64,000 nucleotides of DNA from Eledone cirrhosa. Taxonomy: Eukaryota. This document shows positions 1 to 64,000 of the stretch, piece after piece (the first letter of the stretch is position 1; the number at the start of each line of letters is the position of its first letter). Location of the stretch: assembly GCA_964016885.1 (NCBI GenBank), contig OZ024749.1, positions 13,826,001-13,890,000 on the forward strand, read 5' to 3'. Below the pieces are notes generated by a model, which saw only the letters and a list, made by a program, of their open reading frames with translations, ran no database searches and was not told the origin of the DNA. Made by a program: the position numbers and the translations under genes.

Positions 1-1290
1 TAGTTATCATACATTACACAGTAGTTATTATCATACATTACACAGTAGTTATCATACATTACACAGTAGTTATTATCATACATTACACAGGAGTTATCAT
101 ACATTACACAGTAGTTATCATACATTACACTTAGTTATCATACATTACACAGTAGTTATCATACATTACACAGTAGTTATCATACATTACACAGTAGTTA
201 TCATACATCACAAGTAGTTATCATACATTACACAGTAGTTATCATACATTACACAGTAGTTATCATACATCACACAGTAGTTATCATACATTACACAGTA
301 GTTATCATATATCACACAGTAGTTATCACACATTACACAGTAGTTATCACACATTACACAGTAGTTATCATACATTACACAGTAGTTATCATACATTACA
401 CAGTAGTTATCATACATTACACAGTAGTTATCACACATTACACAGTAGTTATCATACATTACACAGTAGTTATCATACATTACACAGTAGTTATTATCAT
501 ACATTACACAGTAGCTATCATACATTACACAGTAGTTATCATACATTACACAGTAGTTATCATACATTACACAGTAGTTATCATACATTACACAGTAGTT
601 ATTATCATACATTACACAGTAGTTATCATACATTACACAGTAGTTATTATCATACATTACACAGTAGTTATCATACATTACACAGTAGTTATCATACATT
701 ACACAGTAGTTATCATACATTACACAGTAGTTATCATACATTACACAGTAGTTATCATATATCACAGTAGTTATCATACATTACACAGTAGTTATCATAC
801 ATTACACAGTAGTTATCATACATTACACAGTAGTTATTATCATACATTACACAGTAGTTATCATACATTACACAGTAGTTATTATCATACATTACACAGG
901 AGTTATCATACATTACACAGTACTTATCATACATTACACAGTAGTTATCATACATTACACAGTAGTTATCATACATCACACAGTAGTTATCATACATCAC
1001 ACAGTAGTTATCATATATCACACAGTAGTTACAATACATTACACAGTAGCTATCATACATCACACAGTAGTTATCATATATCACACAGTAGTTACAATAC
1101 ATTACACTGTAGTTATCATACATTACACTTAGTTATCATACATTACACAGTAGTTATCATACATTACACAGTAGTTATCATACATAACACAGTGGTTATC
1201 ACACATTACACAGTAGTTATCATACATTACACAGTAGTTATCATACATTACACAGTGGTTATCATACATTACACAGTTATTGTCACACAT
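1..1290. repeat. 21-bp minisatellite (cacagtagttatcatacatta)n
   Basis: Direct inspection; explains the 7-aa periodic ORFs. Confidence 0.97.
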
Positions 1291-1582
1291 TATACATATA
1301 TCAGCTATCATATATAATACAGTAGGGGCCACACATTACACAGATATCTGCTATCACATATCCCATACAACATCGTGTGGCCACATCACACATATATCTA
1401 CTATCACATATTTCCCCTCGTTAGCAGGGGAAAATGAATGTAAAATGTTTGTGATGATGATAATGCCATGGTTAAAACTCCAACATTCATACAAATACCT
1501 CACTCTTCCCTTGAAGACGGACCCTCCTCATCACTCCCACCCCACCCCCTCTCTATACACGATAAGTCAAACATAAACAAAC

Positions 1583-1702
1583 CGTAGCCAGACTGGAACT
1601 GTCTTCTGCATTCTTTACATGTCGTATCTTCTCATGTAATAAGATGACATCTGTCTTTAGTTTATCCCGGCCAACTTTAGGGAGGAGTTGTTTACCCAGT
1701 AT
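1583..1702 (-). CDS. AARS2: AlaRS coding exon 19 (gene continues beyond window)
   Basis: ILGKQLLPKVGRDKLKTDVILLHEKIRHVKNAEDSSSLAT; polypyrimidine-cag acceptor, gtttgt donor, phase 0. Confidence 0.72.
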
Positions 1703-1860
1703 CTGGCGAGGACGAAGAAAAACATCAACGTATATATCAATTTTATATAATGACAAACATAAAAAAATATAACAAAACAAAGCAAAATATTATATAACTT
1801 GTGTATTATACATACATGATCTGTTATATACACCTGATGTAGTGTATACTGTCGATTAAA

Positions 1861-2015
1861 TAATTGTTTCTACTTTTGGCACAAGGCCACAATTACCCAG
1901 TACATTACAGGTACTTTATTTTATCGACCCCCGTAAGGATGAAAGGCAAAGTTTACCTCAGCGGGATTTGAACTCAGAATGGCAAGGGTCGTAACTCTAT
2001 GCATCAAAGCATATT
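1861..2015 (-). mobile_element. tRNA-derived SINE family A (partial)
   Basis: B-box gagttcaaatccc and conserved body ttgcctttcatccttacggggtcgataaaataaagtacc (resembles the MetaSINE central domain; inference). Confidence 0.75.
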
Positions 2016-2792
2016 GTCGATTAAATAAGGATATTCTGTTTACAATGAGCTTCTCAAACTGCTGAGACTCATTAAGGAAATAGTGAAAGAATGTGACAAG
2101 TGGAGAGATGTACTGAAGAAGATCCACCCAACTTGTGTGAGCAAGGGACAGCAGATGTACAATGATGGTGATGATGAATGGCACACTGGATACACTCACT
2201 CTCTCTCTCTCTCTGTCTATATATATTTAGACATTATAATACAATACAATACAATAGGAGGGAACATAATAATAGTACCACTGATGATGTTGCAGATGTG
2301 CAACAAAAGAACTTTGATTGACTATATATACATATTTATATCTGTATTTTTAACCGTTGGTCAATCAATGATAAACGTTGATTGCCAAATAAATCAACTA
2401 TGGAGATATAAAAGATACAGAAGCGAAAACCAACCAAACAGTGAGTGTGTTCTGTTATTATTTCTGGCAATATTATTACAACAATATGACCCTCCCCAAG
2501 TATAACAATAGGTATATATATATCATCATCATCATCATCATCATCAACGTTTAACGTCCGTGTTCCACGCTTGCATGGGTTTGGACGGGGGTATTCCCAC
2601 TTGAGGCAAGAGTGATTGTCTTGCTCGCATAGGACTGTCTGGCAGGTTTTCTACAGTTGGATGCCCTTCCTAACACCAACCACATTTACAGTGTGGGTCT
2701 GGGAGGTTTTTACCGTGTTGCCTACACGGCCACATTACAGCGTGGACTGTGTGTTTTTTGTTGTGACACCTACACGATCTCATTTGTTTCGT

Positions 2793-2849
<57 letters not shown>

Positions 2850-3302
2850 GATTGGTGCTCTGAAATAGCGATGTATACATGAATGTCTGTATTGTATATT
2901 TGGCAATATACTGTATGTTTAATTAAAAACATTTTGAAGATCTTGCGCTATCATTTTAAAGTAGTGACTATGTCACTTACTTCTTTTTTCGGCAAAGGAA
3001 TGGAGAGAAGCTGACAGATTCAGTTTCACACTGTTGATGATTCTCAAAGCAAAGAAGTAAGTGACATAGTCACTACTTTAAAATGATAGCGCAAGGTCTT
3101 CAAAATGTTTATGTAGACTCTTTATTTTACAACCCCTTCTGTTGTTAATGGCTCTATTATCTTTCACTTTTTTAAACAAGGTTCACTGATTAATCAATGA
3201 ATATAGTTTTACAATAGATTAGAAGCACTCAACAAGAGTTTTCTGGAGTTATTAATATTAATTCAAAATATTAATAAATATAGACATTTACGTAATCAAA
3301 AT

Positions 3303-3370
3303 ATATTTTATTATATATATTTCGGAGGTACTGTGTTGTTTTCTCAGTACTTCCTCATCAGATAAAATAT
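3303..3370 (-). ncRNA. Type I hammerhead ribozyme
   Basis: atattttat-CTGATGA-ggaagtactg..cagtacctcc-GAAA-tatata-TA-ataaaatat: 9-bp stem I, about 9-bp stem II, palindromic stem III. Confidence 0.82.
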
Positions 3371-3784
3371 ATAAATTGATATATAATAAAATATATTTTG
3401 ATTACGTGAATGTCAATATTTATTAATATTTTGAATTAATATATATATATATATATATTTATCCAGGGAATGTAACGTGATGTTACTGTAGGTTCACCCA
3501 GGTGAGCACCCGATGTTTAGGTTCACGTCAGTGGCGAGGAGTAGAACTAGACAGAGTGTAATATAATAATACAAGTATGATTTGTTAAGCCTTCATTACG
3601 TTTATTGATTGGTGACGCGCGTTTCGCTATAGATCAGCTGTTGTAATGACAGAATGAACATATCTTCATTCTGTCATTACAACAGCAGAGGTCCGACGAG
3701 CTTTTGATTCCAGATCGAACCTTGAGCTGATCAATAGCATAACGCACGTCACCAATCAATAAACATTACGAAGGCTTAACAAAA

Positions 3785-3816
<32 letters not shown>

Positions 3817-3817
3817 C

Positions 3818-3859
<42 letters not shown>

Positions 3860-3861
<2 letters not shown>

Positions 3862-4105
3862 CACATGGCTTAGTGGTTAGAGCATTGGCCTTGCAATCGA
3901 AAGGTTGTGAGTTCAATTCTCAGACCGGGTGATGTGTTGTTTCCTTGAGCAAGACATTATTTCACATTGCTCCAGTTTACTCAGCTATAGAAATGAGATG
4001 ATAGGGACTGGGGTGAAATGATAGGGACTGGGGTCCCTATCATTCCACTGCAAAGTGGTCGTGGAGGTGCCACGGCAAAAAAGCACCCACCACTCACTGT
4101 AAATG
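3860..4105 (+). mobile_element. tRNA-derived SINE family B (other copies 30412-30560 plus, 36005-36333 minus)
   Basis: tggcttagtggttagagc A-box, gagttcaattc B-box, CORE-like ccttgagcaagaca...ttgctcca. Confidence 0.72.
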
Positions 4106-4780
4106 AGGCTCCCCGAAATATGTATAATGAAATAAATATGGTTTTATAAATATAGTTTCCATTTGTTTAATATCGTATATATAAATATGAGAGACGTAAA
4201 ATAAGAAAATTATAAAAATTAACTTACTTACTAAAATTTCACTCCAACTAATTAGTTTCTGAAAGGGAATAAACATAGTTTCCAAAGAAACATACGGAGA
4301 AGCCTTTCGTCATCAGGGAAGTCTATTCTCAGCTAAGTTTCCAGGCAATACGTGGACACAGGGAACTTATACAAAAATAATTCAGTGGAATTGTTCTGCA
4401 TCCCCATGCATTGAACCACAAAGTTACTAAGACAAAACCTATATATTTGCTGGCATAGGTATGCATCTGTATATATATGTTAGTAGATATACTAATTCTT
4501 TATAATTATCTCCAAATTATTTTGTCGAGCCAAAATTGGCCAAAACTGCTACTATAGTTCATAGTAACAGTCCGGTTGCTGCCTTCTTAACAAACCACTC
4601 TTCACTGATTGACCTCGATGTCACGTGATTGATTCTTTTGAATTTGCCACCGACGCAGTAGGCAGTGATTTTTTCAATGGCTTGGAACTTAGTCCACGCT
4701 TTGCTTTTTTCCATCCACTGAATTATTTTTGTATAAGTTCCCTGTGTCCACGTATTGCCTGGAAACTTAGCTGAGAATAG

Positions 4781-4862
4781 ACTTCCCTGATGACGAAAGG
4801 CTTCTCCGTATGTTTCTTTGGAAACTATGTTTATTCCCTTTCAGAAACTAATTAGTTGGAGT
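4781..4862 (+). ncRNA. Type I hammerhead ribozyme
   Basis: acttcc-CTGATGA-cgaaagg...cctttca-GAAA-ctaattag-TT-ggagt. Inverted identical copy at 4241-4322 (minus). Confidence 0.72.
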
Positions 4863-5027
4863 GAAATTTTAGTAAGTAAGTTAATTTTTATAATTTTCTT
4901 ATTTTACGTCTCTCATATTATTGTTCTGCATCCCCATGCATTGAACCACAAAGTTACTAAGACGAAACCTATATATTTGCTGGCATAGGTATGCATCTGT
5001 ATATATATGTTAGCAGATATACTAATT

Positions 5028-5101
<74 letters not shown>

Positions 5102-5783
5102 TTACACACATTTATAATTAACAATGGTTTTCTGAAGGCTTTCAGAAAGAAGCCCCAGTTAAATAAGCTACTCAATACATTAGGAGAGAAGATGCATATT
5201 TATTTTATATAGAAATGACTTCTACAGGACTAAAATTGTTTCAGTTGTATGAAATCATCATACCTGGAGGATTACAGATTTACAGGTGATAACCAAAAGG
5301 CTTGATCTGCACAGGTGATAACTAGAGAGACTGTAAATGTGGTTGGCATTATGAAGGATATCCAGCCGTAGAAACCAAACCAGAAACAGTTCTGTATGAG
5401 TGAGACACAGTCATTGATCTGGCCTGTCTCACAATGGTACAACTTGTCTAACCCATGCGAGCAGGGAAAAATGGAAAAATGGACATTAAATAGTGAAGAT
5501 GATGATGTTGATGAACTACAGCTCCACAGGTGATAACTGGAAAGGAGATACAGCTTCACAGTAATCATTGATTGGGTGGATGTTACAGATGCAAAGGTGA
5601 TCACTGTTGCCATGGATGATAATTGAGAAAGAGAAAGGATGGCATAGATCCATCAATTACTTCTATATAGATATCACCCCTCATCACACCAAGAGTTATC
5701 TATAATAAAATAGTAGAGTGTGATAAATATATCCATCCCATATACCCAGCTGGGTACCTAGAGTCTCAGATAAACAACCTTAC

Positions 5784-5894
5784 CGTGTAGATTTTCTTCA
5801 CCTCTTGTTCCAAAACATCTCCATTTTCCTTGATTGCAACAGAAATCTTCAATTCTTCAAACAGTTTTTGGACTTCAGCTAAGTTCCTGATGGC
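5784..5894 (-). CDS. AARS2: AlaRS coding exon 18
   Basis: AIRNLAEVQKLFEELKISVAIKENGDVLEQEVKKIYT (helical); gtag/gtaagg, phase 0. Confidence 0.8.
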
Positions 5895-5989
5895 CTACAA
5901 AGGTACATTGTAGTTATATATTAGTGGTTATAGGTTAGTGTTTTTACCACACACACCACTAGTAAGTTATAAGTAGGTACCTGTGTATC

Positions 5990-7892
5990 TTGTAATACTT
6001 CAGACTAGTTAGTAATGGTCTACAAACACAACCAACTCTACAGAGGTACCACAGAGTACCATACTAGTTAGTGCTAGCCTATAACCACAGCCAGTTCTAC
6101 AGAGGTACCACAGCCAGTTCTACAGAGGTACCACAGGGTACCATACTAATTAGTGATGTTCTTCAACTACAACCAACTCTTCATAGGTACCATAGAGTAC
6201 CAGACTAGATAGTGATAGCCTACAACCACAGCCAGCTTGACAGAAGTAACCACCCGGTACCAGATACATTGGTGATTGTCTATGTCCAGAGCCAGCTCTA
6301 CAGAGGTACAGCATGAAAACAAAGTTAGTGATGGTCTATAAAGACAGTCGTTCTACAGAAGTACCACGGGGTACAAGATCAGTTAGTTGTAGTCTACAAA
6401 GACAGTCAGTTCTACAGAAGTACCACGGGGTACAAGATAAGTTAGTGATGGTCTACAAAGACAGTCAGTTCTACAGAAGTACCATGGGGTACAAGATAAG
6501 TTAGTGGGGGTCTACAAAGACAGTCAGTTCTACAGAAGTACCATGGGGTACAAGATAAGTTAGTGATGGTCTACAAAGACAGTCAGTTCTACAGAAGTAC
6601 CATGGGGTACAAGATAAGTTAGTGATGGTCTACAAAGACAGTCAGTTCTACAGAAGTACCATGGGGTACAAGATAAGTTAGTGGGGGTCTACAAACACAA
6701 TCAGTTTTACAGAAGTACCATGGGGTACAAGATAAGTTAGTGATGGTCTACAAAGACAGTCAGTTCTACAGAAGTACCATGGGGTACAAGATAAGTTAGT
6801 GATGGTCTACAAAGACAGTCAGTTCTACAGAAGTACCATGGGGTACAAGATAAGTTAGTGGGGGTCTACAAACACAATCAGTTTTACAGAAGTACCATGG
6901 AGTACAAGATAAGTTAGTGGTGGTCTACAAAGACAGTCAGTTCTACAGAAGTACCATGGGGTACAAGATAAGTTAGTGATGGTCTACAAAGACAGTCAGT
7001 TTTACAGAAGTACCATGGGGTACAAGATAAGTTAGTGGTGGTCTACAAAGACAGTCAGTTCTACAGAAGTACCATGGGGTACAAGATAAGTTAGTGATGG
7101 TCTATAAAGACAGTCAGTTCTACAGAAGTACCATGGGGTACAACATAAGTTAGTGGTGGTCTACAAAGACAGTCAGTTCTACAGAAGTACCATGGGGTAC
7201 AAGATAAGTTAGTGATGGTCTACAAAGACAGTCAGTTCTACAGAAGTACCATGGGGTACAACATAAGTTAGTGGTGGTCTACAAAGACAGTCAGTTCTAC
7301 AGAAGTGCCATGGGGTACAAGATAAGTTAGTGGTGGTCTACAAAGACAGTCAGTTCTACAGAAGTGCCATGGGGTACAAGATAAGTTAGTGATGGTCTAC
7401 AAAGACAGTCAGTTCTACAGAAGTACCATGGGGTACAACATAAGTTAGTGGTGGTCTACAAAGACAGTCAGTTCTACAGAAGTGCCATGGGGTACAAGAT
7501 AAGTTAGTGGTGGTCTACAAAGACAGTCAGTTCTACAGAAGTGCCATGGGGTACAAGATAAGTTAGTGGTGGTCTACAAAGACAGTCAGTTCTACAGAAG
7601 TGCCATGGGGTACAAGATAAGTTAGTGATGGTCTACAAAGACAGTCAGTTCTACAGAAGTACCATGGGGTACAAGATAAGTTAGTTGTAGTCTACAAACA
7701 CAGTCAGTTCTACAGAAGTACCATGTGGTACAAGATAAGTTAGTTGTAGTCTACAAAACACAGTCAGTTCTACAGAAGTACCATGGGGTACAAGATAAGT
7801 TAGTGATGGTCTACAAAGACAGTCAGTTCTACAGAAGTACCATGTGGTACAAGATAAGTTAGTGATGGTCTACAAAGACAGTCAGTTCTACA
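5990..7892. repeat. 59-bp minisatellite
   Basis: agtcagttctacagaagtaccatggggtacaagataagttagtgatggtctacaaagac; homogeneous from about 6400, diverged units on the left. Confidence 0.96.
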
Positions 7893-8029
7893 AGATATCA
7901 GACAAGTCCAGGATTGAACCCACAATCTTACAATCATGAGACCAACAACCTAACCACTATAAGTTGCACTTAATAGAGAATTTCATACACGCTTTATGCA
8001 AGTGACACTGAATACGTAAGATCATGTAT

Positions 8030-8300
8030 ATTTCACTCAATTTACTCTCAACAAAGTAGGTGATATACTCTTTATTCAAGTCACACTCAACAAAATAGGG
8101 CATAAACACTTTACTCAAGTGACACTTTCACACAATACATAAAATCATATACACTTCACTCAAGTTACACTCAATACATAAGGTCATGTAGACTTCACTC
8201 AAGTTACACTTGATATATAAGGCCATATAGACTTCACTCAAGTTACACTTAATATATAAGGTCATATACACTTCACTCAAGTTACACTCAGTATATATAG
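8030..8300. repeat. ~39-bp diverged minisatellite
   Basis: Recurring cttcactcaagttacact. Confidence 0.8.
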
Positions 8301-8319
8301 TCGTACATATTTTACTCAC

Positions 8320-8428
8320 ATCTTGAGCCAATTTTCCAGTAACACATGTCATTCGTTTCGTGGTGTGTGACACTCCAGAGAAGTTAGTGATGATAAATTG
8401 ACTGATATCTCTTGTGTTGTGGACATGA
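8320..8428 (-). CDS. AARS2: AlaRS coding exon 17
   Basis: HVHNTRDISQFIITNFSGVSHTTKRMTCVTGKLAQD; completes CTGTH across the junction; ccag/gtgagt. Confidence 0.9.
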
Positions 8429-8640
8429 CTGGAGATAAAAGGATAAAATAAAGTAAGATACCAGTGATATACTGGGGAAAGGGTGGCTTAAACTGACTGA
8501 TATCTCTTGTGTTGTGGACATGACTGGAGATAAAAGGGTAAAATATAGTGAGATACTGAGGAGAGAGTGGCTTAAACTGACTGATATCCCTTGTGTTGAA
8601 GACATGACTGGAGATAAAAGGATAAAATATAGTAAAATAC
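8397..8640 (-). repeat. Triplicated acceptor + 5' end of exon 17
   Basis: actgatatctcttgtgttgtggacatgactggagataaaagg three times, spacings 95 and 84 nt. Confidence 0.88.
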
Positions 8641-9432
8641 CCCATCAAAATACCAGTGATATGCTGAGGTTTCCTTAAACTGACTGGAGACTGTACTGTC
8701 ATGGGGACCCCTCCTGGATTAAGGTCCTTGAAGCTTGTGCTGTTAGGAAGATTTGTTTAGAGATCCTTCAGGATTAGAGGCCCAAACGCTGATAATTGTA
8801 CTTTTATAGGAAAACCTCCTGAAATTTGTAATGTCATGAGGATCTGGCTGGGGAACCATTCAGGAACAGAAGCCCTAAAGATTGTATTTTTATGAGGATC
8901 TGTCAGGGAATCCCTTCAGGAATAGAAGCCCTAAAAATTGTACACTGTTATGTGAACCTCTCCAGGACTTGGGGTCTTGAAGTTTGAACTTTTATGGGGG
9001 ACCCTTTTATGGGATTAAGAGCCAGAACAATTACTGCAAGGGTTTATCTGACATTATAACGGATTTATAATCTATTGTCCGCTTAACAATAACAAGAACA
9101 TTGAATACTGTCTGTAGGGTAAACTGTTCTGTAGTGGGAATTAGATGGGAGACCCTCATTAGTTGAAGGTCTGGCTGTGGAGTAAGGGTCAGGTCCATAG
9201 CCTGGATTGGTAAACTTCATCATTATCATCATCAATTTTACATTCACTCTTCCATGCCGGCATGATTCGAACAGGATATTCTGAGACAATGTTTTACAGC
9301 TGGATGCCCTCCCTGATGCCAACCCTTTTAGTCACCCCTTACATAATACAGGGATACAGTGTGCCTATTCTGAAAACTGGGATATCACATGGTATCAAGC
9401 AGTGAGAGAGAAATTTAAACTTCTATACTTAC

Positions 9433-9542
9433 GTGCCTGTACAGAGTTCCTGTGAATATTTAGATTGTACAGAGTGAGGAACTGCCCTTAGTTTATTGAT
9501 GGGCAGGCCCACACTGATGAGGTAGACAGAGTCAGGGTATAC
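9433..9542 (-). CDS. AARS2: AlaRS coding exon 16 (editing domain ELCxGT)
   Basis: Hand translation VYPDSVYLISVGLPINKLRAVPHSVQSKYSQELCTGT; tcag/gtaagt. Confidence 0.92.
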
Positions 9543-10029
9543 CTGAAATAAAGTAATAATAATTTCAGACCTGGGCTAACATTACTATATGTTGGGTAAA
9601 CAGAAGACTAATACAGGGGCTGTCAATGTTGAGTAAACCTCAAGTAGGGCAATTAAATTGACAAATTGAAAAACAGGCAACCCTACAGCAAGGGCACTTA
9701 TATCGACAAATCAAACATGGGCAGCTCCACACTGGGTAAACATGAAGTAGGGCAATTATATTGAGAACTTAAAACATGAGCAGCCTCACACTGGGTAAAC
9801 ATGAAGTAGGGCAATTATATTGAGAACTTAAAACATGGGCAGCCCCATACTGGGTAAAGATGAAACAGGTCAGTTATAATTTCAAATTATAACATGGGCA
9901 CCCCCACTCATGGTAAACCGGAAGCAGAGTAAACTTGAAACAGCAATTATATCTATCGACAAATTAAAATACAAGCAGCCCCACACTAGGTAAGGAGAGA
10001 CCCCAGATAGATAGAATTGCTAAACTATG

Positions 10030-12440
10030 GTTGACCTGGGGTTCAACAACACCAACCAGTAGAGTGACCAATGAAGACAAACCAGGGCTGACCAGGGTCT
10101 AAACAACACTAACCAGTAAAGTGACCAGTCAATACAGTTTAGTTGACCAATGAGGGCTGACCAAGGTCTAAACAACACCAACCAGTAGAGTTTAGTTGAC
10201 CAATGAGGGCTGACCAAGGTCTAAACAACACCAACCAGTAGAGTTTAGTTGACCAATGAGGGCTGACCAAGGTCTAAACAACACCAACTAGTAGAGTTTA
10301 ATTGACCAATGAGGGCTGACCAAGGTCTAAACAACACCAACCAGTAGAGTTTAGTTGACCAATGGGGGCTGACCAAGGTCTAAACAACACCAACTAGTAG
10401 AGTTTAATTGACCAATGAGGGCTGACCAAGGTCTAAACAACACCAACCAGTAGAGTTTAATTGACCAATGAGGGCTGACCAAGGTCTAAACAACACCAAC
10501 TAGTAGAGTTTAATTGACCAATGAGGGCTGACCAAGGTCTAAACAACACCAACCAGTAGAGTTTAGTTGACCAATGAGGGCTGACCAAGGTCTAAACAAC
10601 ACCAACCAGTAGAGTTTAGTTGACCAATGGGGGCTGACCAAGGTCTAAACAACACCAACCAGTAGAGTTTAGTTGACCAATGAGGGCTGACCAAGGTCTA
10701 AACAACACCAACCAGTAGAGTTTAGTTGACCAATGAGGGCTGACCAAGGTCTAAACAACACCAACCAGTAGAGTTTAGTTGACCAATGAGGGCTGACCAA
10801 GGTCTAAACAACACCAACTAGTAGAGTTTAATTGACCAATGAGGGCTGACCAAGGTCTAAACAACACCAACCAGTAGAGTTTAGTTGACCAATGGGGGCT
10901 GACCAAGGTCTAAACAACACCAACCAGTAGAGTTTAGTTGACCAATGAGGGCTGACCAAGGTCTAAACAACACCAACCAGTAGAGTTTAGTTGACCAATG
11001 AGGGCTGACCAAGGTCTAAACAACACCAACCAGTAGAGTTTAATTGACCAATGAGGGCTGACCAAGGTCTAAACAACACCAACCAGTAGAGTTTAGTTGA
11101 CCAATGAGGGCTGACCAAGGTCTAAACAACACCAACCAGTAGAGTTTAGTTGACCAATGAGGGCTGACCAAGGTCTAAACAACACCAACTAGTAGAGTTT
11201 AGTTGACCAATGAGGGCTGACCAAGGTCTAAACAACACCAACTAGTAGAGTTTAATTACCAATGAGGGCTGACCAAGGTCTAAACAACACCAACCAGTAG
11301 AGTTTAATTGACCAATGAGGGCTGACCAAGGTCTAAACAACACCAACTAGTAGAGTTTAATTGACCAATGAGGGCTGACCAAGGTCTAAACAACACCAAC
11401 CAGTAGAGTTTAGTTGACCAATGAGGGCTGACCAAGGTCTAAACAACACCAACCAGTAGAGTTTAGTTGACCAATGAGGGCTGACCAAGGTCTAAACAAC
11501 ACCAACTAGTAGAGTTTAATTGACCAATGAGGGCTGACCAAGGTCTAAACAACACCAACCAGTAGAGTTTAGTTGACCAATGGGGGCTGACCAAGGTCTA
11601 AACAACACCAACCAGTAGAGTTTAGTTGACCAATGGGGGCTGACCAAGGTCTAAACAACACCAACTAGTAGAGTTTAATTGACCAATGAGGGCTGACCAA
11701 GGTCTAAACAACACCAACCAGTAGAGTTTAATTGACCAATGAGGGCTGACCAAGGTCTAAACAACACCAACTAGTAGAGTTTAATTGACCAATGAGGGCT
11801 GACCAAGGTCTAAACAACACCAACCAGTAGAGTTTAGTTGACCAATGAGGGCTGACCAAGGTCTAAACAACACCAACCAGTAGAGTTTAGTTGACCAATG
11901 AGGGCTGACCAAGGTCTAAACAACACCAACCAGTAGAGTTTAGTTGACCAATGGGGGCTGACCAAGGTCTAAACAACACCAACCAGTAGAGTTTAGTTGA
12001 CCAATGGGGGCTGACCAAGGTCTAAACAACACCAACCAGTAGAGTTTAGTTGACCAATGAGGGCTGACCAAGGTCTAAACAACACCAACCAGTAGAGTTT
12101 AGTTGACCAATGGGGGCTGACCAAGGTCTAAACAACACCAACCAGTAGAGTTTAGTTGACCAATGAGGGCTGACCAAGGTCTAAACAACACCAACCAGTA
12201 GAGTTTAGTTGACCAATGAGGGCTGACCAAGGTCTAAACAACACCAACCAGTAGAGTTTAGTTGACCAATGGGGGCTGACCAAGGTCTAAACAACACCAA
12301 CCAGTAGAGTTTAGTTGACCAATGGGGGCTGACCAAGGTCTAAACAACACCAACCAGTAGAGTTTAGTTGACCAATGGGGGCTGACCAAGGTCTAAACAA
12401 CACCAACCAGTAGAGTTTAGTTGACCAATGAAGACAGACC
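10030..12440. repeat. 53-bp minisatellite
   Basis: ccaatgagggctgaccaaggtctaaacaacaccaaccagtagagtttagttga, more than 40 copies. Confidence 0.97.
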
Positions 12441-12453
12441 AATTGTAACTTAC

Positions 12454-12594
12454 TTCATTAGTGTTCTTGGTGACAGAGTCTAATGCCATAGCTTCAGTTA
12501 TACTAATTTCCTCTCGGTAGACTGGTAACTGTTCACTTATTGCAGATTGTACCATTCTTTCAACTTTACCAAGCTTCTCAGCAGACATATCTTC
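12454..12594 (-). CDS. AARS2: AlaRS coding exon 15
   Basis: EDMSAEKLGKVERMVQSAISEQLPVYREEISITEAMALDSVTKNTNE; acag/gtaagt. Confidence 0.9.
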
Positions 12595-12685
12595 CTGTAA
12601 GAAATGGTGGAAATATTATATAATAATCATCATCCTCTCATCATCACTGTTTAGCATCCATTTTGCCTTCCTTGAGAGAATATGT

Positions 12686-12737
<52 letters not shown>

Positions 12738-13160
12738 TCATGTATTCATTAAACTATAATATATATTTATACACACAAATACATATATATTACTTTCCAA
12801 TCACAAGGTCCAGGGTTCTAATCCTATATTTGTCTCTGTAAAAAGTTATTTCTCCTAACTTACTCATACATTTATCCCTGTATGTCATCTACCCATATAT
12901 GCTGAACATTTATATAATTATATTCTAGAAATATATCATTAAAATATCATTTTCACCTTTAATAATTTCTATGTGTCAGTAGTCAACATAAACTATAGGG
13001 TTTCTCTTATGTAAATAACTAAATTATGAAAATATGAATGTCTAAATTTGGAGATGATTCTTCCTGTATCCAGTAATCCAGGTAAATTCTACATATCAAA
13101 TCTAGACTCTAAAAACTGAATACATTCAATACTATTGCTGTCATTATTGATTTGGTCACC

Positions 13161-16100
13161 GGAATAAAATTGCGGGTGTGCAAAATCAGATAGCTTTTAC
13201 ATTCAAGGGGAAATAATTCTGTAAAGATACAGAAAGTCACCCCTCCTACCACAACACTATCTTCTTTCTGTCTCTCTCACTAAACAAAATACAGTCTCAC
13301 CTCACCTCTTCTGTTTGCAGGGGAGGTAAGTATGTAAACATACAGAACGGCACCAAGTTCAAACTTGGGCGCTCTACCAAGTAAATATATCTCGAACAAA
13401 ATAAATAAATTAATAAAACCCGATAATAAAACATCAATGTATTCGCCATAATTACATTCACAACTTTACAATAAAACATTAATAAGAGAAATTAACGAAG
13501 TAAAGGTAAGATTAAAACCTAAACTTCGTGAATTTCCGGTAAAAGTATTCCGTGTTGTCTTAGCTTACGATAGTTACAATTGTGTGAGTGTGTGTGCATG
13601 TATATAAATATACCTGTAAACGTGTGTTTATAGGTATATTTATATAATTTATGTATGGTTGCATGTATATTTATATATATATATATATACACGACATAAC
13701 TCTCTTCTGCCAAGACAACAGAATGAGAGAGAAGCATACGTATATATTTATGTATGCATGTATGTATATATAAATTATTGTCTTATTTACAAAAATATTT
13801 TTCTAATGTGTTTAAAATTTCATATTGTGTCGTCTGGTTTTCTTCCATTTAATCACGACATAACTCTCGACTCACTCCCCTTCATTTACTTACTGTCTCA
13901 CACTCTCTCTTTTTCTCTCTTCCCCTCTCACACAATATCTCCTTTCTCTCTCTATTTGCCGGCCACTTCTCTTACATAGTCTTTCATCTGTCTCTCTCTC
14001 TTTCCACCTTTCTCTTTTTGTTTCCCCCTCTCTCATACTCTACACTTTCTACCTCCCACTCTCATTCTCAGATCCTTCTTTCTCTTTCTTTTCTTCTCTC
14101 TGCCTTACCTACTTTTCGCTCAACACCTCCTCGCTATCTGCCTCTCTCTCCCTCCTACCACTACACTAGCTCCTCTCTCTCTCACCTACCAAACCTAAAC
14201 ACTTCCACCTCATCTAACCTCTTCGTTCTCTCTCCTGGAATAAAATTGCGGGTGTGCAAAATCAGATAGCTTTTACATTCAAGGGGAAATAATTCTGTAA
14301 ACATACAGAAAGACACCCCTCCTACCACAACACTATCTCCTTTCTGTCTCTCTCACCAAACGATAAAGACTCTCACCTCACCTCTTCTCCGTTGGTAGGG
14401 GAGGTAAATATGTAAACATACAGGATGGCACCAAGTTCAAACTTGAGCGCTCTCCCAGGTAAAAATATCTCGAACAAAATAAATAAATTAATAAAACCCG
14501 ACAATAAAACATCAATGTATTCGGCATAATTACATTCACAAAATTATAATAAAACATTAATAAGAGAAACTAATGAAATAAAGTTAAGACTAAACCCTAA
14601 ACTTCGTGAAATTCCGGCAAAAGTATTCGTGTTGTCTGAGCAGACGATAGTTACATGTGTGTGTGTATATATATACCTGTAAACATACGTATATATTTAT
14701 GTATGCATGTATGTATATAAATTATTGTCTTATTTACAAAAATATTTTTCGAATATCGTGTTTAATATTTCATATTGTGTCGTCTGGTTTTCTTCCATTT
14801 AATCACAACATAACTCTCGACTCACTCCCCTTCATTTACTTACTGTCTCACACTCTCTCTTTCTTTCTCTCTTCCCCTTTCTCTATTTGCCGGTCACTTC
14901 TCTCTCTCTTTCTCTCTCCTCCTTCCTCTTTTGTCTCTTTCTCTCTGTCGCTGTTTCCATCCTCAACTCACTCTCTTTCTTTCTTTTTGTTTCCCCCTCT
15001 CTCTTACTCTTCACTTTCTACTTCCCACTCTCATTCGCAAATCCTTCTTTCTCTTTCTTTTCTTCTTTCCCTCTCTCTGCCTTACCTATTATTCGCTCAA
15101 CACCCCCCTCTCTCCCTCCAGCTCCTCTGTATTTCTCTGCCTCACTTCCTCTCTCTCTGTCATTACATCTGACTCCCTCCTACCACTACACTACTCCTCT
15201 CTCACTCACCTACCAAACCTAAACACTCCCACCTCATCTAACTTCTTCGTTCTCTCTCCTGGAATAAAATTGCGGGTGTGCAAAATCACATAGCTTTTAC
15301 ATTCAAGGGGAAATAATTCTGTAAAGATACAGAAAGTCACCCCTCCTACCACAACACTATCTTCTTTCTGTCTCTCTCACTAAACAAAAAACAGTCTCAC
15401 CTCACCTCTTCTGTTTGCAGGGGAGGTAAGTATGTAAACATACAGAACGGCACCAAGTTCAAACTTGGGCGCTCTACCAAGTAAAAATATCTCGAACAAA
15501 ATAAATAAATTAATAAAACCCGATAATAAAACATCAATGTATTCGCCATAATTACATTCACAACTTTACAATAAAACATTAATAAGAGAAATTAACGAAG
15601 TAAAGGTAAGATTAAAACCTAAACTTCGTGAATTTCCGGTAAAAGTATTCCGTGTTGTCTTAGCTTACGATAGTTACAATTGTGTGAGTGTGTGCATGTA
15701 TATTTATATATATATACACGACATAACTCTCTTCTGCCAAGACAACAGAATGAGAGAGAAGCATACGTATATATTTATGTAAGCATGTATGTATATATAA
15801 ATTATTGTCTTATTTACAAAAATATTTTTCTAATGTGTTTAATATTTCATATTGTGTCGTCTGGTTTTCCATTTAATCACGACATAACTCTCGACTCACT
15901 CCCCTTCATTTACTTACTGTCTCTTTCTTTCTCTCTTCCCCTCTTACACAACCTCTCCTTTCTCTCTCTTTTTGCAGGCCACTTCTCTCACACAGCTTTT
16001 TCTCTCTCTTTCCCCCTTTCTCTTTTGTCTCTTTCCCTCTGTCGCTGTTTCCATCTTATAGTCACTATCTTTCTCTTTCTTTTTGTTTCCCCCTCTCTCT

Positions 16101-19100
16101 TACTCAAATCTCTCTTTCTCTTTCTTTCTTACCCCCACCCTCTCTCCAGCTCCTCTGTATTTCTCTGCCTCACCTCCTCTCTCTCTGTCATTACATCTGA
16201 CTCCCTCCTACCACTACACTAGCTCCTCTCTCACCCACCAAACCTAAACACTCCCACCTCATCTAACCTCTCGTTCTCTCTCCTGGAATAAAATTGCGGG
16301 TGTGCAAAATCAGATAGCTTTTACATTCAAGGGGAAATAATTCAGTAAACATACAGAAAGACACCCCTCCTACCACAACACTATCTCCTTTCTGTCTCTC
16401 TCACCAAACAATAAACACTCTCACCTCACCTCTTCTGTTTGCAGGGGAGGTAAGTATGTAAACATACAGAGCGGTACCAAGTTCAAACTTGGGCGCTCTA
16501 CCAGGTAAAAATATCTCGAACAAAATAAATAGATTAATAAAACCATACAATAAAACATCAATGTATTATGGCGAATACATTGATGTTTTATTGTCGGGTT
16601 TTATTAATTTATTTATTTTCTTCGAGATATTTTTACTTGGTAGAGCGCCCAAGTTTGAACTTGGTGCCGTTCTGTATGTTTACATATTTATTTCTCCCGC
16701 AAACAGAGAAGAGGGGAGGTAAGAGTGTTTATCGTTTAGTGAGAGAGACAGAAAGGAGATAGTATTGTGGTAGGAGGGGTGACTTTCTGTATGTTTACAG
16801 AATTATTTCCCCTTGAATGTAAAAGCTATCTGATTTTGCACACCCGCAATTTTATTCCAGGGGAGAGAACGAGAGGTTAGATGAGGTGGAAGTGTTTAGG
16901 TTTGGTGGGTGAGAGAGAGAGGAGCTAGTGTAGTGGTAGGAGGGAGTCAGATGTAATGACAGAGAGAGAGGAGGTGAGGCAGAGAAATACAGAGGAGCTG
17001 GAGGGGGGGGGGTAAGAAAGAAAGAGAAAGAGAGATTTGAATAAGAGAGAGGGGGAAACAAAAAGAAAGAGAAAGATAGTGACTATAAGATGGAAACAGC
17101 GACAGAGAGAACAAAATAAATAAATTAATAAAACTCGATAATAAAACATCAATGTATTCGCCATAATTACATTCACAACTTTACAATAAAATATTAATAA
17201 GAGAAACTAACGAAGTAAAGGTAAGATTAAAATATAAACTTCGTGAAATTCCGGTAAAAGTATTCGTGTTGTCTGAGCAGACAATAGTTACATGTGTGTG
17301 TATAAATATACCTGTAAACATACGTATATATTTATGTATGCATGTATGTATATATAAATTATTGTCTTATTTACAAAAATATTTTTCTAATGTGTTTAAA
17401 ATTTCATATTGTGTCGTCTGGTTTTCTTCCATTTAATCACAACATAACTCTCGACTCACTCCCCTTCATTTACTTACTGTCTCACACTCTTTCTTTCTCT
17501 CTTCCCCTCTTACACAACCTCTCCTTTCTCTCTCTAAGTGCCGGCCACTTCTCTCTCCCTTCTCTTTTGTCTCTTTCTTTCTGTCGCTGTTTCCATCCTA
17601 TAGTCACTCTCTGTCTCTTACTTTTTGTTTCCCCCTCTTTCTACTTCCCTCTCTCATTCTCAAATCCTTCTTTTTCTTTCTTTTCTTCTTTCCCTCTCTC
17701 TGCCTTACCTACTATTCGCTCAACACACCCCTCTCTCTCTCCAGCTCCTCTGTATTTCTCTGCCTCACTTCCTCTCTCTCTGTCATTACATCTGACTCCC
17801 TCCTACCACTACACTAGCTCCTCTCTCTCTCACCTACCAAACCTAAACACTTCCACCTCATCTAACCTCTTCGACCTCTCTCCTGGAATAAAATTGCGGG
17901 TGTGCAAAATCAGATGGATTTTACATTCAAGGGGAAATAATTCTGTTAACATACAGAAAGACACCCCTCCTACCACAACACTATCTTCTTTCTGTCCCTC
18001 TCACCAACCAACAAACACTCTCACCTCCTCTCTTCTCCGTTGGGGGGAGAAGTAAATATGTAAACATACAGAACGGCACCAAGTTCAAACTTGGGTGCTC
18101 TACCAGGTAAAAATATCTCGAACAAAATAAATAAATTAATAAAACCCGATAATAAAACATCAATGTATTCGCCATAATTACATTCACAACTTTACAATAA
18201 AATATTAATAAGAGAAACTAACGAAGTAAAGGTAAGATTAAAACTTAAATTTCGTGAAATTCCGGTAAAAGTATTCGTGTTGTCTGAGCAGACGATAGTT
18301 ACAAATGTGTGTGTAAATATACCTGTAAACGTATGTATATATTTATGTTTGCATGCATGTACATAAATATATACATATGTTTACATGTATATTTATATAT
18401 ACGCGATATAACTCTCTTCTTCCAAGACAACAGAATGAGAGAGTAGCATATGTATATATTTATGTATGCATTAAATGTATATAAATCATTTTCGAATATC
18501 GTGTTTAATATTTCATATTGTGTCGTCTGGTTTTCTTCCATTTAATCACGACATAACTCTCGACTCACTCCCTTTCATTTACTTACTGTCTCACACACTC
18601 TCTCTTTCTCTCTTCCCCTCTCACACAACCTCTTCTTTCTCTCTTTTTTCTGGCCACTTCTCTTACACAACCTTTTCTCTGTCTCTTTCCCCTTTTCTCT
18701 TTTGTCTCTTTCCTCTGTCGCTGTTTCCATCCTATACACACTTTCTCCCTTTCTTTTTCTTTTTGTTTTCCCCTCTTTCTTACTCTGCTCTTTCTACTTC
18801 CCTCTCTCATTCGCAAATCCTTCTTTCTCTTTCTTTTCTTCTTTCCCCCTCTCTGCCTTACCTACTATTCGCTCAAACCCCCCCTCTCTCTCTCCAGCTC
18901 CTCTGTATTTCTCTGCCTCACCTCCTCTCTCTCTGTCATTACATCTGACTCCCTCCTACCACTACACTAGCTCCTCTCTCTCTCACCTACCAAACCTAAA
19001 CACTCCCACCTCATTTAACCTCTCGTTCTCTCTCCTAGAATAAAATTGCGGGTGTGCAAAATCAGATGGATTTTACATTCAAGGGGAAATAATTCTGTAA

Positions 19101-19445
19101 AGATACAGAAAGTCACCCCTCCTACCACAATACTATCTCCTTTCTGTCTCTCTCACTAAACGATAAACACTCTTACCTCCCCTCTTCTCCGTTTGCGGGA
19201 GAAATAAATATGTAAACATACAGAACGGCACCAAGTTCAAACTTGGGCGCTCTACGAAGTAAAAATATCTCGAAGAAAATAAATAAATTAATAAAACCCG
19301 ACAATAAAACATCAATGTATTCGCCATAATTACATTTACAAAATTATAATAAGGGAAACTAACGAAGTAAAGGTAAGATTAAACCCTAAACTTCGTGAAA
19401 TTCCGGTAAAAGTATTCGTGTTGATCGTCAGACGATCGTTACATG
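13161..19445. repeat. Tandem array of ~1.0-1.15 kb units with internal inversion
   Basis: Unit marker ggaataaaattgcgggtgtgcaaaatca at about 13161, 14237, 15261, 16285, 17885 and 19037. Reverse-complement segment at about 16566-17108. Confidence 0.92.
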
Positions 19446-19629
19446 TGTGTGTGTGTTTGTGCATGTATTTGTGTGTGTATGCTTGCGTGTGTGTGTCTAT
19501 ATATATGACTCGAGATCTCTTTGTGGTCGTCCGGTGTTAGAAAGAGCTCCCATATATAGATATGTATATATCTGTGTGTATGTGTATATATATATATATG
19601 TGTGTGTGTGTTTGTGCTTGTGCATATAT

Positions 19630-21600
19630 ATGGGAGGCAGAGAGTAGGAGATTTGCCAATGTTCTGCGACGGGAAGATCAGAGGCGTGCGGTGTTCCACA
19701 TTGCAAGGCAGTGTGTCAATGCAAATCAGGATGTTGTTGGAGATAAATGTGTCCGGGATGATGCCGGTGTACTTAGTGTCACGAATGACCAGAAAAAGGA
19801 GGCCTGGAAATGTCATTATGAGAGACTGATGAATGTGGAGAACGAATGGGAGAGAGAGAAATTACCCTTGGTAGATCCGACAGAGGGACCAGCTATTGAG
19901 ATTGACGAATATAGGGTCCAAGAGGCGATTAGGGAAATGAAAAATGGTAAGGCGGCCGGACCATCGGGAATAGTTGCTGAGATGCTGAAGGCATCAGGGG
20001 ACGTAGGCACTAAACTGGTTGCACGCATCATCAATCAGGCTATATATGGTGGTGTCATACCCAAAGACTGGTGCAGCAGTATTCTCATAAATTGCTACAA
20101 AGGTAAAGGGGATGCTTTGGAGAGGAGCAATTATAGGGGTATAAAACTGATAGATCAGGTTATGAAAGTGGCAGAAAGGATGTTAGCACAACTAATTAGA
20201 GAAAGGGTCAAACTAGATGAGATGCAGTTTGGTTTTGTGCCTGGGAAGAGTACAACAGATGCCCTCTTCTTGGTGAGACAAATGCAAGAGAGATTCTTAG
20301 AGAAGAATAAGCCACTATACTTAGCCTTTGTTGACCTAGAGAAGGCCTTTGATAGGGTACCCCGATCTGTCATCTGGTGGTCCCTAAGGAAGCTAGGTGT
20401 TGAGGAATGGCTTGTGAGGACAGTGCAAACTTTGTACAGAGGTACTCTCAGTAAAGTCAGGGTAGGAATGGAGTTTAGTGAGGAATTCCAGATACAAGTA
20501 GGAGTACATCAGGGTTCGGTCCTCAGCCCGCTCTTGTTCATTATAGTCCTCCAAGCCATAACAGAGGAGTTTAAGACTGGCTGTCCATGGGAACTTCTCT
20601 ATGCTGACGATCTGGCTCTTATAGCAGAATCAGTAGAGGAGCTAGAGAATAAATTCCGGCTATGGAAACAGCAGTTGGAAGCAAGAGGACTGAGAGTAAA
20701 TCTAGCTAAGACAAAAGTGTTGATGAGTAGAAAAGAGGACAAAACCCTGATTCCGTCAGGGAAATGGCCATGTTCGATATGCAGAAAAGGAACTGGCATA
20801 AATTCTATAAAATGCACACAATGCAGGTCCTGGGTACACAAGAGATGTAGCGGGATAGCAAGCAAACTAACAGGTAGGGAGAAATATGTATGCAGTAGAT
20901 GTACAGGGAAATTAGACAGTAGAAGTCGCACTGATAGACACATTTTTCAAATGCGAGAGGGCGCTATAGAAGTGGTGGATAGCTTCCGGTACCTAGGAGA
21001 TCAGATTAGCATGGGAGGAGGGTGTTCCGAGGCCATAGTATCTAGAATAAGGATGGGTTGGAAGAAGTTTAGGGAGCTGCTTCCTCTGTTGACGAAGAAG
21101 GGTTTCTCCCTGCGTACGAAAGGCCGGTTGTATGATGCCTGTGTGAGGAGCGCGATGCTGCATGGTAGTGAGACATGGGCAGCAACCGCAGAGGATATGC
21201 GACGGCTGGAGAGAAATGAGGCAAGCATGCTCCATTGGATGTGCAGTGTAAATGTGCGTGAACGACCCAGCATAAATGTGTTGAGAGAGAAACTGTGTCT
21301 GAGAGGGATAGAATGTAGTGTACGGGAGAGGAGACTGAGGTGGTATGGACATGTGATGCGCATGGAAGATGACCGATGGGTGAAGAAGTGCCAGGAAATG
21401 CCAGTTGAAGGAAGACGTGGTAGAGGTAGACCACGAAAAACATGGGCGGAGGTGGTGAGAACAGACCTCAGATCATTGAAGCTCACGGCGGAGATGACGA
21501 GGGACCGTGACGAGTGGAGAGATGCTGTGCTGAATAAGACCCGTCCCACCCTTGCAAGCAGGGAAAAGCGGACGTAAAATGATGATGATGATGATGATGA
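19630..21600 (+). mobile_element. RTE-clade LINE, 5'-truncated, uninterrupted RT ORF with PHD-like Zn finger
   Basis: ORF to stop 21577 with KAAGPSG, NYRGIKL, QFGF, FVDLEKAFD, GVHQGSVLSP, YADD and RLRWYGH...RGRPRKTW. Very short 3' UTR with (ATG)n tail. No endonuclease domain present. Confidence 0.93.
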
Positions 21601-21616
21601 TATATATATATATATA

Positions 21617-21651
<35 letters not shown>

Positions 21652-21991
21652 ATGTATGTATGTATGTATGTATGTATGTTTTGAGACAGTAGTTATTATT
21701 ACAAATTGGAAATATGCTGAACAAAAATGAATTTCTTTAATATAAAGAAAGATATATAGACAAATAGAAAAAATGATTTGAAATCTTACTATTTGTACAG
21801 GATTGGATGAATATTGGAGTTATATATATATATATCCCTTATCTACTACTATATAATATATATATGTGTGTGTGTGTGTTTGTAAGCAAAGTAGTTTCTT
21901 TTATCAAACAATGACAGGAATGAGAGAGAAAGAGAGAAGGGAGGTGGAGGAAGAAGATAAAAAAGAAGAATTGTGGAAAGTCTGAACTTAC

Positions 21992-22132
21992 CAAACAGGA
22001 GAAATCAAAAGTGAATTTCTGATCCATTACTGAAGAACCAAGTTGTCGTACTTGAGTATTGAGGACTTGTTGTAAGGCAGAGTTTAACAGATGTGTTGTT
22101 GTGTGGTTACGCATACAGCCTTGTCTTACAGC
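21992..22132 (-). CDS. AARS2: AlaRS coding exon 14 (editing domain HxxxH)
   Basis: AVRQGCMRNHTTTHLLNSALQQVLNTQVRQLGSSVMDQKFTFDFSCL; tag/gtaagt. Confidence 0.93.
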
Positions 22133-22878
22133 CTACAATAGAACAGATGTAGTGAGGACTTGTTGTAAGGCAGAGTTTAACAGATGTGTTGTTGTGTGGT
22201 TACACATACAGCTTTGTCTTACAGCCTACAATAGAACAGATGTAGTGAGGACTTGTTGTAAGGCAGAGTTTAACAGATGTGTTGTTGTGTGGTTACACAT
22301 ACAGCTTTGTCTTACAGCCTACAATAGAACAGATGTAGTGAGGACTTGTTGTAAGGCAGAGTTTAACAGATGTGTTGTTGTGTGGTTACACATACAGCTT
22401 TGTCTTACAGCCTACAATATAACAGATGTAGTGAGGACTTGTTGTAAGGCAGAGTTTAACAGATGTGTTGTTGTGTGGTTACACATACAGCTTTGTCTTA
22501 CAGCCTACAATAGAACAAATGTAGTGAGGACTTGTTGTAAGGCAGAGTTTAACAGATGTGTTGTTGTGTGGTTACACATACAGCTTTGTCTTACAGCCTA
22601 CAATATAACAGATGTAGTGAGGACTTGTTGTAAGGCAGAGTTTAACAGATGTGTTGTTGTGTGGTTACACATACAGCTTTGTCTTACAGCTTACAATAGA
22701 ACAGATGTAGTGAGGACTTGTAAGGCAGAGTTTAACAGATGTGTTGTTGTGTGGTTACACATACAGCCTTGTCTTACAACTTACTATAGAACAGATGTAG
22801 TGAGGACTTGTTGTAAGGCAGAGTTTAACAGATGTGTTGTTGTGTGGTTACACATACAGTCTTACAGCCTACAATAGG
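22060..22878 (-). repeat. 93-bp tandem repeat made of acceptor + 5' part of exon 14
   Basis: Nine units; the leftmost is the real exon start. Confidence 0.95.
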
Positions 22879-23189
22879 ACAGATACAGAACAGATGTTGA
22901 ACAGATGTGGTGAGGACTTGTAGTAAGGAGTATATATTTTTAACTGTAAAATCCCGCCGAGGTTAACTTTGCCTTTCATCCTTACAGGGTCATGGTAGTG
23001 GTGATGGTGATGGTGGTGGTGGTGGTGTTGGAGATGATGATGGTGATGATGATGGTGGTGGTGGTGGTAGAGATGATGGTGGTGGTGGAGATGGTGGTGG
23101 TGGTGGAGATGGTGATAATGATGGTAGTGGTGGTTGTGGTAGAGATGATGGTGGTTGTGGAGATAATGATGATGATGATGAAATCTTAC

Positions 23190-23312
23190 CTGATCTAACT
23201 GCAGACTAACCAAATCCTCATTAGTGAAGCTACCTTCCTGTACATGGCCAAAGTGCAGCACATAGTTGTGCATCTGTTGCACATTGGTTACCTGGAATTT
23301 AGCACCTGTCCT
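23190..23312 (-). CDS. AARS2: AlaRS coding exon 13
   Basis: RTGAKFQVTNVQQMHNYVLHFGHVQEGSFTNEDLVSLQLDQ; gcag/gtaaga. Confidence 0.92.
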
Positions 23313-23785
23313 CTGCAATAAAGTAGAAATCGGTGAGTGCAGGTAGTTGGGGGTTAAATTAAGGGTAGATATATGAAATGTGTGCAGTGCTGGATTTAGA
23401 CCTTGGGGGATGGGGCACATTAGGTTTGCGGGGGTTAGGGTGGCCTGGGTTACTTCCGGTTTGTGAGGGACCCTAGGCACTTCAGTCTTTTTTTGGGGGG
23501 AGGGGGGGAGGCACTTTAGGTTTGGAGGGGCTCCTCATGCACAAAAACTTAGAATACACAGCGACCCCCTCCCCCCCAAGTAATTGGAATTGAAAAGTTA
23601 TACATCCAGGTATTAAATTAAAAAAATCTAACCATCCTCAAACTAAAAAGCCCAGCAGAGGGCACAAATTGTGATGGCTGTTGTTGATGGGGCCCCCCCA
23701 TTGTAGAGGGCCTGAGGCAATTGCCCTCTTTGTCCTCCATTAAGTCTGGCCCTGAATGTGTGCATCCCAACACAAATGGAAATAA

Positions 23786-24222
23786 TAATTGTTTCTACTT
23801 TTGGCTTAAGGCCAGCAATTACCCAGTGCATTACTGGTACTTTATTTTATCGACCCCGTAAGGATGAAAGACAAAATTAACCTCGGCAGGATTTGAACTC
23901 AGATCATAAAGGGACGTAACTCTATGCTTCACAGCATGGTGTCCAACTCTCTACCGATACTGCCAATCCACCGCCCACAAATGGCCATAATAATAGTTGA
24001 TTCTTATATATAATGGTTTCTACTTTAGGCACAAAGCCAGGATTTTGGGGGAGGGAAAAGTCGATTAAATCAACCCAAGTACATAACTGGTACTTTATTT
24101 TATTGACCTCGTAAGGATGAAAGGTAAACCTAACTGCAGCGGGATTTGAACTTAGAACATAGAGGGCCATAACTCTATGCTACACAGCGTAGTGTCAGAC
24201 GCTCTACCGATACTGCCAATCC
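23786..24222 (-). mobile_element. SINE family A, two tandem copies
   Basis: A-box tggcagtatcggtaga, B-box and shared body. Confidence 0.8.
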
Positions 24223-24322
24223 TTATATATAATGGAGGCGCATGGCATAATGGTAAATGTGTTGGACTAATGAAAGAGAGAGAGGGGGGGGAGAGAGAGA
24301 GAGTCTAAAATCAATGACTGAC

Positions 24323-24486
24323 CTTTCCAAATATTTTACCTAGGTCACAGTGTTGACCTCCAGCTTCAGCATAGAAAGATGTCTTGTTTAATAGAATAAC
24401 ACAACTGTCTCCAGCAGAAACCTTCTCAGTCAGAGTATTGTCATGGATTAAAGCCACCACACGACTGTCAGGGACATCGGAGAAAG
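24323..24486 (-). CDS. AARS2: AlaRS coding exon 12
   Basis: VVALIHDN...CVILLNKTSFYAEAGGQHCDLG (T-FYAE-GGQ--D-G motif); cag/gtcagt. Confidence 0.93.
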
Positions 24487-24602
24487 CTGGTAACAACAGG
24501 AAGAAGAAAGAGATGAAAGGTGGAGATGTGATAAAGAAAGTAGGAGTACAGGAAGATATATATATATATATACACATTATATACACGTTATATACACATT
24601 AT

Positions 24603-24641
<39 letters not shown>

Positions 24642-25982
24642 CACTCAGCAGAGAGAGAAGGGTAGAAAGGAGATAGATGGTAAGAAAGAAAGAGAATAAG
24701 TGAGTGGGAGAGAGAGAGAGGGGGGGGAATAAGTGAGTGGAAGAGAGAGAGAGGGGGAATAAGTGAGTGGGAGAGAGAACTTACTTCACCCCCCCCCCCC
24801 CTCTCACTTCCATTTTCCTTCGTCTCTCCGTCTTTGCATCTGTTCTCACTAAGATCAGACGTTTTTCTCTTCGCTCTCTCTCGTGGTGTTAATACGGATT
24901 CAGGGCTTACATTCGGTCTCCTTTTTAACTTTTCCCTCTCTCCCATTGGTTACTGTAACTTACATGTACTACTGTCTCGTGTTTCCCCGTCTCTATCGGT
25001 ATGTTTTTCTTCTGTTTATATTCTTTTTCTGTCGTTCTCTTCGCAATCATCTCTGTTTTTTGTTGTTGTTTTCTTCCCTAATAACAATCCCTCTTAGTCA
25101 TTAATGTACTGTGGTGAGATGTACTGTCTTTAATGCATTGAAACATCACCAACCCACAGCAGATAGCTGAAGAGAGAGAATTGTCCTTATGTTTGTGTTT
25201 CTCTTACGTTTTCTAAACAATATCTATTAGTAACCACATAGCGCCTTACATATACTCACATACACAGACACACTCTCACCTATATATATATTTATATGGA
25301 ACAGTGGTTTCTAACATTTTCAATACCAAAGAACCATCACTATCCCCATCATCATCATCCTCACCATCATCACCTTCATCATTACCATCATCATTATTAC
25401 CATCATCAACAACAGTATGACCCCCCCCCCCCCATCATCACCAATACCACCATCACCACCACCACTACCACCTCCATTATCCACACCAGCAGCAAAACCA
25501 CCCTTCGGCTGGTTTTCTGCTATCATGTGTAGTGTGCATATTGATATTATACACAAATATATATACATGTAGATATGATACATCAAAATAAAATTGTAAT
25601 TGACAATATACACAGAAATGGAAGAGAGACTGTGTTACACTGTCGTCTGTAATCAGTAATGTAATCCACAATACATTTAAAAAAGACGATATTATATATA
25701 AACTACATTACGGTGAAATGTTATGAAAATGAAAAAGGAGAAAATTAGCGAAGGAAATATAAATGCTATGATATAACGATGCAAATATATGAACATTTAT
25801 ATAAGCGATGTGATATAGCATATGTTATATCATAACTGGAAGTATTGACATTTGAAAATTTTAAAATAAGTGAATCTTAAAATAAGCAATCATTATATAT
25901 AAGAATGTTTATGTTTAATCAACAGCTACGAAATTTAGTAGATAAATTATGTAATATTCATTCATTATTTATTCAGTTACGA

Positions 25983-26292
25983 GGGCGGTGAATTGGCAGT
26001 ATCGGTAGAGGGTCGGACGCCATGCTTTGACGCATAGAGTTACGGCCCTTGCCATTCTGAGTTCAAATCCTTACGGGGTCGATAAAATAAAGTACCAGTA
26101 ATGCACTGGGTTATTGCTGGCCTTGTGCCAAAAAGAAGAAACAATTATTTATTCAGTTACGTCCCTTTACGGATTGAGTTCAAATCCCGCCGAGGTTAAC
26201 TTTGCCTTTCATCCTTACGGGGTCGATAAAATAAAGTACCAGTAATACACTGGGATAATTGCTGGCCTTGTGCCAAAAGTAGAAACAATTAT
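25983..26292 (+). mobile_element. SINE family A, two tandem copies
   Basis: gggcggtgaattggcagtatcggtagag...gagttcaaatcc...gtgccaaaagtagaaacaatt. Confidence 0.8.
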
Positions 26293-26488
26293 TTATTCAA
26301 AGTAATCCAACTTATTTTACTAACGTGTTCAGAAAAAATACCCCTGACACAGTCTCACAGTCCTTCAATTATTGTATATAAGATGATGATTATGGTGGTG
26401 GGAATGATGGTCATAGTGTTGATGATGTTGACAGGGATGATGATGGGGTTGGTCAACTGTGCTCACAAATGGTCAACAATATACTTAC

Positions 26489-26627
26489 AGTAAACGCCAT
26501 CAGTGCTAGAGTAGTGGTATTTGTATTGGTCCTCAGTGGTCAAGATAGAAGACTTATGAAGTGTTGATATGAAGTCAGTGTCCAGAAGAACTTTTGGTAT
26601 GGCAGGTTGCTGTACACTGGCCTGTTG
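26489..26627 (-). CDS. AARS2: AlaRS coding exon 11
   Basis: QQASVQQPAIPKVLLD...TTEDQYKYHY (TDDxxKYxY pattern); cag/gtaagt. Confidence 0.85.
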
Positions 26628-26866
26628 CTGGGGACACACAGACAGGAAAGGGTTAAAGATTAACAACAACAACAATGACAACAGTGGCAACAACAACAAC
26701 AGTAACAACAACAATAGATATAGTTATTTACAACTAAATGTTTTAGTTATTATTTTCATATTCCATGTGTATATATGTCATCACACATCCATTTTCCCAT
26801 GTTGGCACGGGCTAGACCATATATCATCATCATTTAACGTCCCCTTTCCAAGCTAGAAGGGGCTGG

Positions 26867-26926
<60 letters not shown>

Positions 26927-27502
26927 TCATCATTTTTATGTCCTCTTTCAATGTTGGCATGGGCTGTACAGGTTGTCCCAACAGTCCAAGACCAGACATA
27001 TGTTCCATATTTGCCATGGTTTCTGCAGCTGGATGCCCCTTCTTAAGGCCAACTGCCTTACAGGGTATATTTTTCATGACACCAGCATAACTATTTTACA
27101 GAGTGTACTGTGTGCATCTTATCGTGGCACCAAAACTACCACCTTACATAGTGTACTGAGTGTATTTTATCATGATACCAACACTACACCTTACAGACTG
27201 TACTGGGTGTATTTTATCATAGCACCAACACTACCACTTTACAGAGTCTACTGGGAGTATTTTATCATGAGACCAGCACTACGACTTTACAGAGTGTACT
27301 GGGTGCAATTTATCATGATACTGTTCATTTTTTTCCATGTGTGACAGGTGTGTGTAAAGTGTGAATTAGAACATGGCAGTGTATATAGAGAATTATATGT
27401 AATACATAAGGTGTATATTGGTGTATACAGAGGAATGTATGGTGTGTGTGTAATCTGTGTAGAGAGTGTCTCTTGTGTATAACATCATTTCTATAGATTT
27501 AC

Positions 27503-27633
27503 CTGTCGTTTTAAAAACTCTTCTTGAATGTTATCCACATCAACATGATAACCTCTCTCCCCTGCAATATTACACAGGACATCTATCGGAACAGCTCGAC
27601 CAAACCGACCTTCAGCTAACTCTATGATATCCT
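27503..27633 (-). CDS. AARS2: AlaRS coding exon 10
   Basis: EDIIELAEGRFGRAVPIDVLCNIAGERGYHVDVDNIQEEFLKRQ (P-D-...AxERGxxVD pattern); gcag/gtaaat. Confidence 0.85.
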
Positions 27634-27809
27634 CTGCAAATAAAACAAGAAGAATCATTCTGATAAGAGAATCTAAATCTAAATATAAGAAAATGATCAG
27701 TTGAATTTCACAATGAGAAACTTATAAATACACAGTTTTAATTCTAGATGATTCAGTATTTCGTTCAACATGTCATCTACAGAAACAATATGTCTACAGA
27801 TAAAATACA

Positions 27810-28460
27810 CCTACACCTACAGACACAACACATCTACAATACATCTCCAGATACAACACATCTACAGATACAACACATCTACAGTTGTGACACATCTACA
27901 GATACAACACATCTCAAACACATCTACAGACACAACACATCTCCAGATATAACACACATACAGATACAACACATCTCCAGATACAACATACCTACAGATA
28001 CAACCACATCTTTAGATACAACACATCTACAGATACAACACATCTTAAGATGCAACATACCTACAGATACAACACATCTCCAGATACAACACATGTCCAG
28101 ATATAACACGTCTACAGATACAACACATCTGTAGGTACAACACATCTCCAGATACAACACATCTACAGATACAACACACATACAGATACAACACATCTAT
28201 AGATACAACACATCTCCAGATACAACACATCTCCAGATACAACACATCTCCAGATACAAGACATCTCCAGATACAACACATCTCCAGATACAACACATCT
28301 ACAGATACAACACATCTACAGATACAACACATCTCCAGATATAACATATCTACAGATACAACACATCTATAGATACAACACATCTGTAGATACAACACAT
28401 CTCCAGTTACAACACATCTCCAGATACAACACATCTACAGATACAACACATCTACAGATA
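27810..28460. repeat. 17-bp minisatellite (agatacaacacatctcc/ac)n
   Basis: Direct inspection. Confidence 0.92.
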
Positions 28461-28581
28461 CAATATGTCAGTGGAATTCACTGACAAGGCAATGTTCAGC
28501 CTGAGACTGTAATAGAACAGATTCTCACATAACACTATGCAGGAAAATGGAGCCCCAAAAGTTAATAACATATTTACAAAC

Positions 28582-28693
28582 CCTCCGTGAAATGCTGAGA
28601 ACCAAGTTTCTTGAGAAGTCTGTCAAAAGAATAGTAACCATCTTGTAACAATTCCAAGTAATGTCTTTCACTTTGGTCCAGAATCTCTTGGAT
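28582..28693 (-). CDS. AARS2: AlaRS coding exon 9
   Basis: IQEILDQSERHYLELLQDGYYSFDRLLKKLGSQHFTE; tag/gtttgt; phase 1 matches next exon. Confidence 0.82.
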
Positions 28694-28729
28694 CTATCAA
28701 TAAATAAAGGAAGGATTAGTGAAGGGGCT

Positions 28730-28995
28730 TCTACCAATATATTGAGGGAGTTTCTACTAAAATTTGAAGGGTTTTCCACCAAATTACTGAACGTGTTTTA
28801 TCAAGGTACTGAGGGGTTTGACCAAATCATTGAGGAGATTCCTACCATATTACCGAAGGGATTCTTACCAAATTATTGAAGGGATTCCTACCAAATTACT
28901 GAAGGCTTTTCTACCAGATTACTGAAGGGTTTTCTACCAAATTATTGAAGGGTTTTCTACCAAATTATTGAGGGGGTCTTCTGCCAAATTATTAA
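28730..28995. repeat. ~23-bp diverged minisatellite (ctaccaaattactgaagggtttt)
   Basis: Direct inspection. Confidence 0.8.
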
Positions 28996-29276
28996 GTGGT
29001 TTTTATACAATGCTTCATTAATAGAATTAGTTCTGTTTAGTATAGGTGGCCAGTGTGAGGGGCTGTTTGAGTATGTGTGTGTGAGAGTGTATTTGATGTC
29101 TGTGAGAGAGAGAGGGAGAGAGAGCGAGAGTGTATGTGACATCTGTGCTATGTATGTGTGTGTGAGAGAGTGTATATGATGTCTTTGTATAATGTGTGTG
29201 TGAGAGCATATGTAACATTTGTGCTGTATGTGTATGTGTTTACACATATGTAACTAGTTCAACACAGACAACTTAC

Positions 29277-29315
29277 CATTCTTTTATCTTGGAAACATTC
29301 AGGAAAGACATCTTC
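29277..29315 (-). CDS. AARS2: AlaRS coding exon 8 (39 nt)
   Basis: EDVFPECFQDKRM, equivalent to the AlaRS GDAYPEL segment; ttccag/gtaagt. Confidence 0.8.
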
Positions 29316-29542
29316 CTGGAACGATAAAAAATAGTAAATATAGAAATGCTAGAAAAATCTCAACACTGCCTCTTCACTGAAGATCGCAGGCTCAATCATG
29401 CATGTTCACTGAAGTCCCAGGTTCAATCATGCATCTGCACTGAAGATCACAGGTTAAAGCATGCATCTTTACTGAAGATCGCAAGTTAGAACAGCAATGT
29501 AAAATAATTGTTGATTTATGTAGAAATTGGCAAATAACTTAC

Positions 29543-29651
29543 TAATGAGTCAGCAACATCATCAACCAATGATCCTAGGAGTCCAGTGGGTGCATGGAGG
29601 ATAGTATGGGCTTGATGGAAGGCTCGGTGGATGACATGGCGCAGCTTGTGT
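29543..29651 (-). CDS. AARS2: AlaRS coding exon 7
   Basis: Hand translation HKLRHVIHRAFHQAHTILHAPTGLLGSLVDDVADSL; cag/gtaagt, phase consistent. Confidence 0.88.
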
Positions 29652-30123
29652 CTGAGAAAGAAGGAAGATCACAATGGGTCACACAAGGTCATATTGGGTG
29701 ACTCCATGTCACACACATATATCGTATGTTTTAGATAGTTCTATGATAAACTATTTAGTGTAAGAATATGTTTAGTGTTTCGCTAAATATACACACCATT
29801 CATGTAGGCGCATATGTGTAAATGCATGTAGATATAAGCAAATATTCAAATACCTACTCACACCTGTATGTACATACATATAGTTATACAAATACACACA
29901 CAAATATTCAAACATATATACATACATACACACTCATACATGCATACACAAACACATACAAAAATATATACACAGACACTTACATACATACATGCACACA
30001 TCCATCCATCTATACATACATATATAAATATATAGACAGACCCCACAGCAATCAGTGTTGAGATGTACCCCACCATTTTTAGCTGGTCCCATCTCACTAG
30101 GTACAATAAGTTGGGTTACTTAC

Positions 30124-30269
30124 CCTAAACCATCTCTACTAGGTAAAAGACCATCACCTATAGATATAGTGGACATCCTAATATGGTCAGCAACAATGCG
30201 ATAGGCCTCATCCTTGCCTCCAACATCAGCTGCTTCAACTTTTCCTCCATATTGAGAAGAACCAGTTAG
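30124..30269 (-). CDS. AARS2: AlaRS coding exon 6
   Basis: Hand translation LTGSSQYGGKVEAADVGGKDEAYRIVADHIRMSTISIGDGLLPSRDGLG; tag/gtaagt. Confidence 0.93.
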
Positions 30270-30830
30270 CTAGAAAATAGCATAGACACAATCATGTATA
30301 TATGTGAGTTTGTATATCATCATTTTAACATCCACTTTCCAATGGGTTCTTCTCAGTAGGGTATCTCTCATATTTACACACACACACACACACATATATA
30401 TATGTTGTGAAGGCACATCATGGCTGAGTGGTTAGAGAATTTGATTTGCAATTGTGAGGTTGGGATTTCAATTCCCAGACCGGGCAATGTGTTATGTCCT
30501 TGAGCAAGATACTTTATTTAACGTTGCTCCTTTTACCTGGATTTGCAACTGACAGATAGTATTAGCAATTGGATAGACCAATGAAAACACTGTTTCCTCA
30601 ATCCAATTTGATGAGTTCCACCCCACTCGTTAAGCAAATGAGATCTGGGATCTTGTCGATCGACTGTCGACATATATATATATATATTCATACACACACA
30701 TATACATATACAACACAGACACATATATATATATGAAATGATTCAGGACCATATTACCCACTCTACTACCCCAAGTATTGAGTAGTCTGGTGGGTTCTGG
30801 TCCACCTGGTATCTCACCACGCCCTTTCTG

Positions 30831-30861
<31 letters not shown>

Positions 30862-30929
30862 TATATATATATATACACACACACATATATATATACATAT
30901 ATTCACACACACAAGGTAAAATAACTCAC

Positions 30930-31074
30930 CATGTGAATTCTGTGAAATAATCTTTGAAATAAATCTGAGCTGTAATTGTCTTTGGAACCGGTCAGAACTG
31001 CACACAACCTTTCCAACCCCAGTCCAGTGTCTACATGTTGTTTGGGTAACTTCTGCAAACTTTGGTCAGCCATT
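30930..31074 (-). CDS. AARS2: AlaRS coding exon 5
   Basis: LQKLPKQHVDTGLGLERLCAVL...NYSSDLF (motif 3); tag/gtgagt. Confidence 0.95.
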
Positions 31075-31139
31075 CTATCAAAAACAAGGATTGAGCCTAT
31101 AGATTCTTGTAAAGTTAATATCTGTATACAACAACTACA

Positions 31140-31512
31140 ACGGTACGCGATGGGGCCCACCCACAGCCCCGGCGGACAGAATGGAGGTGTTTCCCCGGAG
31201 GAGGGCAAGGGAGATGCGCTGGAAAAGCCACTCCAACTCGCTGGGCTCACACCTGCAGCAGGCCAGCTCAGCGCCTATGCTGGTGAGTAAGGAGGTAGCC
31301 CTGGGGCCGAGGACACCAGAAGTCTCCACTGCCAGGAGTACGACCGCAAACCTGTCGGTGAGCGACCGGTATTTGAGGAGTTTGGCCCCCTCAGCCCGAC
31401 GTGCAGCAGAACCTGGGTCAGTCGCAGACTGCACCGGGTTGCGGCTGCAGAAAGTGTCGGTGCAAGTGGCATCCCAGACAAGGGGTTTGCCACCGCGGAA
31501 CGAGAAGATGGT
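31140..31512 (-). mobile_element. CRE-clade non-LTR retrotransposon C-terminal (restriction-like endonuclease) fragment
   Basis: LVWDATCTDTF...AE..KLLKY...AVETSGVLGP...LFQRISLALLRGN, typical of CRE C-termini. Confidence 0.75.
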
Positions 31513-31759
31513 CCATAAGATATATATATATGTAACTCCAGGTATTTATGTATGTGTGAGACTGTGACTGATACAGTAGGAAAAGACTCAAAGATGGCCA
31601 ACTGAACTTCCCCCACACACACATACAAACACACTCCTATTAATAGTTTTCCAAAAGATAGCAAAACGAACAGACCTGTTTTTTCTAGAAAAATTTTGTT
31701 TTTGTTTCTACCTCTGCTCACTCTCCTCTATCTTTGTATTTCTTTAGTCTCTCATTCTA

Positions 31760-31797
31760 TATTCTGATGAAGGACTATCATCTGAAACGTTAAGACT
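31760..31797 (+). ncRNA. Minimal hammerhead-like motif
   Basis: tt-CTGATGA-agg actatca tct-GAAA-cg-TT-aa; AACGTT palindromic stem III, weak stem I. Confidence 0.55.
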
Positions 31798-31811
31798 TTT
31801 CCAACTATAAT

Positions 31812-31999
31812 AATAATTGTTTCTACATTTGGCACAAGGCCAGCAATTACCCAGTGCATTACTGGTACTTTATTTTATCGACTCCATAAGGATGAAAGAC
31901 AAAGTTGACCTCGGCGGGATTTGAACTCAGAATGGCAAGGGCCATAACTCTATGCATCAAAGCATGACGTCCGACCCTCTACCGATACTGCCAATCCAC
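31812..31999 (-). mobile_element. SINE family A
   Basis: Near full-length copy of the same consensus. Confidence 0.8.
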
Positions 32000-33289
32000 T
32001 ATATTAATAATGGTTTCTAACTAATATACATCTTCAACGAACCTTATCATCTGATATGTTTTCTTTTCACATACATATATACAGACATGTCAACTCTCCC
32101 TGCCCAACAGGGAGATCTACCATCCACTTAGGGGTGGGTGAGAGATGTTTTCTCTAGTGAAAATGGGTATAGCTTTCATTATGTAAAATCTCCCTGTCAT
32201 TATTACCATAACAGAAGTCCGGCGAGCTTTTGATTCCAAAGTCGGTCCCAATCGATGCAGATCGAACTTTGAGCTGATCAATCGCGAAACGTGAGTGACA
32301 CCTCAAAAAATCTAATGAAAATTTAACACCTTGTCGATATATATATATATATATATCGACGAGGTGTTAAATATATATATATATAGGAAAAAGTATGACC
32401 CCGACGGCAGAGCTCAATCCATTTCGACGGCTATTTCTATTGTCTAGAAATAGCCGTCGAAACGGCTTGAGCTCTGCCGTCGGGGGTCATACTTTTTCCT
32501 ATTACCCACTCTACTACCCTAAGTATTGAGTACTCTGGTGCGTTATGGTCCATCTGGTTCCTTACCACAATTCCTTCGTTCACCGAAATATATATAGCAG
32601 TAATAAACGAAGCCAAATTTTAAACATTTGACTTATTTATTTTATTTTATTTTACATTACTCTGGAGTAACCAAACCCACCTGCGCACTTCGTCGAGTGC
32701 TCCAAATCTGCATTCTGAGGTGTTGGTATACAACCAACATATACTCAAATTATATATATATATATATAAAACACCTCGTCGATATATATATATATTTACA
32801 TACACAAATATTAACTGGCCATATACGCACAAACATCAACACATTAATTCACCTCGCTCTGAGAGCAAACAGCTATAATCAATAACGATAACTCTATTCT
32901 GTAAAGTTACTTTAAGTAAATTATTTCAGAGTTACTTCCCTTCTATAACTAACCATCGTTATCGAGAACAGCTAAAGCAGAGCTTTCAAACATTTTACAT
33001 TAGCGAAGAAATACTTATGAAAAATAAAATTATTCTTGACACATTAATTAAGTTTAGTTAGCGATAGGAAATAAATTAAATTAATAAAGAGAAACAATTA
33101 AATATCACCAGTCACGTGACATCAGTCACATGCCACGAGTCACATTTCTAATCGTACATAGAGTTGTCACATCTTAATATATACTTCACTGTCAAATATT
33201 GGTAAACATTGATCTATGTTCCGCTACTACATGTTTATACTACGCTGGTCACATGAAATAACAACGACACAGGTTAATAGTACAGCGAT

Positions 33290-33960
33290 CACATGACACA
33301 ACCAACATGTTGGCCACACGACAACACTAAACTACACTGATCACATGACATAACAACGATGACACGTTAGCCACACTACCACATGTTTAAACCACACTAA
33401 TCACATGACATAACGATGACACATGTTAGCCACACTACCACATGTTTAAACCACACTAATCACATGACATAACGATGACACATGTTAGCCACACTACCAC
33501 ATGTTTAAACCACACTGATCACATGACATAACAACGATGACATGTTAGCCACACTACCACATGTTTAAACCACACTAATCACATGACATAACAATGATGA
33601 CACACGTTAGCCACACTACCACATGTTTAAACCACACTAATCACATGACATAACGATGACACATGTTAGCCACACTACCACATGTTTAAACCACACTGAT
33701 CACATGACATAACAACGATGACATGTTAGCCACACTACCACATGTTTAAACCACACTAATCACATGACATAACAACGATGACACATGTTAGCCACACTAC
33801 CACATGTTTAAACCACACAGATCACGTAAAATAATACATGTTGGCCACACTACATGTTCTGATCACATGACACAACAACAACACATTGGCCACACTTCCA
33901 CATGTTTAAAGTAGACTGATCACATGACACAACAACAACGACAACAACATATGTTGACCA
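33290..33960. repeat. ~59-62-bp minisatellite
   Basis: cacatgacataacgatgacacatgttagccacactaccacatgtttaaaccacactaat. Confidence 0.9.
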
Positions 33961-34114
33961 TATTATTATACACTTCAAGTACACAGATCACATGACATGA
34001 CAAAAACAACAGAGACACATGTTAAAAGTGCACTGATTTACATGACATAACAACAACAGCAACAGCAACAATGCTACATGGTCTGACAAGTATACACACC
34101 ACGGAGCCACGTAC

Positions 34115-34306
34115 CTATTGAACTCCATGAAGACTAGGTTCCATATTTCCACAACATCAGGTGACCCCATGTTAACCATGTGGGCAGTATCTCTATTACC
34201 AATGTGGTCGTAATGGATTTCAGTACAGGGCCCACATGGTCCTGTACTGCCCATCTCCCAGAAATTGTCCTTCACATCAAATGGTAGGATCCTGTTGGTG
34301 GGAATC
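34115..34306 (-). CDS. AARS2: AlaRS coding exon 4
   Basis: [33 protein letters not shown]...[12 protein letters not shown]; cag/gtacgt. Confidence 0.95.
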
Positions 34307-34347
34307 CTGCAAGTTATAGAACAAGAGGGGAATTTAGGGCTGAGGTC

Positions 34348-35080
34348 ACACCACCATCATCATCAACAACATCAGTAGCACCAACACCACCATCATCATC
34401 AACAACATCAGTAGCACCAACACCATCATCATCATCAACAACATCAGTAGCACCAACACTATCATCATCATCAACAACATCAGTAGCACCAACACTATCA
34501 TCATCATCAACAACATCAGTAGCACCAACACCACCATCATCATCAACAACATCAGTAGCACCAACACCATCATCATCATCAACAACATCAGTAGCACCAA
34601 CACTATCATCATCATCAACAACATCAGTAGCACCAACACCATCATCATCATCAACAACATCAGTAGCACCAACACTATCATCATCATCAACAACATCAGT
34701 AGCACCAACACCACCATCATCATCAACAACATCAGTAGCACCAACACCACCATCATCATCAACAACATCAGTAGCACCAACACTATCATCATCATCAACA
34801 ACATCAGTAGCACCAACACCACCATCATCATCAACAGTACCACCACCACCACCATCAACATCACCAACACCAACACCACCATCAGCAGCACCAACACCAC
34901 CATCATCATCAACAGCACCAACACCACCATCAATACCACCACCACCATCAACATCAGCAGCACCAACACCACCATCAGCAGCACCATCACCAACACCACC
35001 ATCAACATCAGCAGCACCAACACCACCATCAACATCAACATCAGCACTGCCATCATCATCATCATCATTATCACTATCAT
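34348..35080. repeat. 36-bp CAT/CAC/CAA-derived minisatellite
   Basis: caccaacaccaccatcatcatcaacaacatcagtag units. Confidence 0.92.
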
Positions 35081-35653
35081 CAACAGATAGATATCTTTCG
35101 ATAGAGAGATAGACAGAGTGAGAACGAGTGACATACAGACAGACAAGCAGACAGACGGACAGACAGATAGATGTAGAGAAAGTGAGAGAGAATGTGATAG
35201 AGATAGATAGATAGATAGAGAGTGAATGAGGAAGATGGATAGATACTATAGAGTGAGTGAGTGAGAGAGAGATAGATAGACAGAGAGATAGCTATAGAGT
35301 GAGAGAGAGAAAGATAGAGAGATAGCTATAGAGTAAGTGAGAGTGAGATAGACAGAGATAGACAGAAAGATAGATATAGAGTGAGTGAGAGTGAGAAAGA
35401 TAGACAAATAGATAGATATAGAGTAAGTGAGGGTAAGAGTGAGTGAGAGTGATATAAATAGATAGAGAGATAGCTATAGAGTGAGTGAGAGTGATATAAA
35501 TAGATAGAGAGATAGCTATAGAGTGAGCTCCCGTCTAACCCATGCTAGCATGGAAAGTGGACGTTAAACGAAGATGATGATGAGTGAGAGTGATATAGAG
35601 AGATAGCTATAGAGTGAGTGAGGGTAAGAGAGAGAGAGTTTGAGTGTTCTTAC

Positions 35654-35799
35654 TTGAGTTGAAGCCAAATCTCTTTAGTTTCCAAGTCTGGTGAGATAGA
35701 AAGATGTTTATTTCCAGAGAAATAAGTGAAATAAAGTCTGTTGAGAGGAATTTGGTAGACTTTGGTTAACAGTTCCAGGGACAGCTGACAGGCTTCTTT
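35654..35799 (-). CDS. AARS2: AlaRS coding exon 3
   Basis: KEACQLSLELLTKVYQIPLNRLYFTYFSG...DLETKEIW; cag/gtaaga, phase 0 to 2. Confidence 0.93.
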
Positions 35800-36342
35800 C
35801 TGGTAGAGAGAGATGGAGAGAGAAGTATTAATATAATGCATCAGAGAGATAGAGAAAGTGAGAGAGAGACAGAGAGAGAAAAAGATTTACATGCGTGGTG
35901 TATATCATAATATATATTAGTAGATAGATAGATAGATATATTACTAGCAAAATTTTCAGGTAACCCTGATGTACAGTTATTACAAATCTAGTTATATATA
36001 AAAAGACCTCCTTCAGTCACAAATAACCTTGGGATTCACACCTAGAAAGTTCCCTCCGAGGCACATGTCTAGGGAAAGTTGTTTCTGGAAGACCAGCAGT
36101 CACCCATGCATACCAGTCTCCCCTTCACTCTCCATGCCACCAATATTGTCCAAGAGAAAGGCAATGGGCCGATACAGCCTGATACCAGTGACGTTGTAAC
36201 TCATTTCTACAGCTGAACAAACTGGAGCAACGTGAAATAAAGTGTCTTGCTCAAGGACACAACACATCACCCGGTCCGAGAATTGAACTCACAACCTCCC
36301 GATTGTAAGCCCAATGCTCTAACTATTAAGCCATATATATAC

Positions 36343-36395
<53 letters not shown>

Positions 36396-36753
36396 TAACG
36401 CCCATTTTTCTACACTAGCATATATATGAGGTGTGGTCAAATTTGGACCTCGAAACATTGAGTAGCACTTTTGTTCTGTGTATGAACATAAATAAATAAT
36501 AATAATATATATATATATATATATATTAATAAAAGGAATTCTAACTTTGTCTGATTTACTCGTTTTATTTACAATCCTTTAAAATTTATAATGGTATTAT
36601 AATGAAATAGTATGGTAGAATATTAAATGTTAAGTGTTAATTGAACAAGTACTTTCATGCTTTCTTAATCTTCAGGTTCATAATGTGTGGTGACAGTCAA
36701 GTTTGCAATTTTCAGCTGTTGAAAATTGCAAACTTGACTGTCACCACACATTA

Positions 36754-36792
36754 TGAACCTGAAGATTGCGAAAGCATGAAAGTACTTGTTCA
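36754..36792 (+). ncRNA. Hammerhead ribozyme (copy of PLE 3' motif) in palindrome arm
   Basis: Identical to 47147-47185. A mirrored minus-strand copy at about 36642-36680 has a mutated stem II. Confidence 0.78.
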
Positions 36793-36990
36793 ATTAACAC
36801 TTGACATTTAATATTCTACCATACTATTTCATTATAATACCATTATAAATTTTAAAGGATTGTAAATAAAACGAGTAAATCAGACAAAGTTTGAATTCCT
36901 TTTATTAATATAATCTTAATTTCATTTTAATTTCATTTTACGTCCGCTTTTCCCTGCTTGCAACTATACACAATCATACACACCCGTATG

Positions 36991-37019
<29 letters not shown>

Positions 37020-37022
<3 letters not shown>

Positions 37023-38140
37023 CAAGCCATGTATAAAGAAACAGTCAGCAAGGTTAGAATTAACAACGAATATAGTGAAGAGTTTAGCGTAAAAGTTGTT
37101 CATCAGGGCTCCTACTTAGCCCCCTACTATTTATTATTGCCCTTCAGGCTATAACAGTGGAGTTCAGGACCGGCTGCCCATGGGAACTCCTATACGCAGA
37201 TGATCTAACGCTCATATGAATCAATGGCCGAACTAGAGAAGAAATTCCAAACATGGAAGCATGGCCTAGAATCAAAAGGCCTTAAAATTAACCTGTCTAA
37301 GATTAAAGTTCTAGTTTGTAGGAAGGAAAATAGGGCACCGGTCCCATCCGGGAAATGGCCATGCTCAGTGTGTAGGAATGGAGTAGGTAGAAACACCATT
37401 TTATGTCCCAAATGCAAAGTATGGGTGCATAAAAGATGTAGTGGGATCACAGGTAAGCTAACTAAGAACATAGATTTTATATGTGGCCGGTGCTCTGGTG
37501 CAATAACTAGCAGCAAGTGACTACAGGATACTAGCTCATTCCATTGCACAGATGGTTCTATAGAAATAGTGGACACCTTCCGTTACTTGGGTGACAAAAT
37601 CAGCAGTGGTGGAGGGTGCTCTGAAAGTACAGTAGCTAGAGTCAGAACTGGATGGAAAAAGTTCAGAAAGCTTATACCACTATTAGCCGCTAAAGGGTTC
37701 TCTCTAAAAATGAAAGGCAGGCTGTATGATGCCTGCATACGAACAGCAATGTTGCATGGCAGTGAGACCTGGGCATTGTGTGCAGAGGATATACACAGAC
37801 TGGAGAGGAACGAAGCTTGCATGCTCCGCTGGATGTGTAATAGTAATATACGTGAACGGCAAAGCATAAACGAACTAAGGGAAAAATTAGAAATAAGAGG
37901 GATCAGATGTTGTTTACTCAAGAGAAGACTACATTGGTATGGTCACGTGATGCGCATGAAAGACGACAGCTGTATAAAAAAGTGCAGGGCAATAAAAATA
38001 GACCATAGCCACAGAGTAGGCAGACCCAGAAAAACCTGGGACGACTTGATAAATTCCGACCTCACACACACCTCTCCAAGACAATATCACTGGACCGAGA
38101 TCTTTGGCGCTACACAGTAATACAGAAGACCCGCCTTACC
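37020..38140 (+). mobile_element. Decayed RTE-clade LINE fragment (related subfamily)
   Basis: GCPWELLYADD, GKWPCSVC..., FRYLGDKISSGGG, RLHWYGH, GRPRKTW with stops and frameshifts. Confidence 0.88.
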
Positions 38141-38267
38141 TAAGTACAAAGTGAAACCTACTACAGTCAGTAGGCACCTTTAACAAAATACACCCCCGTC
38201 CCACTACCCCCACCCCATACACACCACCCCTTTCAATGTAAAGTTATGTTGGTACCACAACATCCAG

Positions 38268-38530
38268 GCCGAAACAAATGAGGTCGTGTAAGTGTCATGA
38301 CAAAAAAACACACAGTCCACGCTGTAATGTGGCCGTGTAGGTAACACGGTAAAAACCTCCCAGTCCACACTGTAAATGTGGTTGGTGTTAGGAAGGGGAT
38401 CCAGCCGTAGAAAACCCGCCAGACAGTCCTATGCGAGCAAGACAACCACTCTTGCCTCAAGTGGGAAAACTCCCGTCCAAACCCATGCTAGCGTGGAAGA
38501 TGGACGTTAAACAATGATGATGATGATGAT
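38268..38530 (+). mobile_element. Short element with RTE-like tail (inverse copy at 2523-2792)
   Basis: About 250 nt near-identical to the reverse complement of 2545-2792; ends ggacgttaaac + (ATG)n, like the RTE tail. Confidence 0.7.
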
Positions 38531-38592
38531 ATATTTGAAGGACTAATTTATTCATATGTAACCCATGTGCAACCACGCAGCACTCAAATTCT

Positions 38593-38628
<36 letters not shown>

Positions 38629-38656
38629 GTATGTATACATGAGTGGAATTTGGTAC

Positions 38657-38845
38657 CTTGAAGTAATCCCCGAAGGACCAGTTACCCATCATCTCAAAGA
38701 AAGTGTGATGATAAAGATCTTTGCCAACATCATTTAAGTCATTGTGTTTACCACCAACACGGATACATCTTTGACTATTGGCTACTTTCTTGTAGTGAGC
38801 CATCTCACTGGGAATGTTACTGTCTTCCAAGAATATTGGTTTGAA
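38657..38845 (-). CDS. AARS2: AlaRS coding exon 2
   Basis: FKPIFL...[42 protein letters not shown] (AlaRS motif 2 region); cag/gt boundaries, 189 nt. Confidence 0.95.
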
Positions 38846-38896
38846 CTGTGGAGTAGAGAGAGAGAGAAAGGGAGAAAGAAATAATGATATTAATCA

Positions 38897-39760
38897 TGGT
38901 TTCTGATATAGGCACAAGGCCAGCAATTTGGTGGGAGGGGAAAGTCAATTAAACTGACCTCAGTGCATGACTAGTACTCTATTTTAATGATGAAAAGCAA
39001 AGCTAACCTCAGTGAGATTTGAACTCAGAATGCAGAGAGCTGAAACAAATACTGTGAAGGTTGATAAAATAAGAAGCAGAAACAGAACAGTAGTAGTGGA
39101 CAACACAAACACCTAGACAACACCTCCACTACAACCCTGAAGACTGTGCCCCAGTATGGCCACAGTAGTATGAGTGGAATCAGTAAAAGATATTTAGAAA
39201 AAAAAAATGGTTTCTGACTTAGGCACAAAGCCACAATTATCCCAGTGCATTACAGGTACTTTATTGTATCGACTATAAGGATGAAAGACAACGTTAACCA
39301 TGACGGGATTTGAACTCATAATGTAAAGGGTCATAACTATATACTGCAAAGCATGTTGTCCGATTCTCCACCGATACTACCAATCCACTGCCCTTTAGTA
39401 ATAATTGTTTCTACGTTAGGCACAAGGCCAGCAATTACCAAGTGCATTACTGGTACTTTATTTTATCAACCCCGTAAGGATGAAAGGTAAAGTTAACCTC
39501 GGCGGGATTTGAACTCAGAATAGCAAGGGCCGTAACTCTATGCGTCAAAGCATGGCGTCCGACTCTCTACCAATACTGCCAATCCATTTTCTAATTTAGG
39601 TACAAGGCCATTGATTTCTGGGGAAAGGGAAGTCTATTATATTTACCTCAGTATTCAACTGGTACTATATTTTATTGACTTCGGAAGAATAAAGGGCCGT
39701 GACACTATGCTATATAGCATGGTGTCCGACACTCTACCAATTACTGTCAATCCACCGCCC
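38897..39760 (-). mobile_element. Cluster of about four SINE family A copies
   Basis: Repeated ggcacaaggccagcaatt...gggatttgaactc...gatactgccaatcc units at about 38897, 39208, 39400 and 39587. Confidence 0.78.
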
Positions 39761-39793
39761 TTTAGAAAAAGAAATAATAATAAAAAGCTTTAC

Positions 39794-40015
39794 CTGGTTC
39801 ATTCCTGCATTGGTAAAATAAGTACCAGCTGCCTTTGTGGGGATAACAGAGGAGGACTTGACAAACTGATGGCCATACTCTTCACAGAAGAAATCTAAGA
39901 ATGTCTTTCTGATTCGTTTCGATGACCAAGTGGTCTTCCTTTGGGTGTGGATAAGTGAGGAGTAGGTGTGGGCTTGATGGCAATGGTGACATATCCTACC
40001 ACAGATTTTCAACAT
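39794..40015 (-). CDS. AARS2: AlaRS (mitochondrial) first coding exon: putative transit peptide + start of aminoacylation domain
   Basis: MLKICGRICHH...WSSKRIRKTFLDFF...GHQFVKSSSVIP...FTNAGMNQ matches the AlaRS N-terminus. It is preceded by a basic N-terminal extension lacking acidic residues. AG acceptor before 40031, GT donor after 39794. Confidence 0.9.
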
Positions 40016-40149
40016 GATCAAACAGCAGCACCTAGGATATATAATAAGGAAAATGATTGTGTACAGTGCTCAGGTGCACTACAACTCATCACAGGTGGAT
40101 GTATAATGCATAGAATAATGTACAAATGTCAGGAAAGTGAACAGTGTAT

Positions 40150-40470
40150 GAGTTATGATATACACAAAGATACATGCATGTGCATGTATGGAGGGGGAAT
40201 ATCAGGTGTAGTGTTGGCGAATTTCGGGAAGCATGGAAGTAGTTTGTTCCATGCTTCAGGAACTCTGAGCATGGGAGCTGTGCTGTTTTCTGATTTTGTA
40301 GGCATGCCCACAGGTGTTAGACACATGGAATTCAAAAAAGTGTTCAGGGTTGTTGTTGGCAAGATGGTTAATAATTTTCTGGGTGTCTACCAAGTTTGTT
40401 GCCAGATGTTGGAGCTTTAATGTATCCATGCCCAGGGAAGCATATATCGATGTATCCATGCCCACAAATA
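40150..40470 (-). mobile_element. CR1/L2-type LINE 3' remnant
   Basis: NLVDTQKIINHL...FFEF..SNTCGHAYKIRK resembles the CR1 C-terminal DLIxxYKI...FF...TRGHxxKL. Confidence 0.55.
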
Positions 40471-42339
40471 TATATCAAATACCTTTATCATTATGTCACA
40501 TAGCAGTTCCCACCCCAAGGCCTGGACAACCCTGGGGTCCACAAATGTAGAACTGGGGGGTCAGTGAGCTAAGTTTAAAATTTCAAGTACTTTGTAGTAA
40601 ACATATGTATGGTATGGTCCTGTAACTCCTATTGGGGTCATAGGGGCACCGTAGTGACATACAGTGTGTCTTGGATATTTTTTTAAAACATGGCAGAGCT
40701 CATCTCCTCTCCAGGACTGGAAACACCCAATTTCTTCCAGAGTAGCAAAGAAGAGAGAGGAAGAGAAGAGAGTGATAGAGAGTGTGTGGGATAGAAATAT
40801 AGAGGAAGAATCGACCTCAGTACTAGACTGGTACTTTTTTTATCAACCACAAAAGGATGAAAGGCAAAGTTGACCTCAGTGGGATTTGAACTGAGAGAGC
40901 AGAGAGCTAAAACAAATACCACAAAGTATTCTAACTGACATTCTAATGACTCTGCCAATTCAAGCCTTATATGGAAACATAATATACACAGACTGTTGGG
41001 TATATATGTTTCTTTAAATATAAACATATCTCTCTTTTAATTATTGTTTCACTGAATAACAATTTCAAGAATTTTTAAAAACATAACACACATACACACA
41101 CGCAACCACACACATACATACACATATATATATACACACACACACACAATACACACACACACATATACACCGACTATTAAGTTTCCATTCTTATCTAAGT
41201 ATAACCATTTCTCATTTTCAATTATATAACAATTAGGGAAAGAAATAATTGTAATGGGGTGAGGCGAAGGGTGGGCGGGGGTGTGGTCAGTGAAAAAAAT
41301 TATTTTACATAGAAGGGGGTCCCTTCGTTGTGAAAATGTTGAGAATTACTCAAACAGCTTTCTAGGTCATTGGTAATGGAATTATGACAGTTTGGGAAGT
41401 CTCTCTGATGATTTGGGTTTTTGGAGATCAATATTCAAGGTTTTCGATCAGGAGGGTTCTTCAGTTGTGTCAGACATGACAACCTCCTTGGCGTTGAAGA
41501 TCTACATGATAAATGCACCCAGTACACTCTGTAAAGTGGTTGGAGATTGGAAAGGCATCTAGCTGGAGAAAACCTGCCAAACAAACGGTTGAAAAGAACT
41601 CTTTAGCTGTGTCAAAGACATGACAACCTCTCTGGTATTGGTGCTATAATAAAGTACACTTGGTAGAGTGTGGGAATATTTTGTAAGTGACATGCAGGGC
41701 CCCCGGTATATTTGAGAGGTCAATGGCTTCGCTTGAGTACTAACTCATTCTGTGATGACTCGTCCAACCCTCGATAGCTGGGGAAAATGGATGCTAAATG
41801 ACAATAATGATGATGATGATGATGATGTATATAAACAGTATCTTTTACAAGAAATATAGTAATGAATGGGTTAATATGACACTGTAATTCTTATTGCCAA
41901 TTCGTCACATCTTGTTGCTAGGTAACCACTAATTTAGGGAGAAGGGGGTCAACTGTCTGGGTCATGGACAGAACAGATTAGTAGTGGACATAGTGACCTT
42001 TATTCTAGCAGTTTTCTAGTACCGGAGAGGTCAAAGTATTTAGACTGGGACTACAAACAGACTAATGACAAACTGTTTCTAGTTTACAACAGTGAGTGTG
42101 CACAAAACTTTATTGCAGTTTCTTAACACCATCACAGGTGCACATTGCTGTGTTGCATGTCATTTATCAAAGTAATCTATCATTATACTATTATGCATTG
42201 CTGCAACACACAACAGTGCACTGATGCATCAAGACTGAGAATGCAATAAGTTCATGTTGAGTTGCAGCTTATTAATAACAACCACCACATTCCATTTCAT
42301 TTAATTTCATTCTAACACAATGCAGCCCAACCTTACTGA

Positions 42340-42650
42340 CAAACAACACAAGTGCAGGTAAACTACTGTATCTATGCATTATACAACACAAGCGCTGGAA
42401 AACCACTGCATTTATGCATCATAAAACACAAGTGCTGGCAAACTGCAGCATCTGTGTGCCATGGAACACAAGGGCAGGTAAACTACTGCACCTATACACC
42501 ATACAACACAAGTGCAGGTTAACTGTTGCATATGTACACTATACAACACAAGTGCAGTCTAACTGTTGCATATATGCACTATACAACACAAGTGCAGGCT
42601 AACTGTTGCATATGTGCACTATACAGCATAAGTGCAGGTAAATTGTTGTA
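42340..42650. repeat. ~40-bp diverged minisatellite
   Basis: atacaacacaagtgcaggttaactgttgcatatgtacact-like units. Confidence 0.8.
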
Positions 42651-43369
42651 AAGTGTTTGGTGATTGAATGGAGATAATTTAGATTAGAGAGAGTTCCTCA
42701 GTCTTGCTGAAAGCATGACAAACTCTTCAGTACAGGTAACACAATAAAATACACCCAGTACACTCTGTAAAGTAGTAGTGATAGTGCCACGATAAACAAC
42801 AGAGTATGCTGCAGGTGAAGTTGTGCGTGGAATAGTGACCTTCAGCTTATAAACCAACTGGCAGACGGCCGACCCCCTACAGCATGGATAAACCGAACCA
42901 TTACATACAAACTACCAAGTCTGGTACACGGTCGCTGGACCTGCTAAACATAACCAGCTAATCTCCCTCTAATTACATTCTACCGTCATAAAACACAGAG
43001 GTTTAAGAGATTATAATACTAGTTACACACCCACACGCACACATATATATAATACTAGTTATCGCAAATAAGAAAGCCTGCAAGGTCATGGCTGAAATGC
43101 TTTTGATTATAGGTCCACTGAAACACGCTTAACCTAGGGTTAAACAACAACTATGTAACTATATATTCAATTCATATATATACACTTAAACATATATCTA
43201 TCTAAATATTTGAGCGAGGCATGCAAAATTAATCCAGTGAATCAGACGAGATATTTTCATTTACTTCATTCAAAATCTATAATCAATATTACCTATATAT
43301 ATATATAAACACACATTAGAAAGATAGATAGATGGATATATAAGACGCACGGGTTAGTAATTAACTTAC

Positions 43370-43600
43370 CGGATTATAAAATAGATTTAAATAATAAATT
43401 ATAATTATTATTACACATCAATACGTTAGTGGGTAGTTTGAATAAATTGATCGATCTTTCTTTATCAACAATAAGATCGATAATTACATATTACCGATCA
43501 ACAATATCATAGTAACAATAACAACAACATCACATGTTGAAAGATAAAGTGACAGACATCCTAGCCATGCTTGTTGTAGATTTCATTTAAAGTTAGGCAC
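43370..43600 (-). other. Putative non-coding first exon / promoter-proximal region of AARS2
   Basis: The ATG exon has an upstream acceptor, so a 5' UTR exon is expected. A strong donor CCG|GTAAGT lies at 43370 in unique sequence. The 5' end is uncertain. Confidence 0.35.
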
Positions 43601-43761
43601 ACGTTTCACAGCCGCATGTACTATTTCGAATAAAAAGGAGGTGTATATATTTCTGTGTGTGTATATGTCTGTGTTTATGTGTGCGTAGTTGTCATTATAT
43701 GATTATTTTGTCAGTTTGTACACTTATGTAAATGTGTTTCGTGTGTTTGTATATGCTTATA

Positions 43762-43802
<41 letters not shown>

Positions 43803-43929
43803 TATGTACACGTACATATGTAGCGGTGGCTGTACACATACATATATGTATACAGACGTACAGTAGTATGTATATATATATATATATATATATATACATA
43901 CATGCAACCATATATATATGTACGTATGG

Positions 43930-46900
43930 ATTCACCGAACATTTATTATAATGCTCGGTGTGTTTGTAAACAAACATCCCGTATTAAGCCGGAGTGTCTA
44001 TCAACCATCGTTGCTCGTTTGTTCAACACTGACAAAGGAACGCTGTACCAGTTTCAAGTTTATTAGCTATCGTCAGCAACGTATACCTTCCTGCCAGATT
44101 GTTGAACGTCTGAAAGTATATACTTTCCTTATGCATATTAACGGCTGAGTAGCCAATTTGCATATCGAGTGGGTTAAATTTCGTTTCATTTTTTTAATAT
44201 ATACATAAACTCTGAAATTAAGAATTTAGCTGAAATTATACCAACAGTTATCAAAGATACAAGAGAAAGCCTACCACAACCCCCTTGGATGTCAGAACTA
44301 AACGAAAGAAATTTGGAAAACAAAACACATCGAATAAGAAAAGAAATGTGGAAGACATGGAAAAAATTTCTTAACATAAGAAAACAAAACTTCTGGAAAG
44401 CATACAAATGCGAAAAATATGTCGAAATGGCTCTCTCTAGCGGCACCCATACTCCCTCGTAAATACCTAATTACAGAAATTGCAGGAGAACCAGAAGAAG
44501 AAACGAAACTCCGATGGGAACTTACATTGACAAAATTAAGGACCGACATCTCCATTTCTCAACGTAAACAATCCTGCTACAAAGCCAAATATGAAGCTAT
44601 CGATGACCAAATTGAAGTTGAAATTTCAAAGCTAACGACTGGTATTATAGCTGAAAAACTACGAGAACTATGGATCAGAGATATCTCAAAAGAAGAAAAC
44701 AAATCAAGAAAGGTATGGCAGCAGAAACAATTATTTCTCGACGAATATGCTGTAAATTACGGTAAAGACTCTGGAACCCTGAGAAAAAGCATTAAAAGTG
44801 GACAATCTCACCAACACAACATACGCCAGAACACGTGCCAACATAAACACTCACCTTACCTTGAATCAAAGAAGAACTACGGTAATAACTCTTCACTTTT
44901 TCTACAAAAACACCCTAACGCACACAACATGAACAAAAAGCACAAACACGATAAATATTCCTTTGACCAGACCATGAGAAGTAGTAAAATCAGGAGATCA
45001 TTCTCAAGATCTCAACAGAGACTACCCACAAGGAACGGGGAAACAAAACGTAGAATAACCAGATCACTCTCAAGATCTCAACAGAGATTACCCACAAGAA
45101 ACTGGGCGAAAAAACGATCTAAACCTGAAAGCAAACCTAGGTCATTTCCCCAGATTGTTAAAAATAATGCTAACAAGAAATGGAAAAATAATATACATAA
45201 TACCAAAAATAGTACAAAATACATAACGAAACTTAGACCTATTATAGCTGGTCCAACATGCCCACCCACCGTCTAAGCAATTTTGTTGACATTATTTTGA
45301 AACCACTATGTATTCACATACCCAGTTTTAACCAGGATGATATCGACTTCCTGTCCCATCTTCCCAAAACCACGGAAACGAATTCACTTCTACTTAGTTT
45401 TGATGTGGTAAGCCTTTACACCAACATTACACATGATTTAGGAATAAAGGCGGTTAAATACTGGATGGAAAAACATAGAGAAGTGATTCTTCCCATCAGA
45501 TTCACGGCACCATTTATATTAGACGCAGTTAAACTTATTCTGGAAAACAACACTTTCTTCTTCAATGGAAAGAATTACATCCAAATTAGAGGCACAGCGA
45601 TGGGAACGAAGTTTGCTCCCGTTTACGCGAACTCTGTAATGGGATACTTAGAACAACAACTCTACCAAGAAATAGAGGAAAAATATAGTACTGACTTTAG
45701 AAAATACATTGAAAAATCTTGGAAGAGATACCTTGACGACTGTTTCATCATCTGGACAGAATCTCTAAATACTCTGGATGAGTTCAATATCATCCTGAAT
45801 AACCTACACCCATCTCTCCAATTCACAAAAGAGATGAGTAGTACCAAATTACCATTCCTAGATATAATGATAATCAAAAACGACACCACCATTACCACGG
45901 ATATATATTATAAACACATAGACACCCATCAATATCTGGATTTTAAGTCGTGCCATCCACCTCTTACAAAACGCAACATCCCATACTGCCTAGCCAGAAG
46001 AATTTGTACCATTGTAGAAGATACGAATACCAGGTACAAACGCCTAACAGAACTAAGAGAATTTTTGCTCAAACAAAAATACCCATCTCTACTTATAGAA
46101 AATGGCATACAGCAGGCTATAAAAATACCTATACAACAATTTAGGACAACCCAAGGAAGAAGAAACCAAGAACTCGTCATACCATTTATAATGACACACA
46201 AACCATGTCACCAGAATATCTTCAACACTGCCAAAGCAAACCTACCGATCATTGCTCAAAGTAATGAATTAAAAGGCTTAATCACAGATCGATTTTTGAC
46301 TCTTAGTAAAAGACAGCCGAAAAATCTGAAGCAATTACTAACAAAAGCAAAGTTTGACCTTAACAACAAAGACCAATCATTATTCACTGTATCTAAATGC
46401 AATGATAGTCGATGTGGCACATGTCAATCCATACACTACGGTCAATATATGAAAACAAAAACTGGAAAAATATTCCCAAATGCAAATATGAACCGCAAAA
46501 GCAGAAATCTAATTTACTGCATTAAATGCCCGAATTGTGAAGAACTATATGTCGGTCAAACTGGAAATGCACTATCGGAACGTGCACGGGTACACCGACA
46601 GCAAATCAGAGACCCAAATATCCGTCAGATACCCCTAAGTAACCATCTAGCAGCATGTGGTCAGGGAATATTTATAATATTCCCATTCTACAAATTACAC
46701 AGCCCAAGTGAAATCAAGAGAAAAATCCAAGAAAAGAATTTTATTGATAAATTCAAACCCAAGCTAAATGAACAATAATAATGGGGTATTAATCCTACCA
46801 TGGCTATGACTATGACCACTAACAACAACAACAACAACAATAATAATAATAATAAAAGTGATGTTGATGGTGATGTTTACTAGAAAATGCTATTTTCATC

Positions 46901-47345
46901 ATTTCTAAAAATAGCAAAACAATTGATGCTTTGGATAGGGTCAATTAGTAGTCGTTAGACATGCTCAACCAACCGTGATGCCTAAACCACTCAGCTTTAG
47001 TAATCCAGTGAAACTACACACCGATTGGTCGAAATACAGTTTGCAAGATTTAGCATTCTGGAGCCACTTTTCACTGAATATAAGGCACAAAATTTACCCA
47101 TCTCATTACAGTTGAAAATTGCAAACTTGACTGTCACCACACATTATGAACCTGAAGATTGCGAAAGCATGAAAGTACTTGTTCAATTAACACTTAACAT
47201 TTAATATTCTACCATACTATTTCATTATAATACCATTATAAATTTTAAAGGATTGTAAATAAAACGAGTAAATCAGACAAAGTTGGAATTCCTTTTATTA
47301 ATATAATCTTCTATACACAATCATACATACCCGTGTATATTTATC
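43930..47345 (+). mobile_element. Penelope-like element (Neptune-like), frameshifted and apparently internally deleted
   Basis: RPIIAG, SFDVVSLYTNI, GTAMGTKFAPVYAN, RYLDD, LPFLD, S.HP RT motifs; CxxxRCxxC linker; GIY-YIG nuclease LIYCIKCPNC..LYVGQT...R..H. Flanked by (TA)n tracts; 3' hammerhead motif. Confidence 0.92.
47147..47185 (+). ncRNA. Minimal type I hammerhead ribozyme in PLE 3' region
   Basis: tgaac-CTGAAGA-ttgc gaaa gcat-GAAA-gtac-TT-gttca: stem I tgaac/gttca, short stem II, palindromic stem III. Confidence 0.8.
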
Positions 47346-47603
47346 TATCTCTCTCTCTCTATATATATATATATATACGTGTAGGGTGTCCCAAAAAATT
47401 GTATATACACTTTGATTAAAATGATGTTGAAGTGTGTATGCATTTTTGGGGGGATACAGTGTATATCATCATCATGGTCATGGTTTAACATCCATTTTCC
47501 ACTCTAGTACAGCTTATATATATATATATGCTCTAAATTTATTTGATATATATTTATCCTTATCGAGCCCTCTTCGGATTTTAGTCTTCACATTTATTAA
47601 AAT

Positions 47604-47665
<62 letters not shown>

Positions 47666-48344
47666 TAGGGAAACCACCGTCACACCTCAATAAATGTAAT
47701 GAAGATCTAACACCTTGTCCTTTTCATTATTAAAATAAATAAATAAATAAATAAATCATTATTATTATTATATTATTACTTTCCATTATGAGTTCAAATC
47801 CCACCAAGGTTAACTTTGCCTTTCATCCTTACGGGGTCAATAAAATAAAGTACCAGTAATGTACTGGGTAATTGTACCAAAAGTAGAAACAATTATTATA
47901 TTATTATTACTATTATATATATATATGTGTGTGTGTGTGTAGATATATGTATTACTATTATCATATTATATGTATATGCATATATATGTGAGTGTGGATG
48001 CAGACATACTCAGATCACACACTAACAAATAATGACATTGGGAGATTTCCCAAGTGCACACTACTACTTAATGTGATGACTACACTTGTGATGTCAACTA
48101 TTGGTATATCATATTTGTGTGTATATAGACATAATAATACACATTGCTATTAACAAGCTGCCAACAGGTCGTTGACCTAATGGCAACCTTGTCCCCCACC
48201 CCACACCTTTTATTTTACAGTGATTTGTCAGTAGGGAGAGGAAGGGTGCTGCGTATATCCCAGATCAGTCAACCCCCCCCCCCCCCATTCGACGAGAAGA
48301 TCTCCAACAGACTCTAGGGTGGGTGAGAGATGTCAGCTTTCATT

Positions 48345-48533
48345 CGGTGAATTGGCAGTATCGGTAGAGGGTCGGATGCCATGCTTTGATGCATAGAGTT
48401 ACGGCCCTTGCCATTCTGAGTTCAAATCCCGCCGAGGTTAACTTTGCCTTTCATCCTCACGGGGTCGATAAAATAAAGTACCAGTAATGTGGTGGGTAAT
48501 TGCTGGCCTTGTGCCAAAAAGTAGAAACAATTA
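48345..48533 (+). mobile_element. SINE family A (further partial copies at about 40800-40967, 47786-47895, 58285-58425)
   Basis: Near full-length consensus with A and B boxes. Confidence 0.8.
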
Positions 48534-49189
48534 TGTAAAATCTCCCCATTTTGTCTCATTTCACCCCGTTTTGGGGCACTTCTTTCCATAGTACTCCCCA
48601 TTTGGATTTCTAGAGGTTGGCAGGTCCCATTTAGAATAGATACACTGTATAGCTGTATGTCATAGGGGACTAGAAGGGTTGGAAATAGGAAAGGCATTGG
48701 GTAATAAAAATATTGTTTCATTTCTGTATGAAGCTTTTCATGGGACCTGCTGTGGCTAACCCCTTACCCCTGCTTTAACAAGTGGAGTAGTCTTAAAACG
48801 TGTCTTGCAGTGGTTTAGTCAGTGAGGGAAGGATAGTGTCCATAATGATTTCCAGGGTCTCAGGGATGTGTGGAATTGAAAGGAAAAATACCCATGATGA
48901 CTTTCAGGGTTTCAGAGATGGGTGGGAAGGAACGGCAATGCTCATGACTCTTTTTAGGGCCTCTATGAGGGGTGGAAGAAAGGGGTAGTGCTTAAGGTGA
49001 TTTTCAGGGCCTCAGAGACAGGTGGAAAGGAGGAGAAGTTCTCCTGATCCTTTTCAAGGTTTCTGAGATGTGTGGGAGCAAAGAAAGTATCTTCAAACAG
49101 GAGACCTGGTCCAAATGCTTGTAAAAGAAACCTGTTAACCATTCTTTACAGCCAAAGGTGAAACACTGTAGAATCAAACCCCAACACTC

Positions 49190-49470
49190 TTCTTCTTCTT
49201 CGTCTTCTTCTTTGCCCACTTATACCTGAGAGGGTCATAGGGCAGAGTCCTCAAACACTCCTTCCAGCAGGCCCTGTCAGAAGCGACCATCTCCAACTAA
49301 TCTGGCTGGATCCCTAAGCAAGACCATGAGGATGTCATCCAACAATCTTGATAGGGGGTCTACCCCTGGGTCTCTTGCTGGTTGGTTTTGCTCGTAAAAT
49401 CAGTCCAGCGATTCTTTCTTGGGAGATTCTAACCACATGCCTATAATATTGGAGCTGGGATCTCTCAATG
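49190..49470 (-). mobile_element. RTE-like 3' end remnant
   Basis: Minus strand HVVR...KRPRGRP-like translation followed by a (GAA)n tail. Confidence 0.45.
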
Positions 49471-49555
49471 ATTGTAAAACAAAGTTGTTTACCACACAGT
49501 GATGCCTTACATCAATTTCTTATTAAAAAAAACCCACAAAACAACATAATCACAA

Positions 49556-49965
49556 CTGGAACCAGCAGGCCTCAACTGCGGAGACGGCAAGCACCTCGAT
49601 GGAATTACCCTCTTCCCATTTGAAGGAGGTAGATCCCTCATCTGGGGCGCCACATGGTGTGATATGTTCTCCACCCCCAGCTTAGCCACTTCAGCCACAA
49701 ACCCTGGTACTGCGACCCACAATGCAGAGGAAATGAAAACCAACAAATACTGGCAATTGTCTGGCCACTTCCTCTTCGTACCAGTCACCATCAAGATGTC
49801 AGGTATACTTGGACCCTGTACTGTCGAGCTCCTCCGCAAGATCAGAATGTCAGCAAGGAGCCCTATGAAGTGGTGTGGTTGTTGCAGCGGGTGTCGTAGG
49901 CCATTCTGCAGGAATTCTTTTGCAGTCTTGTCCACGGGTCACAGCCCCAACACCACCCCACCCTA
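49556..49965 (+). mobile_element. CRE-clade fragment
   Basis: EPAGL...GK.LDGITLFPF..GRSLIW.AT...AEEMKTNKY...SGILGP. Confidence 0.68.
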
Positions 49966-50119
49966 GGCCTGAAGACAGGATTAAATATATTGCTTGTGAT
50001 ACCCTCCCAGATAAAAATAGGGGTGGGGCTGTTGGATTGACCTTTAAGTAAGCTAACGATATAGATAATTAATTAGTTTCTTAGTTAATTACTTAGGCCG
50101 CTGGATAAAGAGATGTCCT

Positions 50120-50148
50120 ATATCATCATCATCATCATCGTCATCATT

Positions 50149-50188
<40 letters not shown>

Positions 50189-50410
50189 ACATTACCATTA
50201 TCATCATCTTCATCATCATCATCATCAATTATATCATTATCATCACTGTCTTCATCATTGTCATTGTCATCATTATTATCATCATCATCATCACCATTAT
50301 CATCACTATTATCATCATCATCATCATCGCTATTGCCATCTTGATTGTCATCATCATAATCACCACCAACACCATTCCTATCATCAGCAGCAGCAGCAGC
50401 AGCAGCAGCC
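50120..50410. repeat. (CAT)n/(CAG)n microsatellite
   Basis: Direct inspection. Confidence 0.9.
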
Positions 50411-50989
50411 TGTAATGTAATGCGGGAGAAGTATTGACAGATGATAGAACTCATCTGATGGGGACTGCAATGTGAACCCTCTTTCTCTTAGCCCTACAGA
50501 ATCCCTTCCCCTTGGTTCCAGTTTTGTCTGGCCCCTCTGGTCCTGCCCAAATCACCTCTGAACAGCTGTTGGTCACTGTAGGGCCAACCAACAGAAGTGG
50601 GATATGCCACTGATGATAATTCCAACTGCCATTGTGGACACAAATGTCTTTATTATGGCATCCTCATATACAGCAAGTAGAAATTTGAATATATTTATTT
50701 TAATAGTGTAAAATTACACATCCATGTACACCAGGTTCAAACACAGAGGAACCAAACTCCCACTGTCATCACCTCCATCTCTCACGCCCTACTTATCACA
50801 TACATGTACACCAGGTCCAAACACAGAGGTGCCAAACTCCCACTGTCATCGCCTCCATCTCTCTCGCCCTCCTTATCACATACATGTAAACCAGGTCCAA
50901 ACACAGAGGAGCCAAACTCCCACTGTCATCGCCTCTGTCCCTCCTGCCCTCCCCATCCCTCACTATTATGAGCAAATGGGGTCTAAAGC

Positions 50990-51220
50990 ACTGGCTGCCC
51001 TGTGGTCACAGCGGACAGAATAGAGAAGGCGTTTCCTCGGAGGATGGTGAAGGAGATGCGCTAGAAAAGCCATTCCAGTTCGTGAGGCTCACACCTGCGG
51101 GCAGCCAGTTCTGTGCCTATGGTGGTGAGTAGGGATGTGGCCCTAGGGAGCCATTCCAGATCATGAGGCTCACACCTGCAGGTAGCCAGCTCTGTGGTGA
51201 GTTGGGAGGTGGTCCTAGGG
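50990..51220 (-). mobile_element. CRE-clade fragment with small internal duplication
   Basis: Nucleotide similarity to 31150-31310 (ggagatgcgctagaaaagcca...ctcacacctgc). Confidence 0.6.
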
Positions 51221-51345
51221 AACACCTTCTAGCTGACACCAATCTTGAAGATGCCTGCACACTTAACGACCTTGAAACCTTAACACCCCAGTTGAGGCTC
51301 TATGTGCAACACTGGATGGGTGTGGTGTAGCAACTCGATAAGAAG

Positions 51346-51386
<41 letters not shown>

Positions 51387-51707
51387 TATCATCATCATCA
51401 TCATCAGCAGCAGCAGCAGCAAGCATTGTATTATTCTATTAGTTAGTGATTCTGTGAAATATAGGTTGCGTGGTTTGTCTTATAGTATTGTGGGTGGTTG
51501 TGTAAACTAGAGATGAGCAAACTGCTGCCCATGAGCTGCATGTGGTCTATGAGCCCACATGTGGCCTATGAGCCACATGAGGCCTCTTTAGCTTTCTGAA
51601 TGGTGCGCCAAATTTCAAAATTGCCTTGAATTTTTTAGTAGTGCAGCCTGCCTTATGATGAGGCACATCCTATGTGGTTCATTGCTAGAAAAGGACCGGC
51701 CATACCT

Positions 51708-52960
51708 GGTGTAGTAATATATGTTGTGTGGTTTGTGTTGTTTTATTGTGAGGCGACTGTGTAGTAATATATATTGTGTTGGTTGTGTTGTTTTATTGTG
51801 AGGCGACTGTGTAGTAATATATATTGTGTTGGTTGTGTTGTTTTATTGTGAGGCGACTGTGTAGTAATATATATTGTGTGGTTTGTGTTGTTTTATTGTG
51901 AGGCGACTGTGTAGTAATATATATTGTGTTGGTTGTGTTGTTTTATTGTGAGGCGACTGTGTAGTAATATATGTTGTGTGGTTTGTGTTGTTTTATTGTG
52001 AGGCGACTGTGTAGTAATATATGTTGTGTGGTTTGTGTTGTTTTATTGTGAGGCGACTGTGTAGTAATATATATTGTGTTGGTTGTGTTGTTTTATTGTG
52101 AGGCGACTGTGTAGTAATATATGTTGTGTGGTTTGTGTTGTTTTATTGTGAGGCGACTGTGTAGTAATATATGTTGTGTGGTTTGTGTTGTTTTATTGTG
52201 AGGCGACTGTGTAGTAATATATATTGTGTGGTTTGTGTTGTTTTATTGTGAGGCGACTGTGTAGTAAAATATATTGTGTGGTTTGTGTTGTTTTATTGTG
52301 AGGCGACTGTGTAGTAATATATGTTGTGTGGTTGTGTTGTTTTATTGTGAGGTGGTTGTGTAGTAATATATATTGTGTTGGTTGTGTTGTTTTATTGTGA
52401 GGTGACTGTGTAGTAAAATATGTTGTGTTGGTTGTGTTGTTTTATTGTAAGGTGGTTGTGTAGAAATATATGTTGTGTGGTTGTGTTGTTTTATTGTGAG
52501 GTGGTTGTGTAGTAATATATATTGTGTTGGTTGTGTTATTTTATTGTGAGGTGACTGTGTAGTAAAATATGTTGTGTTGGTTGTGTTGTTTTATTGTGAG
52601 GTGGTTGTGTAGAAATATATGTTGTGTGGTTGTGTTGTTTTATTGTGAGGTGGTTGTGTAGTAATATATATTGTGTTGGTTGTGTTGTTTTATTGTGAGG
52701 TGACTGTAGTATAGATATGTTGTGTTGGTTGTGTTGTTTTATTGTGAGGTGATAATTACATAGTACTATATATTGTTGTGTGGTTCAAGGTGATTTTGTG
52801 TCATGTGTATTGTGTGGGTGGTGTTGCCAATATTTTGTTGTGAGGTGGCTGTATAGTATATTTATGTTGTGTGGGTTGCATTGTTTTATTGTGAGGTGAC
52901 TGTGTAGTAATATATGTTGTGTGGGTTGTGCTGTTTTACAGTATTAGGTGATAATTGTAT
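51708..52960. repeat. 50-bp minisatellite
   Basis: gtgtagtaatatatattgtgttggttgtgttgttttattgtgaggcgact. Confidence 0.95.
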
Positions 52961-52999
52961 AGTACTATATATTGTTGTGTGGTTTAAAGTGAATGTGTT

Positions 53000-55900
53000 T
53001 CATGTGTATTGTGTGGGTGGCATTGCCAATATTTTATTGTGAGGTGGCTGTGTAGTACATATATGTTGTGTGGGTTGTGTTGTCAATACTTTATTGTGAG
53101 GTGGCTGTGTAGTATATGTATGTTGTGTGGGTTGTGCTGCCAATATTTTATTGTGAGGTGGCTGTGTAGTATATGTATGTTGTTTGGGTTGTGCTGTCAA
53201 TATTTTATTGTGAGGTGGCTGTGTAGTACATGTATGTTGTGTGGGTTGTGTTGTCAATACTTTATTGTGAGGTGGCTGTGTAGTACATGTATGTTGTGTG
53301 GGTTGTGTTGTCAATACTTTATTGTGAGGTGGCTGTGTAGTACATGTATGTTGTTTGGGTTGTGCTGCCAATATTTTATTGTGAGGTGGCTGTGTAGTAC
53401 ATGTATGTTGTGTGGGTTGTGTTGTCAATACTTTATTGTGAGGTGGCTGTGTAGTACATGTATGTTGTGTGGGTTGTGTTGCCAATATTTTATTGTGAGG
53501 TGGCTGTGTAGTACATGTATGTTGTGTGGGTTGTGTTGTCAATACTTTATTGTGAGGTGGCTGTGTAGTACATGTATGTTGTGTGGGTTGTGCTGCCAAT
53601 ATTTTATTGTGAGGTGGCTGTGTAGTACATGTATGTTGTGTGGGTTGTGCTGCCAATATTTTATTGTGAAGTGGCTGTGTTGCCAATATTTTATTGTGAG
53701 GTGGCTGTGTAGTGCATGTATGTTGTGTGGGTTGTGCTGCCAATATTTTATTGTGAGGTGGCTGTGTAGTACATGTATGTTGTTTGGGTTGTGCTGCCAA
53801 TATTTTATTGTGAGGTGGCTGTGTAGTACATGTATGTTGTGTGGGTTGTGCTGCCAATATTTTATTGTGAGGTGGTTGTGTAGTACATGTATGTTGTGTG
53901 GGTTGTGCTGCCAATATTTTATTGTGAGGTGGCTGTGTAGTGCATGTATGTTGTGTGGGTTGTGTTGTCAATACTTTATTGTGAGGTGGTTGTGTAGTAC
54001 ATGTATGTTGTGTGGGTTGTGCTGCCAATATTTTATTGTGAAGTGGCTGTGTAGTACATGTATGTTGTGTGGGTTGTATGCCAATATTTTATTGTGAGGT
54101 GGCTGTGTAGTACATGTATGTTGTGTGGGTTGTATGCCAATATTTTATTGTGAGGTGGCTGTGTAGTACATGTATGTTGTGTGGGTTGTGCTGCCAATAT
54201 TTTATTGTGAGGTGGCTGTGTAGTACATGTATGTCGTGTGGGTTGTGTTGTCAATATTTTATTGTGAGGTGGCTGTGTAGTACATGTATGTTGTGTGGGT
54301 TGTGTTGTCAATACTTTATTGTGAGGTGGCTGTGTAGTACATGTATGTTGTGTGGGTTGTGTTGCCAATATTTTATTGTGAGGTGGCTGTGTAGTACATG
54401 TATGTTGTGTGGGTTGTGCTGCCAATATTTTATTGTGAGGTGGTTGTGTAGTACATGTATGTTGTGTGGGTTGTGCTGCCAATATTTTATTGTGAGGTGG
54501 CTGTGTAGTGCATGTATGTTGTGTGGGTTGTGTTGTCAATACTTTATTGTGAGGTGGTTGTGTAGTACATGTATGTTGTGTGGGTTGTGCTGCCAATATT
54601 TTATTGTGAAGTGGCTGTGTAGTACATGTATGTTGTGTGGGTTGTATGCCAATATTTTATTGTGAGGTGGCTGTGTAGTACATGTATGTTGTGTGGGTTG
54701 TATGCCAATATTTTATTGTGAGGTGGCTGTGTAGTACATGTATGTTGTGTGGGTTGTGCTGCCAATATTTTATTGTGAGGTGGCTGTGTAGTACATGTAT
54801 GTCGTGTGGGTTGTGTTGTCAATATTTTATTGTGAGGTGGCTGTGTAGTACATGTATGTTGTGTGGGTTGTGTTGTCAATACTTTATTGTGAGGTGGCTG
54901 TGTAGTACATGTATGTTGTGTGGGTTGTGTTGCCAATATTTTATTGTGAGGTGGCTGTGTAGTACATGTATGTTGTGTGGGTTGTGTTGCCAATATTTTA
55001 TTGTGAGGTGGCTGTGTAGTACATGTATGTTGTGTGGGTTGTGTTGCCAATATTTTATTGTGAGGTGGCTGTGTAGTGCATGTATGTTGTGTGGGTTGTG
55101 TTGTCAATACTTTATTGTGAGGTGGCTGTGTAGTACATGTATGTTGTGTGGGTTGTATGCCAATATTTTATTGTGAGGTGGCTGTGTAGTACATGTATGT
55201 TGTGTGGGTTGTGTTGTCAATACTTTATTGTGAGGTGGCTGTGTAGTACATGTATGTTGTGTGGGTTGTGTTGCCAATATTTTATTGTGAGGTGGCTGTG
55301 TAGTACATGTATGTTGTGTGGGTTGTGTTGCCAATATTTTATAGTGAGGTGGCTGTGTAGTACATGTATGTTGTGTGGGTTGTGTTGCCAATATTTTATT
55401 GTGAGGTGGCTGTGTAGTGCATGTATGTTGTGTGGGTTGTGTTGTCAATACTTTATTGTGAGGTGGCTGTGTAGTACATGTATGTTGTGTGGGTTGTATG
55501 CCAATATTTTATTGTGAGGTGGCTGTGTAGTACATGTATGTTGTGTGGGTTGTGTTGTCAATACTTTATTGTGAGGTGGCTGTGTAGTACATGTATGTTG
55601 TGTGGGTTGTGTTGCCAATATTTTATTGTGAGGTGGCTGTGTAGTACATGTATGTTGTGTGGGTTGTGTTGCCAATATTTTATTGTGAGGTGGCTGTGTA
55701 GTACATGTATGTTGTGTGGGTTGTGCTGCCAATATTTTATTGTGAGGTGGCTGTGTAGTACATGTATGTTGTGTGGGTTGTGCTGCCAATATTTTATTGT
55801 GAGGTGGCTGTGTAGTACATGTATGTTGTGTGGGTTGTGCTGCCAATATTTTATTGTGAGGTGGCTGTGTAGTACATGTATGTTGTGTGGGTTGTGCTGC

Positions 55901-56138
55901 CAATATTTTATTGTGAGGTGGCTGTGTAGTACATGTATGTTGTGTGGGTTGTGCTGCCAATATTTTATTGTGAGGTGGCTGTGTAGTACATGTATGTTGT
56001 GTGGGTTGTGCTGCCAATATTTTATTGTGAGGTGGCTGTGTAGTACATGTATGTTGTGTGGGTTGTGTTGTCAATATTTTATTGTGAGGTGGCTGTGTAG
56101 TACATGTATGTTGTGTGGGTTGTGCTGCCAATATTTTG
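53000..56138. repeat. 57-bp minisatellite related to the 50-bp array
   Basis: attgtgaggtggctgtgtagtacatgtatgttgtgtgggttgtgctgccaatatttt; 19-aa periodic ORFs on both strands. Confidence 0.97.
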
Positions 56139-56667
56139 TCCATTTCTCAACATTCTTCACTCTATCCCAAACCATTTTGGAAATCTAAAGAAACATTATA
56201 TCTAATGTTATTCTCTTGTCTGACAATATTGGTTGATATAACATATAGACAGTTACACATCCCTAGAGTGACACATATTGCTATTGATACATACACACAC
56301 TTGCACACACACACAGCTACACACTTACATACCTACACATACACACACATACACTTATGGTTGGTATAACATATTGACAATTTTACACATCCTAGAGTGA
56401 CACGTATTGGTATTAACACACACACACACACATATATACACACGTACACAGCTACACACACACAGAGCTACACAGAGCTGCACACACACACAAATGCACA
56501 TACAACCACAGAAAGACCCCCCCCCCACACACACACACACATCCACACCCACATAGGAAGTCTACCAAACAAATCCGCCAGTTTTTCAGTTTCCCATTTT
56601 ATACTCTTCACACATCATTGCTTCAACACGCCTGAATATATACAGAAACACACCAGTATATATATAC

Positions 56668-56699
<32 letters not shown>

Positions 56700-56714
56700 A
56701 TATAGAATGTACAT

Positions 56715-57485
56715 AATGCAGATCTTGGGTACACAAGCGATGTAGTGGGGTAGCAGGCAAAGTAAAAGGTAGGGAAAACTACATATGCAGTAGATGCTCA
56801 CGGAAATTTGACAGTAGAAGTCGTAGTGATAGACACATCTTTCAAATGCAGGTAGGATTTATAGAGGTGGTTGATAGCTTCGGATACCTAGGCGATCAGA
56901 TTAGCAAGGGGGGAGGGTGCTCCGAGGCCATAGCATCTAGAATAAGGACGGGTTGGTAGAAGTTTAGGGAGCTGCTTCCTCTGTTGACAAAGAAGAGTTT
57001 CTCCCTACAAACGTAAGGCTGGTTATATGATGCCTGTGTGAGATGTGCAATGCTGCATGGTAGTGAGACATGGGCAGCAACTGCGGAGGTTATGTGACGC
57101 CTGGAGAGAAATGAAGCAAGCATGCTCTGTTGGATGTGCATGAACAACCAAGCATAGACGAGTTGAGAGAGAAACTGTGTATAAGAGGAATAAGCTGTAG
57201 TGTGCAGGAGAGAAGACTGCATTGGTATGGATATGTGGTGCGCATGGAGGATGACTGCTGGGTAAAGAAGTGCCAAGAAATCCCAGTGGAAGGAAGATGC
57301 AGTAGAGGAAGACCACAAAAATCATGGGTAGAGGTGGTGTGTTCTGACCTCAGATCGCTGAAGCTCACAGTGGAGATGACAAAGGACCATGACAAATGGA
57401 GAGATGCTGTACTGAATAAGATCCGTCCCACCCTTGCAAGCAGGGAAAAGCAGACGTAAAATGATGATGATGATGATGATGATAT
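56715..57485 (+). mobile_element. Decayed 3' fragment of the same RTE family as 19630-21600
   Basis: High nucleotide similarity to 20820-21600; ends ...ASREKQT* followed by (ATG)n. Confidence 0.9.
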
Positions 57486-57590
57486 ATATATGTTATATGA
57501 TATATATGATATATATATCCATAGAAAAGGTAAAGGAAAGAAAAGTGCTCTAACAGAGCTATTTAATTACATAATAAACAACACAATATA

Positions 57591-57668
57591 ATTATTCCAT
57601 TACCAAAGGTTTCAGGAGACTAGACGATCCTTACAGAAATGTCCAGCTCTTTCATCAGATGAAATAAT
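57591..57668 (-). ncRNA. Type I hammerhead ribozyme
   Basis: attatttcat-CTGATGA-aagagctggac...gtctagtctcct-GAAA-cctttgg-TA-atggaataat: all three helices form, GUA cleavage triplet. Confidence 0.85.
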
Positions 57669-57693
57669 TATAATGTGTTGTTTATTATGTAAT

Positions 57694-57726
<33 letters not shown>

Positions 57727-58584
57727 TTAAAAAAAAAAAAAATGACTTCACTTGTAGTTCTAAACAATTTAATTTTATAATATTATAATTTTACAATTTG
57801 GTTTTGTATATCTAATAAATTCTTTGTTAACTTTGGTGGGGAGATTTTAAAGATTCCTGGTTAACTTTCCTGGAGAACTTTCTCGCATTCATCGGTGGCA
57901 ATTGTCAATCAGTTTGACAATTGCCACCAACAAATGCGAGAAAGTTCTCCAGGAAAGTTAACCAGGAGTCTTTAAAAATCTCCCCACCAAAGTTAACAAA
58001 GAACTTATTAGATATACAAAACCAAATTGTAAAATAATAATATTATAAAATTAAATTGTTTAGAACTACAAGTGAAGTTATTCTTTCCCTTTTTTCAAAT
58101 ATACCTAACTGTACCAAGGATTTCACACATTTTCCAATATATGTGTGTGTGTGCAGAGACACCTATATATACAGTAACACACCTGTATATATATACAGTA
58201 ACACACCTGTATATATATACAGTAACACACCTGTATATATATACAGAGACGTCTATATATACAGTAACGCACCTGTATATCAGTATTTGACTGGTATTTT
58301 GTTTTATCTACCCCAGGGAGATGAAAACCAAAATTTACTTTGGTGGGATTTGAACTTAGAATGTAACAGATTGTAACTAAATGCTGCAACACATTTCTTC
58401 TGATGTTTTAATGATTCAACCAATCTTCAGAAAAACCCCTACATGTCCAATACACACCAAAAACGTTAAAGTGAGGAAGTAAACACAACAAAACTGATTA
58501 AGAAGCATTGAAGTAAGAGTCGAGACTGAATGATTTCTAATTTCAGTACAAGACCAAGGCTACTCCACCAGAAACCACCAGAGA

Positions 58585-58716
58585 TACATACCCTGGAAGT
58601 TATGCCAACATTATGAAATACCAACAGACAAAAGAGTAGGTGTCAGAGAATGACAAAGTAACCATACTTGGGATTTACCAATATATACTGACAGGGAGAC
58701 CAAAGCCAACTGACCT
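58585..58716 (+). mobile_element. R4/NeSL-type non-LTR retrotransposon fragment
   Basis: WKLCQHYEI ... ENDKVTIL-WDLPIYTDRETKAN*P (frameshifted), similar to the ILWD..I.TD..I.ANRPD endonuclease motif. Confidence 0.55.
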
Positions 58717-61700
58717 GTGGTAGTGGTAGTGGAGGTAGCAGGGAGAGTGGGGGTGTAATGGTAGTGGGAATTGGAGTGGGAGTGGGAGTGGGGGTAGCAG
58801 GGAGAGTGGGGGTGGTAATGGTAGTGGGAATGGTAGTGGGAGTGGTAGTGGAGGTAGCAGGGAGTGTGGGGGTGTAATGGTAGTGGGAATTGGAGTGGTA
58901 GTGGTAGTGGAGGTAGCAGGGAGAGTGGGGGTGGTAATGGTAGTGGGAATGGTAGTGGGAGTGGTAGTGGAGGTAGCAGGGAGAGTGGGGGTGTAATGGT
59001 AGTGGGAATTGGAGTGGGAGTGGGAGTGGGGGTAGCAGGGAGAGTGGGGGTGTAATGGTAGTGGGAATTGGAGTGGGAGTGGGAGTGGGGGTAGCAGGGA
59101 GAGTGGGGGCGGTAATGGTAGTGGGAATGGTAGTGGGAGTGGTAGTGGAGGTAGCAGGGAGAGTGGGGGTGGTAATGGTAGTGGGAATGGTAGTGGGAGT
59201 GGTAGTGGAGGTAGCAGGGAGAGTGGGGGTGGTAATGGTAGTGGGAATGGTAGTGGGAGTGGGAGTGGGGGTAGCAGGGAGAGTGGGGGTGTAATGGTAG
59301 TGGGAATTGGAGTGGGAGTGGGAGTGGGGGTAGCAGGGAGAGTGGGGGCGGTAATGGTAGTGGGAATGGTAGTGGGAGTGGTAGTGGAGGTAGCAGGGAG
59401 AGTGGGGGTGTAATGGTAGTGGGAATTGGAGTGGGAGTGGGAGTGGGGGTAGCAGGGAGAGTGGGGGTGGTAATGGTAGTGGGAATGGTAGTGGGAGTGG
59501 TAGTGGAGGTAGCAGGGAGAGTGGGGGTGTAATGGTAGTGGGAATTGGAGTGGGGGTAGCAGGGAGAGTGGGGGTGTAATGGTAGTGGGAATGGTAGTGG
59601 GAGTGGTAGTGGAGGTAGCAGGGAGAGTGGGGGTGTAATGGTAGTGGGAATGGTAGTGGGAGTGGTAGTGGAGGTAGCAGGGAGAGTGGGGGTGTAATGG
59701 TAGTGGGAATTGGAGTGGGAGTGGGAGTGGGGGTAGCAGGGAGAGTGGGGGTGTAATGGTAGTGGGAATTGGAGTGGGAGTGGGAGTGGGGGTAGCAGGG
59801 AGAGTGGGGGCGGTAATGGTAGTGGGAATGGTAGTGGGAGTGGTAGTGGAGGTAGCAGGGAGAGTGGGGGTGGTAATGGTAGTGGGAATGGTAGTGGGAG
59901 TGGTAGTGGAGGTAGCAGGGAGAGTGGGGGTGGTAATGGTAGTGGGAATGGTAGTGGGAGTGGGAGTGGGGGTAGCAGGGAGAGTGGGGGTGTAATGGTA
60001 GTGGGAATTGGAGTGGGAGTGGGAGTGGGGGTAGCAGGGAGAGTGGGGGCGGTAATGGTAGTGGGAATGGTAGTGGGAGTGGTAGTGGAGGTAGCAGGGA
60101 GAGTGGGGGTGTAATGGTAGTGGGAATTGGAGTGGGAGTGGGAGTGGGGGTAGCAGGGAGAGTGGGGGTGGTAATGGTAGTGGGAATGGTAGTGGGAGTG
60201 GTAGTGGAGGTAGCAGGGAGAGTGGGGGTGTAATGGTAGTGGGAATTGGAGTGGGGGTAGCAGGGAGAGTGGGGGTGTAATGGTAGTGGGAATGGTAGTG
60301 GGAGTGGTAGTGGAGGTAGCAGGGAGAGTGGGGGTGTAATGGTAGTGGGAATGGTAGTGGGAGTGGTAGTGGAGGTAGCAGGGAGAGTGGGGGTGTAATG
60401 GTAGTGGGAATTGGAGTGGGAGTGGGAGTGGGGGGGAGTAGTGGAGGTAGCAGGATGAGTGGGAGTGACAGTGGTAGTGGAGGTAGCAGGGAGAGTGGGA
60501 GTGACAGTGGTGGTGGAGGTAGCAGGGAGAGTGGGAGTGACAGTGGGGTGGTAGTGGGAGTGGGGTGGTAGTGGAGGTAGCAGATAGAGTGAGAATGACA
60601 GTGGGAGTGAGAGTGGGAGTGGAAGTGGGAGTGAGAGTCAGAGTGACAGTAGGAGTGGTAGTGGTAGTGGTAGTGAGTGTAGGAGTGACAGTGACAGTAG
60701 GAGTGATAGTGACAGTAGGAGTAGTAGTGACATTGGTAGTGACAGTGGAAGTAGTAGTGACAGTAGGAGTATTAGTGACAGTAGGAGTATTAGTGACAGT
60801 AGGAGTATTAGTGACAGTGGAGGTCGGAGTGACAGTGGTAGTGACAGTAGGAGTGGTAGTGGTAGTGACAGTAGGAGTGACAGTGGGAGTGGGAGTGACA
60901 GTGACAGTAGGAGTAGTAGTGACAGTAGGAGTGGGAGTGACAGTAGGAGAGGGAGTGACAGTAGGAGTGAGAGTGACAGTAGGAGTAGTAGTGACAATAG
61001 GAGTGACAGTGGTAGTGACAGTAGGAGTGATACTGACAGTGACAGTAGGAATAGGAATGATAGAGGTAGTGGGAGTAGGAGTAGGAGTGACAGTGGAGGT
61101 CGGAGTGACAGTGGTAGTGACAGTGGGAGTGACAGTGACAGTCGGAGTGACAGTGGTAGTGGAGGTAGGAGTGACAGTGGTAGTGACAGTAGGAGTGACA
61201 GTGACAGTAGGAGTAGGAGTGACAGTGGAGGTAGGAGTGACAGTGGTAGTGACAGTAGGAGTGGTAGTGACAGTAGGAGTGACAGTGACAGTAGGAGTGG
61301 GAGTGACAGTAGGAGAGGGAGTGATAGTAGGAGTGAGAGTGACAGTAGTAGTAGTGACAGTAGGAGTGACAGTGGTAGTGACAGTGACAGTGGGAGTATT
61401 AGTGACAGTATGAGTAGGAGTGACAGTGGAGGTCGGAGTGACAGTGGTAGTGACAGTGGGAGTGACAGTGACAGTCGGAGTGACAGTGGTAGCGGAGGTA
61501 GGAGTGACAGTGGTAGTGACAGTAGTAGTGACAGTAGGAGTATGAGTGACAGTGGGAGTAGGAGTGACAGTGACAGTAGGAGTGACAGTGGTAGTGACAG
61601 TAGTAGTGACAGTAGGAGTATGAGTGACAGTGGGAGTAGGAGTGACAGTGACAGTAGGAGTGACAGTGGTAGTGACAGTGGAAGTAGTAGTGACAGTGGA

Positions 61701-61765
61701 GGTAGGAGTGACAGTGGTAGTGACAGTAGGAGTGACAGTGGGAGTAGGAGTGACAGTGGAGGTAG
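58716..61765. repeat. G-rich hexamer-based complex satellite (GGGAGT/GGTAGT, then GTGACA/GTAGGA)
   Basis: Direct inspection; strong strand purine/G bias. Confidence 0.93.
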
Positions 61766-61844
61766 CCACAGGAGATAATATTCAGCTAATTATCACCAAA
61801 ATATAATTAAAAAGCCAGAAAGTCAATAATGGATGGAAATAAGA

Positions 61845-64000
61845 CCAGTCTATTTAGTTATTTGTATTTAAGAGGGTGATGGTCAGTTGTGGAAGGGAGG
61901 AGGCCAGAGTCTATTTAGTTATTTGTATTTAAGAGGGTGATGGTCAGTTGTGGAAGGGAGGAGGCCAGAGTCTATTTAGTTATTTGTATTTAAGAGGGTG
62001 ATGGTCAGTTGTGGAAGGGAGGAGGCCAGAGTCTATTTAGTTATTTGTATTTAAGAGGGTGATGGTCAGTTGTGGAAGGGAGGAGGCCAGAGTCTATTTA
62101 GTTATTTGTATTTAAGAGGGTGATGGTCAGTTGTGGAAGGGAGGAGGCCAGTGTCTATTTAGTTATTTGCATTTAAAAGGGTGATGGTCAGTTGTGGAAG
62201 GGAGGAGGCCAGAGTCTATTTAGTTATTTGCATTTAAAAGGGTGATGGTCAGTTGTGGAAGGGAGGAGGCCAGTGTCTATTTAGTTATTTGCATTTAAAA
62301 GGGTGATGGTCAGTTGTGGAAGGGAGGAGGCCAGAGTCTATTTAGTTATTTGTATTTAAGAGGGTGATGGTCAGTTGTGGAAGGGAGGAGGCCAGAGTCT
62401 ATTTAGTTATTTGCATTTAAAAGGGTGATGGTCAGTTGTGGAAGGGAGGAGGCCAGAGTCTATTTAGTTATTTGTATTTAAGAGGGTGATGGTCAGTTGT
62501 GGAAGGGAGGAGGCCAGAGTCTATTTAGTTATTTGTATTTAAGAGGGTGATGGTCAGTTGTGGAAGGGAGGAGGCCAGAGTCTATTTAGTTATTTGCATT
62601 TAAAAGGGTGATGGTCAGTTGTGGAAGGGAGGAGGCCAGAGTCTATTTAGTTATTTGCATTTAAAAGGGTGATGGTCAGTTGTGGAAGGGAGGAGGCCAG
62701 AGTCTATTTAGTTATTTGTATTTAAGAGGGTGATGGTCAGTTGTGGAAGGGAGGAGGCCAGAGTCTATTTAGTTATTTGTATTTAAGAGGGTGATGGTCA
62801 GTTGTGGAAGGGAGGAGGCCAGAGTCTATTTAGTTATTTGTATTTAAGAGGGTGATGGTCAGTTGTGGAAGGGAGGAGGCCAGAGTCTATTTAGTTATTT
62901 GTATTTAAGAGGGTGATGGTCAGTTGTGGAAGGGAGGAGGCCAGTGTCTATTTAGTTATTTGCATTTAAAAGGGTGATGGTCAGTTGTGGAAGGGAGGAG
63001 GCCAGAGTCTATTTAGTTATTTGCATTTAAAAGGGTGATGGTCAGTTGTGGAAGGGAGGAGGCCAGTGTCTATTTAGTTATTTGTATTTAAGAGGGCGAT
63101 GGTCAGTTGTGGAAGGGAGGAGGCCAGAGTCTATTTAGTTATTTGTATTTAAGAGGGTGATGGTCAGTTGTGGAAGGGAGGAGGCCAGAGTCTATTTAGT
63201 TATTTGCATTTAAAAGGGTGATGGTCAGTTGTGGAAGGGAGGAGGCCAGAGTCTATTTAGTTATTTGCATTTAAAAGGGTGATGGTCAGTTGTGGAAGGG
63301 AGGAGGCCAGTGTCTATTTAGTTATTTGTATTTAAGAGGGTGATGGTCAGTTGTGGAAGGGAGGAGGCCAGAGTCTATTTAGTTATTTGCATTTAAAAGG
63401 GTGATGGTCAGTTGTGGAAGGGAGGAGGCCAGAGTCTATTTAGTTATTTGCATTTAAAAGGGTGATGGTCAGTTGTGGAAGGGAGGAGGCCAGAGTCTAT
63501 TTAGTTATTTGCATTTAAAAGGGTGATGGTCAGTTGTGGAAGGGAGGAGGCCAGAGTCTATTTAGTTATTTGCATTTAAAAGGGTGATGGTCAGTTGTGG
63601 AAGGGAGGAGGCCAGAGTCTATTTAGTTATTTGTATTTAAGAGGGTGATGGTCAGTTGTGGAAGGGAGGAGGCCAGAGTCTATTTAGTTATTTGCATTTA
63701 AAAGGGTGATGGTCAGTTGTGGAAGGGAGGAGGCCAGAGTCTATTTAGTTATTTGTATTTAAGAGGGTGATGGTCAGTTGTGGAAGGGAGGAGGCCAGAG
63801 TCTATTTAGTTATTTGTATTTAAGAGGGTGATGGTCAGTTGTGGAAGGGAGGAGGCCAGAGTCTATTTAGTTATTTGTATTTAAGAGGGTGATGGTCAGT
63901 TGTGGAAGGGAAGAGGCCAGAGTCTATTTAGTTATTTGTATTTAAGAGGGTGATGGTCAGTTGTGGAAGGGAGGAGGCCAGAGTCTATTTAGTTATTTGC
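61845..64000. repeat. 61-bp minisatellite running off window end
   Basis: agtctatttagttatttgtatttaagagggtgatggtcagttgtggaagggaggaggccag; two SNP-defined unit types (gta..gag / gca..aag). Confidence 0.97.

Follow-up and report, generated by a model that had tools for sequence, protein, structure and literature searches.

Palindromic Penelope-like element ends in Eledone cirrhosa with a fixed fold point at the presumed RNA start and paired tail and short arms

Introduction

A stretch of 64,000 nucleotides of Eledone cirrhosa DNA (contig OZ024749.1, positions 13,826,001 to 13,890,000; the window) holds dispersed short palindromes, several of them with hammerhead ribozymes, which raises the question of what sets the point at which such palindromes fold and how their two arms come to be joined. 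In Penelope-like elements (PLEs) the head-to-head structure is already known, and the origin of inverted, tailed insertions has been named an open question (PMC8557442). The initial annotation of the window proposed that nascent cDNA snaps back on the ribozyme stems, so that the ribozyme would set most junctions. As described below, its observations were partly confirmed and its interpretation was partly supported.

Results

The eight inverted repeats of 120-850 bp reported in the window are all genuine. Seven of them were recovered by self-blastn within a few bases of the coordinates given, and the eighth (3255-3442), visible in the sequence and mapped afterwards, was absent from self-blastn because low-complexity masking hid it. 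As had been stated, they are unrelated to one another (no matches among the eight by self-blastn) and are associated with (TA)n, which is the target in all eight families. Each fold-back represents a separate abundant repeat family with hundreds to thousands of copies in the genome. The extents needed revision, since every element runs 35-110 nt further on one side only, and this one-sided tail, overlooked at first, adjoins the palindrome in 8/8 window elements. One element had been read as the tail of a PLE beginning at 43930; that at 36522-36912 does match the PLE end at 47108-47310 (98-99%), and the start of the PLE lies near 44205. The segment at 43925-44177 belongs to a ninth, unrelated family with a hammerhead, lying on the minus strand. 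The arms, named E1 to E8 by family and with positions in brackets counted along the family reference, are as follows.

2847..3052, minus strand: E1 tail-bearing arm, 95% to the family reference (-5..200); ~319-bp tandem hammerhead unit
3051..3110, plus strand: E1 opposite arm, truncated (61..120)
3172..3384, minus strand: E2 tail-bearing arm; whole type I hammerhead 3372-3301, stem III TATATA
3379..3438, plus strand: E2 short-ended arm (43..102), 6-nt overlap; begins at or just before the cleavage site
3466..3639, minus strand: E3 tail-bearing arm, cut off within the ribozyme (family-reference mapping)
3634..3663, minus strand: E3 snap-back piece of 30 nt at the presumed transcription start (-33..-4)
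3665..3783, plus strand: E3 short-ended arm; CCGACGA core, GAAA mutated in the window copy
4184..4389, minus strand: E4 short-ended inverted arm; hammerhead 4320-4242
4390..5030, plus strand: E4 partial tandem of a tail piece, one 528-bp unit and a tail end; hammerhead 4783-4861
32385..32438, minus strand: E5 short-ended arm (family-reference mapping)
32442..32579, plus strand: E5 tail-bearing arm; begins at Inr-like AGTC within the parent's hammerhead loop II
36527..36719, minus strand: E6 short-ended arm (-44..148), reaching the presumed transcription start
36718..36998, plus strand: E6 tail-bearing arm; minimal hammerhead, core at 36759; tail broken by a 46-bp insert (36918-36963)
44205..47345, plus strand: E6 parent PLE, 5'-truncated and, relative to the 4211-bp unit, lacking ~830 nt internally; TATA-like motif at 47079, presumed transcription start at 47108, core of the hammerhead at 47152, short end at ~47300, tail end at 47345
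57514..57671, minus strand: E7 tail-bearing arm; whole hammerhead 57672-57587; begins at the family hotspot (-13)
57659..57699, plus strand: E7 short-ended arm (position 58), 13-nt overlap; its start, the 3' strand of stem I, is the cleavage site
57743..57908, minus strand: E8 arm without tail (family-reference mapping)
57908..58137, plus strand: E8 tail-bearing arm; begins at Inr-like TCAGT; hammerhead-like core doubtful

The E2 cleavage product begins at family position 50. No long ORF was seen in the E4 partial tandem, which is retrozyme-like.

Hammerheads had been claimed in seven elements. The fold is found in 7/8 families, and a whole fold survives in 4/8 window copies, namely E2, E4 (twice), E6 and E7 when both scans are combined. 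A scored motif scan of the window gave 4 cores at a score of at least 30, against 0.03 in 30 block shuffles, and a second descriptor gave 5 against 0 in 30 shuffles; a strict scan returned 1 core only. There was no Rfam hammerhead among the 150 of 174 matches listed for the whole window or among the 24 for 2900-5100. The weak Rfam matches at the palindromes were to microRNA models. Family-level folds were read by eye in the family references. The E1 family has a CUGAGGA core that was missed at first and is decayed in the window copy, and the CCGACGA core of E3 is found at family level as well. In the E5 parent the core is of the U3-A8 kind, N7 varies and the MFE structure is a three-way junction; the window copy holds only the 3' half of this hammerhead. 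The E8 reference has C instead of U16.1 and no clear stem I, features that depart from a type I hammerhead, and its ribozyme is doubtful.

The proposal that the elements are ultra-short insertions of several PLE families was borne out by PLE-type ends and by parents with GIY-YIG ORFs for E5, E6 and E8. These parents fit the EN+ Penelope-like elements, which combine RT with GIY-YIG. In the E6 parent, Pfam GIY-YIG scored above its cut-off and RVT_1 (E 5e-6) below its own, and atlas look-alikes agree; the E5 endonuclease was read from the translation; and the E8 parent, continuous with the sequence upstream of E8, shows 46% identity to the E6 protein by tblastn. E6 forms 4211-bp tandem units, in keeping with the tandem and partial-tandem pLTRs of PLEs, and its pLTR stands directly before the ORF in sense orientation at 11/20 loci, with inverted pieces only at 3 and neither at 6. 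In full-length E6 copies the segment adjoins the ORF upstream, and some of these copies start at -46 and -41. The published description of the Hydra clade (PMC8557442) names a CxCX5C linker, CxxC and CxH motifs on both sides of E and N, the absence of CCHH and (TA)n as target, and the E5 parent (locus L154) has CNCPDRSTC, CNLC and CKH; judged by its EN motifs against that description, it is a Hydra-clade PLE. The E6 and E8 parents carry the linker CNDSRCGTC (the Neptune mark is CX2-5CxxC before a C-terminal EN), and from this motif they may be Neptune or Nematis candidates. No ORF-bearing parent was found within 1.5 kb upstream at 15 E2 and 15 E3 loci, or for E7 in the 85 nt followed upstream; a PLE fragment upstream of one E2 locus (L057) was rejected as a parent, being a nested piece. 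E1 (~319 bp) and E4 (528 bp) are short non-coding units that repeat in tandem, E4 arrays having 528-bp spacing, with a type I hammerhead per unit as in non-LTR retrozymes.

Where the palindromes fold was then compared with the ribozyme helices. Internal 5' ends fell on helices in 34 cases against 37.7 expected (249 pieces), and in 27 against 26.3 in a smaller set of 120 position-ordered pieces, which still includes an E3 cluster at +18 that the larger set does not. That cluster was an indel artefact of the first reference and was gone with a longer one. The helices, which the initial annotation took to set the fold point, thus show no enrichment. Of the three junctions that it placed on or just before stems, the one in 57564-57695 does lie on stem I, with a 13-nt overlap, and is also the cleavage site; the one at about 3370 was relocated to ~3380, 17-23 nt upstream of the core; and that in 32383-32502 lies in loop II, ~6 nt before the stem II 3' strand. 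The main fold point is sharp and specific to each family, and its place relative to the core spans 68 nt on the upstream side to 45 nt on the downstream side, with modal 5' ends in six families at -68, -44, -28, -19, -13 and +45. For example, 46/56 E5 junctions lie within 7 nt of the mode, and in E6 the fold of 668 loci is at ACAGTTG, give or take a few bases and with many junction micro-variants; the vicinity of the cleavage site has 10 loci and a control site 2. The E6 loci were located by exact patterns in place of an arm-only DNA search, which came back empty, probably because common words were skipped. Several samples (E1, the first E6 samples and E8) were ranked by query similarity or anchored near the hotspot.

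In 6/6 families tested, the modal 5' end is preceded at 26-31 nt by a TATA-like 7-mer with at most 1 mismatch (Fisher p 0.006, post hoc and in AT-rich DNA; E1 and E4 had no usable mode), and therefore the fold point is likely the transcription start of the element RNA, with a TATA and Inr promoter as judged from these motifs. Solo copies begin at the same site as palindromes, and E5-related subfamilies keep the spacing of TATTTA(A/T)...TYAGTC while loop II has diverged. The TATA-less promoter of D. virilis Penelope counts against the TATA reading (PMC2377424), and no clear cap-derived G was seen before the presumed start. A 3' splice site was rejected as the fold point because the modal ends include AG (E5, E6) or have none (E2). 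Pieces joined at the cleavage site or at stem I or III number 17 against 7.3 expected (15 independent, 9 in E7), and the cleavage site is a minor second hotspot. This excess of 5' ends at the predicted site bears on self-cleavage only indirectly. We infer that the ribozyme rides along and that no more than a small share of junctions is guided by its helices.

Two 3' ends, a tail end and a short end, occur in all eight families. Among 321 distinct junctions, 79 had an untyped end; the other 242 pairs comprised 221 tail with short, the PLE pattern of an inverted 5'-truncated copy with a one-sided tail, 15 tail with tail (12 in tandem families) and 6 short with short. The same rule holds in an 8.7-kb palindrome. 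Either arm can be the 5'-shorter one (the tail arm in 67 pairs, the short arm in 29), truncated tail arms lay wholly within the tail in 13/42 cases of an earlier set, and the E6 centre occurs in both polarities (13 and 10 for the two commonest forms). The two arms share variants far beyond shuffled pairs (E6: 129 against 28.9, 54 palindromes; E5: 28 against 3.7, 68 palindromes). Short inverted arms measured 15-34 nt in 30/39 cases, which supports the snap-back step proposed at the outset, though not its placement on ribozyme stems. A ribozyme barrier was rejected as the cause of these short arms because their length does not change between families, however far away the ribozyme lies. Tail arms showed no preference for stopping at the short-end site (8 against 7.0), contrary to what a block on the same RNA would predict. 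Short-end sites adjoin TA-rich motifs. Assembly chimeras were rejected because fold points are family-specific, ends are asymmetric and arms have diverged.

Discussion

Since the fold point likely marks the RNA start, the data suggest two DNA copies begun at the two sides of the target cut. With moderate confidence, we favour the explanation that head-to-head pLTR pairs arise from two cDNAs primed at both (TA)n cut sides and run off at the RNA 5' end. The palindrome would then be made anew at each insertion. Reverse transcription would have two start points, the short-end site and the tail-end site, which lie 60-270 nt away from the 5' end of the RNA, and both arms would usually derive from one source element, probably one RNA. 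At the RNA end, given by the transcription start or in a minority by the hammerhead cleavage site, the cDNA would fold back for ~15-34 nt to form a sense-polarity bridge, which would anneal to the partner cDNA and yield a perfect palindrome, or alternatively be joined by microhomology to a truncated partner or flanking DNA. In vitro, the lizard element PAc has two RT start sites bounding the tail and both target strands are cleaved and extended, a dimer is predicted and ribozyme cleavage is not needed (PMC11167929). Several points speak against the two-cDNA explanation, among them those already given on the TATA motif and the cap-derived G, the lack of tail-arm stops at the short-end site, the way in which several samples were drawn, and the parents not found for E2, E3 and E7. 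In addition, a single hairpin or gene conversion at a later time would account for the concordance of arms just as well, and subsequent deletions in unstable palindromes could have produced the short arms and the three-piece junctions.

The single hairpin deserves attention for this reason, although we consider it unlikely. Here one strand would prime itself, be it a sense cDNA or, following a proposal for rotifer PLEs, an antisense RNA, both arms would be copied to the tail, and an endonuclease would trim either at the short-end site before or during integration. High arm concordance and short snap-back arms suit such a route, and both self-priming at head-to-head junctions (PMC3846280) and endonuclease resolution of the tail (PMC8557442) have been proposed. 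A snap-back of a single cDNA does not yield one tail and one short end with either arm truncated unless a further cut is assumed, and in vitro the short end is an RT start site (PMC11167929). Moreover, the tail-only pieces facing arms that run from start to short end (13/42) would need a first strand freed from its own primer, and a few palindromes have arms of differing subfamily haplotype (L017, L307).

The reading with which the analysis began, in which cDNA snaps back on stem I, II or III and so sets most junctions, now appears highly improbable, and as the main route it is refuted by the missing helix enrichment and by the E6 counts (668 against 10). Its best cases are the E7 window overlap on stem I, two near-duplicate E7 pieces with a 23-nt overlap, an E7 hotspot 5 nt from stem I, and four E6 palindromes centred on the palindromic stem III; yet four E7 cleavage-site junctions have no overlap at all, none of the E5 junctions lies on the stem II 5' strand where pairing predicts them (the nearest are at -71 and -50), and ~90/112 E5 ends fall at -22 to -7. 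Movement as whole hairpins, by MITE-like DNA transposons or palindromic master RNAs, would account for the fixed size, seen in 40/40 scored E6 candidates (of 671) that match nearly end to end, but we give it hardly any credence. MITEs and foldback elements have symmetric terminal inverted repeats inherited as a unit, whereas the present ends are asymmetric with PLE tails, the junctions differ at single-base scale (46 E6 junctions have 21 forms, 44 E5 junctions 40), variants are symmetric between arms and not inherited arm by arm, and the arms of long copies are continuous with PLE ORFs.

Extending the two-cDNA explanation, we tentatively suggest, at somewhat less than even confidence, that PLE transposition is programmed twin priming, in which an enzyme dimer would make one cDNA each from the short-end and tail-end sites, one per side of the target cut, and the strong-stop product that runs off the RNA at its 5' end, whether this is a capped start or an end cut by the ribozyme, would snap back ~25 nt and bridge both cDNAs. 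In L1 twin priming, two target-primed cDNAs are joined head-to-head via microhomology. Unlike in L1, the second start site here is fixed, arms overlap and duplicate sequence, and most cDNAs reach the RNA 5' end. If true, programmed twin priming would account by one rule for the inversion of pLTRs and the tail on one side throughout PLEs, and PLEs would be a genome-wide factory of perfect hairpins and a likely dsRNA source for A-to-I editing; in a cephalopod host, such hairpins could contribute to the heavy load of dsRNA and editing that PMC5625713 reports. The genome holds thousands of natural reaction products with a sharp rule, in which the fold falls where the RNA is presumed to have its 5' end and one arm of a pair is tailed and the other short; from this rule, specific predictions follow for the PAc assay already available in vitro. 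Such palindromes are prone to misfiling as MITEs or microRNA hairpins. We did not find the dual-priming and start-site rule in the openly accessible literature searched.

Many features are shared with Penelope of D. virilis, Adineta Pen and Naiad/Hydra, including the head-to-head inverted truncated copy with a tail at one end (PMC8557442, PMC3846280, PMC2377424), palindromes at the 5' end of the pLTR, a start site in the pLTR, (TA)n targeting and GIY-YIG at the C terminus. In contrast to those, the present products are pLTR-only, of fixed size and present in hundreds to thousands per family, with tails of 35-110 nt rather than 30-40 nt; compared with earlier PLE descriptions, the fold point and the tail and short pairing are now quantified. 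PAc (Poseidon, Anolis) is alike in that two internal sites for RT initiation bound the tail close to the 5' end of the RNA, both target strands are cut and extended, and uncleaved RNA is used; the accessible part of its report leaves inverted copies unexplained and calls the start sites non-homologous, whereas the TA-rich short-end sites here could pair with the target (PMC11167929). With minimal PLE hammerheads, the type I fold, palindromic stem III, bulge before stem II and U3-A8 variant are held in common, and Schistosoma likewise has opposite-strand ribozyme pairs 100-700 bp apart, for which a mechanism was not given (PMC4209133). E5 differs from these in that its presumed promoter inside loop II splits the ribozyme. 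Finally, E1 and E4 share tandem units with one type I hammerhead each with non-LTR retrozymes (PMC7229834; bioRxiv 10.64898/2026.07.22.740005) and, compared by DNA alone, differ from them in their PLE tail and short ends and inverted arms.

Palindromes, ribozymes and parent elements

Self-blastn recovered seven of the eight fold-back palindromes reported in the initial annotation (E1-E8, in window order), the remaining one was found by eye, and no matches were detected among them, as had been claimed. Each belongs to its own repeat family, and every palindrome runs on, on one side only, into a tail (an extension of one arm by 35-110 nt) that lies outside the limits first reported. The palindromes are genuine and of a generally known type; PMC8557442 describes inverted 5' copies and one-sided tails as standard anatomy of Penelope-like elements (PLEs).

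Whole or partial hammerhead ribozymes had been claimed for seven palindromes. The copies of E2, E4, E6 and E7 in the window contain whole ones, further hammerheads (E1, E3 and the E5 parent) were traced through family references, and E8 fails the fold. The window is AT-rich with abundant microsatellites. The motifs exceed the shuffled background, as expected by the annotation, with 4 vs 0.03 in shuffles for one descriptor and 5 vs 0 for a second that partly overlaps it. The E5 parent, which carries Hydra-clade motifs, has the core U3-U4-G-A-N-A8-A9, with N differing among 11 distinct copies; a three-way junction is predicted for its fold. Minimal hammerhead pairs on opposite strands and a U3-A8 variant are described in PMC4209133. 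At five loci of this Hydra-type family (L104, L154, L165, L273, L531), a TATA-like box shares bases with the 5' strand of stem II and an initiator-like motif lies in loop II, so that an RNA begun there would contain just half of the ribozyme. Loop III includes a GAGCUC palindrome, which may act as a kissing or dimer signal.

In the 3.0-Gb genome, exact patterns matched 19,807 times for E5, 7,644 and 3,607 times for two patterns of E6, 638 for E7, 496 for E3 and 88 for E2, these being counts of arms, not insertions, with diverged copies missed. DNA searches gave 1,146 (E1), 1,508 (E4) and 2,294 (E8) candidates. [quoted passage not shown] In the 4211-bp parent unit the palindrome segment stands directly before the ORF, and it is therefore both 3' end and 5' leader. 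The parent of E8 is related to this PLE, E1 and E4 consist of tandem units (~319 and 528 bp, respectively), and no ORF was found for E2 and E3 (1.5 kb upstream, 15 loci each) or E7 (85 nt upstream). A tandem array of full-length E6 parent units (L579, G000:C4:322584000-322593999) has two long frames per unit, 476 and 775 aa from stop to stop, reflecting either a frameshift that is conserved or a defect in this particular array.

Position of the fold

In each family, positions are counted from the base that opens the hammerhead core; for E5 alone the origin is a motif 60 nt downstream of the core. Relative to the core, the modal 5' end of the pieces (hotspot) lies at -68 in E2, -44 in E6, -28 in E8 (broad), -19 in E3, -13 in E7 and +45, inside loop II, in E5. 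In all six families a TATA-like 7-mer occurs 26-31 nt upstream of this end (background fractions 0.06-0.16, Fisher p 0.006, in a post hoc test excluding E1 and E4, which have no mode). This distance is read against the spacing expected between a TATA box and an initiator. TATA/Inr motifs are described for a pseudo-LTR in PMC3846280, and an internal, TATA-less Penelope promoter in PMC2377424.

When we sampled 30 loci each of E2, E3, E6 and E7 in order of position, anchored downstream of the ribozyme, the 120 pieces started at the hotspot in 45 cases, upstream in 25 and internally in 50. Adding partner pieces and correcting the E3 reference gave 249 pieces, with 98, 32 and 116, respectively. Starts on ribozyme helices, where the fold had been proposed to lie, showed no excess in either set (27 vs 26.3 expected and 34 vs 37.7), but 5' ends compatible with the cleavage site numbered 17 (15 independent, 9 in E7) where 7.3 were expected (nominal p 0.0015), and the centre of an 8.7-kb palindrome made up of two full-length copies falls on that site. 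Of the E6 loci, 668 have their fold at ACAGTTG, as against 10 near stem III or the cleavage site and 2 at a control site; this ratio is approximate, since the gap permitted by the first pattern was wider (14 vs 8 bases). These hotspot and cleavage-site counts therefore indicate that the fold tracks likely RNA 5' ends: it is likely mainly the transcription start and sometimes the ribozyme cut, both presumed RNA 5' ends. Self-priming on ribozyme stems, as originally suggested, would fit a small minority of junctions and not the remainder. E6 positions -11 to -7 form a hypervariable patch adjoining stem I, often discordant between a palindrome's two arms (L115, L120, L320).

Pairing of the arms

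The samples together yielded 321 distinct head-to-head junctions. Of these, 221 pair a tail arm with a short arm (one ending at the short-end site), 15 pair two tail arms and 6 two short arms, and 79 have an untyped end; 12 of the 15 tail-tail pairs come from E1 and E4, whose tandem runs on. The arms reach the same point in 125 pairs, with the tail arm shorter in 67 and the short arm in 29. Incomplete arms starting at the partner's 5' end are mostly 15-34 nt long (30 of 39), a length common to all six families having such arms, regardless of ribozyme distance. Three-piece junctions of a truncated arm, a short snap-back and a full arm occur at L299, L160, L030, L211 and E3 of the window. Since junction forms are numerous, the palindromes were likely made anew and not copied from a master.

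Head-to-head joined cDNAs are known from L1 twin priming. For PLEs, PMC11167929 reports two RT start sites bounding the tail close to the 5' end of the RNA, and finds that both target strands are extended and that RNA is used uncleaved. The short end and tail end could correspond to these two sites; two cDNAs, one per side of the target cut, would run off the RNA end and then be joined, often via a short snap-back whose sense polarity would be complementary to the partner cDNA. We consider this the simplest account, although tail arms did not show the predicted pile-up at the short-end site (8 vs 7.0 expected). Self-priming from palindromic head-to-head junctions is also described in PMC3846280, and a single self-primed hairpin, with either arm later trimmed at the short-end site by endonuclease, would explain equally well the concordance of the arms, whose sharing of variants far exceeds shuffled pairing with few discordant cases; we regard such a hairpin as rather unlikely. 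What these data add to existing knowledge is a sharp rule, open to testing, for the way PLEs construct inverted insertions: the fold lies at the presumed RNA 5' end, and a tail arm is paired with a short arm. We found no statement of a start-site fold point or of tail-short pairing in the literature covered, older subscription papers and supplements lying outside its scope. Links to retrozymes come from PMC7229834 and bioRxiv 10.64898/2026.07.22.740005, and that to dsRNA and editing from PMC5625713. In the family references, short-end sites are mostly followed by TA-rich bases within the element, which could pair with a (TA)n primer.

Other features of the window

43925-44177, minus strand: hammerhead of a ninth family (core CUGACGA; CUAG in stem III; stem I of six pairs, with wobble variants across copies)
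16033-17111: 1.08-kb palindrome (93%) inside an array of related repeats at 13161-19330
50427-50507, minus strand: HDV-like ribozyme (Rfam CPEB3 model, 35.3 bits vs gathering score 35)
19541-21577, plus strand: LINE ORF with RT and PHD finger
37521-38120, plus strand: fragment related to this LINE
30752-30820, 32202-32328 and 47666-47732: further solo pieces, one E5 tail-only and two E3

A 270-nt arm piece of the 1.08-kb palindrome had no match among the fetched loci. The ninth hammerhead family is frequent in these loci, often with inverted pieces, and is separate from the neighbouring PLE. The LINE and its related fragment we take to be RTE-like, and the HDV-like ribozyme is possibly the 5' end of a LINE.
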